Assembly (NCBI GenBank): GCA_943355005.1
Contig: CALRDV010000005.1
Location: 4,999-68,998 of the forward strand
DNA: 64,000 nucleotides
DNA from: Patescibacteria group bacterium
Lineage (GTDB): Bacteria > Patescibacteriota > Microgenomatia > UBA1400 > MFAQ01
Direction: 5' to 3'
In this document: positions 1 through 64,000 of the stretch, in pieces
How the letters are laid out: the number at the start of each line of letters is the position of its first letter
How positions within the stretch are numbered: the stretch's first letter is position 1
Program-made: the position numbers and the translations under genes
The notes under the pieces: generated by a model
Told to the model about the DNA's origin: nothing
Seen by the model: the letters and a program-made list of their open reading frames with translations, nothing else
Databases searched by the model: none

Positions 1-57
1 ATCTATTCCTCACCTCCCAGCATCACGACAAAAAAATCCACGTAATTTCCAAATAAT

Positions 58-86
58 TGTCATTCCGGGCTTGACCCGGAATCCAG
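58..86 (+). repeat. Palindromic repeat, type 1 (GTCATTCCGGGCTTGACCCGGAATCCAG), intergenic, upstream of the S8 protease gene
   Basis: The sequence forms a perfect hairpin, ATTCCGGG-cttga-CCCGGAAT. The same 28-mer recurs at 14465, 41882 (one mismatch) and 56956. Confidence 0.8.
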
Positions 87-140
87 TCCCCCAATCTTGC
101 AATTTGACCATCCGTATTATTTCCTGTATTCTTTAATGTA

Positions 141-1394
141 ATGTTTAAAACAACTTTAAGAATAATAATCCTTTCCCTATTTGCTCTTTCTGCTGCTTCC
201 CTAGCCAAAAATATTTTCGCTCAGGCCAAGCCGGAAAATTTAATCCCCGATTCTTACATTGTTGTATTCAAAGATAGCGTCGGTAATCCAAGTGAAAAAG
301 CAAATGCCATGGGCAAGCTCCACGGTTTTTCAGTGGACCATTCCTTCTCATCAGCCATCAAAGGTTTCTCTGCTGTCATTCCGGCAGCCAGATTGGCTCA
401 GATTAAGCAAGATTCAGAAGTTCAATTTATTACCCAAGATAGAGTAGTTACCACTCAAGCAGGACAAGTAACTACTCAAGCAGTCCAGCAAGTCCCAACC
501 GGAGTAAATCGAATGGGAGTTCCAAGCTCAGGTAATACGGGTAGTGGAATCGGTGTAGCAGTCATTGATACCGGCATCGCACTTTCACATCCGGATCTTC
601 AGGCAAATATTGGCGGTAACTATTCCTGTGTCAAAGGAAAACGGACAGGGGACGATGATAACGGTCATGGTTCCCACGTAGCCGGTACTATCGCAGCAGT
701 AAACAATGGAGTTGGTGTCGTCGGAGTGGCATCCAAAGTTAAACTCTACGCTGTCAAAGTTCTTAACTCGCAAGGTTCGGGTTCCTGGTCTTCCATTATC
801 TGCGGTATCGACTGGGTTACCAAAAATGCTAATGTTCTAAATATCAAAGTTGCCAACATGAGTTTAGGTGGTAGTGGTTCAAGCGACAACAACTGCGGCA
901 ACACAAATGGAGACGCTTTACATAAAGCTATTTGTAAATCTAGGGATGCCGGAGTGACTTACATCGTAGCTGCAGGCAATAATGGCGCCGATGCTTCTAC
1001 TTTTTCACCCGCCTCTTACAATGACGCCGTTATTACAGTTTCCGCCTTGGCAGATAGTGACGGTAAGTCCGGAGGTTTGGGTGCCACAACTTCTTATGGA
1101 GCAGATGATACATTTGCCACTTTTAGTAATTACGGCAATGTCGTTGATTTAGGCGCTCCAGGGGTAAATATTTATTCTACTTGGATAGGCAATGGCTACA
1201 ATACTATAAGTGGTACTAGTATGGCGACTCCTCACGTCTCCGGCTCAGCTGCTTTGTATATAGCCAAAAATCCTTCATCTTCATGGACGCAAGTTAGAGA
1301 AGGGCTAAAAGCGCTAGGTGAGCTCAAAAATGCCGGTCACACCGATCCTTCGAATCTACATCCCGAGCCAATTGTCCTCACGAATACGCTGTAA
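141..1394 (+). CDS. Secreted subtilisin-like serine protease (peptidase S8) with an N-terminal signal peptide and a propeptide-like region
   Basis: The catalytic triad motifs are present: VAVIDTGI (Asp), HGSHVAGTIAA (His) and GTSMATPHVSG (Ser). The N-terminus is hydrophobic, consistent with a signal peptide. Confidence 0.9.
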   Translation: MFKTTLRIIILSLFALSAASLAKNIFAQAKPENLIPDSYIVVFKDSVGNPSEKANAMGKLHGFSVDHSFSSAIKGFSAVIPAARLAQIKQDSEVQFITQDRVVTTQAGQVTTQAVQQVPTGVNRMGVPSSGNTGSGIGVAVIDTGIALSHPDLQANIGGNYSCVKGKRTGDDDNGHGSHVAGTIAAVNNGVGVVGVASKVKLYAVKVLNSQGSGSWSSIICGIDWVTKNANVLNIKVANMSLGGSGSSDNNCGNTNGDALHKAICKSRDAGVTYIVAAGNNGADASTFSPASYNDAVITVSALADSDGKSGGLGATTSYGADDTFATFSNYGNVVDLGAPGVNIYSTWIGNGYNTISGTSMATPHVSGSAALYIAKNPSSSWTQVREGLKALGELKNAGHTDPSNLHPEPIVLTNTL

Positions 1395-1552
1395 CTTTCC
1401 GTAAAGAAACACTTGACATTTATCTTATAGAGGTCCATAGTGTGACATGTAAATGCCAAATAATTTTTGGATTCTGCCCTCAATTTACTCTTCGTTTTTC
1501 TCCTTCTTTTTGTATAAATCTTTTAAATTAGTACCCGCTCTGCCTCACCACT

Positions 1553-1591
1553 CGTCATTGCGAATCTCGTAATCGAGCTGTGGCAATCCAG
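1553..1591 (+). repeat. Palindromic repeat, type 2 (GTCATTGCGA-atctcgtaatcgag-cTGTGGCAATCCAGG), intergenic
   Basis: It shares the GTCATTGCGA 5' arm and the TGGCAATCCAG 3' arm with copies at 12138, 47052, 51984 and 56376. Its inner CTCGTAATCGAG hairpin resembles the copy at 52483. Confidence 0.8.
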
Positions 1592-1645
1592 GCTAATACA
1601 AAAGACAATATAAATTAACATACAGAAAGAAGGTGAAATAAATAA

Positions 1646-2176
1646 ATGAAGAAAATAATATTAAGCGTTCTCGCAATCGTTTTGACTCTCGGTGTCGTTG
1701 GTGGTTCAGCATATGCATTATTTAGCTCTACAGCTACAGTTCAAGGTATTGCAATTAGTACCGGTAATGCAGGTCTAAAAATCTGGGATGGTGACTCCTA
1801 TGAAACCACCTGGACATCTACAGATGCGTTCAACGGTATGTATCCAGGAGAGAGTAGAACCACGACCTGGTACCTAAGAAACGATAGTACATCGGCCATT
1901 AGTTTAGATGTAACAGGGCAATTGATGTCAGCTGGTGGTGATTGGGCTGAGTTACAAGTTATTAAAATGAAAGCCGATGGTAATTCATTAGCTCCAGCTC
2001 CAGAAGGACCTCTCACAGACTGGAATTCTACCCCTGTCTCTTTGGGAAATATCCTTCAGAACACAACCGCAACATATCTCGTAACATTTACTTTACCAAG
2101 CGCCTCAGGAAATGAAGTGGCTGGAAAGTCCTTAAACAATGTAACGTTTAACTTTGTAGGAACAGAAAAACTATAG
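1646..2176 (+). CDS. Small secreted protein with a SipW-cognate-type (TasA/camelysin-like) signal peptide
   Basis: The N-terminus reads MKKIILSVLAIVLTLGVVGGSAYALFSSTATVQG, which resembles the AYFSDT-type SipW-cognate signal class. It lies immediately upstream of a SipW-type signal peptidase gene. Confidence 0.55.
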   Translation: MKKIILSVLAIVLTLGVVGGSAYALFSSTATVQGIAISTGNAGLKIWDGDSYETTWTSTDAFNGMYPGESRTTTWYLRNDSTSAISLDVTGQLMSAGGDWAELQVIKMKADGNSLAPAPEGPLTDWNSTPVSLGNILQNTTATYLVTFTLPSASGNEVAGKSLNNVTFNFVGTEKL

Positions 2177-2225
2177 AGTTTGAGCCTCTATCAATTACAG
2201 GTAGGACAGACCTGTGATTGGTTAG

Positions 2226-3395
2226 ATGCTTAACCAAAAACTAAAACCAATCTTAAAATTTTTTGAATGGCTAATTTTCTCAGCCCTTATTTTTGTTGTT
2301 TTTATTATTCTCTCTCCACTTTTCCATCTAAGAGGACTACCTTCCACATTTATCGTAGCTACCGGCTCCATGGAGCCATTAATCAAAATAGGTTCGATTG
2401 CGCTTACACAAGAAATAGATCCTAAATCGGTTAAGGTTGGCGACATCATCGCTTTCACTTCGCCAAGCGATCCAAAACAAACCATTCTTCATCGGGTAAA
2501 CAGCATCTCATCTGTTGATCCATTAACGTTTAAAACCAAAGGTGACAATAATAAATCAATAGATAATTGGGATGTCCGAGATTCCGGTATCAAAGGCAAA
2601 TTTAGCTTCGCTATTCCATATCTTGGTCACGCCGGCGCCTTTATTCGCAAGCCTTTGGGATTTAGTATCGTCATTGGCATTCCGGCAGTACTCTTTATCC
2701 TTCTTCAGCTTTTAATCATCAAAAAAGCGATTGCTGAAGAGGTTGATCGTAAAGTTGCTAAGGCACTTGGCTCTCATACACTTCCTGTTATCATTGCCTT
2801 TTTTATATCACTCCTTGCTCTGTCTAGAGTGCCACTAGCATTGGCATATTTTTCTGACACAGCAACTATTTCGGGACTAAGTCTGTCGGTCGCAAATTTC
2901 TCCTCCGATGACGATGATGACGACGACAAACACTGCCCACCGGCCAACGACAAGGGAAACACGAATGACAAAGGGAATGGACATGATAATAACTGCGACG
3001 GCGAGAAAGATACCGGTAACAATAAGGATAAAGATAAAGAAAATGATAATGATGATGAAAAGGAAGATGAAGAGGTAAGCAATTCTCATCATCCAAAATT
3101 AGAAACTCATCTCGATTCAGAACGCCACTATTTCTCCTTCAGTCTTACTGATGTCGAAGATTTTTACGAGATTTCGTACCGAGTAAATTACGACACTGAA
3201 AATTCCTCGAGAGAGTTTGAAGGTCGGGAAGATATGGACAGAGAGCTGGAATATAGAAAACTTGATATCTTGCTTGGTTCCAAATCTGCCGGCGGAGGTG
3301 CTGTCTTTGACGAAGGCGTCAAAAATATCAAAATCTCCATTCGTCTCACCCGTCCAGACGGCACATTCTTCGACCTCGAAGATAATATGGAATAG
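2226..3395 (+). CDS. sipW: Signal peptidase I of the SipW/archaeal-ER (S26B) type, fused in frame to a C-terminal extension that carries a second SipW-cognate-like signal, an Asp-rich tract and a globular tail
   Basis: The N-terminal TM helix plus VATGSMEP (catalytic Ser box) and the HRV region are typical of SipW. After about 190 aa the sequence continues ...LPVIIAFFISLLALSRVPLALAYFSDTATISG...DDDDDDDK..., with no in-frame start codon separating the two parts. Confidence 0.65.
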   Translation: MLNQKLKPILKFFEWLIFSALIFVVFIILSPLFHLRGLPSTFIVATGSMEPLIKIGSIALTQEIDPKSVKVGDIIAFTSPSDPKQTILHRVNSISSVDPLTFKTKGDNNKSIDNWDVRDSGIKGKFSFAIPYLGHAGAFIRKPLGFSIVIGIPAVLFILLQLLIIKKAIAEEVDRKVAKALGSHTLPVIIAFFISLLALSRVPLALAYFSDTATISGLSLSVANFSSDDDDDDDKHCPPANDKGNTNDKGNGHDNNCDGEKDTGNNKDKDKENDNDDEKEDEEVSNSHHPKLETHLDSERHYFSFSLTDVEDFYEISYRVNYDTENSSREFEGREDMDRELEYRKLDILLGSKSAGGGAVFDEGVKNIKISIRLTRPDGTFFDLEDNME

Positions 3396-3412
3396 TTCCA
3401 GTCAACACCCCC

Positions 3413-3560
3413 CGTCATTGCGGGGTTTGAGGTATTTTGGGTTTAACAATGAATCCCTTGTGGATTTATTGTTAAAAAAAATATAAAAATAACTCAAACA
3501 TGACGCAGCCTGTTTCGTAACGAACCAGGCTAGGCAGGGTTTACAACGCGTGGCAATCTC
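3413..3560 (+). repeat. Possible long composite member of the palindromic repeat family (5' GTCATTGCGGGG ... 3' CGTGGCAATCTCC with about 120 bp of interior)
   Basis: The two canonical element termini are present about 135 bp apart in the sipW to collagen-like intergenic space. The interior is AT-rich and non-coding. Confidence 0.4.
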
Positions 3561-3661
3561 CCTCCACCCATCTTCCGAAAAACTGGATATATCAATCTTC
3601 TGTAAATAAAACTATACTGACGTAATATTGCTTTGTTTAATTAGCAAAATAATTAAAAAAA

Positions 3662-4393
3662 ATGAAAAAGAAGTTCCTGCCACTTCTTCTCGTAGGGGTC
3701 TCCGTTATTATTTTCCCGTTTCTTTTCAGCCAGCCAGTCCACGCCGACGAAGACAGTCCAAGTACTGTAACCTTCTGTCTCAAGCACAATGGCTCAGTCT
3801 ACACCGCCGGTCGTGGACAGAAAAAGTCATTCTGCAGAGACGATGATAGATATATTAGTTTCAAACTGAGTATTTTAGACAATTTGGGCACCGTTGGCCC
3901 ACAAGGGCCCATTGGTCCCGCCGGCTCTCAGGGTGTTCAAGGAATTCAAGGTGAGCAAGGAATACAGGGAATCCCCGGCACAGGCAGTGGAGATTCCATT
4001 CCCGGCCCCAAAGGCGACCAGGGAATCCAAGGAATTCAAGGTGAAGTTGGACCCAAAGGTGACACCGGACTTCAAGGCATACAGGGACCTGTGGGTCCTG
4101 CCGGCCAAGACGGCACCTCAGGCTCAGGTTCCGGCATCTCCGGCTGGGAGAAAGTCATGGCAGCCACCACTTCCGCAGGCACGGACCAAACCTTCAGCGC
4201 CACCTGTACCTCAGGCAAGAAAGTCATTGGTGGAGGCTACGCAACTTCAAACGCCGTAACCTATTTAACCTATTACGCATTGGAAAATTACCCAAGCACC
4301 GACAATTCTTGGACCGCCACTGTACACAGAGCTAATTCTGGAGGTGCCACTTGGACTCTCAATGTCTACGCTCTCTGCGTCTCCGGACTATAA
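3662..4393 (+). CDS. Secreted collagen-like triple-helix repeat protein with a C-terminal globular domain
   Basis: A signal peptide (MKKKFLPLLLVGVSVIIFPFLFS) is followed by about 35 G-x-y triplets (GPQGPIGPAGSQGVQGIQGEQGIQGIPG...GPVGPAGQDG) and then a non-repetitive tail. Confidence 0.7.
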   Translation: MKKKFLPLLLVGVSVIIFPFLFSQPVHADEDSPSTVTFCLKHNGSVYTAGRGQKKSFCRDDDRYISFKLSILDNLGTVGPQGPIGPAGSQGVQGIQGEQGIQGIPGTGSGDSIPGPKGDQGIQGIQGEVGPKGDTGLQGIQGPVGPAGQDGTSGSGSGISGWEKVMAATTSAGTDQTFSATCTSGKKVIGGGYATSNAVTYLTYYALENYPSTDNSWTATVHRANSGGATWTLNVYALCVSGL

Positions 4394-4419
4394 TGTAGTC
4401 TTAGAGGAAAATAAATATT

Positions 4420-4451
4420 CCCCCATATTATGTAGTATGGGGGAGTTTTTT
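4420..4451 (+). terminator. Rho-independent terminator after the collagen-like gene
   Basis: CCCCCATA-ttatgtag-TATGGGGG forms a hairpin that is followed by AGTTTTTTAT. Confidence 0.7.
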
Positions 4452-4561
4452 ATGCCATTTAGCTTCAAATCAAAGGTAAAAATATATTGTAGTTTGTAGC
4501 ACAAGGATGTAGAATATCGTACACAATAGTCTTATAAAAAAGAAGTCTACTCCACAGAAAA

Positions 4562-6163
4562 ATGCTTAATTCAGACATAGATGTCAAAAAAAGGATACTC
4601 GAGAACGACGCGCTAGTCGAGAAGAAACTATCCGAAGACGAGCTTTTTGTGGAAATTGCCAAAGATTTTGGCTTGCCATTCACGAAAATTAACGCCTCAA
4701 ATATTGAGAAACAGGTCCTAAATCTATTGCCGGAAAAGATTGCCAGATCAAATAAAACAATAGCTTTCGGGAGAGACGAAAAAGTCGTCAAAATAGCCGT
4801 TGTTGATCAGCCAAATCAGGATTTACTTGATATGATTTCGAGGAAGACCAATCAGCCTATAAAGGTCTATTTCACTTCACCGGAATACCTAAAGAAAGCC
4901 TTACTTTTGTATCGTTTATCTCTTCAGGGGGCTTTCGATAAAATTCTTAGCGACATCTCGGATATTACCTTGGAAACAGCTCCTATTAGGAAGATAGTTG
5001 ATCTTTTGATTGACTATGCATATCAAGATGGAGCTTCGGATATCCATATCGAGCCGGAAGAAAAAAAGTTTAAGGTCCGTTTCAGAATTGATGGAATTCT
5101 GCACGACGTCCTGACACTACCAAGAGATCTACTGGATCGCGTGGTCACTCGCGTAAAAGTACTTTCACGTCTCAGGACGGATGAGCACCTTAGTCCTCAG
5201 GATGGTAAATTCCGTTTCTTTATCGAAGATGAGAATCTGGATATCCGCGTTTCTATTGTTCCCATTGCCGATGGTGAGAAAATCGTTCTCCGATTGCTTA
5301 CTTCTAAGTCTCGTGAGTACTCACTGGATAATCTGGGACTCAGCGAAACGGATTTGAAAACCATCCGCAAAGCTCTGGACAAGTCCTACGGCATGATTCT
5401 TTCCACTGGTCCCACCGGTTCAGGCAAAACCACTACTATCTACGCCTTGATAAAAATTCTCAATACGAGAGACAGAAATATCACTACTATCGAAGACCCT
5501 ATCGAATATCGTATTGAGGGTATAAACCAAATTCAGGTAAATACCAAAACCAATCTAACTTTCGCTAATGGTTTGGGCTCCATCCTTCGCCAAGATCCAA
5601 ACATTATTTTTGTCGGCGAGGTACGCGATAGCGAAACAGCTGCTATTGCGGTGAACGCTGCTCTTACAGGTCACTTAGTTTTCTCCACTTTACACACTTC
5701 GGACGCAGTCGGAGCGGTTCCCAGACTTTTGGATATGGGTATAGAACCATTTTTACTAACTTCTACGGTAAATGTCATCATTGCTCAGCGTCTTTTACGT
5801 CGAGTGTGTGTAGACTGCAAATATTCTTACACGGTCACCCGAAAAGAGTTGGCCAAAAATATTCCTTTGGATTCCATTAAACGGGACTTTGGCAGTTCCT
5901 CCGAAATTAAATTTTACAAAGGCAAGGGTTGTCCCACTTGTCACCATACCGGCTATCTCGGTCGAGCCGGCATTGTCGAAGTTCTCACCATTTCCAAGGC
6001 TATCAGAAAGTTAATTATCAGTGGAGGTGATTCGGATCAAATCTTGGAAGCTGCTCAGAAAGAGGGGATGATTACCATGTTTGATGATGGATTGCGCAAA
6101 GCTCACCAAGGCGTCACCACTATCGATGAAGTTCTCCGGGTTACCAAAGTTGAAATATTATGA
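4562..6163 (+). CDS. pilB: Type IV pilus assembly ATPase (PilB/GspE family)
   Basis: Walker A GPTGSGKTTT, the GspE signature region, the C-terminal tetracysteine CxxC...CPTCHH, and an N-terminal GSPII-like domain are all present. Confidence 0.9.
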   Translation: MLNSDIDVKKRILENDALVEKKLSEDELFVEIAKDFGLPFTKINASNIEKQVLNLLPEKIARSNKTIAFGRDEKVVKIAVVDQPNQDLLDMISRKTNQPIKVYFTSPEYLKKALLLYRLSLQGAFDKILSDISDITLETAPIRKIVDLLIDYAYQDGASDIHIEPEEKKFKVRFRIDGILHDVLTLPRDLLDRVVTRVKVLSRLRTDEHLSPQDGKFRFFIEDENLDIRVSIVPIADGEKIVLRLLTSKSREYSLDNLGLSETDLKTIRKALDKSYGMILSTGPTGSGKTTTIYALIKILNTRDRNITTIEDPIEYRIEGINQIQVNTKTNLTFANGLGSILRQDPNIIFVGEVRDSETAAIAVNAALTGHLVFSTLHTSDAVGAVPRLLDMGIEPFLLTSTVNVIIAQRLLRRVCVDCKYSYTVTRKELAKNIPLDSIKRDFGSSSEIKFYKGKGCPTCHHTGYLGRAGIVEVLTISKAIRKLIISGGDSDQILEAAQKEGMITMFDDGLRKAHQGVTTIDEVLRVTKVEIL

Positions 6164-7224
6164 AAAAAACCAAAGATCTAAGCAAGATCAGAATCAGTAA
6201 TAACGACAAACTAAATTTTTTGTCCGGGTTGGGCACCATGTTAAGAGCCGGCTTATCCGTCCTGGAAGTTGTCAGTTCACTCGCTGAGGACTCACGTGGA
6301 GATCTAAAAATCTTTTTCGAAGTTCTGTATGAAGATTTAACCCAAGGTAAAACCATCTCTTCATCATTAGCCAAATTTCCAAGGTCCTTTGACAAAGTCA
6401 CCATCAATGTCCTAAAGTCAGCTGAAGAAAGTGGTACTTTGGAGTCGACTCTCAAGGACGTCGAAACCACCATTCAGAAAACAATTAAATTCAATGACAA
6501 GATTCGTTCCGCCCTTCTTTACCCACTAGTCGTTTCTGTTGTGTTTATTTTCATCATTGTCGGTATCTTAATTTTCGTCATTCCCCGCGTGTCTACAGTC
6601 TTTACTTCCTTAAATATCGACCTCCCTTTACCCACCAAAATTCTTTTGTATATTTCGAATATCCTGACACAGCAAACCATTTGGGTAGTCGGTTTCTTCA
6701 GTGCTCTTATCCTAGGAATTATTATTTTGTATATCAAGAAAAGAGATTGGCTAATAAACCGCTTCTTGTCTCTACCTTTTATTTCTACTATAGCGGCGGA
6801 GATAGATTTGACCCGCTTTTCTCATAGCCTCTCATTACTTCTGGATGCCGGAATTCCAATTACTTCGGCTCTCGCCCTTACTCAAGAAGTCATCGTGAAA
6901 GAGGAAATTAGAAATGTCATTGCTGAAACCAGAGATATGGTTGGCTCCGGCAAAAAGATTTCTGAAAGTTTTAAGAAATACAAAAAAATCATTCCTAAAT
7001 TGGTTATCAAAATCATAGAAGCGGGTGAACATTCAGGTTCGCTTAGCGCTTCCATGCAATACATTTCAGATTATTTGGAATACCAGGTAGAGAAGAAACT
7101 CTTCTCCGCTACGACGCTTCTTGAGCCCTTTATGCTCGTGACTATTGGCTTTGTCGTGGGTGGCATGATGCTATCTATCATCAGCCCGATTTATTCTTTA
7201 ATTGGCCAAATTGGACCTCGATAA
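6160..7224 (+). CDS. pilC: Type IV pilus inner-membrane platform protein (PilC/GspF family)
   Basis: It has a GspF-like domain architecture with three or more TM helices and overlaps the pilB stop codon, indicating translational coupling. Confidence 0.75.
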   Translation: MKKTKDLSKIRISNNDKLNFLSGLGTMLRAGLSVLEVVSSLAEDSRGDLKIFFEVLYEDLTQGKTISSSLAKFPRSFDKVTINVLKSAEESGTLESTLKDVETTIQKTIKFNDKIRSALLYPLVVSVVFIFIIVGILIFVIPRVSTVFTSLNIDLPLPTKILLYISNILTQQTIWVVGFFSALILGIIILYIKKRDWLINRFLSLPFISTIAAEIDLTRFSHSLSLLLDAGIPITSALALTQEVIVKEEIRNVIAETRDMVGSGKKISESFKKYKKIIPKLVIKIIEAGEHSGSLSASMQYISDYLEYQVEKKLFSATTLLEPFMLVTIGFVVGGMMLSIISPIYSLIGQIGPR

Positions 7225-7691
7225 TGAAAGGCCACACCTTATTAGAGATACTTATTGTCCTCGGATTATTTACTGTTATTTTTACGGCGACATCTCTAAA
7301 TCTCTTAGGTGCTAGGTCAAAAACATCACTCGGAACTTCAGTCGACGTTCTCTTGGCCGATCTCCGCGCTCAGCAGACCAAAGCCATGAGTGGCGATACC
7401 GGAGGAGGAGGTACCAATGTCAACTTCGGAATCCATTTTCTAAGTAATTCATATGTTCTTTTCAAAAACACCTATTCTGCCTCAGATCCCTACAATTATT
7501 CGGTGAATTTAGACGATGTCAAGATTGATACTACTTTTTCCGGCTCAGAAATTATCTTTCTTAAAGGTAGTGGAGAAGTTTCGGGATACAACCCTGTCGC
7601 CAACACCATCCGTTTAACCAGCCTTAGTAGTTCCGGTAGTCCAAAGATTATCACCATTAATCGTTTCGGTGTCATTATCTCCGTCAACTAA
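7224..7691 (+). CDS. Pseudopilin or minor pilin with a prepilin-type N-terminal cleavage/methylation motif
   Basis: The N-terminus reads MKGHTLLEILIVLGLFTVIF, which matches the G-(F/H)TLLE class III signal. Confidence 0.7.
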   Translation: MKGHTLLEILIVLGLFTVIFTATSLNLLGARSKTSLGTSVDVLLADLRAQQTKAMSGDTGGGGTNVNFGIHFLSNSYVLFKNTYSASDPYNYSVNLDDVKIDTTFSGSEIIFLKGSGEVSGYNPVANTIRLTSLSSSGSPKIITINRFGVIISVN

Positions 7692-7692
7692 C

Positions 7693-9531
7693 ATGAAATT
7701 ATTCAATAAAAATCATGGTTTCTCCCTCGTCGAACTCCTCATCGCCATGGGTCTCTTGACGATTTTCATCCCCGCTCTAGTCAGTGGCCTCTCCGCCGCC
7801 AGATCAGGTAAAGTTCAGCAAGAACAAAGACTAAGCGCCATGTCCTATCTCAAAGAAGCGGAGGAAGCAGCTAGGGCAGTAAGAAATAATGATTGGGCAA
7901 ATGTCAAAACAGCGGGGACATACTACCCATCCATTTCAGGAAACACTTGGATACTAAATTCCGGCACTCAAAATATTAGCGGATTTACCAGATCAATTAT
8001 TATCAGTGATGTTTCCCGTGACTCTATCTCCGGTAATATTTCTTCGACCGGGACAGTTCCGGATCCCTCAGTCAAAAAAGTCGACATTTCGGTTTCGTGG
8101 ACCACGCCTTTTTATTCGCATGTGGACTCCACCTTTTATGTGAGCCGATATTTATCAAATACTCCACTTGCCGGCTCCGGAACTATTCAGCCTTTTTCCG
8201 GAAATGGTAATTGGTGTACTCCTTCACTGTCCATTACAAACGTAGATTTATCAGGTCAAGGTGTCCCAAACGCTGTATCCGCGATTTCCGGTCAAGTATT
8301 TGCGGCCACCGGAGCGAACGCTTCCGGAGTCTCTTTTGCAGATGTATTACTCACCGATCCGGCCTATCCTTCACCCCCGGTCTCAACCCTAAACGGTACA
8401 TTCAATGGCTTCAAAACCAATGGCATTTTTGGTGATAGTAGTTACGCATATATCACGACCGATACGAATTCCAAAGAAGTTGTCATTATCGATTTGGCAC
8501 ACAAGGACATCAGTAACAAATTTCTTTTGGCCGGCGTTTTTGACGCTCCTGGGAATACCAGTGCCAAGGGCATCTTTGTAACCGCGACCTACGGATATAT
8601 GACTACGGGAAGCAAGATGTTCAACTTTAATAAAGTAGGTTCAAGTCTTCCCTTGGATAATAACGGAGTCGCGCTCGATGGACTCGGTCAGAGGATTAGT
8701 GTGGTTGGGAACTACGCCTATGTTGCTACAGATTCAACCGGAAACCAGTTAAACATCATCGATATCAGCAATCCGTCGGATCTTAAGAAAGTCGATACCG
8801 TTCATGTCGATGGAAAAGCCGGAAAAGATGTCTTCATTAATACCGCCGGAACTCGAGCATATTTGGTAACTGCCTCATCTGCTTCTCAGCGGGAATTCTT
8901 CATTATTAATATCGACAAAACCAGTGCCAACTACAAACAAATAATTAGCTCTTACGACACAAGCGGTATGAATCCTACAGGGGTTTCCGTTGTTACACCA
9001 AAGAAAGGTATTATCGTCGGTATCGGTGGACTTGAATACCAGGTAATCGATTTAAGCGACGAAACCAATATTCCTTCCACGCCATGTGGAACTCTAAATA
9101 TTGATTCTGGTATTAACGGTGTTTCTTCCATATTGACGACCAGCACTCCTCCAAGAGCCTATTCATATATCATCACCAGCGTCCACTCGAAAGAACTTCA
9201 AATCATTGAAGGGGGAAGTGGAGGGGGAGGTGGCACAGGAATGTTCGAATCAACCACTTTCGACGCCGGTCACGACGTCGCCTTTAACTACTTCACTGCG
9301 ACTGCGGATCCAAATTTGACCTACAAATTCTCTATCAAACATGGCATAAGTGGCAGCTGTGCAGGAGTCACTTTCTCCGACAGTGATTACAATTTACTTC
9401 CCATAGGTAGTCTTCCTTTAACTACGATAGGAGCAGGCTATACCAATCCGGGTCAGTGTATGCGCTATCGGGTCACTAATTCCGCCTCCTCCGCAGTCAG
9501 TTATTCTCTAACTATCAATTACTCACCATGA
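7693..9531 (+). CDS. Giant pilin-like protein (about 610 aa) with a prepilin N-terminus
   Basis: The N-terminus MKLFNKNHGFSLVELLIAMGLLTIFIP matches the G-FSLVE motif. A large S/T/G-rich extracellular region contains a GGSGGGGGTG tract. The upstream extension of the ORF to 7669 is probably not translated. Confidence 0.65.
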   Translation: MKLFNKNHGFSLVELLIAMGLLTIFIPALVSGLSAARSGKVQQEQRLSAMSYLKEAEEAARAVRNNDWANVKTAGTYYPSISGNTWILNSGTQNISGFTRSIIISDVSRDSISGNISSTGTVPDPSVKKVDISVSWTTPFYSHVDSTFYVSRYLSNTPLAGSGTIQPFSGNGNWCTPSLSITNVDLSGQGVPNAVSAISGQVFAATGANASGVSFADVLLTDPAYPSPPVSTLNGTFNGFKTNGIFGDSSYAYITTDTNSKEVVIIDLAHKDISNKFLLAGVFDAPGNTSAKGIFVTATYGYMTTGSKMFNFNKVGSSLPLDNNGVALDGLGQRISVVGNYAYVATDSTGNQLNIIDISNPSDLKKVDTVHVDGKAGKDVFINTAGTRAYLVTASSASQREFFIINIDKTSANYKQIISSYDTSGMNPTGVSVVTPKKGIIVGIGGLEYQVIDLSDETNIPSTPCGTLNIDSGINGVSSILTTSTPPRAYSYIITSVHSKELQIIEGGSGGGGGTGMFESTTFDAGHDVAFNYFTATADPNLTYKFSIKHGISGSCAGVTFSDSDYNLLPIGSLPLTTIGAGYTNPGQCMRYRVTNSASSAVSYSLTINYSP

Positions 9532-10031
9532 AAATAAATTCTAAAAATCATCGTGGTTTGCCTCGCCATCAGGCGGGATTTTCGATTTTGGAACTTCTGA
9601 TTTACATGGGAGTATCCGCTTTTTTACTTGGTTCATTGACTCAGATATTTGTACTAATCAGTAGGCTTAGATTAGACACTCAAGCCTCTTCAGAGCTCCA
9701 GCAAGATGGTATGTTCCTGTTATCCAGGATGAGTTATGATTTGGCCCGCTCAGGTACCATCACTACACCTGCTCTTGGCTCACAAGGAGCCATCCTACAG
9801 ACAGATATGATTAAGTATTCCCTGGACGCTAACAATCACATTCAAATAACTGATTTGTCCGGCTCAGATATGATTTCCGGTTATGACACTACGGTTTCGG
9901 GTCTAAACTTCTTGCACCTTAAGAGTGGCAGTAAAGATAACGTCCAAGTTTCTTTTACTCTTACCAGCAAAGTGGTCAAGGCCGGAGGGTCGCAGACTAA
10001 ACAATTTATTACAACTATTGGTACAAGGTAA
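9528..10031 (+). CDS. Pseudopilin with a prepilin-type N-terminus
   Basis: The N-terminus reads ...HQAGFSILELLIYMGVSAFLLGSL, which matches the G-FSILE motif. Confidence 0.65.
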   Translation: MKINSKNHRGLPRHQAGFSILELLIYMGVSAFLLGSLTQIFVLISRLRLDTQASSELQQDGMFLLSRMSYDLARSGTITTPALGSQGAILQTDMIKYSLDANNHIQITDLSGSDMISGYDTTVSGLNFLHLKSGSKDNVQVSFTLTSKVVKAGGSQTKQFITTIGTR

Positions 10032-10032
10032 T

Positions 10033-10419
10033 ATGAAAAGGTCAACTCAAAAAGGAAACGTCTTAATTACTCTGATAATTTTTATGTTGATTTCTACCAT
10101 AGTTATCTCAGCGGCGGTTGCTATGATAATTACCAATACCGGCGCAATATCCGGTATCGAGCAAGGCCAGATGGCTTACCAAGCAGCCGAAAGTGGAGTG
10201 GAAGAAGCTGTAATTCAGCTATTAAGAAACCCCAATTTCTCAGGCACTGTCAGCAATATTTCTACCGGACTTTCTAAATTCACCTATACTGTCAGTGTAT
10301 CTTCGCCCAAAACCATTGATTCATATGGCTCATATTTAGGCTTCAAAAGGCATATCTATGTCACCACCTCGTATAATTCAGGACAGTTAGTGGTCAATCC
10401 TTGGCAAGAATCTTTTTAA
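10033..10419 (+). CDS. Minor pilin-like (PilX-like) protein
   Basis: The start was chosen at MKRSTQKGNVLITLIIFMLISTIVISAAV, which directly abuts the previous stop codon. It has a hydrophobic N-terminal helix but no canonical G-F-xLxE motif. Confidence 0.4.
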   Translation: MKRSTQKGNVLITLIIFMLISTIVISAAVAMIITNTGAISGIEQGQMAYQAAESGVEEAVIQLLRNPNFSGTVSNISTGLSKFTYTVSVSSPKTIDSYGSYLGFKRHIYVTTSYNSGQLVVNPWQESF

Positions 10420-10432
10420 TTACAAAAAAACC

Positions 10433-11443
10433 ATGCCCAAAAAAAGAAACTCCATCATTAAAATAGAAGGTGATAGATTAATCTTCGAAAATTCGGATTT
10501 ATCCAAGTCTCTCAAATTTAATTATCCTGCGGATACAGTTAGAGATTTAGAAATACTTGATGCCGAGAAGTTGGAAGAGGGGATTCAAACTTTCATCACC
10601 AAGAATGAAATTTCTGCCGGTTCTCTGCTCTTGGTACTTTCCAAAAATATTACCTTCCAAAAATCAATTTCTTCTTCAAACATAGAACAAGAAAGAACAG
10701 CTTTCTTGGACAGTATACCTTTCGAAACCATCTCTTCCAAAATTTACGGGAAGAAGGATAGTCAGGTAATTGTCGCTACCAATCGAGATCTTGTTCAGAA
10801 ATTCCAATCAATATTTGTTCACCTAGGTTTTCAGGTTGAGGGTGTCGTTCCTGAAGAATTATTACCGGAAAATTACTCGGATCTGTACCTAAAAAAATCT
10901 ACATCCTATTCTCATCTCAGTATGGCAGGTAACTCCGGCTACAAAGAAACCAAAATCAATAAAATCGCCAAGAAAGAGATAGAAGCCAGCAAAAATCTGC
11001 GCTTACTCCTTACCCTCTTTGGATTTTCTTTCCTCGTCCTAGGTGGCGCCTACTACTACTCCCACCGAGAGTACGATTCGGCAAAAGTCTCAGAGGTTGT
11101 CATTCCCGACCTGATCGGGAATCCATCCGGAATACCTACAAACACATTATCCGACCCTTCCACCTTATCGGTCAAGATTTTATATCGTCCACAAGAGGAA
11201 TTATCAGCCAAGGAGTTGCAAAGTATTTTATGGTCAAGTGGTTTCAAGAATACCGATTTAGTTGCCACCACTTCCGCTGGCCTGAGCACAAATCTCTCTT
11301 TGTCGCCGAACCTTCCTCCAGACCTAATTCAAAAGATTCAAGGAGAACTCTCCAAAATCGACAAAAACTACACTGTTGACTCACTAGTTTCGGAAAATTC
11401 GGAAGTAACGATTTTACTTGCTAAATCAAGCAAAAAGCGATAA
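10433..11443 (+). CDS. Hypothetical pilus-assembly membrane protein (PilM/PilN-like by position)
   Basis: It has a single central TM helix (LRLLLTLFGFSFLVLGGAYYY) and sits between pseudopilin genes and the major pilin gene. I recognised no diagnostic motifs. Confidence 0.35.
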   Translation: MPKKRNSIIKIEGDRLIFENSDLSKSLKFNYPADTVRDLEILDAEKLEEGIQTFITKNEISAGSLLLVLSKNITFQKSISSSNIEQERTAFLDSIPFETISSKIYGKKDSQVIVATNRDLVQKFQSIFVHLGFQVEGVVPEELLPENYSDLYLKKSTSYSHLSMAGNSGYKETKINKIAKKEIEASKNLRLLLTLFGFSFLVLGGAYYYSHREYDSAKVSEVVIPDLIGNPSGIPTNTLSDPSTLSVKILYRPQEELSAKELQSILWSSGFKNTDLVATTSAGLSTNLSLSPNLPPDLIQKIQGELSKIDKNYTVDSLVSENSEVTILLAKSSKKR

Positions 11444-11490
11444 TCCTAAATTTCACTATCAAAGTACATCAAAACATATCGGCAAAACTA

Positions 11491-11519
11491 TTGACATCTA
11501 TAGCTATAAGGTGTTTAAT
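11491..11519 (+). promoter_or_regulatory. Sigma70-like promoter for the major pilin gene
   Basis: TTGACA (11491-11496), a 17-bp spacer and TTTAAT (11514-11519) lie about 30 bp upstream of the pilin start codon. Confidence 0.45.
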
Positions 11520-11549
11520 CAGGGCATTAATAATAATTAATGCAAAGTT

Positions 11550-12005
11550 ATGGCCACCAAAAATAATAACCAAAAAGGTTTCACTCTCATCGAGCTTCTC
11601 GTCGTCATGGGAATTCTCGCCGTACTATTAACCGCCGTTTTGATGGCTATAAACCCATCCAGACAATTCGCTCAAGCCAGAGATTCTCAGCGCAGAAATG
11701 ATGTCTTAGCTGTACTAGATGCCGTCCAGCAAAGTATGGCCGACAACAAAGGTGTTCTTCCTGGCAGTATCACAGCCACCCCGACCGAAATTAAGACCGG
11801 TGGAATTGACCTCTGTAGCGAACTTATGCCGAAGTACATCTCCATTCTCCCTTCAGATCCTTCCTTAAATACTAGTCTTACTGTATGTCCAGCCTCTCCG
11901 GCCACCTACGCTACCAACTACTATATTTCTAAGGACTCTGATGGTCGCGTAACCGTCACTGCTAACGGAAAAGAAATTGCCACCTCAATTTCCGTCACCC
12001 GCTAA
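11550..12005 (+). CDS. pilA: Type IV major pilin (PilA-like)
   Basis: The N-terminus MATKNNNQKGFTLIELLVVMGILAVLLTAV is a canonical G-FTLIELL prepilin peptidase site. The gene is 151 aa and is followed by a strong terminator. Confidence 0.8.
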   Translation: MATKNNNQKGFTLIELLVVMGILAVLLTAVLMAINPSRQFAQARDSQRRNDVLAVLDAVQQSMADNKGVLPGSITATPTEIKTGGIDLCSELMPKYISILPSDPSLNTSLTVCPASPATYATNYYISKDSDGRVTVTANGKEIATSISVTR

Positions 12006-12021
12006 GACTTAATCGTCATTG

Positions 12022-12052
12022 CAAAAAAAACCCGCTTCGGCGGGTTTTTTGT
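12022..12052 (+). terminator. Rho-independent terminator after the major pilin gene
   Basis: The sequence is AAAAAAAA-CCCGC-ttcg-GCGGG-TTTTTTGT: a GC hairpin flanked by an A-tract and a T-tract. It is preceded by a half-repeat, CGTCATTGC, at 12013-12021. Confidence 0.85.
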
Positions 12053-12087
12053 ATCATAATCACCACACCCGCTCGCTTTACTCGCCT

Positions 12088-12110
12088 CCCTCTCCTTATT
12101 AAGGAGAGGG
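12088..12110. repeat. Perfect 10-bp inverted repeat (CCCTCTCCTT-att-AAGGAGAGGG)
   Basis: It was seen directly in the pilin/megaprotein intergenic region. It could be a second hairpin/terminator or a protein-binding site. Confidence 0.6.
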
Positions 12111-12137
12111 TTAGGGTGAGGTTATATCTTTTTCATT

Positions 12138-12169
12138 CGTCATTGCGAGGTACTCCGTGGCAATCCAGG
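12138..12169 (+). repeat. Palindromic repeat, type 2 (CGTCATTGCGAGGTACTCCGTGGCAATCCAGG), intergenic
   Basis: The 30-mer is identical to the copy inside the CDS at 51984-52014. Confidence 0.85.
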
Positions 12170-12257
12170 TTTTATTCCTTGTACCGAAAATCACATTTTC
12201 CTATTTGATTCCCTTTGATTCTATTGTATAATCCCATAATCATTATCGCAGTTATAA

Positions 12258-15200
12258 ATGACATCGAAATTTACGGGCGCCATCATCGTCGATTCCTCTT
12301 TTTGGGCAAAGCCCGGTGTCCAAAACAAATGGAAAAAAGCCCTAGATAAAATAGATACGGGATACCGCATTTTTGATAAGACAAAAAATAGGTTTGAAAT
12401 CAAGAAATCTCTCGCCAAATTCCTCAATGAAACTACAGCTCAAGAAGTTTTTCTAATAGACACCACACATACATCACCCTCCGACCTTGCCACCTTCTTC
12501 AAGTCAGCTCGTCACTCAGACAACCAGCTCTTCCTCCAATCCAATCCGTCCATCACTCCATTCCACAAAATCCTCTCCAAAAACCTGCACCACGGCCATG
12601 AAGTTTTAGCCTATTCACCTCTCAAACTTCTTCCCCAATCACTTTGCTACAATCTCAAACCCTCCGACCTCTCTTTTGGCACCGATCACGCCATCATCCA
12701 TCTCGCCACTCTGATGTCTCTCTCGATACAAAAAGTCGAGACCAAAATAATATCCAAGAAACGTCACCTACTTCAATCAAGTATTTCCCATCTATCCACC
12801 CGCCTTTCACCACCACGCCCGTATCACCTTCTGGGAGATAACTCGGACAATATGCTCGGCGCCGGCATGGTCCACAGAGGAAAAACTTTCATCACTCACA
12901 CCACTTTGAAAGAGCATCACAGCGCCACAAATACTTTTACTGTTCCTCAAGCTCTCACCGGACTATTTATCTTGCTCGTCCTCATCGCTGGTGTCCTCAC
13001 TTATCCCAGGAACACCATGATTGCTTTCACAGCCGTTCTCTCCACCATATATTTTATCGATGTTCTCTTTAATCTTTTCCTGGTGGGCAAAAGTCTTCAG
13101 ACACCTCCCGAATTGAAGTTCACCCCGGAAGAAGTGGCTAGTCTGAAAGACGAAGAATTACCGATTTATACCATCCTTGTTCCTTTATTCAGAGAAGCCC
13201 TCGTCCTCCCTGGTTTTGTCGAATCAATTTCCAAGATGAACTATCCTCAATCAAAATTGGATGTGCTTCTTCTCATGGAGGAGGATGATAAAGAAACTAT
13301 AGACGTCGCCAATTCTTTAAATCTTCCCGCCTTTATCCGCCAAATCATCGTGCCTCACTCCATGCCGAAGTCCAAGCCCAAGGCCTGTAACTACGGTTTA
13401 GCTTTTGCGAAAGGGGAGTACCTCGTAATTTACGACGCCGAAGATCATCCGGATGCAGATCAGCTGAAGAAAGCCATTTTAGGATTCCGTTCTTCACCTC
13501 CGGAAGTTGCCTGTCTCCAAGCCAAGCTAAATTATCACAACGCCAATCAGAATTTACTTACCCGTTTCTTTACCGCCGAGTATTCTTTGTGGTTCGATGT
13601 TGTCCTCCCCGGCATGCAGTCCATCAATACTTCCATTCCCTTAGGTGGCACTTCCAATCATTTCCGAGTCAAAGATATTATTAAGTTCCGAGGTTGGGAC
13701 GCTTTCAATGTTACCGAAGATGCTGACTTGGGTTCTCGCCTTTTCCGCGCCGGCTACCGCACTGCCATTGTTGATTCTGTCACTTTAGAAGAAGCCAATA
13801 GTAAAGTAGGAAACTGGATTCGTCAGCGTTCTCGCTGGATCAAGGGCTACATGCAGACCTATTTAGTTCACACTCGCGATTGGCGAACTTTTTACAAAGA
13901 ACAAGGCTTGCATGCTGTTATCTTTCAGCTCTCCGTCGGCGGCAAGATTGCCTTCATGCTCATCAATCCACTTTTGTGGGTTATGACCATTTCCTACTTT
14001 GCTCTATATAAATATGTTGGACCAACCATCGAGAGTTTTTACCCAACTCCCGTTTTCTACATGGCTGCGTTTTCTCTAGTCTTTGGAAACTTCCTTTTCC
14101 TCTACTACTACATGATTGGTGTCGCCAAGCACGGACACTGGACCCTGGTCAAATGGGTTTTCCTCGTTCCTCTTTACTGGTTACTTCTTAGTCGAGCTGC
14201 CCTCAAGGCACTTTATCAATTAGTCGTAAATCCACACTATTGGGAGAAGACTGATCACGGTTTACATTTTAGTTTCTTAGCCAAGAAACAAGCCAAAGCA
14301 GAACAGAAAGCCGCCCGCAAAAATAATCACAAAGTCTCTCTCTTCTTCCTCACCGCAATTCTTAATGTTTTAAACCTCCTCCAAAAACTCACTACTCCGA
14401 AACCATCCGTCATTGCGAGTTTCGGTAAACCGAACCGAAGCAATCTCACTCCATCAAACGACAATGTCATTCCGGGCTCGACCCGGAATCCAGAATCTGT
14501 CATTGCGAGCAAAGCGAAGCAATCTAGCTCAATAGCTTCGTCATTGCGAGATTCGTACTCGAACCGAAGCAATCTCATACCATCCAGACTCACATCATCA
14601 TTCAAAAAAGCCTACTACCACCCCCAAGCCGGTAGCATCATGCTCATCATCGCTTCCGTTCTCGGCAACTTCCTAAACTTCGTCTACAGCGCCTACCTCG
14701 GCAACACCATTAGTCTCGAGCAGTTCGGTCTCATCAGTCTTTTTGGCAGCTTTCTATATCTCACTCAAATTCCAACCAGTATTTTTGGAAGTTCCGTCAC
14801 CCGCGAAAGCGCTTTCTATTTTGGTAAGGAGAAAACTCAGCCCAAACATATTTGGAAACAATTTCGTCGCTGGGGAATCTACTTCTCTCTAATTCTTACA
14901 GTTATTTGGCTTCTTTCCATTCCATTTCTCCGGTCTATCTTCAAAGGCGATTCCTTTATTCCTTTTTACATATTCTCCCCGGTCATAATTCTCGGCTTAC
15001 TTTCTTCCGTTGATAGGGGGTTCTTGAATGGCACTCTTCGTTTCAAAATCCTCGCCACCGTCGGTATCACTGAGGCCGTCATTAAACTTCTGTTTACTAT
15101 CCTTTTGGTATCCATCAATCAGAAGCAGAATGTCTATCTCGCTCTACCTCTCTCCATGGCTTTCTCTTTCTTGCTTAGTTGGTTCTTCGCCAGCAGAGTT

Positions 15201-17039
15201 CCGGAAGACAGAGTGGTTACCGAAGATAAGAAAATAAAGTTCCCTTTCAAATTCGCCGGCACAGTTATTCTAAATAAACTTTCATTTGTCGCTTTCCTGG
15301 GTCTGGATATTGTGATTGCGAAAATAATTCTTTCACCCGAGGACGCCGGTCGCTTTGCCCTGGTATCGCTAGTTGGCAAAATGGTCTATTTTTTCTCCGG
15401 GCTTACAGGCCAGTTTATTCTCCCTCTCGTAAGTAAAGAGGAAGGTGCTTCGGGTAATCCTCAAAAAATATTTAGTCAAATCTTCCTGGTCACCATTTTC
15501 TTTACTGCAGTTTCTTATCTTGGTCTTGGCGTCTTTGGCTGGCTAAGTGTACCTCTCTTATTTGGCCCCAAGATGCTCGCAGTGATTCAATACTTGCCTT
15601 TTTATCTCCTCGGCATCGCTTCGTTTACTTTGGCTATGTCCATAATTTCCTATCACCAGTCCCGCAAGAAATATTTAGTTTCCATTGCCAGTTTTGCAAT
15701 TACCCTGATTCAGCTATTCATTCTCATTCGTTATTACCAAACCTTAAAAAGTTTTACCGTCACCCTCGGTATCTTCGGCATTATCCAGTTACTTGTCGCC
15801 GGTATCATGCATCGTCTCACTCGATATTCCACTGCCATAACCCAGAATTCTTACGCCTTTTTTAATCTCTTTAAATCACAAAAGAAATCAGATAAGGCTT
15901 TCGAAGGTCAGATCCGTTTCTTGATTTTCAATTGGCGTGATACCAAACATGTCTGGGCAGGGGGTGCCGAAGTCTACGTCCAAGAGCTTGCCAAAAACTT
16001 AGTAGAGAAAGGACACCAAGTCACCATCTTCTGTGGGAATGATGGAAAGAACTTGAATTCAGAAACCATCGACGGCGTGGAGATTGTCCGAAGAGGGGGT
16101 TTCTTCACTGTCTATATCTGGGCTGCTATCTATTATCTCTTCAAATTCCAGGACAGCTTCGACATCATCATTGATTCCGAAAATGGCGTTCCCTTCTTTA
16201 CTCCTTTCTATACCCGCAGACCCAAACTTTTATTGATCTTCCATGTTCACCAAGAGTTCTTTAGGGAAAATTTAAAGTTCCCAATGCTTCAAATAGCATG
16301 CTTTATGGAAAAAGTATTAATGCCAATTTTGTATAAAAACGAGAAAGTGATGACTATTTCAGAATCATCCGTTCAAGACATATTAAAGTTAGGTATCTTC
16401 AAAAAAGAGGATATATTTGTTGTAAATCCAGGGGTAGTTGTTGAATATCCTCCAGAGGTGACACCACTAACAGAATATCCATCATTGGTATATATAGGTA
16501 GACTTAAAAAATACAAAAATGTTGACATTGCCGTCAAAGCTTTTAAGAAAGTACTTGAAAAATTCCCGGATGCAATATTCAGTATTGGTGGTCATGGGGA
16601 AAGTTTAAGTCAGCTTACAAATTTAGTTAATAAACTCGGAATTCAAAAATCTGTAAAATTACTAGGACGTGTAACAGAGCTTCAGAAATCAAAACTATAT
16701 CAAGAATCATGGGTAGCTATACAGCCGTCTTCTTTTGAAGGTTGGGGAATTACCGTTATTGAAGCAAACTTATTTGGAACACCTGTTGTAGCTTCTAACA
16801 TACATGGGTTAAGAGATTCTATTGTCGACGGGGAAACCGGGATTCTAGTCAAGTCGAAAGACTCAAGTGCCTTCGCAAGTGCCATAAATAAAATATTCGG
16901 AAACAAAAAACTTAGATTAAGAATGTCCGTCGCCGGTGTAGAGCGAGCCAAAAAATTCAACTGGTCCGAAAACACCGACATCTTCCTCTCAGCCATTCAG
17001 CGATATTACCTAGACCTCAACTACAATGAAAACAAATAA
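12258..17039 (+). CDS. 1593-aa multidomain envelope-glycan megaprotein: an N-terminal unknown domain, a processive GT2 synthase-like domain, a repeat-derived linker, a polytopic MOP/Wzx-flippase-like membrane domain and a C-terminal GT4 glycosyltransferase
   Basis: The GT2 motifs are LLMEEDD, YDAEDHPDAD, TEDADLG and QRSRWIKG. The linker at 14408-14576 consists of four palindromic repeats. A membrane domain of about 12 TM helices follows (MLIIASVLGNFLNFVYSAYLGN...). The GT4 domain carries EGWGITVIEANLFGTPVVASNIHGLRDSIVDGETG. Confidence 0.7.
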   Translation: MTSKFTGAIIVDSSFWAKPGVQNKWKKALDKIDTGYRIFDKTKNRFEIKKSLAKFLNETTAQEVFLIDTTHTSPSDLATFFKSARHSDNQLFLQSNPSITPFHKILSKNLHHGHEVLAYSPLKLLPQSLCYNLKPSDLSFGTDHAIIHLATLMSLSIQKVETKIISKKRHLLQSSISHLSTRLSPPRPYHLLGDNSDNMLGAGMVHRGKTFITHTTLKEHHSATNTFTVPQALTGLFILLVLIAGVLTYPRNTMIAFTAVLSTIYFIDVLFNLFLVGKSLQTPPELKFTPEEVASLKDEELPIYTILVPLFREALVLPGFVESISKMNYPQSKLDVLLLMEEDDKETIDVANSLNLPAFIRQIIVPHSMPKSKPKACNYGLAFAKGEYLVIYDAEDHPDADQLKKAILGFRSSPPEVACLQAKLNYHNANQNLLTRFFTAEYSLWFDVVLPGMQSINTSIPLGGTSNHFRVKDIIKFRGWDAFNVTEDADLGSRLFRAGYRTAIVDSVTLEEANSKVGNWIRQRSRWIKGYMQTYLVHTRDWRTFYKEQGLHAVIFQLSVGGKIAFMLINPLLWVMTISYFALYKYVGPTIESFYPTPVFYMAAFSLVFGNFLFLYYYMIGVAKHGHWTLVKWVFLVPLYWLLLSRAALKALYQLVVNPHYWEKTDHGLHFSFLAKKQAKAEQKAARKNNHKVSLFFLTAILNVLNLLQKLTTPKPSVIASFGKPNRSNLTPSNDNVIPGSTRNPESVIASKAKQSSSIASSLRDSYSNRSNLIPSRLTSSFKKAYYHPQAGSIMLIIASVLGNFLNFVYSAYLGNTISLEQFGLISLFGSFLYLTQIPTSIFGSSVTRESAFYFGKEKTQPKHIWKQFRRWGIYFSLILTVIWLLSIPFLRSIFKGDSFIPFYIFSPVIILGLLSSVDRGFLNGTLRFKILATVGITEAVIKLLFTILLVSINQKQNVYLALPLSMAFSFLLSWFFASRVPEDRVVTEDKKIKFPFKFAGTVILNKLSFVAFLGLDIVIAKIILSPEDAGRFALVSLVGKMVYFFSGLTGQFILPLVSKEEGASGNPQKIFSQIFLVTIFFTAVSYLGLGVFGWLSVPLLFGPKMLAVIQYLPFYLLGIASFTLAMSIISYHQSRKKYLVSIASFAITLIQLFILIRYYQTLKSFTVTLGIFGIIQLLVAGIMHRLTRYSTAITQNSYAFFNLFKSQKKSDKAFEGQIRFLIFNWRDTKHVWAGGAEVYVQELAKNLVEKGHQVTIFCGNDGKNLNSETIDGVEIVRRGGFFTVYIWAAIYYLFKFQDSFDIIIDSENGVPFFTPFYTRRPKLLLIFHVHQEFFRENLKFPMLQIACFMEKVLMPILYKNEKVMTISESSVQDILKLGIFKKEDIFVVNPGVVVEYPPEVTPLTEYPSLVYIGRLKKYKNVDIAVKAFKKVLEKFPDAIFSIGGHGESLSQLTNLVNKLGIQKSVKLLGRVTELQKSKLYQESWVAIQPSSFEGWGITVIEANLFGTPVVASNIHGLRDSIVDGETGILVKSKDSSAFASAINKIFGNKKLRLRMSVAGVERAKKFNWSENTDIFLSAIQRYYLDLNYNENK
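14408..14576 (+). repeat. Tandem cluster of four palindromic repeats (types 2, 1, 2, 2) inserted in frame in the megaprotein gene
   Basis: Copies lie at 14408-14447, 14465-14493, 14499-14527 and 14538-14576. They translate as SVIASFGKPNRSNLT...VIPGSTRNPESVIASKAKQSSSIASSLRDSYSNRSNLI. Confidence 0.85.
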
Positions 17040-17928
17040 AAAGTTGACAGTCACCATCGGCATCCCTGCCTATTTTGAGGGATCAAATGTAATATCGATT
17101 GTTTCAAAAATTATGAGTCAAAATACTACCCACTTTGAACTTGCAAAGATTGTGGTAGTTTTAGATGGATACGAAGATGAGTTTTCCGAATACTTGTCGA
17201 TGTATCACAATGAAAAAGTAAAAATATTCAAAAATACTAACAGAAAAGGAAAGTCACACAGGCTCAATCAAATTTTTGAAACATCAGAAACCGACCTGGT
17301 AATAACGTTGGATACGGATATTGATTTTGCTAATGAAAATGTACTCGATAATTTAGTCATACCTTTTTTGAAAAATAGTTCGATAGGTATGGTGTCCGGC
17401 AAATCTTTCCCCACAACACCGAACTATTTTGTCGAAAAAGTCTCACTCTCTAGCATTCTTATTTGGGAAGAAATAAAATCCAGATCAAAAAATCCGGCTT
17501 TTACGGCGGAAGGAACAATTAGATGTTTTTGTAAAGCCCTTTACAAGCAATTAAGATTTCCGAACAAAAGTGCCGACGATATATACTCATACTTAGCCTG
17601 TACGCATCTTGGATTCAAATATTTCCATCAAAAAAAATCGATCGTAAATTATAAGACTCCAAAGTCTTGGGTAGACTTTTATCGAGGGCAAATAAGGTTC
17701 TTGTCATCACTAAGTATTCAGGAGGGCGAGTTTAATAATGAGTTTGTAAAAAATAATTTCTGTATCAAGAACTCAGACAGAATCGCGGCCCTATTAAAGG
17801 TTGGCAGGAAACTTCCCTTGCAAACAATTGTCTATATTTTTACCTGGATAATAGCAAAAATTACCATAATTATTTCCGGGCCGGTAACTACTTCAACTTG
17901 GAAAATTTTGCTCTCAACTAAGAAATAA
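17026..17928 (+). CDS. Glycosyltransferase family 2
   Basis: The N-terminal region LTVTIGIPAYFEGSNV is a GT2 Rossmann start, and the gene is paralogous to the next two genes. Confidence 0.7.
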   Translation: MKTNKKLTVTIGIPAYFEGSNVISIVSKIMSQNTTHFELAKIVVVLDGYEDEFSEYLSMYHNEKVKIFKNTNRKGKSHRLNQIFETSETDLVITLDTDIDFANENVLDNLVIPFLKNSSIGMVSGKSFPTTPNYFVEKVSLSSILIWEEIKSRSKNPAFTAEGTIRCFCKALYKQLRFPNKSADDIYSYLACTHLGFKYFHQKKSIVNYKTPKSWVDFYRGQIRFLSSLSIQEGEFNNEFVKNNFCIKNSDRIAALLKVGRKLPLQTIVYIFTWIIAKITIIISGPVTTSTWKILLSTKK

Positions 17929-17930
17929 AT

Positions 17931-18845
17931 ATGAATAAACCAACTGTCACAATCTATGTTCCTGCCTACAATGAAGAGGCAAATATCTCCAACCTTATTA
18001 AATCATTATTAAAGCAAAGGCAGAGAAAATATCGGCTTAAGAACATAGTTGTAACATCTGATGCCAGCACGGATAGGACCGTTCAGTTAGCCAAACAATT
18101 TAAAGATAAAATAATTATAGTTCTAGACAATAAAACACGATTGGGAAAAAATCAACGAGTCAATGAGGTTATCAAGATGTCATCAAGCGATATATCTGTG
18201 ATAATTGATGCTGACACTGTTCCGGAAAGTGATTCGACCATAGAATTACTAATTGATCCCATTATAAAAAATTCTCGCGTTGTTTATACTTCAGGGCTTC
18301 CAGTTCCAATAAAATCAAATACTTTTATTGGTACTGCAATACAAATTGCTAGAGGTGTTTGGGACAAAATCCGTGACGAAATTAAGAATGGAGAAGGCAT
18401 ATATACCTGTCACGGACAGCTATACGCGTTGAGGACGGACTTTGCAAAAATGCACCCATACCCTAACGAGATGTGGACAGATTCTACTTTCTATTATTTT
18501 ACCTGTATTAAAAAGAATCGCTTATATAAGCCAGCGAAAAGAGCTCGAGTTCTCTTTAATACTCCATCTACCCTTAAAGATCATATTTCACAGATTGGAC
18601 GATACCAAAATCTTGATTCGATTTCAATTAAATATTTTGGAGACGAAATCAGGAAAGAATTATCTATACCAAAAAATCTTTTGTATAAATATAAATTAAA
18701 CGCCTTTCTCCATTATCCGGTTCACACCTTAACAATATTCATTATTAATATTTATGCAAAGACTGTTACAAAAGTCTTAAAAATAAATAAATCCGGAGCA
18801 TGGTTAACGCAATCCAGCACCAAACAATTAATAAAAAATGAATAA
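17931..18845 (+). CDS. Glycosyltransferase family 2
   Basis: PTVTIYVPAYNEEANISNLIKSLLKQ is present, together with a DxD-like IIDADTV motif. Confidence 0.8.
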   Translation: MNKPTVTIYVPAYNEEANISNLIKSLLKQRQRKYRLKNIVVTSDASTDRTVQLAKQFKDKIIIVLDNKTRLGKNQRVNEVIKMSSSDISVIIDADTVPESDSTIELLIDPIIKNSRVVYTSGLPVPIKSNTFIGTAIQIARGVWDKIRDEIKNGEGIYTCHGQLYALRTDFAKMHPYPNEMWTDSTFYYFTCIKKNRLYKPAKRARVLFNTPSTLKDHISQIGRYQNLDSISIKYFGDEIRKELSIPKNLLYKYKLNAFLHYPVHTLTIFIINIYAKTVTKVLKINKSGAWLTQSSTKQLIKNE

Positions 18846-19734
18846 ATTTCCTTCAGTTACTATTGGAATCCCTGCATACAATGAAGCTGAAAACATTGGC
18901 AGTTTAATTACGAGCATATTGAATCAAGATTTCCATAATTTTAACTTAGTTAAAATTATTATTTCCTCTGACAACAGTTCTGATGATACGGTTAAAATAT
19001 CAAAATCGTTCGACGAGAATATCATTGATGTATTTGATAATAAAACCCGAAAAGGTGTGGCCTTTCGGCAGAATCAAATCATACAGTCATCGAACACAGA
19101 TGTATTGATATTATTAAATGCTGATATAAAAATAAAGCAGAAAGATTTTCTGTGGAGGATGATAATGCCGATAGTATCTTCAGATGCAGACTTGACCTCA
19201 TGCAATCTGGCAGCTTTAGAGCCAAGGACGTTTATTGGAAAAATAATGGTATTTTCGTTCAGTTTAGGTAACAGAGTTTTTGTGGAAATGAGAGGTGGAC
19301 ATAACTTATATACGTGTCACGGAGCAGTCAGGGCTTTTTCGAAAAGATTTTATAAAGACTTAGAATTCGAAGAAAGTGTCGGTGAGGACGCATACTCATA
19401 CTTAGATTGTCTAGCTAAAGGTCTTACATACAGATATGTAGCCAATGCGACAGCTTTTATTCGCTGGCCGGAGAACGCCGAGGATCAATATCATCAGAGT
19501 CTCAGGTTCCATCAATCAAAAAAAATATTATCGAAAAAGTTTGGAGAAAAATTAGTACATAAGGAATATAAAATACCAAAGCAAAAGGTTCTAATTTCAG
19601 TGATAAAGTTTTATTTTTTCCATCCGGTGCACGCCCTAATATATACTCTATTTTATTTCTACACAAAGTTATCGTCACTCTTTAATAAGCATGATAATAC
19701 CTGGAAAGTTTCAATAAGCTCAAAGAAACTATGA
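18838..19734 (+). CDS. Glycosyltransferase family 2
   Basis: PSVTIGIPAYNEAENIGSLITSILNQ is present with LLNADIK. This is the third tandem paralogue and shares the YTCHG motif. Confidence 0.8.
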   Translation: MNKFPSVTIGIPAYNEAENIGSLITSILNQDFHNFNLVKIIISSDNSSDDTVKISKSFDENIIDVFDNKTRKGVAFRQNQIIQSSNTDVLILLNADIKIKQKDFLWRMIMPIVSSDADLTSCNLAALEPRTFIGKIMVFSFSLGNRVFVEMRGGHNLYTCHGAVRAFSKRFYKDLEFEESVGEDAYSYLDCLAKGLTYRYVANATAFIRWPENAEDQYHQSLRFHQSKKILSKKFGEKLVHKEYKIPKQKVLISVIKFYFFHPVHALIYTLFYFYTKLSSLFNKHDNTWKVSISSKKL

Positions 19735-20537
19735 AAAAAACAGCCCAAATTATCAGGGGAATTATCTACTATCTATTCGGTGTTTTTGATGATTTCTTAA
19801 ACATAAAGGTTCCGGATATTGTAGTTATTTGTTATCACGGAATTGGCATAGATGATTGGCAATACAATATTAGCCTTGAAGAATTTAAAAAACAGGTTGA
19901 CGTGATTTTAAAACTACGAACTCCGATGTCCTTGTCTCAGTTGACCGAATACATACAAGGTAAAAGAAAAATAGAGAAACCGTCATTTGTTATTACGTTC
20001 GATGATGGCTACAAAAATGTACTTAATTGTCTCGAATATCTAAAAAATAAGGATATAAAACCAGGGGTATTTCTACTATCAAACGAGGACGGAGTTAATA
20101 GGTCTGAGATGGGAAATTCACTAGAGCTCTTAACATCAAAAGATGTTTCAAATTTAGTTTCAGCTGGTTGGGAAATTGGATCACATGGCGCAACACATCA
20201 GGATTTCTCTTGTCTGTCTACGGATGAAATTACTAAAGAGATTAAAGTTTCCAAAAGTGACCTTGAGAAAAACCTGGTAACAGAAGTTCAGTATATTGCT
20301 TATCCCAAAGGCAGATATACAAATTCCATACTCGATGAAGTCAAGCAAGCGGGATACAAATTAGGACTTACTATGGATGATAGTTTTATTTCTCGTCAAA
20401 CCAATCCACTGCTAGTTCCAAGAATAGGTGTGGACAAAAGCCATAAAATTTATGAATTTAAAGGGTCATTTTCTCCGACTGTAATCAAACTTAGACATCT
20501 ACTAAAAAAAATCAACATAAACAAGATATATGGCTAA
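19731..20537 (+). CDS. Polysaccharide deacetylase (CE4 / NodB homology domain)
   Basis: It has VITFDDGYKNV (the Asp-Asp motif) and GSHGATHQDF (the His motif). Confidence 0.8.
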   Translation: MKKTAQIIRGIIYYLFGVFDDFLNIKVPDIVVICYHGIGIDDWQYNISLEEFKKQVDVILKLRTPMSLSQLTEYIQGKRKIEKPSFVITFDDGYKNVLNCLEYLKNKDIKPGVFLLSNEDGVNRSEMGNSLELLTSKDVSNLVSAGWEIGSHGATHQDFSCLSTDEITKEIKVSKSDLEKNLVTEVQYIAYPKGRYTNSILDEVKQAGYKLGLTMDDSFISRQTNPLLVPRIGVDKSHKIYEFKGSFSPTVIKLRHLLKKININKIYG

Positions 20538-21708
20538 TAAAAAAATAGAAGTTATCAGTAAGTATTTCTCTCCTGCTAACGCCGGGATTGAAGTCAATAT
20601 TACCGAAACCTACAAAATCCTGGCTAAAAAGGGTTGGGATATCACAGTCCACACCTCGACCGACACCTTAACCGAATCAAACGTCCTCCCTTTAACGGAT
20701 CAAATTTTGGGGATGAATGTTAAGAGGTACAAATTTGCTAAATTAGGGTATTTCCCCAAACTTGACTGGGACAATACCGACTTAGTTTGTTTTCATAATT
20801 TCAATGTATTTTACTTTTTTATACTTGCTTATATAGGAATCAGAAAGGTCTTTGGAAAGAAAAATTTCGGAGTAGTCGTCACACCACATGGTGGCTTCAA
20901 TCCGGAATGGTCAATATACCCAAAGCTAATGGTTTTGATAAAGAAGTCTTATCACTTTACAATTGGAACCTTCCTTATAAATAACGTAGTAGATAGAGTT
21001 CGGGCTGTATCGGAATGGGAAAGAAACGAACTTATAAAGTGTAATGTTTCACCGAAAAAAGTAATAACTATCAGTAATGGACTGGAAGATGATGCATATA
21101 GGGATCTGGAATCTCTTGCCGGTAGCGACATAAAGAAAAAGGTTAAAGATCTCGGAAAATATTTAATCCAAGTAGGTAGAGTATATGTAATCAAAAACTA
21201 CGAGACAGTTATAAAGTCTCTCGTAGACATTCCGAATGATGTGAAGTTTGTTATTGCCGGCGGAGTGGAGGGAAACAATAGTTATTTGGAAAGTCTCAAG
21301 ACACTTTCAAGGGAATTAAAGGTAGAAGATCGGGTAGTATTCCTTGGGGTCATTAGAGGTGTTGATAAGTATTACTTGATAAAGAATGCACAAATGATGG
21401 TCCATATGGCAATTTGGGAAAGCTTTTGTAATGTTGTACACGAAGGCATGAGTCAAGGACTTGTATGTATAGTGGCAAACAATACTGCTCTTCCACTACT
21501 TATTAAAGATGGAGTTAATGGCTATTGTGTCGAAACAAAAGATAGTAAAACGCTTTCGGAAAAAATAAACTTTGTGCTAGAAAATCAAAAAAACAAAATA
21601 ATTGTGGACATGAAAGAAAGAAATAGAAAATTTGGACTTGAAGAATCTTGGACAAGCGTAGCTAATAAAATGGATAAGTTATATAAAAGTTTATTGAAAG
21701 CAATATGA
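20530..21708 (+). CDS. Glycosyltransferase family 4 (GT-B fold)
   Basis: It has a two-Rossmann-domain architecture. The C-terminal domain reads KFVIAGGVEG...VHMAIWESFCNVVHEGMSQGLVCI, an E-x7-E-like region. Confidence 0.65.
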   Translation: MANKKIEVISKYFSPANAGIEVNITETYKILAKKGWDITVHTSTDTLTESNVLPLTDQILGMNVKRYKFAKLGYFPKLDWDNTDLVCFHNFNVFYFFILAYIGIRKVFGKKNFGVVVTPHGGFNPEWSIYPKLMVLIKKSYHFTIGTFLINNVVDRVRAVSEWERNELIKCNVSPKKVITISNGLEDDAYRDLESLAGSDIKKKVKDLGKYLIQVGRVYVIKNYETVIKSLVDIPNDVKFVIAGGVEGNNSYLESLKTLSRELKVEDRVVFLGVIRGVDKYYLIKNAQMMVHMAIWESFCNVVHEGMSQGLVCIVANNTALPLLIKDGVNGYCVETKDSKTLSEKINFVLENQKNKIIVDMKERNRKFGLEESWTSVANKMDKLYKSLLKAI

Positions 21709-22439
21709 TGATATTAAATAGCGTAAGAAAATTGTTTTTTCCAGAGCCATATATCGACAATGGTAATTCTCTAAAAAATAAGGTGGTGATAATTACTGGT
21801 GCAAGACGAGGAATCGGACTTGCCACTGCTCAACTGCTTAGAAAAAAGGGTGCTAAGCTTGCGCTAATTTCTAGAAAATTTGAAAGTAAAAAATTAGATG
21901 GAGTTCTATATATTGAAGCCGACATATCTATTGAAGAGGAGTGCCGGAATGCAATTAGTCTGTGTATTAAAAACTATGGGAAAATTGACTGTTTAATTAA
22001 CAACGCCGGAACCTTTATTGACAAGTCGCTGGATCAAACGACTTTGGAGGAATTTAAGAAAATTTTTGAAAATAATGTGTTCGGAATGTTTAATATGACC
22101 AGACTTATTGTTCCATTTATGAAAAAACAAAAAATGGGAACTATCATAAACATTGGTTCAAAAATAAGTCATAATTCCAATGTCACGCCGAATAAAGTTA
22201 CTTATGCCACTAGCAAATATGCTGTAGAAGGATTTTCTTTTTCCTTAAACAAAGAATTGAAAAAATTCGGCATCAGAGTTTGTTGTTTAATGCCGGGAAC
22301 AGTTTCGACATTTATATCTAGACTAAGTAAAGATTATTTATCACCCTTTGAAGTTGCAAATTTAATTAAAATTATTATCGAATCAGAAAATATTGACTTT
22401 GAAAGTATAGTTTTTAAGTCGGTAAGACAAAACATATAA
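21705..22439 (+). CDS. Short-chain dehydrogenase/reductase (SDR)
   Basis: It has VVIITGARRGIGLATA (TGxxxGxG), NNAG, and YATSKYAVEGF (catalytic YxxxK). Confidence 0.85.
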   Translation: MMILNSVRKLFFPEPYIDNGNSLKNKVVIITGARRGIGLATAQLLRKKGAKLALISRKFESKKLDGVLYIEADISIEEECRNAISLCIKNYGKIDCLINNAGTFIDKSLDQTTLEEFKKIFENNVFGMFNMTRLIVPFMKKQKMGTIINIGSKISHNSNVTPNKVTYATSKYAVEGFSFSLNKELKKFGIRVCCLMPGTVSTFISRLSKDYLSPFEVANLIKIIIESENIDFESIVFKSVRQNI

Positions 22440-22444
22440 AGACT

Positions 22445-23950
22445 ATGAATTTCAAACTTCCAAAAATAGTAATTAATCCGGCTTTGGTAATCACTCTTTT
22501 ATTAGCTATATTGCTATTGTTCTTTACCGTTAAGGGAACCAAAAAAACATATTACGACCAAAGCTTGTACGACACCTCAATGGGAAGTCCTTTTGAGTCA
22601 TCTAATAACTCCTCAAGGTATGCTTTGACTGAGGCAATAACGAACAGACTTTCCTTCATATTAACTCCAGAAGAAGCAAAATTTTCTTCTCCAGATGTCG
22701 CAAAAAAGAACAATCGTTACTTTAGTCTTTTTATGCCTGGAGTATCGGTCTTAGGCGCACCCTTGTTTTATATTGGAAAATATTTGGGGTTTCCACAACT
22801 AACTACATATTTGTTAAACGGAATTATTTCGTTAGTGTGCTTACTCTTTATTGTAAAGATTTCAAGAAAAATAGGTGCAAATAAGAACTGGTCAATTATT
22901 AGCGGATTTCTATTTATATTTTCTTCAAATGTTTGGGCGTATTCTCTTGGCTATACTCAGCATTTGCTGACCACACTGTTGGTGTTAATAGGACTCAAAA
23001 TTATACAAAACAAAATTAACGTGTTAAACAATCTCTTTCTTGGAGTTGTCTTCGGAGCCGGCTTAATGGTCGATTTACCAAACGCAATAATTCTGCTACC
23101 TATCGTCATTTATCAGATTTTGCGCCATTTTGAGGTTACATATAAAACATTTAAGATAAATTGGAAATTATTACTTCTTGCTGTTGGGGTGGTTCCTTTT
23201 ATAGCTAGTTTTATTGGTTATAATATTTTGACCACAGGTTCTCCTTTATCTCCGGCACAATTTTTAGGGAGAACTAGCGACTTTTTTGTAACACAGGAAG
23301 AAATCAACATTTATGAGGCCTCTCGTACGGAACCCAAAACTGGCATTAGTCTACCGTTTAAATCTAGAAAGCAACTGCAAGGACTTTATATTTTAATTGT
23401 TTCGAATGAAAGAGGAATCTTGTATTATTCGCCAGTCTTGATATTGGGTTTATTTGGTTTTTATATATCTTCCAAAAATAGAGGAAGTCTTAGTTTCAAT
23501 CAAGTAACTCTGGGAATAATCGGATTAAATTTATTTGTTTACGCAATGTTTGGTGATCCCTGGGGTGGCTGGTCATTTGGACCTAGGTATATGATTCCGG
23601 CAACCGCCGTCATTATGATATATTTCCCATTCTTTTTTGAATCAAAGAAATATCGAGTTTTGAAATCAATTCTGATGGTTATCTTGGCCAGTTACAGTAT
23701 TTATCTCTCTTCCTTGGGGGCACTAACCACATCTATGGTCCCACCAAAACAAGAGGCAATCTACTTTACAAATCCAATCCCATACACCCCGCAACTGAAC
23801 AAAGAATTTATTGAAACTAAAACCAGTTCTCTTTTTTACAATCTTGTTTTAAACGACAAAATATCAACACTTGCCTACTCAAGAGTTATTCTATCGCTTT
23901 GTTTGATTTATTTATTTGGCATGACTATTTACGCAAACACCCATGATTAA
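22445..23950 (+). CDS. Polytopic membrane protein, probably a GT-C-type glycosyltransferase or polymerase
   Basis: About 12 predicted TM helices, with no soluble enzymatic motifs recognised. The assignment rests on context within the glycosylation locus. Confidence 0.45.
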   Translation: MNFKLPKIVINPALVITLLLAILLLFFTVKGTKKTYYDQSLYDTSMGSPFESSNNSSRYALTEAITNRLSFILTPEEAKFSSPDVAKKNNRYFSLFMPGVSVLGAPLFYIGKYLGFPQLTTYLLNGIISLVCLLFIVKISRKIGANKNWSIISGFLFIFSSNVWAYSLGYTQHLLTTLLVLIGLKIIQNKINVLNNLFLGVVFGAGLMVDLPNAIILLPIVIYQILRHFEVTYKTFKINWKLLLLAVGVVPFIASFIGYNILTTGSPLSPAQFLGRTSDFFVTQEEINIYEASRTEPKTGISLPFKSRKQLQGLYILIVSNERGILYYSPVLILGLFGFYISSKNRGSLSFNQVTLGIIGLNLFVYAMFGDPWGGWSFGPRYMIPATAVIMIYFPFFFESKKYRVLKSILMVILASYSIYLSSLGALTTSMVPPKQEAIYFTNPIPYTPQLNKEFIETKTSSLFYNLVLNDKISTLAYSRVILSLCLIYLFGMTIYANTHD

Positions 23951-25514
23951 ATTTATTCAAAACAAATCTGTTGTCTGGTATTTGGCGATAATCTTGTCAA
24001 TCGTTTCCATCTTTACCTTCAAGCTATATCTAGACAACGGTCTGGGTCTTTCCTACAACGACGCGCGTTCACACTTGGACATTGGTCGTCGTGTGGTAGA
24101 AGGTCTTAAGCCGGGCTTAGCTCAGCTCGGCTCAGTCTGGCTACCGCTAGACCACGTCCTCATGATTCCGTTAGTTTGGAATGACTGGGCTTGGCACAGT
24201 GGTTTTGCTGGGGCGTTTTGGAACATGCTTTCTTACGTCGGTATTGGAGTCCTAATTTACAAATATTTAGAGAAGTTAAAAGTTGGTATGGTCGGCAGAC
24301 TGTTCGGAGTATTTGTCTTTGCCAGCAATCTCAATATTTTGTATCTTCAGTCTACCGCCATGACAGAACCTCTTCTTTTGTTCACCATGCTGGCAGGCTG
24401 TTACTACCTCATGATTTGGATGACGGAGGATAGATTGCTGGATCTAATCAAAGCTTCTTTCTGGGTCATGATGTCCACACTGGTACGTTACGATGGCTGG
24501 TTCCTTTTGGCCGTAGTTGCTGGTCTGGTCGCGCTCAGAACTTGGTACAAAAAGGGTTACAAAACTGCCGAAGGTACCCTCATTTTATTCTGTACTGTCG
24601 CCGCTTTTGGTGTTGTATTGTGGTTTGGTTGGAATCTTTTGATTTTCAAAGACCCTCTCTACTTTGCCTTCGGTCCTTACTCCGCCCACGCCCAGCAAGA
24701 GCAAATGCTCGCTGCGGGCGCTTTACCTACCAAAGGCAACGCCGTGCTATCTCTACAGACATATTTGTACTCCATGATCTACAACTCTATTGCCACCGTT
24801 GCTTTCTTGGGTATCATTGCCACATTTGTGCTCTGGTTTGATAAAAAGCTTGATGGGGCAGCCCGTCTTGCCTCCTCGGCTCTCTGGGCACCCTTTGGTT
24901 TCAATATCATCGCCCTCATCTTCGGCTTCTCGGTTATTTTTATTCAAGGAATTTCCGGCAATACCTGGTTCAATGTCCGCTACGGCGTCATGCTCATGCC
25001 GACGCTTGCCATCTTTATTGGGTACTTTGTACATCGTTTCAAAGATTTTCGCTGGGTCATCATTGGACTATTTATGTTTGTTTCCTTCATAGCTTTTACC
25101 AGTAACGACTCTGTCAGTATCGACGATGCTCGTGTTGGAAGCAGTCAGAAAAATGTTTCCGAAGTATCAGGTTGGCTAGAGAAGAATGCCAAAGACAAGC
25201 CGGGTTTCATTATGATTTCTGCTGCCAGCCACGACGCTATTATTTTCTCCAGTAATCTGCCAATGAAGAAGTTTATTCACGAAGGTACTGGTGCATATTG
25301 GGAAAGTGCCGCTATTGCTCCGGACCGCTGGGCCAGATGGATCGTCATGAGAACCCACGATGTGAACGACTCTACCTTTAAGTTTGTCGGTGTCGCTCCG
25401 GGATTTACCAAGTATGATTTAGTAGACAGCTATCCTTTTGCTGATATTTATCAGCTGAGAGATGAATATCTGCCGGATCTAAACACCACCCCCGTCTATG
25501 GCCGTCAAAAATAA
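23943..25514 (+). CDS. Polytopic membrane protein, GT-C-like, with a C-terminal periplasmic domain
   Basis: The N-terminal half has about 11 TM helices and the C-terminal roughly 150 aa is soluble. This architecture is typical of ArnT/PMT/AftD-like GT-C enzymes. Confidence 0.45.
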   Translation: MIKFIQNKSVVWYLAIILSIVSIFTFKLYLDNGLGLSYNDARSHLDIGRRVVEGLKPGLAQLGSVWLPLDHVLMIPLVWNDWAWHSGFAGAFWNMLSYVGIGVLIYKYLEKLKVGMVGRLFGVFVFASNLNILYLQSTAMTEPLLLFTMLAGCYYLMIWMTEDRLLDLIKASFWVMMSTLVRYDGWFLLAVVAGLVALRTWYKKGYKTAEGTLILFCTVAAFGVVLWFGWNLLIFKDPLYFAFGPYSAHAQQEQMLAAGALPTKGNAVLSLQTYLYSMIYNSIATVAFLGIIATFVLWFDKKLDGAARLASSALWAPFGFNIIALIFGFSVIFIQGISGNTWFNVRYGVMLMPTLAIFIGYFVHRFKDFRWVIIGLFMFVSFIAFTSNDSVSIDDARVGSSQKNVSEVSGWLEKNAKDKPGFIMISAASHDAIIFSSNLPMKKFIHEGTGAYWESAAIAPDRWARWIVMRTHDVNDSTFKFVGVAPGFTKYDLVDSYPFADIYQLRDEYLPDLNTTPVYGRQK

Positions 25515-26724
25515 AATCATCTTAGTCCTATTCATTTTTGCAATTTTAATCGTTGCTAGATTTTTTCAACTCTCCTTGGTTGGTGGTTCGGCTACCCCCA
25601 AACAATTTTGGTCTATCCGCTCCATCGATGTGATGAAATATAGCCGTGACTTGGCCAGGGAAAAATTAATGGATCCAAAGTTCGATGTCACCATCGAAAA
25701 TCAAATTAGCGCCATTGCTTCCACCGGCGCAAGTCATGTGGCTCTCGGAGTTCCTTACGATCATGAATTTTTACCCATTATGCGCCGCTGGGTCACTGCT
25801 ATCCGCCGGCACAATATGAAGGTATGGTTCCGTGGCAATCTCTCCGGTTGGGAAGGTTGGTTCGAATACAAAAAGATCGATCAAGAAACTCATACCGCTT
25901 GGATCAAAGACTTTATTCTCAAGAATCAAGATCTTTTTGAAGACGGCGATTTATTTTCCTCCTGTCCGGAGTGCGAGAATGGCGGAGAAGGGGACCCCCG
26001 CCAAACCGGCAAGGTCGAGCAGTATCGTCAGTTCTTAGTAAACGAAACAGACGCTGTCCGTTTTGCTATGCGCAAGATCGGTAGAGATATTCCGGAGAAC
26101 CTTCACTCCATGAACGGGGATGTAGCTAGATTAATCATGGACAAAGAAACCACCAAGAGATTGGGTGGAAATGTGGTCATCGATCATTATGTCGCCACTC
26201 CGGAAAAATTAATTTCCGATATCAGAGAAATGGCTCGGTCCTCAGGTGGCAATATTATTCTTGGCGAATTCGGTGCCCCCATTCCGGATATTCATGGCAA
26301 CATGGACGAAGCTCAGCAATCCAAGTGGGTCGAGTCTGCTCTCCGAGCCATGAGTCAGGAACCTCTGGTGGTCGGTGTCAATTACTGGACTAGCTTCGGA
26401 GGCAGTACCAAGCTCTGGAACGACGACGGAACAGCAAGGCAGGCTGTCGAGGGTGTCTCCAAATACTTCACCCCACCTCAAGCAGCCTCAAAGGTGGTTA
26501 CCTGGTTTGGCCTGCCTGTAGCCGACGCTCAGGTCTATCTGGGTACATATAGTAGTAGTACCTCAGCGGGTGGCTCATTTAGCCTCCCCAGTGTCTCTCA
26601 ATCGACCTTGGAAGTCTCCAAACCTGGCTTTGTAACCTACAAATTCCCCGTAACTTCGACCCAGAAGATTTATCTAGAGCCTACTTCTTTGTTTACCTTC
26701 CTCAAATTCTTCATTTTTTCGTAA
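25498..26724 (+). CDS. Membrane-anchored glycoside-hydrolase-like protein (clan GH-A TIM-barrel, GH5-like)
   Basis: It has an N-terminal TM anchor. NIILGEFGAP resembles the GH5 nucleophile motif (I-x-x-E-F-G), and NLSGWEGWFE may be the acid/base region. Confidence 0.4.
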   Translation: MAVKNKIILVLFIFAILIVARFFQLSLVGGSATPKQFWSIRSIDVMKYSRDLAREKLMDPKFDVTIENQISAIASTGASHVALGVPYDHEFLPIMRRWVTAIRRHNMKVWFRGNLSGWEGWFEYKKIDQETHTAWIKDFILKNQDLFEDGDLFSSCPECENGGEGDPRQTGKVEQYRQFLVNETDAVRFAMRKIGRDIPENLHSMNGDVARLIMDKETTKRLGGNVVIDHYVATPEKLISDIREMARSSGGNIILGEFGAPIPDIHGNMDEAQQSKWVESALRAMSQEPLVVGVNYWTSFGGSTKLWNDDGTARQAVEGVSKYFTPPQAASKVVTWFGLPVADAQVYLGTYSSSTSAGGSFSLPSVSQSTLEVSKPGFVTYKFPVTSTQKIYLEPTSLFTFLKFFIFS

Positions 26725-26795
26725 TAGGGTTATCCACATCCATAGTATTGAATAATTGGCGGTAAAAGCGTAAAATTGGCACATTCAATAATTGA

Positions 26796-27419
26796 ATGAC
26801 CAAAATGACCACAAAACAAATTGTTAGTATTGTTACCACCTTCGTTTTTACTGCGATAGTTTTAGTCAGTCCCATAACAGCCAAAGCCCAACTCTCTTAC
26901 CCCAATTTTCCCAGCTGTCTGAATCCGAGCGGCACTGTAAAGGTTATCAATGACTCAGGTTCTCACGGAGTTCCCGGAGATACTAGTAATTACACCGGCA
27001 AAGATATTGTTTATACAAATTCGGATGGCAATTACACCCAGTGTCTCTGTACTTCCAATGGAGATGGTATTCAGACCAATTGGTGGAAGACCGGCTCCAT
27101 TACCGAAGAAGAAACAAATACTCTAAAAGCTGACGGCTGGCTCTATATTCCCGATGGTAGTCTTTGGGGATTAGAGAAAGACTCCTACATGGCCAAGAAT
27201 TCCAAATATGCTTGTACTTCCAATACCGAATCCGGTGGTGGCTCTAGTAATAACAGTTCAAGTAATAGTTCTTCATCCAATGGTTCTGTCCAAGGCACTT
27301 CTACTACCCGCTTTGGTCAAGTCCTGGGACTAGCCACTACAGGAACACTTCCTGCTGTCATTGGCTATATTACTCTCGGCGCCATCGCTCTGATCATCTC
27401 CCGAAGATTAACTAAATAA
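26796..27419 (+). CDS. Secreted surface protein with a C-terminal LAxTG-type sorting signal
   Basis: It has a signal peptide and an S/N-rich stalk (GGGSSNNSSSNSSSSNGS). The C-terminus reads LATTG, then TLPAVIGYITLGAIALII (hydrophobic), then SRRLTK (a positively charged tail). Confidence 0.55.
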   Translation: MTKMTTKQIVSIVTTFVFTAIVLVSPITAKAQLSYPNFPSCLNPSGTVKVINDSGSHGVPGDTSNYTGKDIVYTNSDGNYTQCLCTSNGDGIQTNWWKTGSITEEETNTLKADGWLYIPDGSLWGLEKDSYMAKNSKYACTSNTESGGGSSNNSSSNSSSSNGSVQGTSTTRFGQVLGLATTGTLPAVIGYITLGAIALIISRRLTK

Positions 27420-27428
27420 TAAACACTT

Positions 27429-27461
27429 TGTCATTGCGAGTGTACTCACGTGGCAATCTAG
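27429..27461 (+). repeat. Palindromic repeat, type 2 (TGTCATTGCGAGTGTACTCACGTGGCAATCTAG), intergenic
   Basis: It has the same termini as the other type 2 copies. Confidence 0.8.
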
Positions 27462-27464
27462 ATT

Positions 27465-27995
27465 ATGTTTAAAAAATTCCTCTCTGCTCTATTTTTTATC
27501 TCCGGGATATTCTTGATCTCTCTCGGTTTTGTGGATTTGGCCAAAAGACAAGGAATCATTACCCCGGAGGAAGTCATACCATCACCTTCGTTGGCTACCG
27601 AAGAGCCTCTCTTGATTTTTCTTCCCAAAGTCGGCATCAAACTCCCAATCTATCCGACGGAAATAAAAGACCGGAAATGGCCAACCACCGAAAGCGGTGT
27701 GTCATATATCAAAGATTCAGGTAGGCTCGGTGTTTCAGGTAATCTAGTGATGTACGGCCACAACTGGAAAAACCTTCTAGGCAGTCTCAAGAATTCCAAA
27801 GTTGGCGATACTCTGGACATTTTCTCCAATCAAAACAAAAATCATTCGTACGTCATCAAGTACGTCGCCACAGTAGACGCCAAAGACGTCAGTATTCTCG
27901 CCGATACCTCATCTGAAAGAATCACTCTCTACACCTGTACCGGGCTCCTAGACTCACAGCGCTTCGTCGTCGTCGCCGAAAGAATCAAAAGCTAA
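27465..27995 (+). CDS. Sortase (class E-like transpeptidase)
   Basis: It has an N-terminal TM anchor, NLVMYGHNW (catalytic His), ITLYTCTG (TLxTC catalytic Cys) and RFVVVAERI (conserved Arg). Confidence 0.7.
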   Translation: MFKKFLSALFFISGIFLISLGFVDLAKRQGIITPEEVIPSPSLATEEPLLIFLPKVGIKLPIYPTEIKDRKWPTTESGVSYIKDSGRLGVSGNLVMYGHNWKNLLGSLKNSKVGDTLDIFSNQNKNHSYVIKYVATVDAKDVSILADTSSERITLYTCTGLLDSQRFVVVAERIKS

Positions 27996-28023
27996 ACGTT
28001 TTTCCCCGCGCTATACTTATCTC

Positions 28024-28608
28024 ATGAACAAACTTTTAGGTCTAAGTCTGCTCGTCATTCTCATTGTTACTTTAGCAAAGCAATTCACTCCAGCTTTTCA
28101 GCAGGAAGTGGGTTACAAGATGAAGAAGGTTGAAACATTTTCAAAGACCGAGATTCGAGCCATTACCCCCGTAGATACCGATTTTGGAATTGTCATTCCC
28201 AAAATCGACGCCAACTCCGCGATCGTCAAAGATGTCGATCCTTACGATGAGCTTGCTTACACTCAAGCCTTTACTGCGGGTATCGCCCATGTCAAAGGCT
28301 CTGTGATGCCGGGCCAAAAGGGCAATATTTTTCTCTTCGCCCAGAACTCAGCCGATTCTTTTAAGTCTTCCAAATTTAATCAAACATTTTATCTCCTAAA
28401 CAAAATGGAAGCAGGGGATGAGATCTATCTATACTACGGCAGGAAAAAATATGTCTACATCGTGACGGACAAGAAAATTGTTGCCAGAAGCACCGTCGAG
28501 TATCTTTCGGATGATAAGTCGGCCGAAACCATTACCCTGATGACCACCTACCCGCCTGCCACTTCCCTGATGCGGGTCCTCGTCCACGCCACCCTTCAGA
28601 AGATTTAG
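28024..28608 (+). CDS. Sortase-fold paralogue, probably catalytically inactive
   Basis: It is homologous in length and layout to the upstream sortase, but the TLxTC box reads ITLMTTYPP (no Cys) and the His box reads NIFLFAQNS (no His). Confidence 0.45.
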   Translation: MNKLLGLSLLVILIVTLAKQFTPAFQQEVGYKMKKVETFSKTEIRAITPVDTDFGIVIPKIDANSAIVKDVDPYDELAYTQAFTAGIAHVKGSVMPGQKGNIFLFAQNSADSFKSSKFNQTFYLLNKMEAGDEIYLYYGRKKYVYIVTDKKIVARSTVEYLSDDKSAETITLMTTYPPATSLMRVLVHATLQKI

Positions 28609-29165
28609 AATACCCCGGTAAACGCTTTCCAGTCGGTAATGATGGTCAATACTATGTACGCAATAACACCTGGAGTCACCACTAAGCTCTCAAACCACTC
28701 TCCTGTTTTGATTCTCCATGACTTTGTCGGTGGTAGTCCAAATTTATATTTCAGAGGATAGAGTAGGGGAAGACCCTCCTCCGTCACACCGTCGGCGCAA
28801 AGGTGAGAGATATACCCAATCATCAAGGATATCGACACAATCTGAAAATTAATAAATGTGCCATTGAAAATTATGGGTAGTAGCCAATAAACTATTTTGT
28901 CTACAAGAAAGATACCAAGTAATGAGTGAGTCAGCCCGCGGTGAGATAAAAAAAGTTCATTGAATATTTTTCCCACAGACCTACCAAATGGGAGCATGCC
29001 CCACAATCTATTCGTAGCCTGATCTAAGTCGGGCAGTAGCCCTCCCGCCGTATTGGCGACGAGCGCCGTCATAATTGTAGCCAGCCCCAGGTTTGTTTGA
29101 GGGTAATAAACATTCGCCGTCAGCAGCCCGGCAAAGGCTATCATGTTGTGAGTTCTTCCCAGCAT
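28605..29165 (-). CDS. Membrane-bound metal-dependent hydrolase (DUF457/YdjM-like)
   Basis: This is one of only three real minus-strand genes. It has four or five TM helices and His-containing motifs (GRTHNM, GLTHSLLG, HLCADG) typical of this family. Confidence 0.55.
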   Translation of the reverse strand: MLGRTHNMIAFAGLLTANVYYPQTNLGLATIMTALVANTAGGLLPDLDQATNRLWGMLPFGRSVGKIFNELFLSHRGLTHSLLGIFLVDKIVYWLLPIIFNGTFINFQIVSISLMIGYISHLCADGVTEEGLPLLYPLKYKFGLPPTKSWRIKTGEWFESLVVTPGVIAYIVLTIITDWKAFTGVF

Positions 29166-29201
29166 TTATTCAGTATATCTAAAAATAGATATAATCGGAC
29201 T

Positions 29202-29507
29202 ATGGTCAGTCTAAAAAAACTTCAAAAACAAATCTACGCAAACAAAATTGAGAAAGGTTTCAACACCACCGATATCTATAAAGAATTTTGTCTTATCCAC
29301 GAAGAAGTTTCTGAGGCTTGCCGGGCTCACTACAAAAAAGAATATACAGTCGGAGAAGAATTAGCAGATGTTGCCATCTATTTACTCGGTCTATCGGAAA
29401 TATTAAATATCAATCTCGAAAAAGAAATCCTCAGAAAGGTTGCTAAAAACAAAAAGCGCGAATACAAAAGAGTGAATGGAGTGATGCGAAGAATTAAGGA
29501 CGCTTAG
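29202..29507 (+). CDS. MazG-like nucleotide pyrophosphohydrolase (small all-alpha NTP-PPase)
   Basis: EELADVAIYLLGLSEILNINLEKEI matches the MazG EExxD/metal-binding helix. The start was chosen at MVSLKK because the longer ORF beginning at 29097 overlaps the antisense gene. Confidence 0.55.
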   Translation: MVSLKKLQKQIYANKIEKGFNTTDIYKEFCLIHEEVSEACRAHYKKEYTVGEELADVAIYLLGLSEILNINLEKEILRKVAKNKKREYKRVNGVMRRIKDA

Positions 29508-29547
29508 CCCTCAGAAGATATCCGTATGTGACATAATTAAAAGAGTT

Positions 29548-32223
29548 ATGCCCTCCGGCCAGAGATTTTCTCATCAAAAACTATTTTTAATTCGATTTCT
29601 TTTGATTGCTGGCTTTATTGGCAACGGTATCTATCTTTGGTGGCGGATGAATCCTTTATTTTGGAATAATTCTTTTCTTTCGATACTTCTTTTGGTTGCC
29701 GAATTGGTTTTTTTTGCAAACATGGTTATTCATCTTCCTGTGTTGTGGTTCCGGAAGCCCACACCTATTCCTTTAAGTCCGCCGGTAGGCCCGATAAAAA
29801 TTGCTTTAGTCATTCCTACCTACAATGAATCCATTAAGCTTCTATCCAATACTTTAAAGCACTGTCTAAATTTAGATATTCCTCCAAACATTAAACTTAA
29901 GGTTGTTGTCTTGGATGATGGACAGCGTCCGTGGCTGAAAGAATTTGTCTCCAAAGAAGGCCGTTCCGGCGGACGCACGAAGCTAGAATATGTCTCTCGC
30001 AGTATCAGGAATGGGTTTAAAGCAGGCAACATAAATCATTATTTGGAAGAATATTGCAAAGAGGATTGGCTCCTGGTTCTGGATGCAGACTTCGTTCCAA
30101 GACGTGACATTCTCTCCAAATTTTATCCTTATCTCGGGACAAGTAGTTTAGGCTTTGTCCAAGCCCCCCAAAGCTTTGACAATATCCCATTTACTGACCC
30201 CTTTGGCCAAGACCCCGACCTCTGGTTCTCGATATTGGAGGTAGGTAGAGAAGGTCAAGACTCTCTTATCTGCTGTGGCACTCCTACCATTTTTTCTGTC
30301 CCGGCTCTGCGCAAGATTCACGGCATGCAGTTAGGAGTGACGGAAGACTTCATTACGGGGGTTACTATGCAATCATACGGATATCGATCGGCATACATTC
30401 ACGAAACAATAGCTATTGGCAAATCAAGTACCGACATGGCAGATGTTACCAATAAAGCCGAAAGATACGCTTCCGGAGCATTTGAATTTGTTTTCGAGCG
30501 AAAAAAATGGCGTCTAGGACAAAAGCTAAGTTTTTGGCAAAAATTTATTCACTTTACCTACCCATTATCTTTTCTGGCCCCTCTTTTTACTCCAATTCTG
30601 ATTATGATGCCAATTATCTCTCTGATGACCGGAATAAGTCCTTTTGTCATCGATCAAAGCAGTAGACCTTATCTGGTAATTCAGCTACTTTCGCTTCTAA
30701 GTTTAGAGGTGATATTTTTCTCTTTGGTTGGCACCAAAGCCTGGCGTGCTTGGCAATTTTATTGGGGCATGTTTCCGGCTAGTTTTACCGCCGTTTTTAG
30801 GACATTATTTGGGCGGGCGATCTTTAAAGTCAGTGAAAAGGGAGATAGCAATCAGGTCTCCGGTCTGACTCAATTAAGATTTGTAATATGGCAATTGTTT
30901 TTCTTTCTGCTTGGGTTGGTCGCTCTGGCTCAATCCTTATTGTTGTTTGTAAGGGGAGAGTTAAATATTTCTCTTTATCCTGCAGTCGGATGGCTGATAC
31001 TAAACTCTGCACTTCTATCCGGTGTTATTAGTCCGCCGTTCCGCAAAATCGTTCTGGAATTTAAGTCCATCACGATAACCAAAAAAGTCTTAATTTTTGC
31101 ACCTCTATTGGCAACGTTTTTTATGATTGTATATCTTGGAAATGTCGTGAGAGATAAGTTCGTAACACCGAGCGACAGAATCCAAGATGAGGAAGTTGTC
31201 GGAAATGTTTCCAAAAATGCAGACCGGTTCGCTGTCTCACTTGATAGAGTAAATGCCAAGCTAAGCAAAACCGGAGAAAATAATTTTCAAAAATTATTAT
31301 TCTTTATTGGCTGGGACGAAAACACAGAGGAGTCAGGTATTGCACAGTTCAAAAGCGAAGTCGAACCGGTCCTAGATCTCGCATACAGTCGTCATATGAC
31401 TCCTATCATTACTTGGGAGCCAAAATTTACGGATTCAGCCAAAAGTCTTTCTTTGACGGATATTGTTTCCGGTGATAGTGATAGATATTTGAGGGGATGG
31501 AGAAGTGAATTGCAGAAATGGTTTGACACACATAAAGGATATGAAGTAAGGATTCGCTTTATGCATGAAATGAATGCGCCTATTGCAGAATATCCTTGGA
31601 GTCATTTAGCCCCTGCGGACTATAAAGCAATACATGAACATGTTTATTCCGAGATTGGTCAAGTCGAAGGTAATTTGAAGTGGATGTTAGTCTTCCAAAA
31701 TTTGACTTCGGATGCCAACTGGCAAAACAAGCGTGCCTCCGATTATGAAAAATACGTTCCAAATATTCCTTTTGAGTACATTGGAATAGATGGATACAGC
31801 CGTCCTTTTAAGAAAGGAATCGACGGCCCTCCCGGAGGTGAAGTCACTCCTCAACAAGTACTTCCCGAGGCATTTTTCCGGATCATGCACGAGAAGTTCC
31901 CGAAGGCTCAGCTGGTGATAAGTGAAACCTCTGTGCCGTATTTATCCAAGACCGACGAAGCTGTACCGTATCCGACAGGAAAGACATCTTTCAAGATGAC
32001 GGACACGGAAAGATCTGAATGGATTAAAGATTTGCAACAATACACCATTAAACTTGGGCAAAAATACGGACTATCGGAAGTTACTTGGTTTGATGGTAAT
32101 ACAGATTATCACTGGTCACTCATTGCTCCGGAAGATAAGCTAACTATCGCCTCATTTGGAAAAATGATTTCAGCATTACAGGCCAGTGGAATTGCTGTTG
32201 GGATTTATCCGGGGGGAAAATGA
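29548..32223 (+). CDS. Fusion protein: an N-terminal processive GT2 (cellulose-synthase-like) membrane synthase and a C-terminal GH26-like glycoside hydrolase domain
   Basis: The GT2 motifs are IALVIPTYNES, VVVLDDGQ (DDG), LVLDADFVP (DxD), VTEDFITG (TED) and AERYASGAFE (a degenerate QxxRW). Six or more TM helices follow. The C-terminal domain has ITWEPKF, IRFMHEMNAPIAEYPW (the GH26 R-x-x-HEMN acid/base box) and LVISETSV (the nucleophile region). Confidence 0.7.
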   Translation: MPSGQRFSHQKLFLIRFLLIAGFIGNGIYLWWRMNPLFWNNSFLSILLLVAELVFFANMVIHLPVLWFRKPTPIPLSPPVGPIKIALVIPTYNESIKLLSNTLKHCLNLDIPPNIKLKVVVLDDGQRPWLKEFVSKEGRSGGRTKLEYVSRSIRNGFKAGNINHYLEEYCKEDWLLVLDADFVPRRDILSKFYPYLGTSSLGFVQAPQSFDNIPFTDPFGQDPDLWFSILEVGREGQDSLICCGTPTIFSVPALRKIHGMQLGVTEDFITGVTMQSYGYRSAYIHETIAIGKSSTDMADVTNKAERYASGAFEFVFERKKWRLGQKLSFWQKFIHFTYPLSFLAPLFTPILIMMPIISLMTGISPFVIDQSSRPYLVIQLLSLLSLEVIFFSLVGTKAWRAWQFYWGMFPASFTAVFRTLFGRAIFKVSEKGDSNQVSGLTQLRFVIWQLFFFLLGLVALAQSLLLFVRGELNISLYPAVGWLILNSALLSGVISPPFRKIVLEFKSITITKKVLIFAPLLATFFMIVYLGNVVRDKFVTPSDRIQDEEVVGNVSKNADRFAVSLDRVNAKLSKTGENNFQKLLFFIGWDENTEESGIAQFKSEVEPVLDLAYSRHMTPIITWEPKFTDSAKSLSLTDIVSGDSDRYLRGWRSELQKWFDTHKGYEVRIRFMHEMNAPIAEYPWSHLAPADYKAIHEHVYSEIGQVEGNLKWMLVFQNLTSDANWQNKRASDYEKYVPNIPFEYIGIDGYSRPFKKGIDGPPGGEVTPQQVLPEAFFRIMHEKFPKAQLVISETSVPYLSKTDEAVPYPTGKTSFKMTDTERSEWIKDLQQYTIKLGQKYGLSEVTWFDGNTDYHWSLIAPEDKLTIASFGKMISALQASGIAVGIYPGGK

Positions 32224-32242
32224 TATACAATTTGCGCAGGAC

Positions 32243-33379
32243 ATGACAAACATAAATCAAAATATTCAAAAATTCATCCCGGTATTTTTGGTTGGGATTG
32301 GATTAATTTTGGTCTTTGCGGTTGCAATGTATTCTAGATATAACAATCAAGACCCAAGGTCTTTAGGATACAGTGGGAAACCTGTTCCGGTTGAGGTGTC
32401 ATTTCCGGATATTACCGAGAGTACGCCGTCTTCCACCCCTTCACCACAAATCACCAAGAAAATGCCGCTCTATTTGGGATTTTCTTTTGAGCCGTTTGAT
32501 GATCAGCACATTGCAGATATGTCAAAGATGGTTGGAGATAATCAAACCATAGCCAACACTTATTTACAGTGGGGGAATCCGGGCAATTCACGTTTTACTC
32601 CTGAGTTATTTCAAGTTTTTACACGGCGAAATATGACCCCTATGATTACCTGGGAACCTTGGGTACCGGGTGCCGGTGTCAATCAGTCTGAATATTCACT
32701 TGCTGTGATATCCGGAGGGAAATACGATGATTACATTCGTCAGTCTGCCAATGAAATAAAGAAGTATGGCCGACCCGTTTTTATCAGGTTCGCTCATGAG
32801 ATGAATGGTGATTGGTACCCTTGGTCCGGTACTGTAAACGGTAATACTCCTTCTCAGTATGTAGCTACTTGGAAACACGTCGTAGATATTTTCAAATCGG
32901 AAAATGTTAGCAATGTCACCTGGGTCTGGTGTCCCAATGCCGGTAGTTACCCTGCCGTTCCTGCAAACGATTTATCCAGATATTATCCCGGCGATGCGTA
33001 TACGGACTGGGTGGGTTTAGATGGTTACAACTGGGGAGAGTATCAGGGAAGTCAGGGATGGAATAGCTTCGACAAGATATTCGGCACTTCATTCACCAAA
33101 ATGTCCAAGATTACCTCTAAGTCGTTAATGATTGCTGAAGTTGGTTCAAATGAACTTGGTGGTAAGAAAAGCGACTGGATGAAGGAATTTTTATCTCCGA
33201 ACTTAACTCAAAAGTATCCCCAATTGGGCGCCATAATTTATTTCAATTTAAAGAAGGAAGTGGATTGGCGTATCCAATCGTCACCCGAATCGCTCAAAGC
33301 CTTTGTTGAGTCTCTTGGTCGACAAACCATTGCAAAACAAGTAAGTACCTCCAATCAAAAGATTATTCAGTCAAAGTAA
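32243..33379 (+). CDS. Membrane-anchored GH26-like glycoside hydrolase (beta-mannanase family)
   Basis: It has an N-terminal TM helix, MITWEPW, FIRFAHEMNGDWYPW and MIAEVGS. It is paralogous to the C-terminus of the upstream fusion protein. Confidence 0.65.
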   Translation: MTNINQNIQKFIPVFLVGIGLILVFAVAMYSRYNNQDPRSLGYSGKPVPVEVSFPDITESTPSSTPSPQITKKMPLYLGFSFEPFDDQHIADMSKMVGDNQTIANTYLQWGNPGNSRFTPELFQVFTRRNMTPMITWEPWVPGAGVNQSEYSLAVISGGKYDDYIRQSANEIKKYGRPVFIRFAHEMNGDWYPWSGTVNGNTPSQYVATWKHVVDIFKSENVSNVTWVWCPNAGSYPAVPANDLSRYYPGDAYTDWVGLDGYNWGEYQGSQGWNSFDKIFGTSFTKMSKITSKSLMIAEVGSNELGGKKSDWMKEFLSPNLTQKYPQLGAIIYFNLKKEVDWRIQSSPESLKAFVESLGRQTIAKQVSTSNQKIIQSK

Positions 33380-33384
33380 TCAGG

Positions 33385-34428
33385 GTGGCAAGTAAAATGA
33401 AAAAAAAGAAGGTTCAGGAAGTCAGCTACGTCAAATATTTATTTGGGTTTACCCTGGTCCTCTTTATATTTGTCGGTACATGGGTTTGGAAATTTTATCA
33501 AACCTCCGTATCAAGCCAATCCAATATATTACTGGTCAGTTCGCTCATCAATCCTCCGGACAAAATATTTTTCCAGGGAATTACAGGCACTCATAGTTTA
33601 AGAACTTTCCGGTCTTTGCATTTGGATGAGTTAAACTCGTCTGGGAATCAGATTCCTAGCTTCTTCTTAGGTCGGTATCAAAGTTGGTCGCAAGACGAGC
33701 TCGCCAAAGCAGATTTTGTATTCTTGGAGCAAGTTCACAAAGCCGGAGCCATACCTTACATCTCATGGGAGCCTTGGTCCGGGTCCCGTTTGGCTACACC
33801 AAGCTCTCAAATTGCTTATCGGCTTGCAAACATCGTTAGAGGCGATTTTGATAGCTATATCCACACATATGCGTCTGATTTAAAGAAGTTTGGCTATCCT
33901 GTTCTGTTGCGGTTCGCTCACGAGATGAATGGTGATTGGTATCCATGGGGGATAGATGTAAATTCAAATACCTCTAAAGATTTCGTTGACGCCTGGAGAC
34001 ACGTTCACGATATTTTTATTTCGGAAGGGGCTATAAATGTTTTGTGGCTTTGGGCACCGAACGAACCTTTTGGCGGTAAAAATGGGACTAACTCGGCAAA
34101 ATATTCTACATTTTATCCCGGGGACAGTTATGTAGATTGGGTCGGATTCTCTGCGTACAATTGGGGAGAAGCGAGAGAATTTAATGTCAACAGAAGTTTT
34201 TCAACCATGGTATCCAAAGCATATGATTTACTTGTCCCATTCAGGAAACCCATTATGCTGGCCGAATCAAACAGTTCTATTACCGGCGTAGACAAGGCAG
34301 ACTGGATCAAAAATATGAAAGCAGATCTAAAGAAATTTCCTTTAATTAGAGGTGCAATTTGGTATGAAAGCGACGACGGTTCATTTAGTATCGAAAAAGA
34401 ATTGTTTTTAGTGCCATTTGTGCCATAA
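33385..34428 (+). CDS. Membrane-anchored GH26-like glycoside hydrolase (paralogue)
   Basis: It has an N-terminal TM helix, YISWEPW, LLRFAHEMNGDWYPW and MLAESNS. Confidence 0.65.
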   Translation: MASKMKKKKVQEVSYVKYLFGFTLVLFIFVGTWVWKFYQTSVSSQSNILLVSSLINPPDKIFFQGITGTHSLRTFRSLHLDELNSSGNQIPSFFLGRYQSWSQDELAKADFVFLEQVHKAGAIPYISWEPWSGSRLATPSSQIAYRLANIVRGDFDSYIHTYASDLKKFGYPVLLRFAHEMNGDWYPWGIDVNSNTSKDFVDAWRHVHDIFISEGAINVLWLWAPNEPFGGKNGTNSAKYSTFYPGDSYVDWVGFSAYNWGEAREFNVNRSFSTMVSKAYDLLVPFRKPIMLAESNSSITGVDKADWIKNMKADLKKFPLIRGAIWYESDDGSFSIEKELFLVPFVP

Positions 34429-34439
34429 TGATTTAAGCT

Positions 34440-35354
34440 ATGGCGCATCCTGCCCTCACTCTTTTTGCACCGCACCCACACAACAATCATAAAGCCAAAA
34501 TTCTTTGGCCTGGTTCTATCTTGGTTCTTATTGGCCTTTTCATCATGGGTCGTTCGATTATCGATATCACCATTGGTCTTCAGCCAGGTGTTCTTGGTTA
34601 CGCTTCTCAAATAGATCCCGCTAAAGTTATTGAGCTTACCAATAGTCAGCGCTTGAATTCGGGTCTTGGCATTGTTACTTTAAACTCCGACCTTTCTCAA
34701 GCCGCCGCTGCCAAAGCCGCAGATATGTTTGCTCACAATTATTGGGCACATATCTCACCTCAGGGTACAGAACCTTGGTACTTCGTCACCAATTCCGGCT
34801 ACAAATATCAGCACGCCGGCGAAAATCTGGCTCGAGATTTTAGTAATCCAGGGGACATAGTGAAGGCTTGGATGGCTTCACCTACTCACAAGCAAAATCT
34901 TTTGGATCCCCGATATAAAGATATTGGTGTTGCCGTCATGGATGGCTATATCAATGGTGTCGAGACGACAATCGTTGTTCAGATGTTCGGGACGCCACAA
35001 ACTTCCGTCGCTCAAATCGCCGCGAACAGAGTAGACGCCAAACCTGCTCTCGCTCAAGAGCCTGTTCCTGTACCTCCACAAACACCGGCTGTAAAAGTAC
35101 CGGTTAAGCCGTCTCCCCAGCCCACAGTTGTAGGTGAAAAATTAATTCCTTCATCAGGAATTTCACCTCTCGATCTTTCCCGAACCTGGTCTCTCGCTTT
35201 TGTCATTCTTGTTCTATTTGCTCTTAGTCTTGATTGGATATTTGTTCTTCGTTACAACATCATCCGCATCTCCGGAGATACGTGGGCTCACCTTACTTAT
35301 TTCATTGGCATGGCCGTCATTCTCATTATTATTCGTCAAGGAATCATTCTATGA
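34440..35354 (+). CDS. CAP/SCP (PR-1-like) domain protein with a Pro-rich linker and a C-terminal TM anchor
   Basis: The region NYWAHISPQGTEPW...GENLA...HKQNLLDPRYKDIGVAV matches CAP-domain signatures. PVPVPPQTPAVKVPVKPSPQP is followed by a TM segment. Confidence 0.65.
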   Translation: MAHPALTLFAPHPHNNHKAKILWPGSILVLIGLFIMGRSIIDITIGLQPGVLGYASQIDPAKVIELTNSQRLNSGLGIVTLNSDLSQAAAAKAADMFAHNYWAHISPQGTEPWYFVTNSGYKYQHAGENLARDFSNPGDIVKAWMASPTHKQNLLDPRYKDIGVAVMDGYINGVETTIVVQMFGTPQTSVAQIAANRVDAKPALAQEPVPVPPQTPAVKVPVKPSPQPTVVGEKLIPSSGISPLDLSRTWSLAFVILVLFALSLDWIFVLRYNIIRISGDTWAHLTYFIGMAVILIIIRQGIIL

Positions 35355-35602
35355 GAAGACCTGTCAGCAAAGTCCTCGATTATTTATTCTTAAGTTTTAT
35401 CGTTTCTGCTGCAATTATAGGAGTTTTAATTTTTAATGGAAATAAAAATTATCAGATTATTACTGTCTTTACGTTATCCCTTTCATATGTCATATGGGGT
35501 CTACTACATCACCAAAAAGAGGGGACACTTCATCCAAAAATCATAGCTGAATATATCGCGTATGCAGTTCTTGGAACGATATTAGTTATAGGTTTATTTT
35601 AA
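35352..35602 (+). CDS. Small hypothetical membrane protein
   Basis: About 83 aa with two hydrophobic helices. The start was chosen at MRRPVSKVL, and the call rests only on ORF and hydrophobicity. Confidence 0.3.
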
Positions 35603-35637
35603 TTTTCAAACTTGCGTCGTAACGTATAATAGAAGAA

Positions 35638-36381
35638 ATGAAAGGAATTATTTTAGCGGGTGGAAGAGCCACCAGACTCCGACCATTGACTTGGGTGATC
35701 AGTAAACAATTGTTACCGATCTACAACAAACCCATGATCTATTACCCTATCGAAACTCTTACCAGAGCCGGAATCAAAGATATCTTAATAATTCTTGCTC
35801 CGGAAAATGCCGGACTCTTTTTGAATCTTCTGGGGACCGGTGATCAGTTTGGAGTTCACTTCAGTTACGTCATTCAGAAGGAGCCGAAAGGTTTAGGTGA
35901 AGCCTTTATTCTTGGTGAAGATTTTTTGGACAACGACAACGTCACGATGGCTCTTGGGGACAATATATTTGACGAAGATTTTTCTAAACAAATTAATTCA
36001 TTCAAGTCAGGTGGACAAATCTATGTCAAGAAGTTAGACAGAATTGAGGAAGTCAGAAGACTTGGAGTAGTGGAGATAGATAAAAATAATAAGGTCCTAT
36101 CCATAGAAGAAAAGCCGGAGCACCCCAAATCTATGTATGTCTCTACCGGTCTTTATACCTACGATTCACGAGTAGTGGAAATCGCCAAGAATCTTAAACC
36201 TTCCGCTAGGGGAGAGCTAGAGATTAGTGGTAACCCCAGTATTAGTAATACATTTCTAGAGTCGGGAGAGCTTAAGGCTTGCGTCTTTGATAGTTACTGG
36301 CAGGATGCCGGCACCTTCGATAGTCTTTTGGAAGCCGGCAATCACATGGCCGAGAAAGAAAAATTAGCTAAAAAAATATGA
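35638..36381 (+). CDS. rmlA: Sugar-1-phosphate nucleotidylyltransferase (a short glucose-1-phosphate thymidylyltransferase-like RmlA)
   Basis: MKGIILAGGRATRLRPLT is the G-x-G-x-R-L pyrophosphorylase motif. The gene heads the rmlBCD operon. Confidence 0.75.
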   Translation: MKGIILAGGRATRLRPLTWVISKQLLPIYNKPMIYYPIETLTRAGIKDILIILAPENAGLFLNLLGTGDQFGVHFSYVIQKEPKGLGEAFILGEDFLDNDNVTMALGDNIFDEDFSKQINSFKSGGQIYVKKLDRIEEVRRLGVVEIDKNNKVLSIEEKPEHPKSMYVSTGLYTYDSRVVEIAKNLKPSARGELEISGNPSISNTFLESGELKACVFDSYWQDAGTFDSLLEAGNHMAEKEKLAKKI

Positions 36382-37376
36382 AACTCTTAGTCACAGGCGG
36401 CGCCGGTTTTATTGGTTCAAATTTTATCCGCTACTGGCTGGAAAAATATCCTTCGGACCAAATAATTACTTTAGATTCTCTTACATATGCCGGTCATTTG
36501 AGTTCTTTGTCGGATATAGAAAAAAATCCCAACTACGCTTTTGTCAAAGGAGATATTACGGATCCGGTAATTGTCGATGAGCTGGTTTCTCAGGTAGACA
36601 CTATTGTTCATTTTGCCGCCGAGTCCCACGTCGACAGGTCTGTTAAGGACCCCTTGGTTTTTGTCAAAACCAATATCATCGGAACTCAAACTTTATTGGA
36701 AGCCGCCAAAAAGCATGGTAATAAAAGATTCCATCACATTTCTACCGACGAAGTATTTGGTGCATTGACACTTGGTACAGACGCCAAGTTCGATGAAAAC
36801 ACACCCTACGACCCTAGAAGTCCTTACTCCGCTTCCAAAGCCGGCTCAGACCATCTTGTCCGGGCATATTTTCACACCTTTGGACTGCCCATTACGATTA
36901 CCAATTGTAGTAACAATTTCGGACCCTACCAAGATACGGAGAAATTTATTCCCAGGATGATTACCAATCTTCTGCAGGGAGAGAAAGTAAAAATTTATGG
37001 CGATGGACTCTATGTCCGTGATTGGCTCTACGTTCTAGATCACTGCTCTGCCATCGATGCTGTTCTTAAGAAAGGCAAAATAGGGGATACTTACACCGTA
37101 GGTGGGCTTACCAAGGATTACTCAAATCTAGATATCACCATGATGATTCTGAAGATGATGGGTAAGGACGAAAGTAGTATTGAATACGTTACTGATCGCC
37201 CTGGTCACGATCGCCGCTATGCCGTCAACTGGTCCAAAATAAATAAAGAGCTCGATTGGTCTCCGTCCGCCGATTTTGATTTCAGGTTACAGGAAACCAT
37301 TACCTGGTACAATTCGAACCAATCTTGGTGGAAAGATATGAAAATCACTTCAGAAAACTTTTATAAAAATAAATAA
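36378..37376 (+). CDS. rmlB: dTDP-glucose 4,6-dehydratase
   Basis: It has LLVTGGAGFIGSNF, the YSASKAGSDHLVRAY catalytic YxxxK, and TDEVFG. Confidence 0.9.
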   Translation: MKLLVTGGAGFIGSNFIRYWLEKYPSDQIITLDSLTYAGHLSSLSDIEKNPNYAFVKGDITDPVIVDELVSQVDTIVHFAAESHVDRSVKDPLVFVKTNIIGTQTLLEAAKKHGNKRFHHISTDEVFGALTLGTDAKFDENTPYDPRSPYSASKAGSDHLVRAYFHTFGLPITITNCSNNFGPYQDTEKFIPRMITNLLQGEKVKIYGDGLYVRDWLYVLDHCSAIDAVLKKGKIGDTYTVGGLTKDYSNLDITMMILKMMGKDESSIEYVTDRPGHDRRYAVNWSKINKELDWSPSADFDFRLQETITWYNSNQSWWKDMKITSENFYKNK

Positions 37377-37382
37377 ACCAAT

Positions 37383-37946
37383 ATGGGGCTGATCAAAATA
37401 AAACACAAATCAATCGCCCTGCCCAAAAATACCAAGCTTTATCGTCAAACATACGAAAAGACCGAGGGCATCAAAGATGTCCATGTTCTTAAAGTAAATG
37501 TTTTTGCAGATGATTATGGTGGTTGGTTTAAGGAGTCTATGAGATTAGATACCAAGGGAAACAATGTCGCTCTCAAAGAGCTTGGGTTATCGTTTCACCC
37601 CATCCAAACCAATACCTCATTTTTGGCACCCAAGACCAAACGATTTTGGCACATTCATCCGAAACAAAATGAAATCTGGACTACAAGTGGCACAATACTC
37701 ATGGGTCTTATCGACTACCGGCCAGAATCTATTACTTATCGCACTAAGATGAAAGTCATTCTTTCTTCTGACAAATTGATTTATATACCCGCCGGCGTCG
37801 CTCATGGTTTTATCAATCCCAATTTTGATCCGGTTGTTCTAAACTATTTTACGGATCAATACTTCGTGGCGAATGAATTTACCCAAGAATGTCGCATAGA
37901 CCCCAAAGTTGTATCCTTCGATTTTGTCAAACCGGAAAAAATGTAA
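37383..37946 (+). CDS. rmlC: dTDP-4-dehydrorhamnose 3,5-epimerase-like cupin
   Basis: It has a cupin fold with FWHIHPKQNEIWT and GVAHGF. The identification relies on its operon position between rmlB and rmlD. Confidence 0.65.
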   Translation: MGLIKIKHKSIALPKNTKLYRQTYEKTEGIKDVHVLKVNVFADDYGGWFKESMRLDTKGNNVALKELGLSFHPIQTNTSFLAPKTKRFWHIHPKQNEIWTTSGTILMGLIDYRPESITYRTKMKVILSSDKLIYIPAGVAHGFINPNFDPVVLNYFTDQYFVANEFTQECRIDPKVVSFDFVKPEKM

Positions 37947-37948
37947 AT

Positions 37949-38887
37949 ATGAAAGAAAAAATACTCGTCACCGGCGCAACAGGATTAGTAGGTTCAAGAT
38001 TCGTCGAACTTGCCAAAGAATACAGTCTCTATACTCCGACATCAGAGGAAATGGATATTAATAATCCAAGTTCTGTGAAGTCTTATGTGGAGAAAACAAA
38101 TCCGGATTGGATTATCAACTTCGCCGCTTTTACAGATGTAAATGCTTCAGAAGAACAAACCGGTGACAACACCGCTAGCGCATGGCAAATAAATGTGGTT
38201 GGAGTGCAGAATTTGCTTGGCGCTTTCAAGTCCAAAAATATTATTCAAATATCTACGGACATGGTTTTCCCGGGAGATTTATCACAGCCAGGACCCTATG
38301 CCGAGACAGATATACCACCCACCACAAACGAAAAACTTACCTGGTATGGCTGGACCAAAAATAGAGCCGAAAAATTAATCAATGAAAGAGGTGGTACTGT
38401 TCTTAGAATTATTTATCCCGTTAGATCAAGTTTTGAGGATAAATTAGACTATATTCGAGGAGCCCTCAAAAAATTTGTTGAAGGTAAGATGTATCCCTTG
38501 TTTCATGACCAGCAAATCTCTATCGCCTTTGTAGACGAAATAGTCACTACTCTTAAGAAAATTATTGAGAATGACGCACACGGTGTTTTTCATGCTTCAT
38601 CCGACACCACTACGCCTCATGAATTAATTTCCTTCGTAATTAAGCAACTTGGTGGCGATGAATCATTGGTTAAATCAGCCTCAATTCATGATTTTCTGGC
38701 GACTCAAAAGAATGCCAATCGTTATCCGGTTTTTGGTGGTCTAAAGTCTAAGCTTACAGAAGAAAGATTGTTTGGTGGACTAAAAACTGTTATTACCGAA
38801 GAAGAGCTAAGCACTCATTTCTCTACATGGCAAACTGTGGTCGAGTATCTCATTGGCCAAGGTCTCACCTTGCCTGATAAGCAATAA
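37949..38887 (+). CDS. rmlD: dTDP-4-dehydrorhamnose reductase
   Basis: It begins MKEKILVTGATGLVGSRF and has an NAD(P)-binding Rossmann fold of RmlD size. The start was taken at MKEK rather than at the ORF start 37889, which overlaps rmlC. Confidence 0.7.
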   Translation: MKEKILVTGATGLVGSRFVELAKEYSLYTPTSEEMDINNPSSVKSYVEKTNPDWIINFAAFTDVNASEEQTGDNTASAWQINVVGVQNLLGAFKSKNIIQISTDMVFPGDLSQPGPYAETDIPPTTNEKLTWYGWTKNRAEKLINERGGTVLRIIYPVRSSFEDKLDYIRGALKKFVEGKMYPLFHDQQISIAFVDEIVTTLKKIIENDAHGVFHASSDTTTPHELISFVIKQLGGDESLVKSASIHDFLATQKNANRYPVFGGLKSKLTEERLFGGLKTVITEEELSTHFSTWQTVVEYLIGQGLTLPDKQ

Positions 38888-38904
38888 TCGAGTACCATAA
38901 TAAT

Positions 38905-39717
38905 ATGTCTGTTCGTTCTGTCATTCCCGACCTGATCGGGAATCTATTTAAATTCACTCCGATTATAATTGTCGCTTTTTTGGCTTTCATCTTCTCCCCA
39001 CTCGTCATGGCCAGCGCCAAATCAGACTACGATTATCAGTACGGTAAATATAGAACCAATTTTGCCGAGTTCGCTATTCTTAAGCAAGACTACTTAACAA
39101 CTCCAAGTCTGGACAATCAGCAAAAGGTTATGATCTCGGCCAAGCAGACTATCCTTAGTCGTGATCTAGCCAAAGCATCTCTAGATTGGTATCTTCTGGA
39201 TCTTATTGGCAGTTATCGCGTCGATTACGACCCCATTAAGCCCGTAATCACTGCTTTAAACAGCTCACGCCAATATTTCCTGGATCAATCATTTAAAGCC
39301 CAAAGTATAGTCACTGAAGCCGATTTAAAGAAATTTACCAACAATTATCTCGAGACTGTTCCTGTAAACGACGCCATGATTAAGTTCGGCATCTTAGCTC
39401 ACAAAATCGCTGAGTTGGTCAGAATCCAAATCGATTCCAAGACGGCATTGGAAACCATCATTCCCAAACTACCTTCACCTATGCCACAGAATCTTACCGA
39501 TCGTATCCAAGAGCTCAGAGATAAAGCCAAATTTATAGATGCGAAGATTGATACATTTGCCAATAATCTTCCCATGGCCGAGGCCGTGTCTGAGTCAGCT
39601 AATGATATTTTCTTCTCCTCCCGCGTAGAGATTTTGACTGAGATTCGTCTACTTCAATTAGATTGGATTAATCGTCTTATTGATATCGATATAAACTATG
39701 TCCAACCCCAAATTTGA
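38905..39717 (+). CDS. Hypothetical secreted/membrane-anchored protein
   Basis: An N-terminal hydrophobic segment is followed by an alpha-helical-looking domain. I recognised no motifs. Confidence 0.35.
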   Translation: MSVRSVIPDLIGNLFKFTPIIIVAFLAFIFSPLVMASAKSDYDYQYGKYRTNFAEFAILKQDYLTTPSLDNQQKVMISAKQTILSRDLAKASLDWYLLDLIGSYRVDYDPIKPVITALNSSRQYFLDQSFKAQSIVTEADLKKFTNNYLETVPVNDAMIKFGILAHKIAELVRIQIDSKTALETIIPKLPSPMPQNLTDRIQELRDKAKFIDAKIDTFANNLPMAEAVSESANDIFFSSRVEILTEIRLLQLDWINRLIDIDINYVQPQI

Positions 39718-40063
39718 AATAACCAATCCGGAAGCAATTAAGCTTATAAATGATCTAAAAAGTGGAGTTATTTTTGCTCCCGTAAAAGCTTGGCTTACTA
39801 AATATAAGTGGTACTGGGTAAGTGGTCTGGTCGTGATTGTGCTTTTGATTTCTTTAGCTATTGGCAAGTCTATTGCCGACAGTCGCAGGGCTCCGGTATT
39901 TCTACCACCCGATCTGGGTACTCCGGTACCTACCACAGAAGTTGTTGTTAAATCAGATTATCAGTGGATTCGACAGAATATTTTAAATTACAGCACCGAG
40001 CTTCCTGATCCGGTGATTCCAGTAATGGATAACGCAATAAATCTCGAAAGTGCTAATATATAA
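39698..40063 (+). CDS. Hypothetical single-TM membrane protein
   Basis: 121 aa with a central TM helix (WYWVSGLVVIVLLISLAIG). It overlaps the upstream gene by 20 bp. Confidence 0.3.
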   Translation: MSNPKFEITNPEAIKLINDLKSGVIFAPVKAWLTKYKWYWVSGLVVIVLLISLAIGKSIADSRRAPVFLPPDLGTPVPTTEVVVKSDYQWIRQNILNYSTELPDPVIPVMDNAINLESANI

Positions 40064-40066
40064 ACT

Positions 40067-40819
40067 ATGGCAAAAACCGCTACCAAAAAAACAATTAATA
40101 AAGTAAAACCGGCAATGTCCGCAGAAAAAATGAAAACAAAAAAATCGGTGAAAGTAATTAAAAAACTACGTCCCGTTTCGGAAGAAACGTTTGAAATGGA
40201 TTCTTCTGTTTCTTCAATTAAAGAAGTCAGTCGTCCTCCCTTTGGATTTATTGTAAAACTAGTGCTAATCGTGGCTCTTGGTTCTGCCCTTTATCTACTT
40301 GCTCAGAAATATCGCGGTCTTGTATTGGCCGGTACCGTAAATTCTTCTCCTATTAGCCGATATGAACTAAACCAGAAAATGGTCGAGAAATATGGCAAAC
40401 AAACTCTGGATGATATTATCAACGAAAGAATCCTAAATTCTGAATTAAAGAAAAACAATATTGTAGTTTCCGATCAAGATGTCTCTACAGAAATGGCCAA
40501 GATTATCAAAGACTATGGTGGTGATGAAGCCTTTAAGTCGGCACTCACTCAATATGGTCTTACCGAAGCCAAAGCCAAAGATTCCATCAAGCAGAGTTTG
40601 GGTCTCAAGAAGTTAGTTGAAAAAAGTTACAAGATTGACATCACTGCCGACAAAATCAAAAAGTACTTTGATGACAACAAGACTCAGTTCAAAGATAAAA
40701 AATTGGAAGAAGTCTCAGCCAGTATCAAGGATACCCTTTATCAGCAGGAAGTCTACGCCAAGACCCAAGAGTGGTTTACCGGTGTTCGCAAGACTGCCAA
40801 GATCGTAACCTTCATTTAA
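40067..40819 (+). CDS. SurA N-terminal-domain-like periplasmic chaperone (membrane anchored)
   Basis: It has a Lys-rich N-terminus, a TM helix, and then ISRYELNQKMVEKYGKQTLDDIINERILNSELKK..., which resembles the SurA/PpiD N-terminal chaperone domain. No PPIase domain is present. Confidence 0.4.
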   Translation: MAKTATKKTINKVKPAMSAEKMKTKKSVKVIKKLRPVSEETFEMDSSVSSIKEVSRPPFGFIVKLVLIVALGSALYLLAQKYRGLVLAGTVNSSPISRYELNQKMVEKYGKQTLDDIINERILNSELKKNNIVVSDQDVSTEMAKIIKDYGGDEAFKSALTQYGLTEAKAKDSIKQSLGLKKLVEKSYKIDITADKIKKYFDDNKTQFKDKKLEEVSASIKDTLYQQEVYAKTQEWFTGVRKTAKIVTFI

Positions 40820-40825
40820 ATTAAA

Positions 40826-41623
40826 GTGAAAAAATCTGCCCAAGATTTAAAAGAAAAAATTTCGAAAGCTGTTGTTAAGCGCTGGATGATTCCGGCGCTT
40901 ACGGCTTTTGTGGTTATTATTTTGATAATCATCGCGGTTTTTTATAGGAGAGGTCCTCAAGTTATAGCTCCCGTTGAGCCATCGGCATCACCTTCTGCCA
41001 TTTTAAATCCTGGGAATATTTCACTACCTTCACCCGAGTTGCGAAGCAGTAGCTCAATTGAGAGTGTTTTAAAAGGCCGTCGCACCCGAAGAGACTTTAT
41101 GGATACAGAGCTTACTCTCAAGCAAGTGTCTCAGATGCTTTGGGCGGCTCAAGGTGTCACAGTCGATTGGGGTGGTCGCACTACTCCTTCTGCCAAGTCC
41201 ACCTATCCATTATCGGTATTCCTAATTGCAAACAAGGTTTCCGGCTTGGAGCCGGGAGAGTATCAATACATTCCGGGGGATAGAACTCCGATCCACCAGC
41301 TGAGACCTTTGAAGTTAGTTGATCTAAAAAAAGCTCTGTTTGAAACCTTAAACGAAAGTTCATTCAGGAATGCTCCCGCGGTTTTGGTAATTACCGGGAA
41401 CATGGGGAAAATGGCCGAGTCTTATGGTGGCATCCCTCACGATAAAGAAGTTTACTTAGAAGCCGGCCACGCCGGTCAAAATCTCTATCTTCAGGCCGAA
41501 AGTCTAAAACTCGGCGTGGTTACCATCTCCGGCTTCGACGAAGAAAAAGTCCTGGATCTAGTGACTATTCCAGACACGGATACTATAATCTACCTAATTC
41601 CATTTGGAATCCCTAAACAATAA
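40826..41623 (+). CDS. SagB-type dehydrogenase / nitroreductase-family protein with an N-terminal TM anchor
   Basis: It has GRRTRRDF (the nitroreductase RRSxRxF box), TPSAKSTYPL (the SagB-type PSAGxxYP box), and AGHAGQNLYLQA. Confidence 0.6.
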   Translation: MKKSAQDLKEKISKAVVKRWMIPALTAFVVIILIIIAVFYRRGPQVIAPVEPSASPSAILNPGNISLPSPELRSSSSIESVLKGRRTRRDFMDTELTLKQVSQMLWAAQGVTVDWGGRTTPSAKSTYPLSVFLIANKVSGLEPGEYQYIPGDRTPIHQLRPLKLVDLKKALFETLNESSFRNAPAVLVITGNMGKMAESYGGIPHDKEVYLEAGHAGQNLYLQAESLKLGVVTISGFDEEKVLDLVTIPDTDTIIYLIPFGIPKQ

Positions 41624-41628
41624 ATAAG

Positions 41629-41868
41629 ATGACTGGAGAAAAAACCTTAGAAGAAATAACTCAAAAAAACCAAAAAGAGAGATTTAGTCATTTATCAGAC
41701 AGAGAAAGAGAATCTTTTTTTCAAAAATTGATGACTCATGATCATCTAAACGAGGATCTAGCGAGGGCTGTATTTGAATTATTTGAAGATGGACGGGCGG
41801 GGTCAGTTGCTGAAGCAAAAAAAATCATAAGGGAGAGTGAAAATCCATCTCACTACTCCGATCACTAG
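41629..41868 (+). CDS. Hypothetical small protein
   Basis: 79 aa, charged and helical. The call rests on the ORF only. Confidence 0.25.
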   Translation: MTGEKTLEEITQKNQKERFSHLSDRERESFFQKLMTHDHLNEDLARAVFELFEDGRAGSVAEAKKIIRESENPSHYSDH

Positions 41869-41881
41869 TCCAAAGATCTAT

Positions 41882-41909
41882 TGTCATTCCGGGCTTGACT
41901 CGGAATCCA
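41882..41909 (+). repeat. Palindromic repeat, type 1 variant (TGTCATTCCGGGCTTGACTCGGAATCCA), intergenic
   Basis: It has one mismatch in the 3' stem arm relative to the consensus. Confidence 0.8.
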
Positions 41910-41923
41910 TCAAATCAATTCCA

Positions 41924-42556
41924 CTACCTGCCCTTACGCCACTTTTCGATTTCCTTGTGATTCCCGGAAAGTAAAACATCCGGCACTTTCCAGCCATTGT
42001 AATCGGCCGGGCGGGTGTATTGAGGATATTCCATGGCCATTTCCTCACTGTAGGACTCTTCTTTAAGAGATTCAGGGTTTCCGAGTACCCCGGGCATCAG
42101 CCGGCAAATACTATCGACCACCACCATCACCGGAAGTTCGCCACCACTTAATACATAAGGCCCGATGCTATAGATTTCATCTGCCAAGTGTTCGTGGACG
42201 CGGTGATCAATACCCTCAAAGTGAGGTGCAATAAAAATCAAATGCTCTTCGGATTTTAATTTTTCGGCACTTTTCTGGTCATACATTTTGCCCTTTGTAT
42301 CCATCAAAATCACTTTAGTGTTTTCTTTTTTAAGTTCTTTTATCGCTCTGTCTATCACGTCGATTTTCATCACCATGCCGGCTCCGCCCCCAAATGGGTG
42401 GTCATCTACACTTTTGTAGTTATCATCGCTCCAGTCCCTTAAATTGCGGACATTAATCTGCACGGCCTCTGTTCCGACGGCTCTGCCAATCATGGAAGTG
42501 CGGAAAACACCCTCAAACATCTCGGGGAATATGGTCAAAATATCGATTATCAGCAT
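41924..42556 (-). CDS. trmD: tRNA (guanine37-N1)-methyltransferase
   Basis: It has IIDILTIFPEMFEG, GGGAGMVMK, and a C-terminal SPOUT knot region. The start was taken at MLIIDIL, since the longer ORF to 42610 adds a non-conserved leader. Confidence 0.85.
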   Translation of the reverse strand: MLIIDILTIFPEMFEGVFRTSMIGRAVGTEAVQINVRNLRDWSDDNYKSVDDHPFGGGAGMVMKIDVIDRAIKELKKENTKVILMDTKGKMYDQKSAEKLKSEEHLIFIAPHFEGIDHRVHEHLADEIYSIGPYVLSGGELPVMVVVDSICRLMPGVLGNPESLKEESYSEEMAMEYPQYTRPADYNGWKVPDVLLSGNHKEIEKWRKGR

Positions 42557-42576
42557 ACAGATAGTATAATCGAAGC

Positions 42577-42900
42577 ATGCCAAGACTTGTAAAGAAAACC
42601 GCTCACGCACCCATGAAGGTAGGGGATAAGTTTATTTGTATGTGTGGACTCTCCAAAGACCAGCCATTTTGCGACAAATCCCACCTAAAGACCATAAAGG
42701 AGGACGAATCCAAGCTCTACTGGTACGAGAATGGTAAAGCCGAAGAAATTGTGACCGAACCCGGCGAGTGTAATTGTGAAGAGTGTAAAGAAGAGAAAGC
42801 CTGTTGTGATGAAGGTGACTGTAAGTGTGGAGGTAAAGGAGATAGTGAGTGTAAAGGGGATTGCTCAGGAGAAAATTACTGCGGCAATTGTAAAAAATAA
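42577..42900 (+). CDS. CDGSH-type iron-sulfur domain protein with a metallothionein-like Cys-rich C-terminal tail
   Basis: CMCGLSKDQPFCDKSH matches the CDGSH [2Fe-2S] finger. The last roughly 45 aa contain 13 Cys (ECNCEECKEEKACCDEGDCKCGG...CGNCKK). Confidence 0.5.
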   Translation: MPRLVKKTAHAPMKVGDKFICMCGLSKDQPFCDKSHLKTIKEDESKLYWYENGKAEEIVTEPGECNCEECKEEKACCDEGDCKCGGKGDSECKGDCSGENYCGNCKK

Positions 42901-42902
42901 TT

Positions 42903-44084
42903 ATGAAAAAACTTCCTATCGCCGTCATTATCATCCCCACGTATAACGAAGCTGATTCAATTGGAAAGATGATCGACCATCTTTTTACTGTCACATTCCC
43001 AATAATTAAAAATTGGGACTGTAAGGTATTGGTGGTAGACGACACGTCCCCGGATGGCACATACAAGGTTGTTCAGGCCAAGCAAAAACAATTTAAGAAT
43101 TTATTTTTATCACTCAGCGCCAAGAAAACCGGAATCGGCGGGGCTTACGTTCGAGGATTCCGCTACTCTATGACGGAGCTTCGTGCAGATGTCGTCATTG
43201 AGATGGATGGCGACTTTCAGCACCCACCTAGACTGGTTACCAAGCTTTTAAAAGCAATCGATGATGGTTATGATTATGTAATCGGCTCCAGAAAAATAAA
43301 GGGCGGTACAAATCCAAAAGGATGGGGATTCAAAAGATTGTTCTTTAGTGAGATTGGTGGACTTGTAGCCAGAATGATCATGTTTTTCCCGACCAGAAAA
43401 TTCTTTAAAATCACCGACCCCACCAGTGGTCTAAGAGCATCAAGAGTCAAAGGTTTTGTCGACACCATGGACATGGATCATCTATATTCCAAAAGCTTTG
43501 GTTACAAGATGGAGTTTTTGTTTCAGATGATCGGACTGGGAGCAAGATACACAGAGATACCTCTCCAATTCAATGTTCGCAATGCTGGCGAATCCAAGAT
43601 CGAACCACAAACAGCAAAAGAGATATTTAAAACAGTTTTCTTGTTGAGATTAAATGATCCGGTTACCAAAAAGTTTATCAAGTTCGGCACTATTGGTTTC
43701 TGCGGTTTTATTATTAACAAAATAGGCTTAGATGTCTTTGCTACCATTCTCGGTAGGTTTATTGATAGTGTTGGTGTTCGAAACACTTTTGCAAACGCTA
43801 TGGCCGCCGAACTATCCATAATTAATAATTTTACGCTCAACAATCGTTGGACCTTCAAGAAAGAGCGCCTTCCTTGGGGCAAGAAATTAATTCGTAAATT
43901 CACCCAGTTCAATCTCAGCTCTGTCTTCTCCGGAATTATTATGCCTAGCTTGGTTATCGGAGCCGGCACCCATTTCTTTGGAGATGACTACCGTACCTTT
44001 TTCTTGATTGGAGCAGTCATCTTTATCACTGTCCCGCTAAATTGGTTCATTTATAACGTCTTTATCTGGAAAAAGATTCAGTGA
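42903..44084 (+). CDS. Polyprenol-phosphate glycosyltransferase (GT2, Dpm1/GtrB-like) fused to a GtrA-like TM domain
   Basis: It has IAVIIIPTYNEADSI and DGDFQHPP in the GT2 part. The C-terminal four TM helices contain IKFGTIGFCGFIINKIG...NNFTLNNRWTF (the GtrA family signature). Confidence 0.8.
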   Translation: MKKLPIAVIIIPTYNEADSIGKMIDHLFTVTFPIIKNWDCKVLVVDDTSPDGTYKVVQAKQKQFKNLFLSLSAKKTGIGGAYVRGFRYSMTELRADVVIEMDGDFQHPPRLVTKLLKAIDDGYDYVIGSRKIKGGTNPKGWGFKRLFFSEIGGLVARMIMFFPTRKFFKITDPTSGLRASRVKGFVDTMDMDHLYSKSFGYKMEFLFQMIGLGARYTEIPLQFNVRNAGESKIEPQTAKEIFKTVFLLRLNDPVTKKFIKFGTIGFCGFIINKIGLDVFATILGRFIDSVGVRNTFANAMAAELSIINNFTLNNRWTFKKERLPWGKKLIRKFTQFNLSSVFSGIIMPSLVIGAGTHFFGDDYRTFFLIGAVIFITVPLNWFIYNVFIWKKIQ

Positions 44085-45184
44085 AAAAAACTCGCTTAGA
44101 GTTATTGGACATTTCGAGAGGCATTTTTTTGTTTGGAATTCTTGTCGATCATCTTCGAAATTTCCCAAGCATATTTTTATTTCTCACTGGTGGTGCCTAT
44201 CTCTGGGTTTCTTTTGCTGCCGGTTTTTTTGTCATTTCCGGGTTCATCTATGGTTACAAGAATAGTCTTCAAGAGATTTCTTTCGGATCACTTGTCAAGC
44301 ATGCTTGGTCAAGGGCTGCAAAGCTTTACTTCTGGGGAATTGCTCTGACTCTTCTCTTTACCGTTTGGGGAAATTATCTTCCGGTCGAGATCAGAAAGAT
44401 GGGCCTCTGGGAAATTGAAACAAGCAACCTTTTCCGGCTGGTAGTCGATACGCTAACTTTGAAATATATCTACGGTTGGGCCGACTTCTTGCCATATTAC
44501 AGTCTGTATTTATTATTTTCACCCTTCGTGCTTTTGGGAATCAAATACCTCAAAACTTGGCCAATCTTACTTATGAGTTTAATTGTTTGGTATTTTAGGG
44601 GTGACAATATTTACTTGGCTTACCAGATAGTTTTTTTCGCCGGTATGGCTTTGGGCCTAAATCACTCCTATCTGGTCGAAAGATTATTGAAGCTATCCAG
44701 CCATACCAGGAAGGTTCTATTAAAGTTGGTAATCTTTTTGTTTATTGGTTCACTGGTACTATGTCTAATCTCAGTTTTCTTCATAAAAAACATTTCAAAT
44801 TTAGGTATCTCCCTGAATAGCTCAATCATGTATTTTATACATAAAAACAATGTTCTAAATTTGTACTTCGATAAGAAATTACTTGGGTTTGGACGATTAC
44901 TATTAATACCTATTTGGTATGGAGCATTCTTTATATTTATGCACAAGAATATCAATTCTTTTAAGAACTTCATTGGAGAAGCGCTTCGAGATTGGGGTAA
45001 AAACTCTCTTTTTGTCTATATTCTTCATTCCATTATTGTCTTTGCAAGTCCATATTTGATATTCAAAATAGGGCTAAATGGTTTTTGGGATTACACTCTA
45101 TACGTTGGACTGGTTCTATTACTTGTAAATTATGTCGTCAAGATCAAATCTAGGTTCTGGCCCTACAAAACTATCTTCGATTGA
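44081..45184 (+). CDS. Acyltransferase-3 / OpgC-like polytopic membrane protein
   Basis: It has about 10 TM helices and begins LLDISRGIFLFGILVDHL, which is typical of the acyltransferase_3 family. Confidence 0.45.
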   Translation: MKKTRLELLDISRGIFLFGILVDHLRNFPSIFLFLTGGAYLWVSFAAGFFVISGFIYGYKNSLQEISFGSLVKHAWSRAAKLYFWGIALTLLFTVWGNYLPVEIRKMGLWEIETSNLFRLVVDTLTLKYIYGWADFLPYYSLYLLFSPFVLLGIKYLKTWPILLMSLIVWYFRGDNIYLAYQIVFFAGMALGLNHSYLVERLLKLSSHTRKVLLKLVIFLFIGSLVLCLISVFFIKNISNLGISLNSSIMYFIHKNNVLNLYFDKKLLGFGRLLLIPIWYGAFFIFMHKNINSFKNFIGEALRDWGKNSLFVYILHSIIVFASPYLIFKIGLNGFWDYTLYVGLVLLLVNYVVKIKSRFWPYKTIFD

Positions 45185-45189
45185 AGCAA

Positions 45190-46305
45190 TTATAAGTACG
45201 GAGCCCAATCTGCAATCGGTGCAGTATTATTCAGAAGGAAGTTCCAAGAGTATATTAAAATCGGCACTATCAGTAAACAGACAATAAATTTAAACTCTTT
45301 TTTTTGTATCATCTTATCCCAGCCAATTAGTACAAATGGAGCAATGGGTAAAATATATCTGCCGATATCTCTGTGAGCGATGAATAAAGTAGAGAGGAAA
45401 AAAAGTCCGGCGAAGAAATATTCGATATCCAGTTTCTTTTCTCTAAGTTTCATAATTCCAATTCCAAATACTAGCCATACCCAAATAATATCTTCAGACC
45501 AGAAACTGCCTACCCAGTTTTGACCATTAGGAGAGAATACACTAAATGGAGGCCAGAAAAGATGGATATTGTCTCCACTATTGAAATAAGCTAATACGTC
45601 TCCCGTTCTAACACCAAAGAACCAAAACAGAAGCGGAATTACCGCAAGCTGGATTAGTAGTGGCCAATATTTAAACAGAATCTTTTTCTCTTTAAATGAT
45701 TGAACTAAAGCAAAAATACCGTAAGCGGCGAGTAGTATAATCGCTGGACTTTTAGTAAGCTGAGCCAAGGCGGCCATGATACCCGCCATCAGAAAATTTT
45801 CTTTTTTGAAAGCATAGACACTGGCCAAGATAAAAAAGATAAACCACGGTTCCGGAGATCCTACGGCTCTTACGGCTACCCACCGGGCAGGCAAAATCAA
45901 GAAAGCCAGACATAGCCAAAGAGCATTTTTGCTTAATTTAAAATCAGTTGTGTACTTCAGCAACATCAGGTAGCAAAGCATCGAACCCAGCAAGGTTGCC
46001 ATCAGCATTGCGGTTGGACCTTTCATAAAAATATCAAACACAGAAATCACTGCCGGATATAGCGGAAAGTGAGCCGGGTAATACTCGGTAGGGAGAGGAC
46101 TTGAAAACTCTGTCTTGATTGCTTCTTTGTTGTACCAAGTTTTAGCCACAATCAAATAATTTGGTCCGTCAAAGTTCTGCCAAAGAGATTTGGTTCCTTC
46201 TGTGAAGTCCAAATTCCATCCGGGGAGATAGATCTTCAAGGCAAAAGGAGCCCAGACCAGCAAGGTAAAGAGTAAGGTAATCAACATTAAATAAGCTCGT
46301 TTCAT
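45190..46305 (-). CDS. Polytopic membrane protein (GT-C-like mannosyltransferase candidate)
   Basis: A minus-strand ORF of 371 aa with about 10 TM helices. The assignment is by context. Confidence 0.45.
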   Translation of the reverse strand: MKRAYLMLITLLFTLLVWAPFALKIYLPGWNLDFTEGTKSLWQNFDGPNYLIVAKTWYNKEAIKTEFSSPLPTEYYPAHFPLYPAVISVFDIFMKGPTAMLMATLLGSMLCYLMLLKYTTDFKLSKNALWLCLAFLILPARWVAVRAVGSPEPWFIFFILASVYAFKKENFLMAGIMAALAQLTKSPAIILLAAYGIFALVQSFKEKKILFKYWPLLIQLAVIPLLFWFFGVRTGDVLAYFNSGDNIHLFWPPFSVFSPNGQNWVGSFWSEDIIWVWLVFGIGIMKLREKKLDIEYFFAGLFFLSTLFIAHRDIGRYILPIAPFVLIGWDKMIQKKEFKFIVCLLIVPILIYSWNFLLNNTAPIADWAPYL

Positions 46306-46324
46306 CTATCTCTAGTATATACTT

Positions 46325-47041
46325 GTGAGTATGTCGCGACAAATAGATAAAATGTCTGTGTTTTTGCCGGCCTTCAACGAAGAAGCCAATCTCGAAAAGA
46401 CCGTCAAAAATGTAGTCGAAAATCTCAAAAAAAATGTATCGGAGTGGGAACTAGTCATCGTAAATGATGGTTCCAAGGATAATACAGGTAAAATCGCTGA
46501 TTCTCTAAGTAAAAATGAAAAAAGGATTTCCGTCATTCATCACAATCCAAACCGCGGTTACGGAGCCGCCTTCAAGAGTGGCTTGTATGCATGCAAATAT
46601 CCTTGGATTTCTTTTATCGACTCCGACGGCCAATTTGATTTCAAAGAAATTAACCGCTTTATCGATGCTCAGGATAGAACTAAGGCAGATATGGTAATTG
46701 GTTATTACTTGGGTAGAAAGGTATCTCTCTTACGTAAATTAAATTCGAAGGCTTGGCAGACTGTCGTCTTTATTCTGTTTGGGTTAAACGTTCATGATAT
46801 TGACTGTGGCTTTAAATTAATTTCCAAAAAGGTTATTGATAAGATTGAACCTCTGCAAAGCGAAAGAGGCGCATTTATAAGTAGTGAGTTTCTTATCAAG
46901 TCAAAAAAATCGGGATTTAAAATCGTGGAGATTGGGGTCCAGCATTATCCTAGAAAATTCGGAGAAGCTACCGGTGCTAAGCTAAATGTAATCATCCAAA
47001 GCTTCATCGACCTCTTCAAACTCTGGTACAAATTAAAATAA
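46325..47041 (+). CDS. Glycosyltransferase family 2 (dolichyl/polyprenyl-phosphate sugar synthase-like)
   Basis: It has MSVFLPAFNEEANLEKTV, VIVNDGSKDNT and IDSDGQFD (DxD). Confidence 0.8.
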   Translation: MSMSRQIDKMSVFLPAFNEEANLEKTVKNVVENLKKNVSEWELVIVNDGSKDNTGKIADSLSKNEKRISVIHHNPNRGYGAAFKSGLYACKYPWISFIDSDGQFDFKEINRFIDAQDRTKADMVIGYYLGRKVSLLRKLNSKAWQTVVFILFGLNVHDIDCGFKLISKKVIDKIEPLQSERGAFISSEFLIKSKKSGFKIVEIGVQHYPRKFGEATGAKLNVIIQSFIDLFKLWYKLK

Positions 47042-47051
47042 TACTACCCCT

Positions 47052-47088
47052 CGTCATTGCGAGGAGCAAAGCGAAGTGGCAATCCAGG
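47052..47088 (+). repeat. Palindromic repeat, type 2 (CGTCATTGCGAGGAGCAAAGCGAAGTGGCAATCCAGG), intergenic
   Basis: It has the same termini as the other type 2 copies. Its interior is similar to the copy at 56376. Confidence 0.8.
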
Positions 47089-47097
47089 AAAACAAAC

Positions 47098-48597
47098 ATG
47101 AAAATACTTCAAAACATAAAGGACTTCGCCAAAAACCACAGACTTGAGTTTACTTTAATTTCTATAATTCTTCTGCTCGCTCTCACTCTCCGTCTGTATC
47201 GAATAGGCGACTTCCTAACCTTTCTGGGTGACGAAGGTCGAGATGTCCGTATCGTCAGGGATTTGATTACGAGGGGAAATCTTGTCTTCATTGGACCTCA
47301 GACTAGTATCGGGAATATGTATCTCGGTCCACTCTACTACTATATGATGGCTCCAGCTCTCCTCCTCTCCGGTCTGAATCCTGTTGGGCCGGCCGTGATG
47401 AATGCGCTTCTGGGCACTTTCACTATCTGGCTAACTTGGTTTGTGGCTCGGAAATGGTTCGGTAAATCTGCCGCTATTATCGCCGCTGGTTTGTATGCCA
47501 TCTCACCGGTCGCCATTATTTATTCCAGAGCTTCCTGGAATCCAAACCCCATGCCATTCTTCGCCCTGCTTTGTGTTTGGGGAATTTATGAAGTCTGGCA
47601 GAACAAAAAATATTTCTGGCTTCCTATTGTCGGAGTTTCTTTTGCCTTCGCGCTTCAGATGCATTATCTAGGATTGTTGCTTATCCCTACGTTGGGACTT
47701 TTTTGGCTCTTTTCCTTCAATCAAATCAAAAAAAATGTAGTACAAAAAAAGATTTTTGTCCGTCAAACACTGATAGCCATTGGCCTTTTCTTGCTCCTAA
47801 TGTCTCCACTTTTGTTGTTTGATATCAAGCACAATTGGATGAACTTCAACGCCTTTAAAGCTTTTTTCTCCGATCGTCAAACTACGGTAAATCTAAACCC
47901 GGTTAAATCAGACAGGTTCCTTCCGGTGATGCTTATGACGGTTTCCGACATGTTTTTAGCTAGACAAACTTTATTTGCTCCAATTGGCTTGGTGCTCACC
48001 TTACTACTTTCTATCTGGATTTATTTAAAGTCAAAGTGGAAAACACCCCTAAAGGTTCTCTTCCTTTGGCTTGGCTTGGCTATCTTAGGTCTTAGTGTCT
48101 ACAAACAGCACGTCTATATTCACTATTTAGGTTTTATTTATCCCGCTCTTTATTTACTTTTGGGCGCCTTACTCGGATTCTTGTTCGAACAGAAATTAGT
48201 TTTGAAAATATTATCTATTATTTTAGTAATATTCCTTTTTAGCTATTCCCTTATTTACAGTCCGATAAAAGAAACCCCAAACCGTCAGCTCTGGCGGACA
48301 GAAGCCGCCGTCGATCTTATTATTAAGGAGTCGTCTGGCCAGCCTTTTAACTTCGGACTTATTGCCAAACAGAACTACGACGAATCCTATCGATATTTTT
48401 TGGAAAACAAAAAGGCACCTGCTTTCAGAGGAGAAGATAAAATTACCGATCAGCTCTTTGTAATTTGTGAAGATGGTGACTCATGTGTACCGGAAGGCAA
48501 CACTGCTTATCAAATCGCTAAGTTTGGTCAGGCTCATGTGGTCGGCACTTGGAATATTGACTATCTCAAAATTTATCGTTTAACGCACTTCAAATGA
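47098..48597 (+). CDS. GT-C family glycosyltransferase (ArnT/PMT-like, GT39/GT83-like)
   Basis: It has 11-13 TM helices and an early periplasmic loop with the acidic motif FLGDEGRD, which resembles the GT-C DE/DD loop. Confidence 0.55.
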   Translation: MKILQNIKDFAKNHRLEFTLISIILLLALTLRLYRIGDFLTFLGDEGRDVRIVRDLITRGNLVFIGPQTSIGNMYLGPLYYYMMAPALLLSGLNPVGPAVMNALLGTFTIWLTWFVARKWFGKSAAIIAAGLYAISPVAIIYSRASWNPNPMPFFALLCVWGIYEVWQNKKYFWLPIVGVSFAFALQMHYLGLLLIPTLGLFWLFSFNQIKKNVVQKKIFVRQTLIAIGLFLLLMSPLLLFDIKHNWMNFNAFKAFFSDRQTTVNLNPVKSDRFLPVMLMTVSDMFLARQTLFAPIGLVLTLLLSIWIYLKSKWKTPLKVLFLWLGLAILGLSVYKQHVYIHYLGFIYPALYLLLGALLGFLFEQKLVLKILSIILVIFLFSYSLIYSPIKETPNRQLWRTEAAVDLIIKESSGQPFNFGLIAKQNYDESYRYFLENKKAPAFRGEDKITDQLFVICEDGDSCVPEGNTAYQIAKFGQAHVVGTWNIDYLKIYRLTHFK

Positions 48598-49148
48598 GTA
48601 ACACATTGCCTACTTCTCCACTGATTTGGCTTGATTTAGAATTCACCGACTTGGATGTCGACAAGGGGGTAATAGTTGAGATCGCAACTGTTGTAACGGA
48701 CGGTAATCTAAAGGTTCTTGGTACCGGTCCGGACATAGTCATTCACCAGCCGGAGTCAATTCTTACGACCATGGTCAAGTGGAATCAAAAACATTTTAGC
48801 GAGTCCGGCCTAATTACCGAGATTCGAAACTCTCAAGTTTCCGTGGCCCAAGCCGAAGAGGAAACCCTCATTTTTTTGAAAAAATATTGTGCACCTCACA
48901 CGGCTCTTTTGGCAGGGTCATCTGTTTATATCGATCGTGAATTTTTAAGGATATACATGCCAAATCTTTACGACTTTGTTCACTACAGAATAATTGACAC
49001 AAATACTTTAAAGGAGCTTATGCACCGCTGGTACCCCAGTATTCCCGATTATCCGAAGGTTGAGCCACATCGCTCTGCAGGAGACATTCTCGAGTCCATA
49101 GATGAGTTAAAATACTATCAGACCCAGATTTTTAAACTTAACTCATGA
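48594..49148 (+). CDS. orn: Oligoribonuclease (DEDDh 3'-5' exonuclease)
   Basis: It has IWLDLEFTDLD (Exo I), the Exo II/III regions, and HRSAGD with a downstream D. Its size of 184 aa is typical. Confidence 0.85.
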   Translation: MSNTLPTSPLIWLDLEFTDLDVDKGVIVEIATVVTDGNLKVLGTGPDIVIHQPESILTTMVKWNQKHFSESGLITEIRNSQVSVAQAEEETLIFLKKYCAPHTALLAGSSVYIDREFLRIYMPNLYDFVHYRIIDTNTLKELMHRWYPSIPDYPKVEPHRSAGDILESIDELKYYQTQIFKLNS

Positions 49149-49906
49149 CACCAAAACTTTCCATCGTCCTCAGTAACTACAACGAACACGCCAATCTCGA
49201 AAGGGGAGTCCTCGACGAAATGTATTCTTATCTTAAGACTGCCAAATATACTTGGGAAGTAATCATCAACGACGATGGTTCTACGGATGGCGGAGATAAA
49301 ATTATCGAAAACTTTTGTAAGAAACATCCCGGATTCAAAATGATTAGAGGTCAGCACGGGGGGAAGGCAGCCGGCATTTGGAATGGTATTAGGGAAGCCA
49401 AAGGGGAAGTTGTCCTCTTTACCGACATGGATCAGTCTACCCCTCTCAAAGAGGTCGAAAAACTATTGCCATGGTTTGATAAAGGCTTTGATGTTGTTTT
49501 TGGTTCCAGGGGTAAGATGAGAAAGAACTTCAATCTGATCCGCCAAGCTTCGTCCTGGTCCTTCAGAACTTTCAGAGGCATGATGCTTCTCCACGATGTA
49601 GTGGATACTCAGTGTGGTTTCAAAGCTCTCCGTACTCAAGTAGCCAAGAAAATTTTCCCAATGCTTTCGGTAATCAAAAGTAAAAAAACCGTCAGTAAGG
49701 GCTGGACTGTCTCCGCTTTCGATGTAGAGCTTTTATTTTTAGCCGAAAAGCTTGGAAACAGATTGAAAGAAGTCGACGTACTTTGGAAAAACGAAGACAC
49801 TTCTACCAGTAAGCAAAAAAGTTTTATCGGAGAGTCTGTAGACATGTTGCAGCAAATTATTCAGGTAAAAATTAACGACCTAAACGGCTTGTATGACCAA
49901 AAATAG
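49145..49906 (+). CDS. Glycosyltransferase family 2 (dolichyl-phosphate glucosyl/mannosyltransferase-like)
   Basis: It has LSIVLSNYNEHANL, IINDDGSTDG and FTDMDQS. Confidence 0.8.
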   Translation: MTPKLSIVLSNYNEHANLERGVLDEMYSYLKTAKYTWEVIINDDGSTDGGDKIIENFCKKHPGFKMIRGQHGGKAAGIWNGIREAKGEVVLFTDMDQSTPLKEVEKLLPWFDKGFDVVFGSRGKMRKNFNLIRQASSWSFRTFRGMMLLHDVVDTQCGFKALRTQVAKKIFPMLSVIKSKKTVSKGWTVSAFDVELLFLAEKLGNRLKEVDVLWKNEDTSTSKQKSFIGESVDMLQQIIQVKINDLNGLYDQK

Positions 49907-51395
49907 ACTTGTTTGGCTTATTGTTCTGGCCTTCACCACTCTTGTATTATTTTTATTTTTTCGTCTTTACTCCTTAAACAAAATCCCTGTTTTTGTAGAT
50001 GAAGCCATATATGTCCGTTGGTCTCAAGTTATGAGGACGGAGCCAACACTCAGGTTTTTGCCTTTATCGGATGGTAAGCAGCCACTATTTATGTGGTTGA
50101 CCATGCCCGCCCTCAAATTTATTTCAGATCCTCTTGTCGCTGGCCGGACGATTTCAGTACTGGCGGGATTTGGATCTCTGATTGGTGTTGGGATTCTTGC
50201 CTTCGTCATCTTTGCCAATCCATTTATTGCCTTATTCTCGTCGCTTATTTATGCCATCGTCCCTTTCACTATGTTCTTCGACCGTATGGCTTTGGCGGAC
50301 AGCCTTCTGGCGATGTTTGGTGTCTGGTCTTTGATTTTTGCGGTAAAGTTTGCCAAAACTCTCAGTACCGAATACGCCATTTATCTTGGTTTTGCCATCG
50401 GAGGAGGACTGCTTACAAAGTCTCCGGCTATGATTTTTTATATCTGGTCACTTCTCACAGTCATTTTTTTCTTGGATCGGTCAAAAATAGATTTTAATAG
50501 CATCGGTAAATTTATTTGGGGAGTTTTCTTAGTCGTAGTAATATCTCAAGTGATGTATGGCGTTCTCAGATTGGGTGTCGGCTTCCAGATGATAGGCTCC
50601 AGAAATCAGGATTATGTTTATTCCATCAAGGAAGTGTTGAGTCACCCATTTTTGCCATTTATCGCAAACATAGAAACCACTGCGAACTGGCTTTTCTTGT
50701 TACTTACTCCCACTGTTCTGATTTTGGGAGTCCTCGGCTATTTAAATTCCCAAACCAGACGATCTTTTATTTTTCTTCTCTTGGTGTCTCTCTTACCACT
50801 TTTGTTCCAAGCGTCTATCGCCAAAGTCTATACCACTCGTTATATTCTTTTTGCCGTATTACCGCTTTTGCCTTTGGCCGGACTTGGTCTTCATTGGTTG
50901 TTTAGTCGCAAAGGGTTACTTATTAAGTCATCGATAATATTATTTTTATCCGTACCGATTATCATTACTTTTGTCTATCTGTTTAATCCTTCTGCTGCAC
51001 CCATGACTAGAGATATGAGTACCGGATATTTGGGTGAATGGACAGCGGGCACGGGTCAGAGAGAGGTTGCAGAGTATTTACTAAACGAAGAGGCCAAAGG
51101 AAACAAAATCGTGGTCTTTACCGAGGGAACCTTTGGGACTCTTCCGGATGGTTTACAAATCTATACCGAGGGTCACAAAAACATCACCATTGTGGGATCC
51201 ACTCCCAATATTTTTGAAATTCCTGAGGGTTTATTAAATACCAGCAAAGACAATCAAAGATATTATGTTTTAAATGCCTCAAGGAATCATCTGCCTGCCT
51301 CGGAAATGGCAAAACTCGAGCTAATCAAAGAATACCCCAAATTACCAAGACCGGACGGATCGCGCGAGGCTCTTCTCTTCTTCCGCCTGAAATAA
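49893..51395 (+). CDS. GT-C family membrane glycosyltransferase (ArnT-like)
   Basis: It has 12 or more TM helices, an FVDEAIY-like first loop, and a C-terminal soluble domain. Confidence 0.5.
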   Translation: MTKNRLVWLIVLAFTTLVLFLFFRLYSLNKIPVFVDEAIYVRWSQVMRTEPTLRFLPLSDGKQPLFMWLTMPALKFISDPLVAGRTISVLAGFGSLIGVGILAFVIFANPFIALFSSLIYAIVPFTMFFDRMALADSLLAMFGVWSLIFAVKFAKTLSTEYAIYLGFAIGGGLLTKSPAMIFYIWSLLTVIFFLDRSKIDFNSIGKFIWGVFLVVVISQVMYGVLRLGVGFQMIGSRNQDYVYSIKEVLSHPFLPFIANIETTANWLFLLLTPTVLILGVLGYLNSQTRRSFIFLLLVSLLPLLFQASIAKVYTTRYILFAVLPLLPLAGLGLHWLFSRKGLLIKSSIILFLSVPIIITFVYLFNPSAAPMTRDMSTGYLGEWTAGTGQREVAEYLLNEEAKGNKIVVFTEGTFGTLPDGLQIYTEGHKNITIVGSTPNIFEIPEGLLNTSKDNQRYYVLNASRNHLPASEMAKLELIKEYPKLPRPDGSREALLFFRLK

Positions 51396-51424
51396 GGTCG
51401 TTCTTCCATATATAATTACATCAC

Positions 51425-53269
51425 ATGCGTTACTTTTTTCAGATCATTTCAACTATCGCCAAATTCGTTTCTCGCTACCGCATAGAATTTTTACTCTTAC
51501 TTCTTGTCATTCCCGCAATTAGCGATGTTTTTAAAGAAGGTTTTATGCCTATGCATGATGATCTTCAAGTTCTCAGGTTAGTTGAGGTCCACAAGTGTAT
51601 TTTGGATGGTCAGATACCTTGCCGATGGGTTCCGGATGCCGGTTTTGGCTACGGATACCCTCTAATGCAATTTTACCCTCCCATGCCTTATTACCCCATG
51701 GAGCTCATGGTTTTACTGGGGTTTGGATTTTTCTTCCCGGTTAAAGTCATGTTTGCTTTAGCTTTTGTTCTCAGTGCCCTCGGTATGTATTTGCTGGGGA
51801 AGGAGTTTTTTGGAAAATGGGGTGGCATCCTAGCCTCGGTGTTATACGTCTATTCTCCTTATCATTCTGTCGACGTCTATGTCCGTGGTGCTATGAACGA
51901 AGCTTGGGGGATGGTCTGGTTCCCGTTCGTCCTCCTCTACATCTACAGACTTGTCTCCCGCCAAGGCGGGACTCACACCGCCCCGTCATTGCGAGGTACT
52001 CCGTGGCAATCCAGTTTAGCAAAAATTAAATTTCAAGTTAGTTCGGATTTTATTTACCTCAGTATCGCCATAGCTCTTCAGCTTACTTCCCACAATGTTA
52101 TGACTCTCGTATTTGCCCCTACGGCCATTATTTGGGCATTATTCTGGATGTGGAAGCTAAAATCATTTGACAAGATAAAAGACCTCTTCTTCTCTGGCTT
52201 ATTCGCTTTAGGTCTTTCTGCTTTTTTCTTTATTCCTGTCGTGTTGGAGCAGAAATTTGTGCACGTAGACTCTATGACAAGTGGCTATTTTAATTATTTA
52301 GCCCATTTTGCCGACATAAAACAACTTTTTTGGACTAGATTCTGGGGCTATGGTGGTTCTACTTGGGGGCCGGAAGATGGCATGTCTTTCTCTGTCGGTC
52401 ATTTTCAGTGGATCGGCGTTATCCTCGCCGGCACCGTTGCCTCATTAAGACTCTACCGCCTCAAATTTTACAAAAAAAGCTCCGTCATTGCGAGTCTCGT
52501 AGTCGAGCCGAAGCAATCTCAATCCACCAAATCATCCTCATTAAACCTCATGATCCTTTTGACCATCGCTTTTGGTTTTGGTTATGCCTTCCTCACCCAC
52601 AGCCGATCCAGTTTTATATGGGAGAGACTTCCTGTCTTGCAATACGCTCAATTCCCATGGCGCTTGGTCGCTCTAATCGTTTTTTACTTTTCTTTTGCTA
52701 CCGGTTATTTAGCTACCGTCACTCTGCCAAAAATTTTCAAAACGGTTGCCCTTACTACACTTATTGTTAGTATCATTTTATTCAATCTTCCCTTTTTCAA
52801 ATTCGAACGCCATGTCAGAGTGACATTTCAAGAAAAATTGTCCGGACTTTCTTGGGAAAATCAGGTCACTGGAGGTATCTTTGATTATCTCCCGAGGACA
52901 GCTTCCAGACCTCCAGGAGATCCGGCTTTCACTATTCCCATATACATCGAAGGTCAGGGTGGCATTCTCAACTACCGTTCCGGGTCAAATTGGATTACTT
53001 TCGATGCTTATGTTTCTACAGACACTTCCAAAGTTATGATACCTATGTTTACTTTCCAAGGAATAAAAACCAAGGTGGATTCCAAAAAAGTGATTACCGA
53101 AATGGATCCTGACTTAGGCAGAGTTATTTTTAGTCTTGATAAGGGACTTCATCACGTCGAAGCCAAGATTGGCTATACCAAAGTCAGACTTATTTCCGAT
53201 CTATTAACTCTCTTTTCATTCATTCTTTTAATAAAACTACTTCGCGATGATCGAAAACACACCTCCTGA
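51425..53269 (+). CDS. Large polytopic membrane protein (GT-C/YfhO-like) containing two in-frame palindromic-repeat insertions
   Basis: It has about 13 TM helices and a C-terminal beta-rich soluble domain. The repeats at 51984-52014 and 52483-52520 translate to SLRGTPWQSS and SVIASLVVEPKQSQS. Confidence 0.5.
   Translation: MRYFFQIISTIAKFVSRYRIEFLLLLLVIPAISDVFKEGFMPMHDDLQVLRLVEVHKCILDGQIPCRWVPDAGFGYGYPLMQFYPPMPYYPMELMVLLGFGFFFPVKVMFALAFVLSALGMYLLGKEFFGKWGGILASVLYVYSPYHSVDVYVRGAMNEAWGMVWFPFVLLYIYRLVSRQGGTHTAPSLRGTPWQSSLAKIKFQVSSDFIYLSIAIALQLTSHNVMTLVFAPTAIIWALFWMWKLKSFDKIKDLFFSGLFALGLSAFFFIPVVLEQKFVHVDSMTSGYFNYLAHFADIKQLFWTRFWGYGGSTWGPEDGMSFSVGHFQWIGVILAGTVASLRLYRLKFYKKSSVIASLVVEPKQSQSTKSSSLNLMILLTIAFGFGYAFLTHSRSSFIWERLPVLQYAQFPWRLVALIVFYFSFATGYLATVTLPKIFKTVALTTLIVSIILFNLPFFKFERHVRVTFQEKLSGLSWENQVTGGIFDYLPRTASRPPGDPAFTIPIYIEGQGGILNYRSGSNWITFDAYVSTDTSKVMIPMFTFQGIKTKVDSKKVITEMDPDLGRVIFSLDKGLHHVEAKIGYTKVRLISDLLTLFSFILLIKLLRDDRKHTS
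51984..52014 (+). repeat. Palindromic repeat, type 2, inserted in frame in a CDS (a 30-mer identical to the intergenic copy at 12138)
   Basis: The sequence is CGTCATTGCGAGGTACTCCGTGGCAATCCAG. Confidence 0.85.
52483..52520 (+). repeat. Palindromic repeat, type 2, inserted in frame in a CDS
   Basis: The sequence is CGTCATTGCGAGTCTCGTAGTCGAGCCGAAGCAATCTC, and its inner hairpin resembles the copy at 1553. Confidence 0.85.
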
Positions 53270-54725
53270 CGCCCCATCGGTACTTGAAGTCCAAGAAGTA
53301 AAAAGACGGAGTATTTCCGGTGTCCTAGCTCTCATATCTCGTACTTTCATCATTCAAATTATCTCCTTTGTTGCCACCCTTGCTCTTACCATTTTTCTGG
53401 ACCCAAACACTTACGGAATCTTTTATCTTGTTTCTTCGGTCGTCAACTTTATGGCATATTTTTCCGACGTCGGTTTGGCCGCAGCACTAATTCAAAAAAA
53501 GGAAGCTATTACCAAGGAGGATCTCTCCACTACTTTTACTATTCAACAAATATTGGTTCTATCTCTGCTTACCATCTTGTTTGTCTTGTCTCCGATAATT
53601 CAAACTCAGTATCAAATTGATCAGTCAGGGATGTATCTACTTTATGCCATGGGTGTTTCTCTTTTCTTGAGTTCGCTAAAGACAATACCTTCCATCATGT
53701 TGGAACGGGAAATCAAATTCAATAAACTAATTCTTCCCCAAGTTCTGGAAACTCTTGCTTTCAATTTTGTCGCCGTCTTCTTTGCGTGGAAGGGTTTTGG
53801 AGTCACTGCTTTTACTTTTGCTGTTCTCGCAAGGGGAGTTGTCGGTCTGATTGCTTTATATATTGTCTACCCATGGAAGCCAATTTTCGGCATCAATCGC
53901 TCCTCGCTTTCTCATTTACTAAAGTTTGGTTTACCATACCAAGTAAATACATTTTTAGCTGTATTGAAAGATGATGGTATGACGATTATTCTGACCAGAA
54001 TAATTGGAACACAGGGACTGGGCTATATTGGTTGGGCCTCCCGGTGGGCCGGTTTACCTCTAAGAATTGTGATGGATAACTTGACTAGAGTTTCCTTCCC
54101 AACTTTTGCGAGACTCCAGCACGACAAAGAGAGATTGGCTAAAGCCGTCGAGATTAGTCTTAAATATATGTGTCTTTTAACTTTTCCGATTCTTGCCGGG
54201 ATGGGTTTCCTGGCTTTGCCCATGACCCACTTGATTCCACGGTACGCCAAATGGCTTCCGGCCATTATTCCTCTTTACCTATATCTGTACAATTCTGCTT
54301 GGGCCAGCATTAGCACCAGTCTGACAAATCTACTAAATGCTACCGGTCATATAAAATCTACTTTCAAACTCATGCTTATGTGGACAGGTCTCACTTGGGC
54401 CATTATGCCAATATTGTCGATTAAATTTGGGTATATGGGAGTTGCTTTTGCTACCGGAATTATTGCCACTTCTTCCATAGTCACCATTATTATGGCCAAA
54501 CAACATGTCAACTTTAGTATGATAAATATAGTTAGAACTCCTCTTCTCGGATTACTTCCCATGATCTTCTGGCTCTACTTGTCAGTCGGCTCTATCGGTT
54601 CATACACTACCTTGGTCGGCATCATCATTACTTCTGCTATCATTTATTTTGGTTCAATATATATTTTGGAAGGCAAATTATTTTTTACGGATACGCTTAG
54701 TTACTTCAAGATCAAACATGTTTAG
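53247..54725 (+). CDS. Polysaccharide biosynthesis flippase (MOP superfamily, Wzx-like)
   Basis: It has 12-14 TM helices. The N-terminal MOP-type helices carry Arg/Lys (ISRTFIIQIISFVATLALT), and the size of 492 aa fits. Confidence 0.65.
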   Translation: MIENTPPDAPSVLEVQEVKRRSISGVLALISRTFIIQIISFVATLALTIFLDPNTYGIFYLVSSVVNFMAYFSDVGLAAALIQKKEAITKEDLSTTFTIQQILVLSLLTILFVLSPIIQTQYQIDQSGMYLLYAMGVSLFLSSLKTIPSIMLEREIKFNKLILPQVLETLAFNFVAVFFAWKGFGVTAFTFAVLARGVVGLIALYIVYPWKPIFGINRSSLSHLLKFGLPYQVNTFLAVLKDDGMTIILTRIIGTQGLGYIGWASRWAGLPLRIVMDNLTRVSFPTFARLQHDKERLAKAVEISLKYMCLLTFPILAGMGFLALPMTHLIPRYAKWLPAIIPLYLYLYNSAWASISTSLTNLLNATGHIKSTFKLMLMWTGLTWAIMPILSIKFGYMGVAFATGIIATSSIVTIIMAKQHVNFSMINIVRTPLLGLLPMIFWLYLSVGSIGSYTTLVGIIITSAIIYFGSIYILEGKLFFTDTLSYFKIKHV

Positions 54726-57700
54726 AAAACTATTAGTCATAGTCGCCATTATTTTCTTCAGTCTGCCCGGAAAAGCTTCAGCATTCAAGGCAGATACTTT
54801 TGTGACTTTTGCGAATCCTGTCCGCGGTCCGGAAAATTGGCAAGCGGGAAAGCAAGATCCCCTGGCTCTTCCGAAGTTTCAGTATGCCGAGTCTACTCCC
54901 TCCGCTTACCCCATCACCTGGCTACTTCGCTACGATGCAGTCCGAGATTCAACGATGTCCGCTTTTTTCAAGACTCTTTCGGAATCCGACAAGACTCAAA
55001 CCTTAGGTGCCTTTTTGGAGATTACTCCAAAGCTAGCGAGTGATTCGGATGTTTCATACCCTGCCGGCACTACTCCATTCAATGCCAATCGAATTTTCCT
55101 TTCCGGCTACACGACAGACCAAAGGACCAATCTGATCGACACCTTCATGGCAGCTTTCTTTGTGGAGTTCGGTTACTACCCTAAGTCGGTAGGGGCTTGG
55201 CACCTGGATAGTTATAGTCTGCAGTATCTTCAATCAAGATATTCCGTCCTTACTGCCATGAACTGCGACGACCAATACTCTACGGATAATTACCGGATTT
55301 GGGGAGGGTACTTGGGTAGTCCTTATTTCCCTGACAAAAACAATTCCTTAATTCCTGCGAACTCCTCTTCCAATCGAATCAATCTAGCTATGGTTCGCTG
55401 GGCTCAGCGTGATCTCTTTAACTTTTATGGATACCGATCCGAATCTTCTTACTCCGTACAGGTAAACGATTATCTGGCTCAAGGTCAAAACACCAAGTAT
55501 TTCGAAAAACTTTTAGGTCAATATTCTCAGAAGAAAATGAACGAGTTTACCTATATCAATATTGGTCTGGAAAACGACCACAGTCTACTTGAATACAAGT
55601 CCGAAATAAAAAATGTCTACAAACTACTCATTGCCAATCAGGGGACGTACAATCTCCGATTTACCTCTCTTTCTGATTTCGGTGATTGGTTCAAAGCTCG
55701 TTATCCGGAGAGCTCTCCGGCTTATTACTACGAGTCTACGGACCCACTCAGTGCCAGGTCGGGTAAGGTCTACTGGTACCAAAGTCCTTGGTATCGCATT
55801 GGCTTCAAATCCGAAAACGGTAGTACTAAAATCGTTGATTTCCGAGTCTACAATCGCAATGTTTTTGAGGATTATCTCCATACCCCAAATCAAGGTTTAA
55901 ATCTCTATCAGGAGATTCCGGCAGTCATCGATTCCGTCAAATGGCCAGGTACCGAAGCAGTATTGAGCTTTGATATGGAAAAAGCGACCTTTGTTTACTC
56001 GAAGCAGTGGGATTATTGGCAAGTTGCCTTTAAGTCCGGAAATCAAACTCTCACATTGTATCCAGACAAAATTTCCTTCACCGGTTTTTCGGCACCGTCA
56101 ATTTCATCCAAAGACGTAAAGTCTGTTTCCAAGAAAGACACTACCACCTGGGAACTAACTCCTTTCACGCCATTCCAAAAAACTTCCAAATTCACCTGGC
56201 TCTTCTGGCTAGTGGTTATCATTGCCGTGATCAAAATCATCAAAAGATTTAAAAATCCTCCTACTTCGTCATTGCGAGATTCGGTACACCGAACCGAAGC
56301 AATCTCGTCCACAAAAACATCCGTCATTGCGAGGATATTCCCGAAGCAATCTAGCTCATCAACCACTCCAGTATCCGTCATTGCGAGGAGCGAAGTGACG
56401 TGGCAATCCAGGAATTTACTTTTCGGCATTATCATCGCCCTCCTCGCCACCCTTACCGTCCTCCGAAACGGACTCCTTTATCCTTTTGGTATGGGTTTCT
56501 GGGGACCAAATGGACACGACGCCATTTTTCATCTTTCTCTAATCGAAAAATTCGCCACCAACCCCTTTAGTTTTGTTCACCCGCAAATTGCAGGGGAGAA
56601 GATAGCCAATTATCACTTTATTTTTGATTTTATTTCCGGACTTATTGTTAAACTCTTTGGAATATCATCTATTGATCTCTATTTTCGGATTTTCCCTGTC
56701 ATTGCCGGTATCGCTATCGTGTTTCTTCTTGATAAGCTTTTAAAACTCTGGAACTACAACGCTCAAGAAAGATTGCTAGCGATTTTTCTAGCCTTTTTAG
56801 CCGGTTCATTTGGCTTTATCTCCAAGCTCTTTGTGGGGCAGAGTATTTTTGCCGGGGAATCATCTTTCTGGTCCAATCAGTCTGTTTCCATATTTCTAAA
56901 CCCTCCCTACGCCCTCTCACTAATTGTGCTGTTAATTTTTTTACTTCAACTTTCTCGTCATTCCGGGCTTGACCCGGAATCCAGAAATTTGTCATTGCGA
57001 GGAGGTAATCCGACGTGGCAATCTACATCCATCAACCGCCATGATTATTTTCCCCTCATCCTCCTTGGCGCCCTCCTAGCCCAAACAAAAATTTACGCCT
57101 TTATCCTGCTTCTCGGCGCTCTACTATTTTCTAAGAGATACAAGCTCTTTATCGGAGTATTGGTATTAGGTGTTCTTATTTCTTTGCCCTTCACGACTCT
57201 TGGTGGACCGTCTCCGTTTCTTTTCTCACCTCTTTGGTTCCCCAGAAGTCTTTTTGCTTCTTTTGATCGCATGTATTGGCCACAGTTGGTTCAAGCTTGG
57301 CAAGCATACGAGGCTTCAGCGAATTTTGTAAAGTTGGCCTTAGTAAATCTTTTTGCTCTCGTAATTTTTCTTGTAGGCAATCTAGGAATGAGATGTTTTG
57401 GCTTATTGGAAGTAATTAAGACTAAGTCACAATCTGTCTCAGAATCTCTTGTCCGATGGATAATTCTTTTCGGCCTTATCACCCCCATACTTTTTGTCCA
57501 GAATATCAATCCCTGGAACACTATCCAGTTTATGTATTATTCTCTCTTTTTCTTAGCCCTCTTCACTGCCAAGTGGCTTTCAAAACAAAATATATTACTT
57601 TTTCTACCATTGGTATTTCTTGCCACTCTCACCTCCATTGGCACTCTCCAAGACTACATCGGTTTTTTCTCTGCTTCCAGAATTAGTTATTCCGAGCTCT

Positions 57701-58086
57701 TGGCTCTAGACAAATTAAGAGACCAATCAAAAGGAATTGTCCTGGCTCCGCTTTTTAATCAAGCCGAGTCAGGCGCAATTTTTGCCCCCAAGCCTTTGTA
57801 TTCTTATGTTTCCACGGCATATATCTCAGGATTGTCAGGTCAGCCTGAATATCTGGCAGACACAATAAATCTAGACATTACCGGCTTCAACTACACAGAC
57901 CAAGCTAGAGATATTCAACGCTTCTATGTGACAGGGGATAAGCAATGGGCTTTGGATTTCTTATCCAAGAACAAGATTAAATACGTCTACGAAACCCCAC
58001 TCCGGAAAATACATTTAGCTCCGGAGGATCTCAAACTCAAGAAAATCTTTGACTCAGGAGAAATAAACGTATATAAATTTAACTAA
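54718..58086 (+). CDS. Very large envelope protein: a periplasmic N-terminal domain of about 500 aa plus a polytopic membrane domain, containing five in-frame palindromic-repeat insertions
   Basis: The start was taken at MFRKLLVIVAIIFFSLPGKASA (a signal peptide), because the ORF start at 54649 overlaps the flippase gene. The repeats at 56267-56412 and 56956-57025 translate as SSLRDSVHRTEAISS, SVIARIFPKQSSS, SVIARSEVTWQSR, RHSGLDPESR and LSLRGGNPTWQST. Confidence 0.5.
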   Translation: MFRKLLVIVAIIFFSLPGKASAFKADTFVTFANPVRGPENWQAGKQDPLALPKFQYAESTPSAYPITWLLRYDAVRDSTMSAFFKTLSESDKTQTLGAFLEITPKLASDSDVSYPAGTTPFNANRIFLSGYTTDQRTNLIDTFMAAFFVEFGYYPKSVGAWHLDSYSLQYLQSRYSVLTAMNCDDQYSTDNYRIWGGYLGSPYFPDKNNSLIPANSSSNRINLAMVRWAQRDLFNFYGYRSESSYSVQVNDYLAQGQNTKYFEKLLGQYSQKKMNEFTYINIGLENDHSLLEYKSEIKNVYKLLIANQGTYNLRFTSLSDFGDWFKARYPESSPAYYYESTDPLSARSGKVYWYQSPWYRIGFKSENGSTKIVDFRVYNRNVFEDYLHTPNQGLNLYQEIPAVIDSVKWPGTEAVLSFDMEKATFVYSKQWDYWQVAFKSGNQTLTLYPDKISFTGFSAPSISSKDVKSVSKKDTTTWELTPFTPFQKTSKFTWLFWLVVIIAVIKIIKRFKNPPTSSLRDSVHRTEAISSTKTSVIARIFPKQSSSSTTPVSVIARSEVTWQSRNLLFGIIIALLATLTVLRNGLLYPFGMGFWGPNGHDAIFHLSLIEKFATNPFSFVHPQIAGEKIANYHFIFDFISGLIVKLFGISSIDLYFRIFPVIAGIAIVFLLDKLLKLWNYNAQERLLAIFLAFLAGSFGFISKLFVGQSIFAGESSFWSNQSVSIFLNPPYALSLIVLLIFLLQLSRHSGLDPESRNLSLRGGNPTWQSTSINRHDYFPLILLGALLAQTKIYAFILLLGALLFSKRYKLFIGVLVLGVLISLPFTTLGGPSPFLFSPLWFPRSLFASFDRMYWPQLVQAWQAYEASANFVKLALVNLFALVIFLVGNLGMRCFGLLEVIKTKSQSVSESLVRWIILFGLITPILFVQNINPWNTIQFMYYSLFFLALFTAKWLSKQNILLFLPLVFLATLTSIGTLQDYIGFFSASRISYSELLALDKLRDQSKGIVLAPLFNQAESGAIFAPKPLYSYVSTAYISGLSGQPEYLADTINLDITGFNYTDQARDIQRFYVTGDKQWALDFLSKNKIKYVYETPLRKIHLAPEDLKLKKIFDSGEINVYKFN
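56267..56412 (+). repeat. Three tandem type 2 palindromic repeats in frame within a CDS
   Basis: The copies lie at 56267-56306, 56322-56354 and 56376-56412. Confidence 0.85.
56956..57025 (+). repeat. Type 1 plus type 2 palindromic repeats in tandem, in frame within a CDS
   Basis: 56956-56984 is CGTCATTCCGGGCTTGACCCGGAATCCAG. 56990-57025 is GTCATTGCGAGGAGGTAATCCGACGTGGCAATCTAC. Confidence 0.85.
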
Positions 58087-58089
58087 TAC

Positions 58090-59007
58090 ATGTCAAAAAC
58101 GAAAATCTCAGCTGTCGTCAATACACGCAATGAAGCGGATAATATTTTTGATTGTCTAAAAACTTTGGGTTTTTGCGATGAGATCGTGGTGGTTGATATG
58201 GAATCTGAGGATAATACAAAAGAAATAGCCAAGGAGTTTACAGATCGCATTTATGATCACAAGAAAACAGGCTTTGTTGAACCTGCCAGAAACTTTGCTA
58301 TCAAAAAAGCACTTGGGGATTGGATACTTATTGTCGATGCAGACGAGAGAATCCCAAAATCTTTAGCTGTTAAGCTAATCGAAATCGCCAATCTGGACCA
58401 AGCGGATTTTGTCAGGGTCCCCAGAAAAAATATTGTTTTTGGTCAATGGCTTCAGCATTCTCGTTGGTGGCCGGATTACAATATCCGCTTCTTCAAAAAA
58501 GATTCTGTCGAGTGGCAGGAAGAAATTCACTCTGTTCCTATTACGTATGGCAATGGTCTAAATTTGGAGCAAGAATCGGCGATGGCGATAGAGCATCACC
58601 ATTACAGAAGTATCGATGAATACTTTGTTCGTTCTCTTCGATACTCAAATCAACAAGCAAAAGAGCTTATTGAATCGGGTTACAAATTCGAGGCTGCCGA
58701 TTTAATTAAGAAACCCATGGGTGAATTTCTTTCCCGTTTTTTTGCAGGAGAAGGTTACAAGGATGGTCTTCATGGTTTGATAGTTGCCATGCTGCAGTTT
58801 TTCTCCATTTTACTTATCTATCTCAAGGTTTGGCAGTTTGAGGAGCGAAAGCCTATCAAAGGACGCGAGTTTACCCGTGTTTGGCAAGCAGCGTTTTTGG
58901 ATAAATTCAAAGAATTCCGATACTGGTATTTAACTGTTCTCATTCAGAATTCACGCTCAAAAACCGAGGCATTTTTCCTCAAGCTCCGTCGCCGTCTCCA
59001 AAAATAA
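58090..59007 (+). CDS. Glycosyltransferase family 2
   Basis: It has ISAVVNTRNEADNI, VVVDMESEDNT and IVDADERI (DxD). Confidence 0.75.
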   Translation: MSKTKISAVVNTRNEADNIFDCLKTLGFCDEIVVVDMESEDNTKEIAKEFTDRIYDHKKTGFVEPARNFAIKKALGDWILIVDADERIPKSLAVKLIEIANLDQADFVRVPRKNIVFGQWLQHSRWWPDYNIRFFKKDSVEWQEEIHSVPITYGNGLNLEQESAMAIEHHHYRSIDEYFVRSLRYSNQQAKELIESGYKFEAADLIKKPMGEFLSRFFAGEGYKDGLHGLIVAMLQFFSILLIYLKVWQFEERKPIKGREFTRVWQAAFLDKFKEFRYWYLTVLIQNSRSKTEAFFLKLRRRLQK

Positions 59008-59024
59008 GTTGCTATACTGAAAGC

Positions 59025-59240
59025 ATGATCACAAATGATGAGTTTTCAAAGTTAAGATCCATAATCAAAGAAGAAGCAAATACGGCACTTGAAGAAAAAC
59101 TAAAACCTATCCACAAAAAACTAAATAAGATAGATAGAGATCTGAAAGCCACAAATCACTATTTTGACGGTCGTATTATTGGTCACGAAAAAAGAATCAC
59201 CAAGATCGAGTCACACCTAAATATCTCGACAATATTATAG
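59025..59240 (+). CDS. Hypothetical small coiled-coil protein
   Basis: 71 aa with a charged heptad-like pattern. The call rests on the ORF only. Confidence 0.25.
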   Translation: MITNDEFSKLRSIIKEEANTALEEKLKPIHKKLNKIDRDLKATNHYFDGRIIGHEKRITKIESHLNISTIL

Positions 59241-59246
59241 TTCACC

Positions 59247-59618
59247 ATGCAAAACAAGGAATTGTTTCCGGGCGAACCCCCGGCATCTTTGTATATATCT
59301 ACAGTGGAGTTTCCGGACGGTATCGAGTTTCTAGTATTCGAAAAAGATGGACGGTTTAGAGAAGGAAAAGATACTTTAAGGATTCTCGATAAGTATATTT
59401 CAAAAATACCCTCTTCTTGGGTAAGCTACCCGGATTCCATCAAGCGAGTTTTATACTCCATGGACAGACTTGGTTTAATGCCGGAAACATTTTACGGACA
59501 AGTTAATTATTACTTTATTTATTGGATAAAAATCGAGATAAATGAGTCTCAATTAACATTATATTTTACCGAAAGTGGCTCTCCGGAAAGGTGGTCACTC
59601 AAGAGTGAGGGTAAATAG
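59247..59618 (+). CDS. Hypothetical protein
   Basis: 123 aa with no recognisable motifs. It is co-directional and closely spaced with its neighbours. Confidence 0.3.
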   Translation: MQNKELFPGEPPASLYISTVEFPDGIEFLVFEKDGRFREGKDTLRILDKYISKIPSSWVSYPDSIKRVLYSMDRLGLMPETFYGQVNYYFIYWIKIEINESQLTLYFTESGSPERWSLKSEGK

Positions 59619-59634
59619 AATATAATAAGGCTAG

Positions 59635-60564
59635 ATGAAAATAGCTTTTATTACGGTTAACTTTCACAGTGACGAGGACACTATAGAGGTTGTTTCTCAG
59701 CTTGAGAAGAATGTTTTGCCAAAAGATACCGAGATGACCATCTACTGTGTCGACAACTCCGTTTCCCATGAACTCAAGGAAAGTCTTTCAAAATACCCCC
59801 ATTCTGTCTACCTAAATTCTCCCGGCAATATCGGGTTCGCTGCCGGCAACAATATTGGCTTTAAGCAGGCAATAAAAGACAAGGTCGATATTATCGTTCT
59901 GATAAACAACGATACTGTCGTTCCTTCAGATCTGGTACAGAATATTTTAAATTCTCCAATAGAAAGGGACGATATTGGCGTCGTTGGAGGGCTCATTTAT
60001 TTTGCCAAGGGTTTTGAATTTCACGCTAACTACAAGTCATCGGATCTTGGCAAAGTCATTTGGTATGCCGGGGGCAAACATGATTGGAACAATGTCTACG
60101 CCAGCCATGTCGGAGTAGACGAAGTCGACAAAGGTCAGTACGACAAAATCAGAGACACGGATTTTGTTACCGGTTGTTTGTTCATAGTTCGTAGAGAGGT
60201 TCTGGAAACAGTGGGTTTGTTTGACGAACGATATTGTTTGTATTTCGAAGACTCCGATCTTTGTGCTCGCATCAAAAAAGCCGGCTTCCGGCTTGTTGTA
60301 GATCCACAAGTTAAGCTTTGGCACAAAGTGGCCCAAAGTTCAGGTATCGGCTCTCCCTTAAATGATTACTTTTTAACTCGCAACCGTTTACTTTTTGGGA
60401 CTACGTACGCCACAGCAAGAACCAGGTTTGCTCTCATCAGAGAAGCCATCAAAAAATTATTCAGCGGCACTCCGGCCCAAAAAATTGCCGTCAGAGATTT
60501 TTTCACCGGCAATTTAGGATGGGGTAGCTGGAACAAAAAAGTATCACTGCCGATTAAACAATAA
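59635..60564 (+). CDS. Glycosyltransferase family 2 (rhamnosyltransferase-like)
   Basis: It has IAFITVNFHSDEDT, VLINNDTVV, YFEDSDLCARIKKAGF and a GT2 fold. Confidence 0.8.
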   Translation: MKIAFITVNFHSDEDTIEVVSQLEKNVLPKDTEMTIYCVDNSVSHELKESLSKYPHSVYLNSPGNIGFAAGNNIGFKQAIKDKVDIIVLINNDTVVPSDLVQNILNSPIERDDIGVVGGLIYFAKGFEFHANYKSSDLGKVIWYAGGKHDWNNVYASHVGVDEVDKGQYDKIRDTDFVTGCLFIVRREVLETVGLFDERYCLYFEDSDLCARIKKAGFRLVVDPQVKLWHKVAQSSGIGSPLNDYFLTRNRLLFGTTYATARTRFALIREAIKKLFSGTPAQKIAVRDFFTGNLGWGSWNKKVSLPIKQ

Positions 60565-60566
60565 AT

Positions 60567-61364
60567 ATGAAATTATCAATTATTATCCTTGCTCGAAACG
60601 TTGCGGAAGAGATAGTTCCGGCAATCAAATCTTCCCAATTTGCCGATGAGGTTATTGTCGTCGATACCGGCTCCACGGATGGGACACAGGAAGTCTGCCG
60701 AAAGTTGGGGGTAAGACTAGTTCAATCCCCTGGAGATAGTTTTGCCAAGTGGCGCAACGATGGTGCAAAGTCCGCCAGAGGTGAATGGCTCTTGTACCTC
60801 GACTCCGATGAGCGTATCCCGGTTAAACTTGCCAAGGAAGTTTTGGCCACAATCGATTCCACCGAATTTTCTGCCTTTACCATTAGCCGCTATGAAGTAT
60901 TCTTGGGTAAACATCTAAATCACTGGGGGGACCCAAGGGTCCTAAGGCTTATGAGAAAAAATTCTCTTAAGCGTTGGGAGGGTAAGCTTCATGAGCAGCC
61001 AAAGATTGTAGGAAAGGTTGGAGATCTTCGTCAGCAAATGGTCCATTTGTCTCACAAAAATATCGATGAAAAAGTACACAGTACTTTAGCCTGGTCAAGA
61101 ATCGAAGCCAAAATGCTTCTGGACGCCGAACATCCTCCCATGGCGGGCTGGCGTTTTATTCGAATAATGTTGACCGAGTTTTGGGATAGATGTATCAAGC
61201 AAGGTTTGTGGCGAGATGGGACCGAGGGCTGGATAGAAATAATTTATCAAATGTTCAGTAAGTACATGACTTACGAACGTCTCTGGGAAATGCAGCGCAA
61301 ACCCTCACTAAAAGAAACCTACAAAAACATCGACAAACAAATACTAGAAGAATGGGAAAAATAA
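60567..61364 (+). CDS. Glycosyltransferase family 2
   Basis: It has LSIIILARNVAEEI, VVVDTGSTDGT and YLDSDERI. Confidence 0.75.
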   Translation: MKLSIIILARNVAEEIVPAIKSSQFADEVIVVDTGSTDGTQEVCRKLGVRLVQSPGDSFAKWRNDGAKSARGEWLLYLDSDERIPVKLAKEVLATIDSTEFSAFTISRYEVFLGKHLNHWGDPRVLRLMRKNSLKRWEGKLHEQPKIVGKVGDLRQQMVHLSHKNIDEKVHSTLAWSRIEAKMLLDAEHPPMAGWRFIRIMLTEFWDRCIKQGLWRDGTEGWIEIIYQMFSKYMTYERLWEMQRKPSLKETYKNIDKQILEEWEK

Positions 61365-62791
61365 ATATCTTCGGATTTGTAAAAAAGTATCAATTTTTTA
61401 TTGCCATCGGAATTATAGTTTTCATCTTTTACACCTTCAATCTAAATAGAAGTACTAGATTTATCTGGGATGAATCTAGAGCTTTGGTGGATATGCATCG
61501 GATTTGGGAACAAAAATTAATCACCTTTGTCGGTCCAATCTCGGAAGACAACTTAGAGATGTTCCCTTCACTTAGTTATTATATGTATCTTCCGGGAGCT
61601 ATTCTCACCAAATTTGATCCTCTGGGTCCTGTATACATGGCTGTATTATTTGGAATGTTTGCTTGGATTATATTCACTATCGTAATAGTCAAAAAAATAG
61701 GAATTGGCCTTAAATCATTCCTGTTTTCATTATTTGTTGGTATTCTAAATCCGGTTTTAATAGCCTCTCGATGGGCCTGGAATCCCAACCCGGTAATTTT
61801 TTGGATGATGCTATTCATTTCTTCTTTGTTTTTCGAAACTCCAATTGTTCTGTTTCTTGGCGGAGTGTCACTTGGAGCCACACTATACCACCACTATCTT
61901 GCTGCATTTGGGGTAATCCCAGCTCTAATTTTTCTACCGGTATTCTATAAAAATAATAAACATATTTTTAGAAACATTGGTTTTACAATTTCAGGATTCA
62001 TTTTTTCTATTATTCCATTCGCTCTTTTTGAGATTAAAAATCATTATTTCTTAAACTCTGCAAGTTTTTTGGCATCAAATCAAAAATCATTTACTACATT
62101 TTCTATAATCGGATATTGGGAAAGACTATGGAACTCCATAGTCATTTTTGCAGCGATGTTTTTTCCGAACAACCTTTTCTTTACAATTTTTTGTATTGCT
62201 ATGTTTACAGGATTATTTTTAATTTTCAAAAGGGATAACACGATTAGGTATGCATTTCTATCGTTGGTGTTTTCATTCTTATTATTTGGCTTTGTAAGAG
62301 TTACATATTCTCATTACCAATATATTCAGGTGGGATTTGCCCTTCTATTTGTATTTGGCTATCTAATGGTGACCAAGAGCATGTTTGGAAAGTTCGCTAT
62401 CTCCCTTCTCTTAGTTAGCGCACTGTTTATGGGAATTAGGCAAATAAATCAATTTACCTGGCAAGGGGACATCGATGCTGTCAGGAAAATTTCCAGCATT
62501 ATTTCCTTGGAAACTGAGTCAAAAGTGAATATTGCCGCAATATCGAGTGCGGACCCAAATACTACGGGCCAAAAGTATAGGGACATGCTCTTGATAGGAG
62601 GAAAGACTTTGGATGCTTACAATAAGTATCCCGAGGATAAAGTTCTCTATGTCGTATCAAACAGTCTTGATCAAGCAGAAATTAGAACAGACCCCGCTTG
62701 GGAGATGCAGCCGTTTCGAGGCGCTATAATTACCCATACCTGGAAAGTGAGTAATTATCCGACATATCTATATCGTTTTGAAAAAATATGA
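61352..62791 (+). CDS. GT-C family membrane glycosyltransferase (ArnT/PMT-like)
   Basis: It has 12 or more TM helices, an early-loop WDESR acidic motif and a C-terminal soluble domain. Confidence 0.5.
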   Translation: MGKINIFGFVKKYQFFIAIGIIVFIFYTFNLNRSTRFIWDESRALVDMHRIWEQKLITFVGPISEDNLEMFPSLSYYMYLPGAILTKFDPLGPVYMAVLFGMFAWIIFTIVIVKKIGIGLKSFLFSLFVGILNPVLIASRWAWNPNPVIFWMMLFISSLFFETPIVLFLGGVSLGATLYHHYLAAFGVIPALIFLPVFYKNNKHIFRNIGFTISGFIFSIIPFALFEIKNHYFLNSASFLASNQKSFTTFSIIGYWERLWNSIVIFAAMFFPNNLFFTIFCIAMFTGLFLIFKRDNTIRYAFLSLVFSFLLFGFVRVTYSHYQYIQVGFALLFVFGYLMVTKSMFGKFAISLLLVSALFMGIRQINQFTWQGDIDAVRKISSIISLETESKVNIAAISSADPNTTGQKYRDMLLIGGKTLDAYNKYPEDKVLYVVSNSLDQAEIRTDPAWEMQPFRGAIITHTWKVSNYPTYLYRFEKI

Positions 62792-63852
62792 AAAAAGCTT
62801 TACTCTTCGACCCATACATGGACACTCTTGGAGGAGGGGAGAGGTACGTTCTCTCCTTCGCTTTGGGTCTGATTAAAAACGGTTACTCCGTCACATTGGC
62901 CTGGAACTCCGACAAAGAGTTGAGAGAAGCCGAAAAACGTTTTGGCCTGGACTTCTCTAAAATTATGGTGGATTCCGCCGCTTACGATCTTTGTAGTCAG
63001 AAATCAGCCTACGCCGAAAGGCTAAACTTCACCAAGGACTATGATCTGATTTTTTGGGTCAGTGATGGCAGTTTGCCTTTTTTGTTCTCCAAAAACAATC
63101 TTATTCATCTTCAAGTTCCATTCAAAAAGTTTGGTTCCAATGCTGTCATTAATAATCTAAAAACTGTATTTGTAAAAAAGTTTGTCTACAACTCCAACTT
63201 TACCAAAGAAGTTTTGGAAAAACAGCTGCCGGCTTCTAAAGGTTTTGTTCTATATCCTCCCATCGATATCGATAAATTATCTTCAGGTGAGAAAGAAAAT
63301 GTCATTCTCTCAGTTGGTCGTTTCGATTCACCTTCTCATAGTAAACGCCAAGATGTTTTGGTTGAAGCTTTTAAAATTCTTTCAAAGAAAAACAAAGATT
63401 TTAAGTTGGTTCTAGCCGGAGGATTAGTTGGAGATGAAACTCTTATGAATAAAATTAAAGCTTCAGCCGAAGGATTGAATATTGAGTTCGTTATCAATCC
63501 GGACTTTACCGAGCTAAAGTCGATGTATTCCAAGTCTAAGTTTTATTGGCACGCCGCCGGCTACGAAGTTGACGAGATGAAAGATCCGGAAAAGGTTGAG
63601 CACTTTGGTATGACCACGGTGGAGGCCATGGCATCCGGTGCAGTCCCCATTGTGATATCCAAAGGTGGCCAGAAGGAAATTGTGACTCCGGAGACGGGAT
63701 TCCTATGTGAAACTCCTGAAGAAATTGCAGACAAAACTCTTTTGCTAATTTCAGACCAAGTAAAGCTTACCGAAATGTCCAAGACTTGCTTAAATAGGTC
63801 AAAGGTCTTTTCTATTGATAATTTTTATGAAAAAATTAAGGTCTTATTATGA
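62788..63852 (+). CDS. Glycosyltransferase family 4 (GT-B)
   Basis: The C-terminal domain reads EHFGMTTVEAMASGAVPIVISKGGQKEIV, which is the E-x7-E region typical of GT4. Confidence 0.75.
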   Translation: MKKALLFDPYMDTLGGGERYVLSFALGLIKNGYSVTLAWNSDKELREAEKRFGLDFSKIMVDSAAYDLCSQKSAYAERLNFTKDYDLIFWVSDGSLPFLFSKNNLIHLQVPFKKFGSNAVINNLKTVFVKKFVYNSNFTKEVLEKQLPASKGFVLYPPIDIDKLSSGEKENVILSVGRFDSPSHSKRQDVLVEAFKILSKKNKDFKLVLAGGLVGDETLMNKIKASAEGLNIEFVINPDFTELKSMYSKSKFYWHAAGYEVDEMKDPEKVEHFGMTTVEAMASGAVPIVISKGGQKEIVTPETGFLCETPEEIADKTLLLISDQVKLTEMSKTCLNRSKVFSIDNFYEKIKVLL

Positions 63853-64000
63853 AAAATATAATCATGTTTGATAGGAAGAACTTCTGGCCGATACTGATAT
63901 TTTCTCTCATAATTATCACTACCCTTATTAAGGGTGCAGAAGTCCTCAATAATAATTTTCCAATTACTACCGACCAAGGCAGAGATCTGGTTGATATTCG
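63849..64000 (+). CDS. Start of a further membrane protein (truncated by the window edge)
   Basis: An ATG at 63849 overlaps the previous stop codon, and the ORF has a hydrophobic N-terminus (NFWPILIFSLIIIT). Confidence 0.3.
   Translation, partial: MKNIIMFDRKNFWPILIFSLIIITTLIKGAEVLNNNFPITTDQGRDLVDI

Follow-up and report, generated by a model that had tools for sequence, protein, structure and literature searches.

A naturally cysteine-less sortase-fold protein next to an LAxTG sortase cluster in Microgenomates

Sortases are textbook cysteine transpeptidases and are widely used as protein-engineering tools. Those of class C polymerise pilins via the pilin-motif lysine, and their active site is covered by a lid with a DP(W/F/Y) motif. 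An LAxTG sorting signal is the hallmark of class E, in which a conserved Tyr of the beta3/beta4 loop, Y229 in SrtE1, lies at the S3 subsite (PMC5148588), and a near-ubiquitous sortase family has been reported from Microgenomates (PMC6744442). Sortases inactivated by engineering (SaSrtA C184A or C184S; SpySrtA C208A) stay folded and still recognise the signal once the nucleophile is replaced; SaSrtA C184A bound LPETG in crystals (PMC5578623), and 7s51 and 7s4o are PDB complexes of SpySrtA C208A with LPATA and LPATS. No natural, selection-maintained sortase without the cysteine was found in the searchable literature.

Here we describe such a candidate in a 64,000-nucleotide stretch of DNA from a Patescibacteria group bacterium (the window). 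Three genes that run in the same direction, with gaps of 46 and 28 nt and no terminator-like site found between them on the + strand, encode a sortase substrate of 207 residues (26796-27419, +; open reading frame confirmed), an intact CPR-specific sortase of 176 residues, Srt1 (27465-27995, +), and a sortase-fold protein of 194 residues with an N-terminal transmembrane helix, Srt2 (28024-28608, +). Srt2 is a natural candidate, of a rare kind, for a sortase without catalysis or with altered chemistry.

A conserved cluster with an LAxTG substrate

The substrate consists of a signal peptide, a Cys/Trp-rich core of about 100 residues, a Ser/Asn/Gly-rich stalk and a C-terminal sorting signal (27330-27416, +) made up of LATTG (residues 179-183; 27330-27344), a 19-residue hydrophobic segment (27345-27401) and RRLTK (27402-27416). 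Motif, helix and basic tail are all present, as an earlier note on this sequence had read them, and LATTG is no chance match, since LA[TASNFD]TG stands at the equivalent place in 117 of 120 substrate homologues. In Microgenomates 368 such homologues were found. The substrate has no Pfam domain; its AlphaFold2 (AF2) model has a core with pLDDT above 90, a disordered stalk and a C-terminal helix (185-206), and the core matched no PDB structure, its fold being without a known counterpart there. Wherever the context is known, the substrate gene lies directly upstream of a Srt1-type sortase, and the substrate is a dedicated partner of Srt1.

Srt1 matches the Pfam Sortase family (PF04203, MEROPS C60; 66.1 bits, E 3e-18, gathering score 26.6), and its His-Cys-Arg triad, H99 (27759-61), C158 (27936-38) and R166 (27960-62), is invariant in all 66 family members, which bears out the earlier description of this sortase as intact. 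The same note had described LAxTG as the kind of signal preferred by class E sortases; membership of Srt1 in that class did not hold. Srt1 scores below every NCBIfam class cut-off (the best being class D, 33.5 bits against 165) and reaches only 14.1 bits with the class_E_sortase model (NF033747), for which the cut-off is 160; its PDB sequence matches at E <= 1 include no class E structure. In the motif alignment, I82 (Leu in 56/66) occupies the position equivalent to A104 of SaSrtA, and Y81, beside the S3 position, is Y, F or W in 63/66. Going by sequence, Srt1 falls outside class E and has only the LAxTG preference in common with it.

Srt1 and its substrate close a conserved five-gene Microgenomates cluster (22445-27995). 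It opens with a 501-aa membrane protein (22445-23950, +) that has no Pfam match and has collinear homologues in two relatives' loci (L094, 35% identity, E 3e-65; L093, 29%, E 1e-61), followed by a 523-aa polytopic membrane protein (23943-25514, +), without a significant Pfam match and 62-69% identical to the same-position gene in L093 and L094. The third gene encodes a 408-aa protein (25498-26724, +) whose only Pfam match is a weak one to CarboxypepD_reg at the C-terminus; its orthologues in L177, L093 and L094 share 55-71% identity with it, and in L088, too, an orthologue precedes the substrate gene. If it follows standard sortase chemistry, Srt1 presumably cuts after the Thr of LATTG and joins the small protein to the cell wall. 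With its conserved LAxTG signal, the cluster is widespread in Microgenomates, and the fold of its cargo is unmatched in the PDB.

On the other side of Srt2, a gene for a YdjM-family membrane protein (28605-29165, -; Pfam YdjM, 89.8 bits) is convergent to it and overlaps it by 4 nt. This gene directly follows Srt1 in L092 and a Ser-variant sortase in L090; it is a synteny marker outside the sortase system. Type IV pilus genes, beside which the earlier note had placed the surface display, are at about 4.5-12 kb of the window, at least 14.8 kb from the sortases and with a glycosyltransferase cluster between, and they adjoin sortases in none of the relatives' loci; that placement is not supported.

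Srt2, its parent family and the threonine clade

Srt2 matches Pfam Sortase at 71.1 bits (E 9e-20, against the same gathering score of 26.6). Its AF2 model (pLDDT 88.9) has a helix at residues 2-40 and then a beta-barrel, the eight-stranded barrel and N-terminal membrane anchor of sortases; Foldseek returned 138 PDB matches at E <= 0.001, of which the top 50 listed were all sortases and the best were class C sortases (E 3.5e-11). The Cys column is occupied by T175 (TLMTTYPP; 28546-48) and the His column by Q107 (FLFAQNS; 28342-44), whereas the Arg, R184 (28573-75), is kept, and there is no Cys anywhere in the protein. The His column was set by a 57-sequence family alignment together with the GNxxxxxH motif common to Srt1; these overruled D111, the position given by a pairwise PDB alignment, and the His is absent either way. 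The Q107 codon, CAG, is one step from CAC/CAT. Srt2 is a member of the sortase fold and not a canonical cysteine transpeptidase, and, as a homologue of active enzymes that lacks essential catalytic residues, it is a candidate pseudoenzyme. In fold, anchor and missing residues it agrees with what had been read from the letters alone.

The earlier view of Srt1 and Srt2 as paralogues has to be revised: with only 25% identity they come from separate CPR sortase lineages and are no pair of recent origin. A family-mate that stands in tandem with a Thr copy in L001/L008 is the true intact paralogue of Srt2, and a tblastn search of the window for remains of an H/C/R copy was negative. The family to which Srt2 belongs is a housekeeping, class-C-like sortase family, near-universal in Patescibacteria; its usual triad is H/C/R, and its gene usually comes just behind that of a giant LPATG adhesin. 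It has at least 373 species matches, all from Patescibacteria, and 162 intact H/C/R ORFs (84 + 78) in the loci examined. A DPY motif in the beta2/H1 loop (residues 72-74 of Srt2) is conserved in the family and was considered as a candidate for the class C lid. The usual partner is a protein of 1,500-2,000 residues that ends in [EQ]VLGASTELP[AS]TGA, a transmembrane segment and a basic tail. As L001 has a 1591-aa adhesin, a 1593-aa ORF in the window (12258-17039) was considered as the missing counterpart; it is a GT2 + GT4 glycosyltransferase fusion without a sorting signal.

Among the loci examined, Thr variants occur only in the window, L088, L089, L001/L008, L004/L009/L096 and L038/L091/L095. 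They form a rare, monophyletic clade of six protein lineages, whose sister is an H/C/R clade that holds the tandem neighbour from L001 (L001_6622). None of the six Thr-clade proteins has any Cys, and each sister sequence has exactly one. Arg184 is kept in 6/6 and His107 in the other five, the loss of His within the clade being confined to the window protein. A JGI metagenome scan for more members gave, among the matches listed, only the two Collierbacteria already known, and an exhaustive search of 1.84 billion representatives returned no Thr-like one (best match 191 bits). Other Cys-less family members have Gly, Ala or Leu at the Cys column; for two Cys-less variants, P0185 and P0138, the contigs are too short for gene context. 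A putative Ser variant (P0007, codon AGC), known from a single 1.5-kb contig, is nested in the H/C/R sister clade.

No neighbouring gene recurs throughout the Thr clade, and adjacency of Srt1 and Srt2 is found only in the window and L088. Among the matches listed, and with incomplete MAGs, some genomes appear to have the Thr copy alone. The giant proteins beside lone Thr copies lack the LP of LPxTG, with ENDTG in L038 and TTDTN in L009, and the one beside a Thr + Cys pair retains LPDTG.

Seven independent assemblies all show an unbroken Thr-clade reading frame of 193-197 aa. Raw pN and pS were used because dS was saturated in NG86 and YN00 estimates for both sortases. Thr-clade pairs gave pN of 0.13-0.26 against a pS of 0.64-0.93, itself saturated; between the window and L088, pN was 0.127 for Srt2, 0.096 for Srt1 and 0.111 for the substrate, and the window lineage of Srt2 showed no acceleration. 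By these values Srt2 is under purifying selection in relatives, which is the conservation that the earlier note had proposed to look for, and so it is no decaying pseudogene. From the outgroups the Thr clade stands at a mean distance of 1.05 and its sister at one of 0.83, whereas within-clade diversity is nearly equal (0.51 and 0.48), which points to a burst on the stem of the Thr clade followed by constraint. Thr175 is invariant in the clade while all four Thr codons are in use, so that selection acts on Thr itself. Clade-specific residues lie at or beside positions 90, 107, 175 and 184 in 8 of 13 cases; position 90 (V90, 28291-93) aligns, in a sequence alignment rather than in superposed coordinates, with SaSrtA A104 and SrtE1 Y229 of the S3 subsite.

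Possible roles of the altered pocket

We suggest, at a probability of roughly 60%, that two independent surface-display systems lie side by side here, as a chance arrangement of the window lineage, and that Srt2 is most likely a non-catalytic binder. Its history began with a tandem duplication of a parent-family sortase in a Collierbacteria-like ancestor. One duplicate then took a burst of active-site-centred substitutions, in which Thr replaced Cys175, Val replaced Ala90 in the subsite for the Pro of LPxTG, and residues flanking His107 and Arg184 were altered, and this copy has been under purifying selection ever since. Having neither His nor Cys, the window protein is most likely unable to carry out thioester transpeptidation; it is probably a membrane-anchored protein that uses its sortase fold to bind, without cleavage, either a partner sortase or C-terminal segments resembling sorting signals. 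The sequence data establish what Srt2 is, its descent, its lost catalytic residues and its selection, and from these the lack of catalysis and the binding role are inferred. The non-catalytic role proposed in the earlier note thus stands as the most likely one for the window protein, but not as one specific to Srt1, whose cluster occurs without Srt2.

Counting against a non-catalytic binder is the pattern of conservation across the clade, with Thr175 invariant, His107 missing from one of the six lineages and Arg184 from none. A fully dead site should drift, and the retention of these residues indicates that the pocket still does something, which could be chemistry instead of binding.

The Thr clade might accordingly be an active enzyme with a switched nucleophile, in which Thr175 attacks, His107 is the base and Arg184 stabilises the oxyanion, with an O-acyl (ester) intermediate and a changed recognition motif, acting as a transpeptidase or a releasing hydrolase; the window protein, which has Gln107, would have been weakened or would have become inactive secondarily. 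Consistent with this, the Thr is strictly conserved through synonymous turnover over its four codons, the His and Arg have been kept despite saturated synonymous divergence, and the substitutions centre on the active site, including the S3 subsite. The neighbouring giant proteins have gone from LPDTG to ENDTG or TTDTN with the D-T core kept, and Cys (TGY) to Thr (ACN) takes two nucleotide steps, plausibly via Ser, which is also a nucleophile and is represented in the sister clade by the putative Ser variant. However, the window protein, which has no His, evolves no faster than its His-bearing sister, and its selected function would thus be independent of His. A secondary alcohol is a poor nucleophile and poorly suited to a thiolate-tuned active site, no hydroxyl-nucleophile sortase was found in the searchable literature, and the Gly, Ala and Leu of other Cys-less family members are incapable as nucleophiles. 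We regard a switched nucleophile as possible but unlikely, and more doubtful still is the fuller proposal that the H/T/R clade is the first natural Thr-hydroxyl-nucleophile sortase, forming an ester acyl-enzyme on an xxDTG/N-like, non-LPxTG motif, with the window protein as its His-less derivative. If true, a Thr nucleophile would be new chemistry on the sortase fold, with an altered partitioning between transpeptidation and hydrolysis.

It seems improbable that Srt2 is instead an obligate non-catalytic subunit or regulator of Srt1, specific to the LATTG module, in the sense of the chaperone or scaffold raised in the earlier note. The tight co-directional genes without a terminator, whose order recurs in L088, would suit such a role, but the Srt1 cluster is present without any Srt2 in L092, L093, L094 and L177. 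The Thr copy (L089) of sample SRR22388202 is on another contig than the Srt1 module (L177) of that sample, each with other neighbours, and the Thr copies of L008, L009 and L038 lie beside giant adhesins, not beside Srt1.

That Srt2 is functionless, either as a pseudogene in decay or as an artefact of sequencing or assembly, as the loss of two of three catalytic residues, the retention of only 37 of 48 family-invariant positions (about 97% in intact members) and the rarity of the Thr variant might suggest, is essentially refuted by the intact frames in independent assemblies, a pN far under the saturated pS, a family HMM score of 274 bits that is inside the intact range (228-293), the confident predicted fold, and Thr codons that vary between assemblies and so exclude a shared error.

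Comparison with known systems

The best structural matches of the Srt2 model are class C sortases and C. diphtheriae SrtA (PDB 6bwe, 2xwg, 3rbj, 6ixz). Class C also gives the best profile matches for the parent family, with a common motif, TL(M/L)TC(W/Y)PxGxxxxRLLV, and the parent family likewise adjoins a SpaA-domain surface protein with LPxTG. It differs from class C in that the score of the Srt2 family with NF033745, the class_C_sortase model of NCBIfam, is only 42.9 bits where the cut-off is 160, in that its partner is one giant adhesin and not a set of pilins, and in its Patescibacteria hosts; Srt2 itself is Q/T/R, not H/C/R.

As in class E (S. coelicolor SrtE1, PDB 5cuw; T. fusca SrtE), the substrate of Srt1 carries an LAxTG signal, and the motif alignment gives the Srt1 family an aromatic residue beside the S3 position. 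In contrast, besides its low class E score, Srt1 at 176 aa is probably, judged from length only, too short to accommodate the 21-residue beta6/beta7 insertion found in SrtE1, and it comes from CPR whereas class E is from actinobacteria. The LAxTG system of Srt1 appears to be independent in origin of the actinobacterial class E sortases, with a convergent use of LAxTG.

Unlike the engineered inactive sortases, Srt2 is natural, has further pocket remodelling or compensating changes, and is kept by selection. No example of a sortase pseudoenzyme was found in the literature searched. Parallels are offered by pseudoenzymes such as pseudokinases and inactive rhomboids, in which, as in Srt2, a duplicate loses catalytic residues and keeps its fold under purifying selection, although in Srt2 the residue in place of the cysteine could itself act as a nucleophile and shows strict conservation. 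Should Srt2 be a pseudo-sortase that binds sorting signals, sortases would join the families that yield regulatory pseudoenzymes, and the protein would give access to the question of how ultra-small CPR cells regulate the display of their giant adhesins.

Three co-directional genes and their surroundings

Three co-directional ORFs follow one another closely on the forward strand of the window: a 207-aa protein (26796-27419), the sortase Srt1 (176 aa, 27465-27995) and a second sortase-fold protein, Srt2 (194 aa, 28024-28608), with intergenic gaps of 46 and 28 nt and no plus-strand terminator-like site found between the three genes. Both sortases clear the 26.6-bit Pfam Sortase cut-off (Srt1 66.1 bits, Srt2 71.1 bits), and the 207-aa Srt1 substrate begins with a signal peptide and ends in a sorting signal in which a 19-residue hydrophobic segment separates LATTG from RRLTK. 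An imperfect inverted repeat (cattgcgagtg ... cacgtggcaat), spotted by eye in the 46-nt substrate-Srt1 spacer (27420-27464), might damp read-through and thereby set the substrate:sortase ratio.

Alignment of the catalytic triad found it intact in Srt1, whereas Srt2 has lost the Cys and the His and kept the Arg. In a 57-sequence family alignment, and by the GNxxxxxH motif common to both sortases, Srt2 has Q107 in the His column, T175 in the Cys column and the retained R184, and the whole protein contains no cysteine. Aligned pairwise with S. mutans SrtA, Srt2 had D111 in the His column, an assignment overruled by the family alignment and the motif. AlphaFold2 models Srt2 confidently (pLDDT 88.9, pTM 0.83) in the sortase fold, the best matches being class C sortases and C. 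diphtheriae SrtA (E 3.5e-11). An earlier note on this DNA had read the same module from the sequence, and its three ORFs, their exact coordinates, the LATTG signal, the intact Srt1 and the loss of Cys and His from Srt2 are all borne out.

The link which that note drew to type IV pilus genes is not supported. These genes (4562-12005, forward strand), encoding a PilB-like ATPase (T2SSE), a PilC-like platform protein (T2SSF) and several pilins with N-methyl motifs, occupy roughly 4.5-12 kb; between them and the sortases come at least 14.8 kb and a glycosyltransferase cluster, and the relatives' loci lack them. The set includes a 620-aa pilin-like protein with an LVIVD repeat. It is followed by an unusually large multi-domain glycosyltransferase, a single forward-strand ORF of 1593 aa (12258-17039) in which GT2 domains (about aa 300-610) are fused to a GT4/GT1 module (aa 1235-1560). 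The segment 16000-24000, with a GC content of 0.34-0.36 against 0.42-0.46 in its flanks, carries consecutive GT2 and GT4 glycosyltransferase genes as well as genes for a polysaccharide deacetylase and a short-chain dehydrogenase, and may be a horizontally acquired glycan-synthesis island. Downstream, ydjM (28605-29165, reverse strand) converges on Srt2 with a 4-nt overlap of stops. A mechanically called MazG-like ORF (29097-29507, forward strand, 136 aa, TTG start) overlaps the ydjM 5' end by 69 nt; as its orthologues begin at an internal MVSLKKLQ (aa 36), the actual gene probably encodes about 100 aa and stays clear of ydjM.

Ancestry of and selection on the Cys-less sortase

Srt1 and Srt2 share 25% identity over 92 residues and come from two distinct sortase lineages that are each restricted to Patescibacteria. 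The Srt2 family has at least 373 species-level matches in GTDB representatives and 4067 representatives at E <= 1e-3, a size that fits the reported near-ubiquity of a sortase family in Microgenomates (PMC6744442). In 84 + 78 family ORFs of the loci fetched from relatives the catalytic columns read His, Cys and Arg (H/C/R; consensus FLFSHSS ... TLTLMTCWPPGT..KRL). The usual upstream neighbour is a surface protein of 1,500-2,000 aa ending in [EQ]VLGASTELP[AS]TGA, a TM helix and a basic tail, sometimes with a protein of about 330 aa between it and the sortase. Many TPA metagenome-assembled genomes with this locus (L008, L013, L014, L018-L024 and others) are titled 'uncultured Pseudomonadales', 'Gammaproteobacteria' or 'Bdellovibrionales'; since the locus is Patescibacteria-specific, these public taxonomic assignments are probably mistaken.

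Among the loci covered, Thr occupies the Cys column only in the window, the relatives' loci L088, L089 and L001/L008, and two Collierbacteria, GW2011_GWB1_44_6 (L004/L009/L096) and GWC2_44_18 (L038/L091/L095). Only the window has Q/T/R; all the others are H/T/R. In a neighbour-joining tree these members form one clade on a long stem, whose sister is an H/C/R clade including L001_6622, the next gene 3' of the Thr copy in L001. The most parsimonious account is that the gene was duplicated in tandem in a Collierbacteria-like ancestor and that one copy then diverged. By downstream synteny (YdjM, MazG-like, CAP) the window Srt2 is a positional orthologue; neither an H/C/R copy or its remnant nor a giant LPxTG protein was found within the window.

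The earlier note had also asked whether relatives conserve Srt2, and they do, under purifying selection: pairs within the Thr clade have pN of 0.13-0.26 against saturated synonymous sites (pS 0.64-0.93). Between the window and L088, Srt2 has a pN of 0.127, and Srt1, the substrate and the upstream gene have 0.096, 0.111 and 0.100, respectively, so that constraint on Srt2 is just slightly below that on its neighbours. The Thr clade is 26% farther than its sister from 75 outgroup sequences (1.05 vs 0.83) and equally diverse internally (0.51 vs 0.48), which argues for a burst of change on the stem followed by renewed constraint. Of 48 positions invariant in the family, its members keep 36-41, whereas intact members keep about 97%. 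We hold both this ancestry and the purifying selection with high confidence.

Possible chemistry and binding in the Thr clade

The window Srt2 lacks both the nucleophilic Cys and the His that serves as acid/base, and it has no cysteine elsewhere, which excludes canonical sortase chemistry. Sortases engineered to lack the Cys remain folded and able to bind their signals (PMC5578623; PDB 7s4o and 7s51), and together with the lost residues this favours a non-catalytic reading, to which we give a probability of roughly 0.6. The window Srt2 would then be a membrane-anchored sortase-fold protein that may bind C-terminal signal-like segments or a partner sortase. The full-text literature searched yielded no account of a natural Cys-less, inactive or pseudoenzyme sortase.

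The main rival, that the H/T/R members switched to a Thr nucleophile, draws on the invariance of Thr, His and Arg. The nucleophile site uses all four Thr codons (ACC, ACA, ACG, ACT), which indicates that Thr itself is selected, and His107 (CAC/CAT) is retained in five of the six lineages. Against such a switch, the window lineage, the sole one without His (its Gln107 codon, CAG, is one step from CAC/CAT), is not accelerated, being no more diverged from outgroups than L088, and unconfirmed singletons of the family (P0138, P0202, P0185, P0192) have Gly, Ala or Leu in the Cys column. We consider the switch improbable. With P0007 / L090 24-596, these proteins make five that keep His and Arg and replace Cys with Gly (twice), Ala, Leu or Ser (AGC), which suggests recurrent loss of the nucleophile in the family; P0007, P0138 and P0185 are each known from a single short contig, where sequencing error is possible.

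Thirteen residues are fixed in the Thr clade and rare (<=5%) elsewhere in the family, eight of them at or beside the catalytic centre: V90, N108, S112, K114 and S115 (the last four just after His107), T175, and M183 and V185, which flank Arg184. Aligning the beta3 motif GVAHAKG with GAGTMKN of S. mutans and GVSFAEE of SaSrtA, we infer that position 90 corresponds to SaSrtA A104 / SrtE1 Y229 in the S3 subsite, where the Pro or Ala of the sorting signal is recognised (PMC5148588). Giant proteins beside lone Thr copies lack the LP of LPxTG (ENDTG in L038, TTDTN in L009), consistent with an altered pocket, whereas LPDTG is kept in L008, which also has an H/C/R copy. A second GVLGATT[DE] copy lies about 30 residues upstream of the degenerate motif in both giants (L009 2461-6960, L038 2903-6979).

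Srt1, its cluster and known sortase classes

The Srt1 catalytic residues H99, C158 and R166 are each invariant in 66 of 66 relatives. The substrate and Srt1 genes form the 3' end of a cluster, collinear and homologous in the relatives' loci L093 and L094, that comprises two membrane proteins of about 500 aa, proteins of about 408 and 200 aa, and Srt1; the 523-aa and 408-aa proteins are 62-69% and 55-71% identical to their counterparts. No Srt2-like gene was found at the L093 or L094 locus, and in L092 YdjM and CAP directly follow Srt1, the window layout minus Srt2. In sample SRR22388202 the Srt1 module (L177) and the Thr sortase (L089) occupy separate contigs with different neighbours, and the window gene order recurs in L088 only (Srt2 76% identical). 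Because the adjacency is lineage-specific, a role for Srt2 dedicated to Srt1 is unlikely. Decay of Srt2, or an artefact, is all but ruled out.

A collagen-triple-helix-repeat protein with a conserved C-terminal domain (window 3662-4393, forward strand) has a homologue (30% identity, E 3e-32) directly 3' of Srt1 in L093 (5581-6189), which hints at another surface protein tied to the cluster. Three genes 3' of Srt1 on the same CPR contig lies an exosortase EpsH-family gene (PF09721; L093 6784-7692), so that sortase-type and exosortase-type sorting enzymes share one neighbourhood.

The substrate belongs to a family of 368 detectable members in Microgenomates, in which no Pfam domain was found. 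Its core of about 100 aa, with four invariant Cys and several invariant Trp, is confidently modelled and gave no PDB match. LA[TASNFD]TG occurs in 117 of the 120 best homologues (LATTG 41, LAATG 38, LASTG 29), conservation which indicates that the signal is real and belongs to Srt1.

Among known systems, class C sortases are structurally closest to the Srt2 parent family, yet that family falls short of the class C HMM cut-off (42.9 bits vs 160). Srt1 shares the LAxTG preference of class E sortases but, judged by sequence, is not one of them, scoring 14.1 bits against the NCBIfam class E cut-off of 160; it thus appears to have come to use LAxTG by convergence with the actinobacterial class E enzymes (PMC5148588).

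Follow-up and report, generated by a model that had tools for sequence, protein, structure and literature searches.

A BcsA-like glycosyltransferase fused to a divergent GH26-like domain and followed by two membrane-anchored GH26 paralogues: a candidate beta-glycan module in a Patescibacteria group bacterium

The window analysed here is a stretch of 64,000 nucleotides from a Patescibacteria group bacterium. Between positions 29548 and 34428 it carries three open reading frames on the + strand, where the initial annotation had placed them; an ORF check confirmed these frames, and two start codons are revised below.

29548..32223, + strand: gene 1, 891 aa, BcsA-like processive GT2 with a 7th transmembrane (TM) helix and a divergent GH26-like domain (ORF, Pfam, PDB, AF2)
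32243..33379, + strand: gene 2, 378 aa, type-II TM-anchored GH26 of the CtLic26A subfamily (Pfam, PDB, start codon)
33385..34428, + strand: gene 3, second TM-anchored GH26 paralogue, 347 aa if read from GTG 33385 (Pfam, CtLic26A match)

For gene 2, the most likely start is ATG 32243, which gives the 378 aa found in public data, and not GTG 32186, a start that would overlap gene 1. For gene 3, ATG 33397 (343 aa), preceded by a Shine-Dalgarno-like AGGGTG, is a more probable start than GTG 33385. The genes are separated by 19 nt (genes 1 and 2) and about 5-17 nt (genes 2 and 3), and neither promoter nor terminator signals exceeded the chance level. We consider it rather likely that the three genes form a single operon encoding a self-contained synthase-dependent beta-glycan system. 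No BcsB gene (PF03170) was found among the scanned neighbour genes, no gene for an HlyD-type MFP (BgsB-like) in or adjoining the module, and no sugar transporter or catabolic gene within the three-gene module.

The first part of gene 1 has the organisation of a processive synthase, as had been proposed from its motifs and TM helices.

29581..29745, + strand: TM1-TM2 hairpin (aa 12-66) preceding the catalytic domain (hydropathy; AF2 helices 9-33 and 42-66)
29794..30507, + strand: GT-A catalytic domain, cytoplasmic (aa 83-320; Pfam, BcsA alignment)
30454..30468, + strand: KAERY (aa 303-307), in place of the QxxRW acceptor/UDP-binding motif (alignment to QRIRW of E. coli BcsA)
30532..31062, + strand: interface helices and TM3-TM6 (aa 329-505), predicted glycan channel (hydropathy, AF2 helices, BcsA structural match)

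Residues 85-451 match the Pfam GT2/Cellulose_synt families, all above the gathering score, and we obtained E-values of 1.7e-40 with NCBIfam CelA and 6e-30 with BcsA in the PDB. The AF2 model of gene 1 (mean pLDDT 86.6, pTM 0.67) has BcsA as its top Foldseek match (E 3e-25 over about 550 columns). The GT-A motifs are DDG (123-125), KAGNIN (158-163), DAD (179-181), ICCGT (241-245) and TED (265-267), and their columns are at least 90% conserved in an alignment of 70 BcsA-like sequences; in the BcsA alignment, FxCGx and TED resemble those of glucan synthases. Counts in the F, V, S and K columns place a gating loop, FKVSEK, at aa 426-431, where BcsA has FxVTxK. By hydropathy and in the AF2 model, the 2+4 arrangement of TM helices is that of BcsA-like synthases devoid of PilZ, with TM7 in addition. 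Pfam detects no PilZ domain (PF07238) in gene 1, and many of the listed homologues carry one.

QxxRW, one of the motifs that define processive GT2 enzymes, is replaced by KAERY, in which only the R is retained. K303, R306 and Y307 are invariant in all five full-length members of the family and are also found in a split GT2 (P0006); in the same 70-sequence alignment, Q occupies this column in 64 of the 64 non-family sequences, and W is present in 60 rows. KxxRY is, judging from these alignments, a fixed trait of the gene 1 family and not a random decay of QxxRW. Tyr307 might still provide stacking against the acceptor sugar. If K303 and Y307 impaired polymerisation, the synthase model would not hold. 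In the plasmid collection, the closest GT2 is a Sinorhizobium bgsBA-like synthase (32% identity, E 2e-43), and the enterobacterial bcsA products share 27-28% identity with gene 1; at about 30% identity, neither linkage nor donor sugar can be read from the sequence.

The C-terminal part of gene 1 is connected to the synthase by an extra helix.

31075..31161, + strand: TM7 (aa 510-538), extra helix after a Lys/Arg-rich loop (hydropathy, AF2; natural split in a related locus)
31204..32220, + strand: divergent GH26-like (beta/alpha)8 domain (aa 553-891; remote homology, predicted fold)
31567-31569, + strand: acid/base candidate Glu674, within HEMN (aligned and invariant)
31924-31926, + strand: nucleophile candidate Glu793 (end of predicted strand 788-794)

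According to the predicted topology, TM7 should lead the chain from the cytoplasm to the exterior, so that the C-terminal domain would lie outside the cell. This domain, which contains RFMHEMN...YPW (aa 670-684) and ISETS (aa 791-795), had been described as an uninterrupted GH26-like continuation of the synthase. Searched against Pfam, PF02156 included, it gave no match even at E<=10. However, it matches gene 2 by BLASTP (E 1e-14) and a profile of gene 2, gene 3 and CtLic26A by hhalign (99.55% probability, E 1.8e-23), nine of ten sampled weak phmmer matches are Pfam GH26 proteins, and its predicted fold is a (beta/alpha)8 barrel whose best structural match is the GH26 enzyme CtLic26A, at 21% identity. 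These results establish the homology of the fused domain with gene 2 and with GH26.

Residues R670, H673, E674, N676, Y682, W684, Y750, E793 and W846 of this domain are conserved. E793 closes the predicted strand 788-794 in both AF2 models; BLAST, hhalign and MAFFT each shift the nucleophile segment, so that sequence alignment cannot fix the nucleophile, and another invariant Glu, E804 of the KTDE segment, is located in a loop modelled with low confidence. The catalytic Glu pair expected from the initial annotation is found in full in genes 2 and 3; the fused domain has the acid/base Glu and, at the matching strand end, a candidate for the nucleophile. In addition, this domain has three long invariant loops that are specific to its family and not found in hydrolytic GH26s, it has other residues in place of W114 and of the NWG segment of CtLic26A, and GDW is missing.

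The two following genes, which had been noted as GH26-like with one N-terminal anchor each, do have a single hydrophobic helix apiece.

32273-32329, + strand: gene 2 TM, N-terminal hydrophobic helix
32798-32800, + strand: gene 2 acid/base Glu (E205), aligned to CtLic26A E109
33137-33139, + strand: gene 2 nucleophile Glu (E318), aligned to CtLic26A E222
33430-33486, + strand: gene 3 TM, N-terminal hydrophobic helix
33922-33924, + strand: gene 3 acid/base Glu (E180), aligned to CtLic26A E109
34264-34266, + strand: gene 3 nucleophile Glu (E294), aligned to CtLic26A E222

Pfam Glyco_hydro_26 (PF02156) scores 64.1 bits with gene 2 and 57.5 bits with gene 3, for a gathering score of 20.2. The two proteins share 42% identity; gene 3 is distinguished by SAYNWG, an EPF insert and a truncated C-terminus. 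Their best match among solved structures is CtLic26A, the lichenase (GH26) domain from the CelH protein of Clostridium thermocellum (PDB 2bv9), with E 4.2e-49 for gene 2 and 2.4e-34 for gene 3. The next non-CtLic26A GH26 for gene 2 is a beta-1,3-xylanase (2e-11); with the two genes, other GH26 enzymes reach about 1e-11 at best, and mannanases about 1e-9 to 1e-10. The equivalents of Glu109 and Glu222 are invariant across all orthologues of genes 2 and 3. By their sequence or structural matches, all three GH26 domains belong to the CtLic26A (beta-1,3;1,4-glucanase) branch and not to the mannanase branch, although at 37-41% identity genes 2 and 3 need not have the specificity of CtLic26A, GH26 also including beta-1,3-xylanases and mannanases. 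CtLic26A itself is a secreted, cellulosomal, biomass-degrading module, whereas the domains described here are membrane-tethered partners of a synthase. Lic26A-like GH26 proteins are widespread, with more than 2,300 matches at E<1e-10.

Since the GH26 domains fall in the CtLic26A branch, a mixed-linkage or other beta-glucan is favoured over mannan as the product. Of the two polymers first suggested, mannan or a mixed-linkage glycan, the second is retained, and the product may also be cellulose, which had been set aside. We also considered that the coupling is real but that the product is plain cellulose, beta-1,3-glucan or a non-glucan polymer (beta-mannan, beta-1,3-xylan or an amino-sugar polymer), with a matching GH26 specificity. 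The best matches of the gene 1 GT2 among solved structures and in NCBIfam are cellulose synthases, the replacement of Q and W by K and Y could stem from a different acceptor sugar, and the GH26 family includes mannanases and beta-1,3-xylanases. Nevertheless, the lichenase is a far better match to each of the three GH26 domains than any mannanase or xylanase, FxCGx and TED have glucan synthase character, and the GT2 is slightly closer to the bgsA-like synthase than to bcsA. We regard a product of this other kind as a serious possibility, though not the expected one.

The order of fused GT2, gene 2 and gene 3 is kept in the window, L001, L002, JGI 3300071358 and L004, and the flanking genes are entirely different among these loci. 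Gene 3 orthologues are present in L001, L002, L003 and L004. In L003, the same GT2 is fused directly to a complete gene 2-type domain (69% identity), gene 3 is kept and the diverged domain is absent; the GH26 domain of P0005, which is of the gene 2 type, matches PF02156. L005 represents a natural split, in which TM7 serves as the signal anchor at the N-terminus of a gene of its own that overlaps the synthase gene by ATGA; its short contig has neither gene 2 nor gene 3 downstream. The synteny, kept despite unrelated flanks, and the alternative fused and split forms support a functional coupling of synthase and hydrolases, as had been proposed.

These variants also bear on the role of the fused domain, which might be a non-catalytic analogue of BcsB or CcsB that orients the emerging chain while TM7 stabilises the synthase, genes 2 and 3 alone being hydrolases. 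No BcsB or CcsB gene was found, the fused domain is far more diverged than genes 2 and 3 (see its identity to CtLic26A and its missing Pfam match), the canonical gene 2 is kept beside it, and TM7 followed by an extracellular carbohydrate-binding fold mimics the anchor arrangement of BcsB (PMC7710045, PMC8892547). However, the HEMN box, R670, Y750, the Glu that ends beta-7 and the Trp of beta-8 are invariant in seven of seven family members, which is unexpected in a dead enzyme, and in L003 a fully canonical gene 2-type domain occupies the same fused position. We find such a guiding role very unlikely.

Among known systems, the module resembles BcsA with BcsZ (GH8). In both, a processive membrane GT2 carries the D, DxD and TED motifs together with a gating loop and has a channel of its own for translocation, and the operon also encodes an extracytoplasmic glycanase. 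Unlike BcsA with BcsZ, the module has no PilZ, BcsB or BcsC, gene 1 has two N-terminal TM helices instead of four and KxxRY instead of QxxRW, and the hydrolase is a GH26 (clan GH-A) present three times, once covalently fused via an extra TM helix. The C-terminal PilZ on the synthase and the BcsB partner that define Bcs types I-III are both absent. The clostridial ccsZABHI system (CcsA with CcsZ, GH5; PMC7710045) also belongs to a bacterium without an outer membrane, and likewise pairs a GT2 synthase with a (beta/alpha)8 hydrolase of clan GH-A that one N-terminal TM helix fixes to the membrane; there, the polymer was deduced from the specificity of the hydrolase (PMC7710045). The module differs from it by a lichenase-subfamily GH26 in place of GH5_25, by the fusion and triplication of the hydrolase, and by the lack of a CcsB-like CBM protein and of acetylation genes. 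BgsA (bgsBA, Sinorhizobium) and RiGT2 (Romboutsia ilealis) are BcsA-like GT2 enzymes with few N-terminal TM helices (PMC10374906, PMC6821405), and the product of BgsA is a mixed-linkage glucan (PMC6821405, PMC10374906), which would suit lichenase-type partners; their identity to gene 1 is too low to transfer linkage specificity. QxxRW is canonical in both, and no cognate or fused hydrolase has been reported for either. BgsA pairs with the HlyD-type BgsB and binds c-di-GMP through its C-terminus, and RiGT2 has a PilZ domain, whereas gene 1 ends in a GH26-like domain and has no PilZ. The layout of a fused synthase-glycanase with two anchored copies is apparently a rare, undescribed form of the synthase-plus-own-hydrolase design.

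We propose that the N-terminal part of gene 1, as a BcsA-type GT2 in the cytoplasm, would add sugars to the non-reducing end of a chain, from a nucleotide sugar that is most likely UDP-glucose. The six-helix channel would thread the growing chain outward, TM7 would tether the divergent GH26 barrel beside the channel exit, and the GH26 domains of genes 2 and 3 would sit at the outer side of the membrane that houses the synthase, held by their N-terminal signal anchors. The three GH26 domains would most likely cleave the product of their own synthase, for its release, for length-trimming or for clearing stalled chains; we infer a role like that of BcsZ, CcsZ, PssZ or PslG. The hydrolase found in a synthase operon is cognate to the synthase, and its specificity tells which polymer is made; CcsZ, too, is a clan GH-A enzyme anchored by a single TM helix (PMC7710045). 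Since cognate hydrolases are matched to the polymer, a beta-glucan with beta-1,3/beta-1,4 junctions would be the most likely product.

The fused GH26, or at least one of the three, might instead act mainly as a transglycosylase, moving the nascent chain to a glycan or wall acceptor or introducing a second linkage, so that a wall- or surface-attached glucan layer would be formed and not a released exopolysaccharide. Retaining clan GH-A chemistry allows transglycosylation, all three domains are membrane-tethered and not secreted, each of the three paralogues forms its own conserved set of orthologues across the loci, suggesting that their roles are not redundant, and the insert loops and replaced segments of the fused domain point in the same direction. 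Such remodelling is nonetheless unlikely in our opinion: literature searches found no GH26 transglycosylase precedent, genes 2 and 3 resemble ordinary hydrolases of the CtLic26A type, and L003 does entirely without the diverged domain. A stronger proposal, which we hold to be distinctly unlikely, is that the fused GH26 is an obligatory extracellular catalytic partner, docked at the channel exit via its insert loops and cutting or transglycosylating the emerging chain, and not a clean-up hydrolase. If so, this single-polypeptide synthase-transglycosylase machine would set chain length, linkage pattern or cell-surface attachment, the KxxRY active site would have co-evolved to suit an acceptor of unusual geometry, and ultra-small (CPR-like) bacteria would have a minimal device for building a wall glucan.

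The covalent GT2-GH26 fusion had been called unusual, and it is rare, but not unique. In a set of 1.84 billion representative proteins, the divergent fused domain makes up only 3 clusters. Another fusion lineage, distantly related, occurs in at least four Saccharimonadales-like contigs (L010, L011, L013, L015). We consider it highly improbable that the GH26 proteins serve to break down beta-glucans from the environment or a host as nutrients and that the nearby GT2 has no functional meaning. CtLic26A does degrade plant biomass and its relatives are numerous, but here GH26 is fused to a synthase in two GT2 lineages, gene order is invariant between unrelated flanks, the enzymes are tethered, and the module is devoid of sugar uptake or catabolic genes. 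The uncharacterised proteins of the second lineage (about 860 aa) also have a CtLic26A-like GH26 at the C-terminus, fused to a membrane GT2 after a TM helix, with a second GH26 gene adjoining. Their GT2, however, is of a different lineage (Glyco_transf_21-like, 27% identity to that of gene 1, canonical QQMRW), their fused GH26 is canonical and gene 3-like, and they have two GH26 copies instead of three, the standalone one being located upstream.

The three genes of the module look like one operon:

29548-34428, all on the same strand: genes 1 to 3, three closely packed ORFs
TGA stop at 32221-32223, same strand: gene 1, ORF of 891 aa
ATG 32243 to stop 33379, same strand: gene 2, 378 aa, which fits the public gene call P0157

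The initial annotation had begun gene 2 at GTG 32186, which runs into gene 1; this start probably gives way to ATG 32243, which lies 19 nt 3' of the gene 1 stop and fits the 378-aa call. For gene 3, GTG 33385 leaves a gap of 5 nt after the gene 2 stop, and ATG 33397, preceded by a Shine-Dalgarno-like AGGGTG site, is more likely the start. In the module region, matches to promoter and terminator consensus sequences were no more numerous than expected from shuffled sequence.

We then consider the synthase part of gene 1. Residues 85-451 match Pfam Glyco_trans_2_3, Glycos_transf_2, Glyco_tranf_2_3 and Cellulose_synt, every one above its gathering score, and the top NCBIfam match is the cellulose synthase catalytic subunit CelA (E 1.7e-40), well under the equivalog cut-off. 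Among PDB sequences, E. coli BcsA comes on top (E 6e-30, aa 17-496). With the AF2 model of gene 1 (input alignment of 76 sequences, mean pLDDT 86.6), Foldseek returned BcsA structures first (E 3e-25), ahead of plant CesA, barley CslF6 and hyaluronan synthases. The cellulose-synthase-like GT2 of the initial annotation is thus borne out, and its DDG, DxD and TED signatures were all found:

Gene 1 aa 123-125: DDG
Gene 1 aa 158-163: KAGNIN
Gene 1 aa 179-181: DAD, the DxD signature
Gene 1 aa 241-245: ICCGT, counterpart of FFCGS in BcsA
Gene 1 aa 265-267: TED
Gene 1 aa 303-307: KAERY, in place of QxxRW
Gene 1 aa 426-431: FKVSEK gating loop, counterpart of FxVTxK in BcsA

QxxRW, supposedly universal among processive GT2s, had been described as degenerate in this protein. 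The motif is indeed replaced, but not by decay: K303, R306 and Y307 are invariant in 5/5 full-length family members and also present in the split GT2 P0006, whereas in the same alignment Q is found in 64/64 non-family BcsA-like sequences and W in 60 rows, and we therefore regard KAERY as a fixed family trait. In QxxRW, it is the Trp that stacks against the acceptor glucose (PMC6821405); by analogy, the Tyr of the family could do likewise. Pfam detects no PilZ domain in gene 1, while many homologues among the matches listed have one, and no BcsB gene among the neighbouring genes scanned.

By hydropathy and AF2 helices, the GT domain of gene 1 is preceded by two TM helices and followed by interface helices plus four TM helices. 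TM6 is followed by a Lys/Arg-rich loop (PPFRKIVLEFKSITITKK) and then by TM7, at aa 510-538. The BcsA polypeptide is cytoplasmic beyond its last channel helix; since gene 1 adds one helix, its C-terminal GH26-like domain is predicted, from the model and the analogy with BcsA, to lie outside the cell. A natural split form supports this placement. At L005, P0006 (520 aa) encodes the synthase and ends shortly past TM6; a separate gene (P0123), overlapping it by ATGA, opens with MKKIFIIFSLILVLVFVL, the equivalent of TM7 and there a putative signal anchor, and continues into the divergent domain.

GH26 domains had been proposed for all three genes. Genes 2 and 3 match Pfam GH26, but the fused domain gave no Pfam match, even at E<=10. 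Other comparisons nevertheless show that it is a divergent GH26. It shares 27% identity with gene 2 across 279 aa (BLASTP, E 1e-14), and a seven-member family profile aligns by hhalign to a profile of g2-type and g3-type proteins (orthologues of genes 2 and 3) and CtLic26A, the GH26 lichenase domain of Clostridium thermocellum CelH, with 99.55% probability (E 1.8e-23). When the family profile was compared with all PDB sequences, CtLic26A was the sole match (E 1.3e-4). When the fused domain was searched exhaustively by phmmer against 1.84 billion representatives, only the family, as three clusters, fell below 1e-30; after a gap came 85 weak matches (6.5e-10 to 1e-3), and nine of the ten sampled are Pfam GH26. 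Finally, the domain has eight beta/alpha units in both AF2 models, as anticipated for a (beta/alpha)8 fold.

The family-invariant residues of the fused domain are R670, H673, E674, N676, Y682, W684, Y750 (IDGY), E793 and W846, most of which align with the R-x-x-H-E-x-N...Y-P-W box, the DGY and the beta-8 Trp of the CtLic26A type. By this alignment E674 is the putative acid/base equivalent. The nucleophile was assigned from AF2 strand positions, the sequence aligners being discordant. E793 sits at the end of predicted strand 788-794 (QLVISET), which follows a helix and a turn of three residues, the exact arrangement of KPIIIAE in CtLic26A. Because BLASTP, hhalign and MAFFT L-INS-i shift this segment and disagree there, and because a second invariant Glu, E804 (in KTDE), lies nearby inside an inserted loop, E793 is graded as a likely, not proven, nucleophile. 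Of the catalytic Glu pair expected in each domain, both are found in genes 2 and 3, while in the fused domain the acid/base stands beside a likely nucleophile. A non-catalytic, BcsB-like guide is an unlikely rival reading of this domain; the conserved catalytic residues speak for an enzyme. Three long inserts, invariant in sequence in 7/7 family members yet with pLDDT <50, may form an interface to the synthase, gene 2 or gene 3, or cover the cleft as a lid:

Window 31699-31752 (gene 1 aa ~718-735): insert loop 1
Window 31804-31848 (gene 1 aa ~753-767): insert loop 2
Window 31933-31992 (gene 1 aa ~796-815): insert loop 3

In the PDB sequence search, CtLic26A matches gene 2 at E 4.2e-49 and gene 3 at 2.4e-34, against about 1e-11 at best for other GH26s and about 1e-9 to 1e-10 for mannanases. 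The equivalents of Glu109 and Glu222 of CtLic26A, which we take to be its catalytic residues in agreement with the PDB alignment, are invariant across all g2-type and g3-type orthologues. Each of the two proteins has one N-terminal hydrophobic helix with basic residues before it, which would make them type II anchors with the enzyme domain outside. Identity between genes 2 and 3 is 42%, and the g3 type is marked by a shortened C-terminus, an inserted EPF and SAYNWG for DGYNWG. Since g2 and g3 each form a separate orthologous set across loci, the three paralogues are maintained separately.

Full-length relatives are limited to P0002 to P0005 among 5.8 billion clusters. Profile scans with the divergent-domain alignment gave no relatives in metagenome contigs and nothing beyond loci L004 and L002 in genome contigs. 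The same order, a fusion of the gene 1 type followed by g2 and g3, recurs at L001 (GCA_034680565.1), L002/L008 (GCA_964645645.1), JGI contig 3300071358 and L004/L007, and because the flanking genes are different in every locus, the three genes form a conserved unit. That the outward-facing GH26 enzymes serve foraging is a very unlikely rival reading; their linkage to the synthase points rather to processing of its product. Misassembly, phase variation or a pseudogene may account for the break at a T8 run in the L004/L007 gene 1 orthologue:

L004 7959-8032 (also L007, one locus): T8 homopolymer where the orthologue falls into two ORFs that overlap

At L003, a KxxRY synthase is joined in frame to a complete g2, followed by g3, without the divergent domain; the fused g2 is 69% identical to that of L004, linker included. 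This fusion (L003 1-7700) adjoins resolvase, HTH/MerR, DnaB_C and GP3_package genes, a sign that the module may have a prophage or mobile element for a neighbour.

Among outgroup homologues of gene 2, the closest ones checked (P0231, whose source names it Candidatus Saccharimonadales, P0227, P0228 and P0226) all lie directly upstream of a protein of 855-866 aa, composed of a GT2 with canonical QQMRW, a TM helix and then a g3-like GH26. Between its GT2 and that of gene 1, identity is only 27%. Because this second, distant lineage exists, the GT2-GH26 fusion recurs as a design among these uncultured bacteria, and the family of the window is a rare sub-lineage of such fusions. The second module, a GH26 gene and a GT2-GH26 fusion, was located as follows:

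L010 286-4080: second module
L011 6001-9879: second module
L013 5001-8846: second module
L015 5001-8788: second module

It has a conserved context 3' of DNA polymerase I in Saccharimonadales-like contigs and is apparently undescribed.

The GT2 alone cannot settle the identity of the polymer. The best solved relatives of the gene 1 GT2 are cellulose synthases, and its best-scoring match in the plasmid collection is a Sinorhizobium megaplasmid synthase (32% identity, pairwise E 2e-43), against only 27-28% for enterobacterial bcsA. The Sinorhizobium gene lies in a bgsBA-like context, adjoining one gene of HlyD type and one of GGDEF-EAL type; in rhizobia, the synthase of mixed-linkage glucan is BgsA (PMC6821405, PMC10374906). 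The specificity of a cognate hydrolase has been used as a reporter of the polymer for CcsZ (PMC7710045). Since a lichenase is nearest to all three hydrolase domains, a beta-glucan with beta-1,3/beta-1,4 junctions is indicated. Where the initial annotation proposed a mannan or mixed-linkage glycan rather than cellulose, the distance of the mannanases disfavours the former and the lichenase matches favour the latter. We tentatively assign a mixed-linkage glucan, at somewhat under an even chance; a polymer of a different kind is the rival reading, with cellulose or another beta-glucan rather unlikely and the remaining weight falling to other glycans.

By homology, the GT2 would polymerise the chain in the cytoplasm and translocate it. 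From the topology, the conserved catalytic residues and the gene linkage, we infer that the chain, on emerging at the outer face, would be processed by three membrane-tethered retaining GH26 domains, TM7 keeping one of these at the channel exit. Alternatively, but less probably, these domains may transglycosylate or remodel the chain.

In synthase-dependent exopolysaccharide systems a cognate hydrolase is nearly always present, and the reason for this need is debated. The module shares with BcsA/BcsZ and CcsA/CcsZ the known principle of a synthase with its cognate hydrolase. In the literature we found no description of lichenase-type GH26 enzymes as synthase partners, of a hydrolase covalently fused to a synthase via an extra TM helix, of three maintained hydrolase paralogues beside a synthase or of a fixed KxxRY motif, nor of GT2-GH26 fusions, GH26 in cellulose/EPS operons or GH26 in Patescibacteria/Saccharibacteria. 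The nearest report notes, as uncharacterised, a GH26 gene within a Wzx/Wzy cluster (PMC13390465). Here a hydrolase is welded to the synthase, with natural split and swapped versions, and the single polypeptide offers a compact system for studying synthesis-cleavage coupling by structure and mutagenesis. The module is a candidate bacterial pathway for mixed-linkage beta-glucan with built-in lichenase-type partners, its gene 1 family shows a processive GT2 with KxxRY fixed instead of QxxRW, and, in uncultured bacteria that are little understood and probably episymbiotic, it is a pointer to a surface-glycan system.

An Rfam scan of the window gave no matches, rRNA and tRNA included. The gene content (sortases, type IV pilus genes, many GT and PMT_2 genes) looks Patescibacteria-like, as far as can be inferred. 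Further cell-envelope genes lie at 35638-38887, 4562-9531 and 47098-53269: an rmlA/B/C/D-like dTDP-rhamnose set, PilB/PilC with a pilin-like LVIVD-repeat protein, and several PMT_2 (GT-C) genes. The rml, type IV pilus and PMT_2 genes are nowhere else conserved beside the module; the flanking rmlABCD, sortase and CAP/YkwD genes, not being kept in related loci, were rejected as parts of it. A TM-anchored protein of 408 aa at 25498-26724 was considered as a fourth hydrolase and excluded, since it has no PDB or Pfam support (a sub-threshold CarboxypepD_reg match only) and is absent at other loci. Two other features were noted:

26796-27419: candidate sortase substrate, a 207-aa secreted protein ending in LATTG, a hydrophobic stretch and RRLTK
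27465-27995 and 28024-28608: tandem sortase genes (Pfam Sortase), directly 3' of the 207-aa protein
12258-17039: multidomain glycosyltransferase, 1593 aa, with GT2 and GT4/GT1 domains, at the edge of a low-GC island

The end of the 207-aa protein looks like an LPXTG-type sorting signal, and 26796-28608 probably forms a cassette of sortases and substrate in which the motif is non-canonical. The low-GC island (16000-24000, GC 0.34-0.36 against about 0.42) carries three GT2 genes, a polysaccharide deacetylase, a GT1 and an SDR, and appears to be a separate surface-glycan cluster.

Follow-up and report, generated by a model that had tools for sequence, protein, structure and literature searches.

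The 64-kb stretch of DNA analysed here (the window), from the ultra-small, uncultured Candidatus Collierbacteria (Microgenomates, CPR), carries part of what is, with a probability of about 60%, a conserved core-genome cell-envelope glycan factory based on GT-C glycosyltransferases and polyprenyl-phosphate sugars. Most likely, it assembles or decorates a conserved glycopolymer of the envelope at the membrane's outer face. Such machinery of GT-Cs and lipid-linked sugar donors is of a kind already known, unusually multiplied here and conserved among relatives. Eight of the GT-C genes are complete, 45190(-) among them being only probable, and one is truncated at the window end; GT-C genes account for 13,854 nt or 21.6% of the window. 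The genes, named by their first coordinate (Table 1), are tightly packed on the same strand with frequent overlaps (49145/49893, 14 nt; 60567/61352, 13 nt; 22445/23943, 8 nt).

Table 1. Features of the window and the basis of their assignment.
Position	Strand	Feature	Basis
20530		GT4
22445..23950	+	GT-C, PMT_2-related, 501 aa	NCBIfam, family profile
23943..25514	+	GT-C-fold glycosyltransferase, family without Pfam model, 523 aa	AF2, Foldseek
25498..26724	+	Membrane-anchored extracytoplasmic protein, family unassigned	Position next to 22445/23943 pair
26796..27419		Secreted sortase substrate: S/N-rich stalk, LATTG motif, TM helix, basic tail
35638..38887	+	rmlA, rmlB, rmlC, rmlD (dTDP-L-rhamnose pathway)	NCBIfam, Pfam
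42903..44084	+	Polyprenyl-phosphate hexose synthase, archaeal DPMS type, GT2 domain and 4-TM domain	phmmer, Pfam
44081..45184	+	Acyltransferase_3/OpgC-type membrane O-acyltransferase, accessory	PF10129 73 bits
45190..46305	-	Probable short GT-C, 371 aa	hhalign, weak PMT/PMT_2 matches
46325..47041	+	Short polyprenyl-phosphate sugar synthase-like GT2, 238 aa	PDB and NCBIfam alignment
47098..48597	+	GT-C, PMT_2 family, 499 aa	PF13231 49.8 bits
48594..49148	+	Oligoribonuclease orn, housekeeping	NCBIfam PRK05359 206.9 bits, cut-off 106
49145..49906	+	Short polyprenyl-phosphate sugar synthase-like GT2, 253 aa	PDB matches
49893..51395	+	GT-C, PMT_2/PMT family, 500 aa	PF13231 34.5 bits, PF02366 24.4 bits
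51425..53269	+	GT-C, distant PMT_2 member, 614 aa	PF13231 26.3 vs cut-off 26.1 bits
53247..54725	+	MOP/Wzx-type flippase	PF13440 176 bits; NCBIfam MOP flippase 120 bits
54715..58086	+	Barrel and GT-C fusion (predicted)	AF2 model, Foldseek
58090..59007	+	GT2, outside polyprenyl-phosphate synthase type
59635..60564	+	GT2, rhamnosyltransferase-like	TIGR01556
60567..61364	+	GT2, outside polyprenyl-phosphate synthase type
61352..62791	+	GT-C, 47098 paralogue, 479 aa	blastp, hhalign
62788..63852	+	GT4 glycosyltransferase	PF00534 89.8 bits
63849..64000	+	Further 47098-type GT-C, start only, continues past window	Relative's protein

All open reading frames of the first-pass annotation were found again, and six of the seven polytopic proteins that it had listed as GT-C could be confirmed as such, 45190(-) being a probable case; 54715 and the truncated 63849 extend the list by two. 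The Pfam PMT_2 superfamily takes in five of the window's GT-Cs, and three proteins score above the gathering threshold of PMT_2 (PF13231, 26.1 bits), of which 49893 also exceeds that of PMT (PF02366). By hhalign, 47098, 49893 and 51425 are mutually homologous (86-99%; 51425 versus the 47098 family, 97.7%), and 61352 is homologous to 47098 along its full length (blastp 1.5e-17, hhalign 99.8%). In the closest relative, a 577-aa protein, matched to the 47098 family with 99.9% by hhalign, has an N-terminus that is 64% identical to the product of 63849. The 22445 family profile also aligns with the 47098 family (hhalign 96.3%, E 1.6e-9); 22445 matches the NCBIfam putative glycosyltransferase LA_3751/LA_3752 (63.9 bits), and PF13231 is found in eight of its 120 listed homologues, while one homologue is a GT2-GT-C fusion. 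The assignment of 45190(-), which is without a C-terminal soluble domain, is based on sequence comparison, with a full-length alignment to the 49893 family (hhalign 85%), weak matches in 6 of 23 family members (PF02366 in five, PF13231 in one) and a match to NCBIfam AZOBR_p60025, 'cell surface glycopolymer formation' (41 bits). As a separate feature, 51425 carries two palindromic-repeat inserts, both in frame.

The membrane parts of 23943 and 54715 belong to no Pfam family and were recognized as GT-C only from predicted structures. 23943, 62-85% identical across Microgenomates, gives no Pfam match in the protein itself or in 120 homologues, and the significant Foldseek PDB matches of its AlphaFold (AF2) model (pLDDT 75.5) are almost only GT-Cs, namely DPY19, STT3, ArnT (TM 0.52), PglB, ALG9, Pmt4, AftB and Emb, with Pmt1-Pmt2 also among the structural matches. 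Acidic first loops, as described previously, were found in the seven GT-C families examined, with conserved acidic residues in the loop behind TM1. The conserved motifs are GDEGRD in 47098, VDE in 49893 and HDD in 51425, with YNDARSH invariant in 23943, DG invariant in the 45190(-) family and GHD..H invariant behind the first GT-C helix of the 54715 family; 61352 has WDES, read directly from its sequence.

According to its AF2 model (pLDDT 88.4, pTM 0.86), 54715, the eighth GT-C, is a fusion in which a signal or anchor helix is followed by a DUF3863-type barrel, a GT-C membrane domain and a small C-terminal domain, a fusion type common to about 45 representative clusters. Foldseek matched the N-terminal half to 3LM3 (DUF3863, E 3e-11) and the C-terminal half to AglB (3e-7), STT3, DPY19, AftA and PglB. 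The predicted extracytoplasmic barrel is glycoside-hydrolase/deacetylase-like and, as no histidine of this domain is invariant across the family, has no canonical CE4/ArnD metal site. The ArnD-like fold among the matches of this domain, ArnT among the closest structural matches to 23943 and ArnC among the top PDB matches of 46325 could hint at an ArnT-like modification of membrane or host-derived lipids, with the GT-Cs decorating lipid head groups. This is highly improbable, though, since these likenesses are at the fold or superfamily level and common to all other GT-C systems, no ArnA/ArnB-type genes accompany them, and the many distinct GT-Cs together with the rhamnose and GT4 genes better match a complex glycan.

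Each GT-C had been proposed to be paired with one of six Dpm1-like GT2s, an arrangement upheld for the enzyme type of half of these GT2s, but not for the pairing. Full-length alignment to DPMS/ArnC/GtrB/PpgS-type enzymes characterizes 42903, 46325 and 49145. Residues 8-374 of 42903 align with residues 26-359 of Pyrococcus furiosus DPMS (5MLZ, E 1e-40; phmmer, PDB), a DGD motif sits at the DXD position, and Pfam detects GT2 plus GtrA_DPMS_TM. As this homology covers the full length, the transmembrane part, previously read as a fused GtrA flippase, is the synthase's own membrane domain, and the fusion was rejected. The top PDB matches are ArnC (6-221 versus 6-216), GtrB and DPMS for 46325, which can also be aligned over its full length with two NCBIfam models, PpgS and Dol-P-hexose transferase, and DPMS 5MLZ, GtrB and ArnC for 49145, the GtrB entry being 5EKP in both cases. 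Neither protein has TM helices, and the membrane-spanning or interface helices seen in ArnC/GtrB are missing from both. Their alignments suggest a lipid-phosphate acceptor, with all NCBIfam scores far under the equivalog cut-offs. The candidates 58090, 59635 and 60567, with no full-length alignment of this kind, were rejected as polyprenyl-phosphate sugar synthases: generic GT2 models cover only the N-terminal ~100 residues of 58090, 60567 is its paralogue with 30% identity, and 59635 stays below the cut-off of the TIGR01556 rhamnosyltransferase model (64.6 bits). With half of the GT2s thus ordinary, the relation is not one-to-one; three synthases face at least six GT-Cs between 42.9 and 64 kb, comparable to mycobacteria, where one mannose donor serves many GT-Cs, and no synthase-type GT2 adjoins 22445, 23943, 51425, 54715 or 61352. 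About 35 loci, of Levybacteria and others, have a DPMS-type GT2 homologous to 42903 directly upstream of their 47098-type GT-C.

The gene order from 40067 to 58090 recurs in some 35 loci of Collierbacteria type and, in part, in one Paceibacterota locus. As the syntenic locus encloses trmD and orn, the latter at the same position in relatives, it belongs to the core genome and is not a variable O-antigen island. Among its best-conserved genes is 53247: the Wzx is 73-90% identical between Collierbacteria loci that keep the window's gene order, against about 60-70% for more distant loci. Together, gene order, orn/trmD and Wzx identity speak for a core polymer that is invariant and against a variable antigen. 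The O-acyltransferase 44081 has no orthologue in related loci; the stretch around it is low in GC. In the closest relative, the cluster goes on with another PMT_2 protein and two YfhO proteins.

The Wzx flippase, the GT4s and the rmlABCD set named in the first-pass annotation were all found, although among the top NCBIfam matches of the latter (rmlA 270, rmlB 470, rmlC 45 and rmlD 108 bits) RmlB alone reaches the curated cut-off, while the others have the rml family as best match. Together with several GT2/GT4 enzymes, these genes would also suit a conventional Wzx/Wzy O-antigen or capsule locus in which some of the polytopic proteins would serve as Wzy polymerases or as ligases, and Wzy proteins are very divergent, so that one might evade profile searches. 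Such a locus is nonetheless highly improbable, as profile or structure ties every polytopic candidate to GT-C families and not to transporters or Wzy, which leaves the original GT-C interpretation standing. No Wzy_C/O-antigen ligase match was obtained, WaaL appearing only at rank 46 with a probability of 0.18 for 23943, no chain-length regulator was found, and variable O-antigen loci would show the reverse of this core, syntenic arrangement with its enclosed housekeeping genes and well-conserved Wzx. Neither an initiating phosphoglycosyltransferase nor a Wzy, an LCP-type ligase or an ABC exporter was found in the window or in the 10 kb downstream in the relative, so the backbone pathway is incomplete as seen.

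With respect to the acceptor, the upstream genes are informative. Although 25498 has no Pfam, NCBIfam or PDB match, it is a conserved partner of the 22445/23943 pair, with an orthologue of 46% identity at the same position in Woesebacteria and a gene of 337-428 aa there in three further loci. Two sortases come right after the LATTG protein 26796, and in Woesebacteria 22445-, 23943- and 25498-like genes, an LAxTG protein with a T/S-rich stalk and a sortase follow in that order; a sortase succeeds the triad in three of four further loci, rmlABCD without sortase in the remaining one. This conserved neighbourhood gives some support to a sortase link of 22445/23943 and, as PMT/PMT_2 include protein O-mannosyltransferases, some of the machinery may have proteins as acceptors. 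Pmt-like GT-Cs could then O-glycosylate Ser/Thr-rich sortase-anchored stalks, pilins or the collagen-like protein, type IV pilins and a collagen-like protein being encoded in the window, and the PMT and PMT_2 scores and the first-loop DE dipeptide shared by 47098, 49893 and 61352 would be in line with this. As the role of the locus, protein O-glycosylation is a serious though less probable alternative. PMT_2 is broad and takes in ArnT-like lipid- and glycan-modifying enzymes, and nine different GT-Cs exceed the one Pmt that known bacterial protein O-mannosylation requires. Furthermore, the neighbours of 22445/23943 are of polysaccharide type: a module of a giant processive QRSRW-type GT2 (GT2/GT4), a CE4 deacetylase, glycosyltransferases and the 22445-, 23943- and 25498-like genes is kept in four other Microgenomates loci, where it gains choline/aminoglycoside-type kinases and a CDP-alcohol phosphatidyltransferase, typical of glycopolymer decoration. 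These genes therefore favour a glycopolymer acceptor.

GT-C identity, three synthase-type GT2s, Wzx, GT4s and rml genes make the originally proposed logic, with lipid-linked donors made inside and GT-C transfer outside, the best reading, from which we infer the following route to an envelope glycan. The cytoplasmic synthases 42903 (DPMS type), 46325 and 49145 (short) would charge polyprenyl phosphate with single sugars from nucleotide sugars. The lipid-linked sugars would cross to the outer leaflet, with 53247, the MOP protein, or the membrane domain of the synthase as candidate flippase, and 45190(-), 47098, 49893, 51425, 54715, 61352 and 63849, joined in the same outer-face battery by 22445 and 23943 upstream, would transfer them to outer-face acceptors. 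In parallel, the soluble GT2/GT4 enzymes 58090, 59635, 60567 and 62788 with rmlABCD probably make a lipid-carried oligosaccharide that contains rhamnose and would be flipped by the Wzx-type protein. A conserved polysaccharide associated with the wall, or a lipoglycan, is the most likely acceptor; outside the membrane it would be extended and decorated as in mycobacterial lipomannan/arabinan building or Gram-positive rhamnose-polysaccharide/teichoic-acid decoration.

Components of several known systems recur in this locus. The GT2 synthase, deacetylase-fold enzyme and GT-C folds of the ArnC/ArnD/ArnT aminoarabinose pathway are all present, the last two fused in 54715. ArnD works at the cytoplasmic face, whereas the 54715 N-domain, in addition to its missing invariant histidine, is extracytoplasmic by topology. 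With protein O-mannosyltransferases (GT39: yeast Pmt1/2/4, actinobacterial Pmt), the window proteins share PF02366/PF13231 matches, the first-loop DE motif and, with Pmt4 and Pmt1-Pmt2, structural similarity, but they have no MIR domain (Pfam) and are far shorter than eukaryotic PMTs. P. furiosus DPMS is resembled by 42903 over both catalytic and transmembrane domains; its host is in contrast bacterial, and the lipid presumably undecaprenyl-type.

In three-component systems (definition and GT-C features after PMC11127046), such as GtrA/GtrB/Gtr* of Shigella and Salmonella, Gram-positive CsbB/GtcA/YfhO and the streptococcal/lactococcal rhamnose-polysaccharide side-chain and pentofuranose systems, a GT2 polyprenyl-phosphate sugar synthase likewise adjoins a GT-C transferase; GtrB among the top PDB matches of 46325 and 49145, YfhO after the relative's cluster and the nearby rml set fit this picture. 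Differences are that no stand-alone GtrA/SMR flippase was found in the window, that GtrB's C-terminal TM pair is missing from 46325 and 49145, while 42903 has a DPMS-type 4-TM domain, that synthases are outnumbered by GT-Cs, and that the locus is core and invariant, not phage-borne or serotype-specific.

Mycobacterial/corynebacterial assembly of lipomannan, LAM and arabinogalactan employs Ppm1 plus PimE/MptA/MptB/MptC, and DPA plus Emb/Aft GT-Cs. The window proteins are without detectable sequence orthology to these enzymes, neither a UbiA-type phosphoribosyltransferase nor DprE1/2 is present here, and the genes lie in one conserved region of a CPR host of roughly 1 Mb. Common to both are many GT-Cs per genome with few polyprenyl-phosphate donors, AftA, AftB and Emb among the structural matches, a TM-less short GT2 that aligns full-length to the PpgS model, and an envelope glycan that would, here as there, be built and branched outside the membrane.

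The polytopic membrane proteins of the window, named here by the start of their ORFs, combine the topology, an acidic first loop and the homology relationships of GT-C glycosyltransferases, with 45190(-) only a probable member. As for topology, a GT-C feature defined as a polytopic membrane domain of ~7-13 TM helices (PMC11127046), hydropathy analysis displayed 8-13 hydrophobic segments in each candidate, and the AF2 models of 23943 and 54715 contain helical bundles. The loop after TM1, which would face the extracytoplasmic side, harbours conserved acidic motifs, namely GDEGRD in 47098, VDE in 49893, HDD in 51425 and FDGPN in 45190 (DG invariant), besides an invariant YNDARSH in 23943 and, upon direct reading of the sequence, WDES in 61352. 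The proteins 47098, 49893 and 51425 reach the gathering score of Pfam PMT_2 and their orthologue profiles are interrelated (hhalign 98.7%, 97.7% and 85.8%), while 49893 alone scores above the PF02366 cut-off (24.4 vs 22.7 bits) and 61352 is paralogous to 47098 over its full length (blastp 1.5e-17, hhalign 99.8%). The upstream protein 22445 matches the NCBIfam LA_3751/LA_3752 putative glycosyltransferase family, its family profile is linked to the 47098 family (hhalign 96.3%) and PF13231 occurs in eight of its 120 best homologues, one homologue being a fusion with a GT2. Aligned over its full length with the 49893 family (hhalign 85%), with weak PMT/PMT_2 matches in 6 of 23 orthologues and an NCBIfam 'cell surface glycopolymer formation' match, 45190(-) is probably a GT-C, the weakest case among the candidates. 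Sequence search of the PDB gave no match for 47098 or for the 23943 and 45190 family profiles. The GT-C-like character which the first-pass annotation had ascribed to these proteins is borne out by PMT_2, the hhalign links and structure matches, and extends to nine GT-Cs.

Two of the nine are tied to GT-C only by predicted structures, as hhalign did not link 23943 or 54715 to PMT_2 families (probabilities <15%). The protein 23943, which shows 62-85% identity among Collierbacteria, Woesebacteria and Gottesmanbacteria, has no Pfam match, nor has any of its 120 listed homologues. All 17 structure matches of its AlphaFold model (pLDDT 75.5) at E <=0.001 are GT-Cs (DPY19, STT3, ArnT, PglB, ALG9; ArnT with TM 0.52/0.51), as are almost all weaker high-probability matches, including Pmt4, AftB, Emb and ALG3. 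The ORF at 54649 (1145 aa), with a probable start at 54715 and a signal-like helix, is without Pfam or NCBIfam match. In the model built from an alignment of 41 homologues (pLDDT 88.4, pTM 0.86), Foldseek matched residues ~560-1123 to AglB, STT3, DPY19, AftA and PglB, and residues 27-481 to 3LM3 (DUF3863, 'putative glycoside hydrolase/deacetylase'; E 3e-11) and, more weakly, to CE4/ArnD-type barrels including HP0310 and ArnD; a GHD..H motif is invariant after the first GT-C helix. On this model 54715, overlooked in the first-pass annotation, is predicted to be a GT-C in a new domain fusion; when 1.84 billion representatives were searched exhaustively, the fused architecture occurred in ~45 clusters and either half alone in many proteins. 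In the N-terminal domain, conservation extends to a number of Asp, Glu, Arg and Trp residues, and the homologue alignment contains no invariant or nearly invariant His in residues 1-500. Since the Asp-His-His triad is thus without a conserved His, the domain is not a canonical metal-dependent CE4, and an ArnD/CE4-type deacetylase is not supported, the likeness being one of fold only. An STT3-type oligosaccharyltransferase was rejected for 54715 and 23943 with the absence of WWDxG, a regex search for WWDxG or W[WY]D[YWF]G retrieving nothing in eight GT-C proteins, and the likeness of both models to AglB/STT3 is at the fold level only. The 23943 and 54715 types are two GT-C families without a Pfam model. 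The ninth GT-C begins in the final 150 nt of the window and shares 64% identity with the N-terminal end of a 577-aa protein of the closest relative, which stood in for the sequence beyond the window; this 577-aa protein is a 47098-family member (hhalign 99.9%), and the relative's cluster continues with a further PMT_2 protein and a pair of YfhO proteins.

The map below comes from scanning every large ORF with Pfam and NCBIfam. The window has 55 ORFs of >=150 aa, nearly all on the + strand, and GT-C genes make up 21.6% of it.

Features of the window by position; (-), minus strand
Position	Feature	Details
0-12 kb	Subtilase, collagen-like protein, type IV pilus set	
12258-17039	GT2/GT4 fusion, 1593 aa	N-terminal domain, 2 TM, processive-type GT2, repeat-riddled linker, ~10-TM domain, GT4
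16000-24000	GC 34-36% (40-46% elsewhere)	Covers GT2 trio, deacetylase, GT4, SDR, 22445
17-22.4 kb	Three GT2s, CE4 deacetylase, GT4, SDR	
20530-21708	GT4	Full-length to archaeal N-glycosylation protein Agl16, 163 bits, below cut-off
22445, 23943	Two polytopic proteins	
25498-26724	Conserved unknown protein	408 aa, membrane-anchored
26796-27419	S/N-rich LATTG protein	Secreted; S/N-rich stalk, LATTG + TM + basic tail (LAxTG type)
27465-28608	Two sortases	Follow 26796-27419
29548-34428 (29.5-34.4 kb)	BcsA-like synthase and two GH26 proteins	CelA model, 139 bits; C-terminal part of synthase related to the next two GH26-like proteins
35.6-38.9 kb	rmlABCD	
Between rmlABCD and 42903 array	Peptidyl-prolyl isomerase-like protein, nitroreductase, trmD	
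41924-42610(-)	trmD	284 bits; flanks GT array; position kept in relatives
42903-63852	GT array	Tight, operon-like; most gene junctions overlapping or <60 nt
48594-49148	orn, oligoribonuclease	207 bits; within GT array; position kept in relatives
59025-59618	Two small ORFs (71 + 123 aa)	No function assigned; fill the only sizeable gap, 58090 to 59635
56-85, 1552-1588, 11096-11125, 12138-12171, 14408-14582, 38917-38946, 41880-41909, 47052-47090, 51984-52017, 52475-52526, 56267-56306, 56376-56414, 56954-56983	Palindromic repeats	

The 47098 protein matched 79 loci in a scan of species-representative genomes, the best matches (56-79% identity) belonging to Candidatus Collierbacteria and mislabelled Collierbacteria-like MAGs and the farther ones (33-38%) to Levybacteria and other Patescibacteria. 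When the window proteins were compared with these loci by tblastn, the order 40067, 40826, trmD(-), 42903, 45190(-), 46325, 47098, orn, 49145, 49893, 51425, 53247, 54649, 58090 was found to be kept in ~35 loci and retained in part in a Paceibacterota locus (L076), and in ~35 loci of the Levybacteria type the 47098-type protein has a 42903-type GT2 immediately upstream. The Wzx-type flippase 53247 is among the best-conserved genes, with 73-90% identity in loci with the gene order of the window. Conserved gene order and Wzx identity across relatives thus identify the locus as core genome and not as a variable antigen island. The acyltransferase 44081, encoded by low-GC DNA, has no counterpart in the related loci by tblastn, and the relative carries a 99-aa ORF at the site of the two small ORFs.

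Polyprenyl-phosphate sugar synthases, recognized by a GT-A domain, DXD and full-length alignment to characterised synthases, would be 42903, 46325 and, less completely, 49145. The alignment of 42903 to the Pyrococcus furiosus dolichol-phosphate-mannose synthase 5MLZ (E 1e-40, 8-374 vs 26-359) spans the catalytic and membrane domains, such that the 'GtrA/DPMS, transmembrane domain' assigned by Pfam to its membrane part is the synthase's own anchor and not the GtrA fusion previously proposed. The best PDB matches of 46325 (238 aa) and 49145 (253 aa), both devoid of a hydrophobic segment by hydropathy, are ArnC, GtrB and DPMS; 46325 aligns full-length with ArnC (6-221 vs 6-216), PpgS (12-219 of a 226-position profile) and haloarchaeal Dol-P-hexose transferase models, and 49145 over ~2/3 of its length (DPMS 3-169). 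As synthases without TM helices are known as short forms, for example PpgS and human DPM1, the missing helices do not exclude such a function; with all NCBIfam scores far below equivalog cut-offs, sugar specificity is not readable for either protein. Among the other GT2s, the paralogues 58090 and 60567 resemble generic GT2 models in their first ~100 residues alone and 59635 is rhamnosyltransferase-like (TIGR01556, 64.6 bits); neither these nor the trio at 17-19.7 kb (17026, 17931, 18838) gave a synthase-type match, their matches being restricted to the N-terminal ~100 residues or to other best families, and the trio is not of synthase type. Of the six Dpm1-like GT2s each paired with a GT-C that had been proposed, three hence remain, which adjoin 45190(-), 47098 and 49893, the other GT-Cs having no synthase of their own. 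All four enzymes of the dTDP-L-rhamnose pathway are encoded, with rmlA, rmlB, rmlC and rmlD as the respective best NCBIfam families; RmlB alone passes the curated threshold (470 vs 365 bits) and RmlA is C-terminally short (247 aa).

Besides Wzx (53247; PF13440, 176 bits), no Wzy/O-antigen ligase, Bac_transf or Glycos_transf_4 (WecA/MraY-type) match was obtained in the scanned window ORFs or in the relative's 10 kb downstream, such that a Wzx/Wzy-dependent pathway would be without Wzy and an initiating phosphoglycosyltransferase. The proteins 61352, a clear 47098 paralogue (blastp, hhalign), and 45190, which leans towards GT-C (hhalign, weak PMT/PMT_2 matches), were respectively ruled out and set aside as the missing Wzy. 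Pfam/NCBIfam scans of the window and the same 10 kb detected neither an LCP ligase nor an ABC exporter, nor a stand-alone GtrA domain protein. Flippase candidates are 53247 and the TM domain of 42903 only, and the dedicated small GtrA/SMR-type or MATE flippase of a three-component Gtr-type system was not found next to the synthases and GT-Cs.

Comparison of the upstream module in the loci of four 23943 homologues from other Microgenomates showed a recurring end, a 22445-like, then a 23943-like, then a 25498-like gene. A giant ~1540-aa GT2/GT4 protein heads the module in two of the four loci, and the middle is variable (GT2/GT4, deacetylase, methyltransferase, APH/choline-kinase-type kinase, CDP-alcohol phosphatidyltransferase, cytidylyltransferase). 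In the window, the GT2 of the giant protein carries QRSRW, a motif characteristic of processive synthases, and the ~10-TM domain of this protein is without Pfam match. The membrane-anchored protein 25498, always directly after the 23943-type GT-C, has no Pfam, NCBIfam or PDB match; ILGEFGAP and NYWTSFGG motifs, recognized by eye only, suggest a clan GH-A-like glycosidase. In the Woesebacteria locus, identities are 31% to 22445, 65% to 23943 and 46% to 25498. Low GC and the poor conservation of 22445, far below that of 23943, suggest that 16000-24000 is a variable, possibly exchanged sub-module beside a conserved core. The SDR 21705 just upstream of 22445, considered as a DprE2-like epimerase, obtained only generic SDR matches in NCBIfam. 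As with the GT4 at 20530-21708, several other best matches here are archaeal glycosylation enzymes (DPMS, AglJ, Agl23-type). The region of the BcsA-like synthase gene appears to combine a synthase-hydrolase fusion with a pair of paralogous hydrolases and may represent a system for a beta-mannan or beta-glucan exopolysaccharide.

The surroundings of this module keep protein O-glycosylation alive as an explanation of the machinery, at least in part. After the triad, a sortase follows in three of the four loci (rmlABCD in one), and the next gene in Woesebacteria is a 26796 homologue with a T/S-rich stalk, LAATG sorting signal and fn3 domain, such that a sortase and an S/T-stalk protein recurrently adjoin 22445/23943. 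Candidate Ser/Thr-rich acceptors are encoded nearby, and PF02366 in 49893 and the first-loop DE motif of 47098, 49893 and 61352 would point in the same direction. As main acceptor we nevertheless favour a conserved envelope glycopolymer, for which the many GT-Cs, few donor synthases, core-genome position and polysaccharide-type neighbours would argue. Of the previously suggested mechanism, the types of enzyme encoded and the way their genes are arranged agree with the established scheme by which polyprenyl-phosphate sugars feed extracytoplasmic glycosylation (PMC11127046), with donor sugars, flipping step and acceptors that we infer, while the synthase count, the pairing and the GtrA fusion were wrong.

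Two short palindromic repeat families, CGTCATTGCGAG..hairpin..GCAATC and GTCATTCCGGGCTTGACCCGGAATCCA, occur between genes and in frame within genes, namely the 1593-aa GT2/GT4, the GT-C 51425 and the fusion 54715. The copies within genes give rise to loop inserts, for example VIARSEVTWQS and SLRGTPWQSS, which are missing in 66-86% of orthologues and have low confidence in the AF2 model. The repeats resemble in-frame mobile repeats of the Rickettsia-palindromic-element type.

Next to nothing has been established about the cell-envelope chemistry of CPR/Patescibacteria; no literature on these CPR/Collierbacteria/Microgenomates glycosyl- or mannosyltransferases was found, and recent Patescibacteria overviews mention neither glycosyltransferases nor teichoic acids. 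At its minimum, the region is a well-supported annotation of glycan biosynthesis following known logic, and its moderate interest derives mainly from the implications for this envelope. With a probability of roughly 0.3, Microgenomates such as Collierbacteria, Woesebacteria and relatives may possess a conserved, possibly essential envelope glycan assembled mostly on the outer face of the membrane by at least 10 GT-Cs per ~1-Mb genome, whereby the extracytoplasmic N-terminal domain of 54715 would process the glycan during transfer. If so, the 23943 and 54715 types would be the first members of new glycosyltransferase families, both open to expression and assay, and would provide a handle on CPR envelope chemistry. 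A ~1-Mb genome devoting a fifth of a 64-kb core region to GT-C would have to depend on the product, which may serve host attachment, phage defence or envelope integrity. Synteny offers candidate enzyme-donor pairs, 46325 with 47098, 49145 with 49893 and 42903 with the 47098 type. Glycan assembly outside the membrane by many GT-Cs would be a mycobacteria-like strategy in ultra-small monoderms, and synthesis of the proposed glycopolymer would resemble lipoglycan or arabinan assembly in mycobacteria or rhamnose-polysaccharide and teichoic-acid decoration in Gram-positives.
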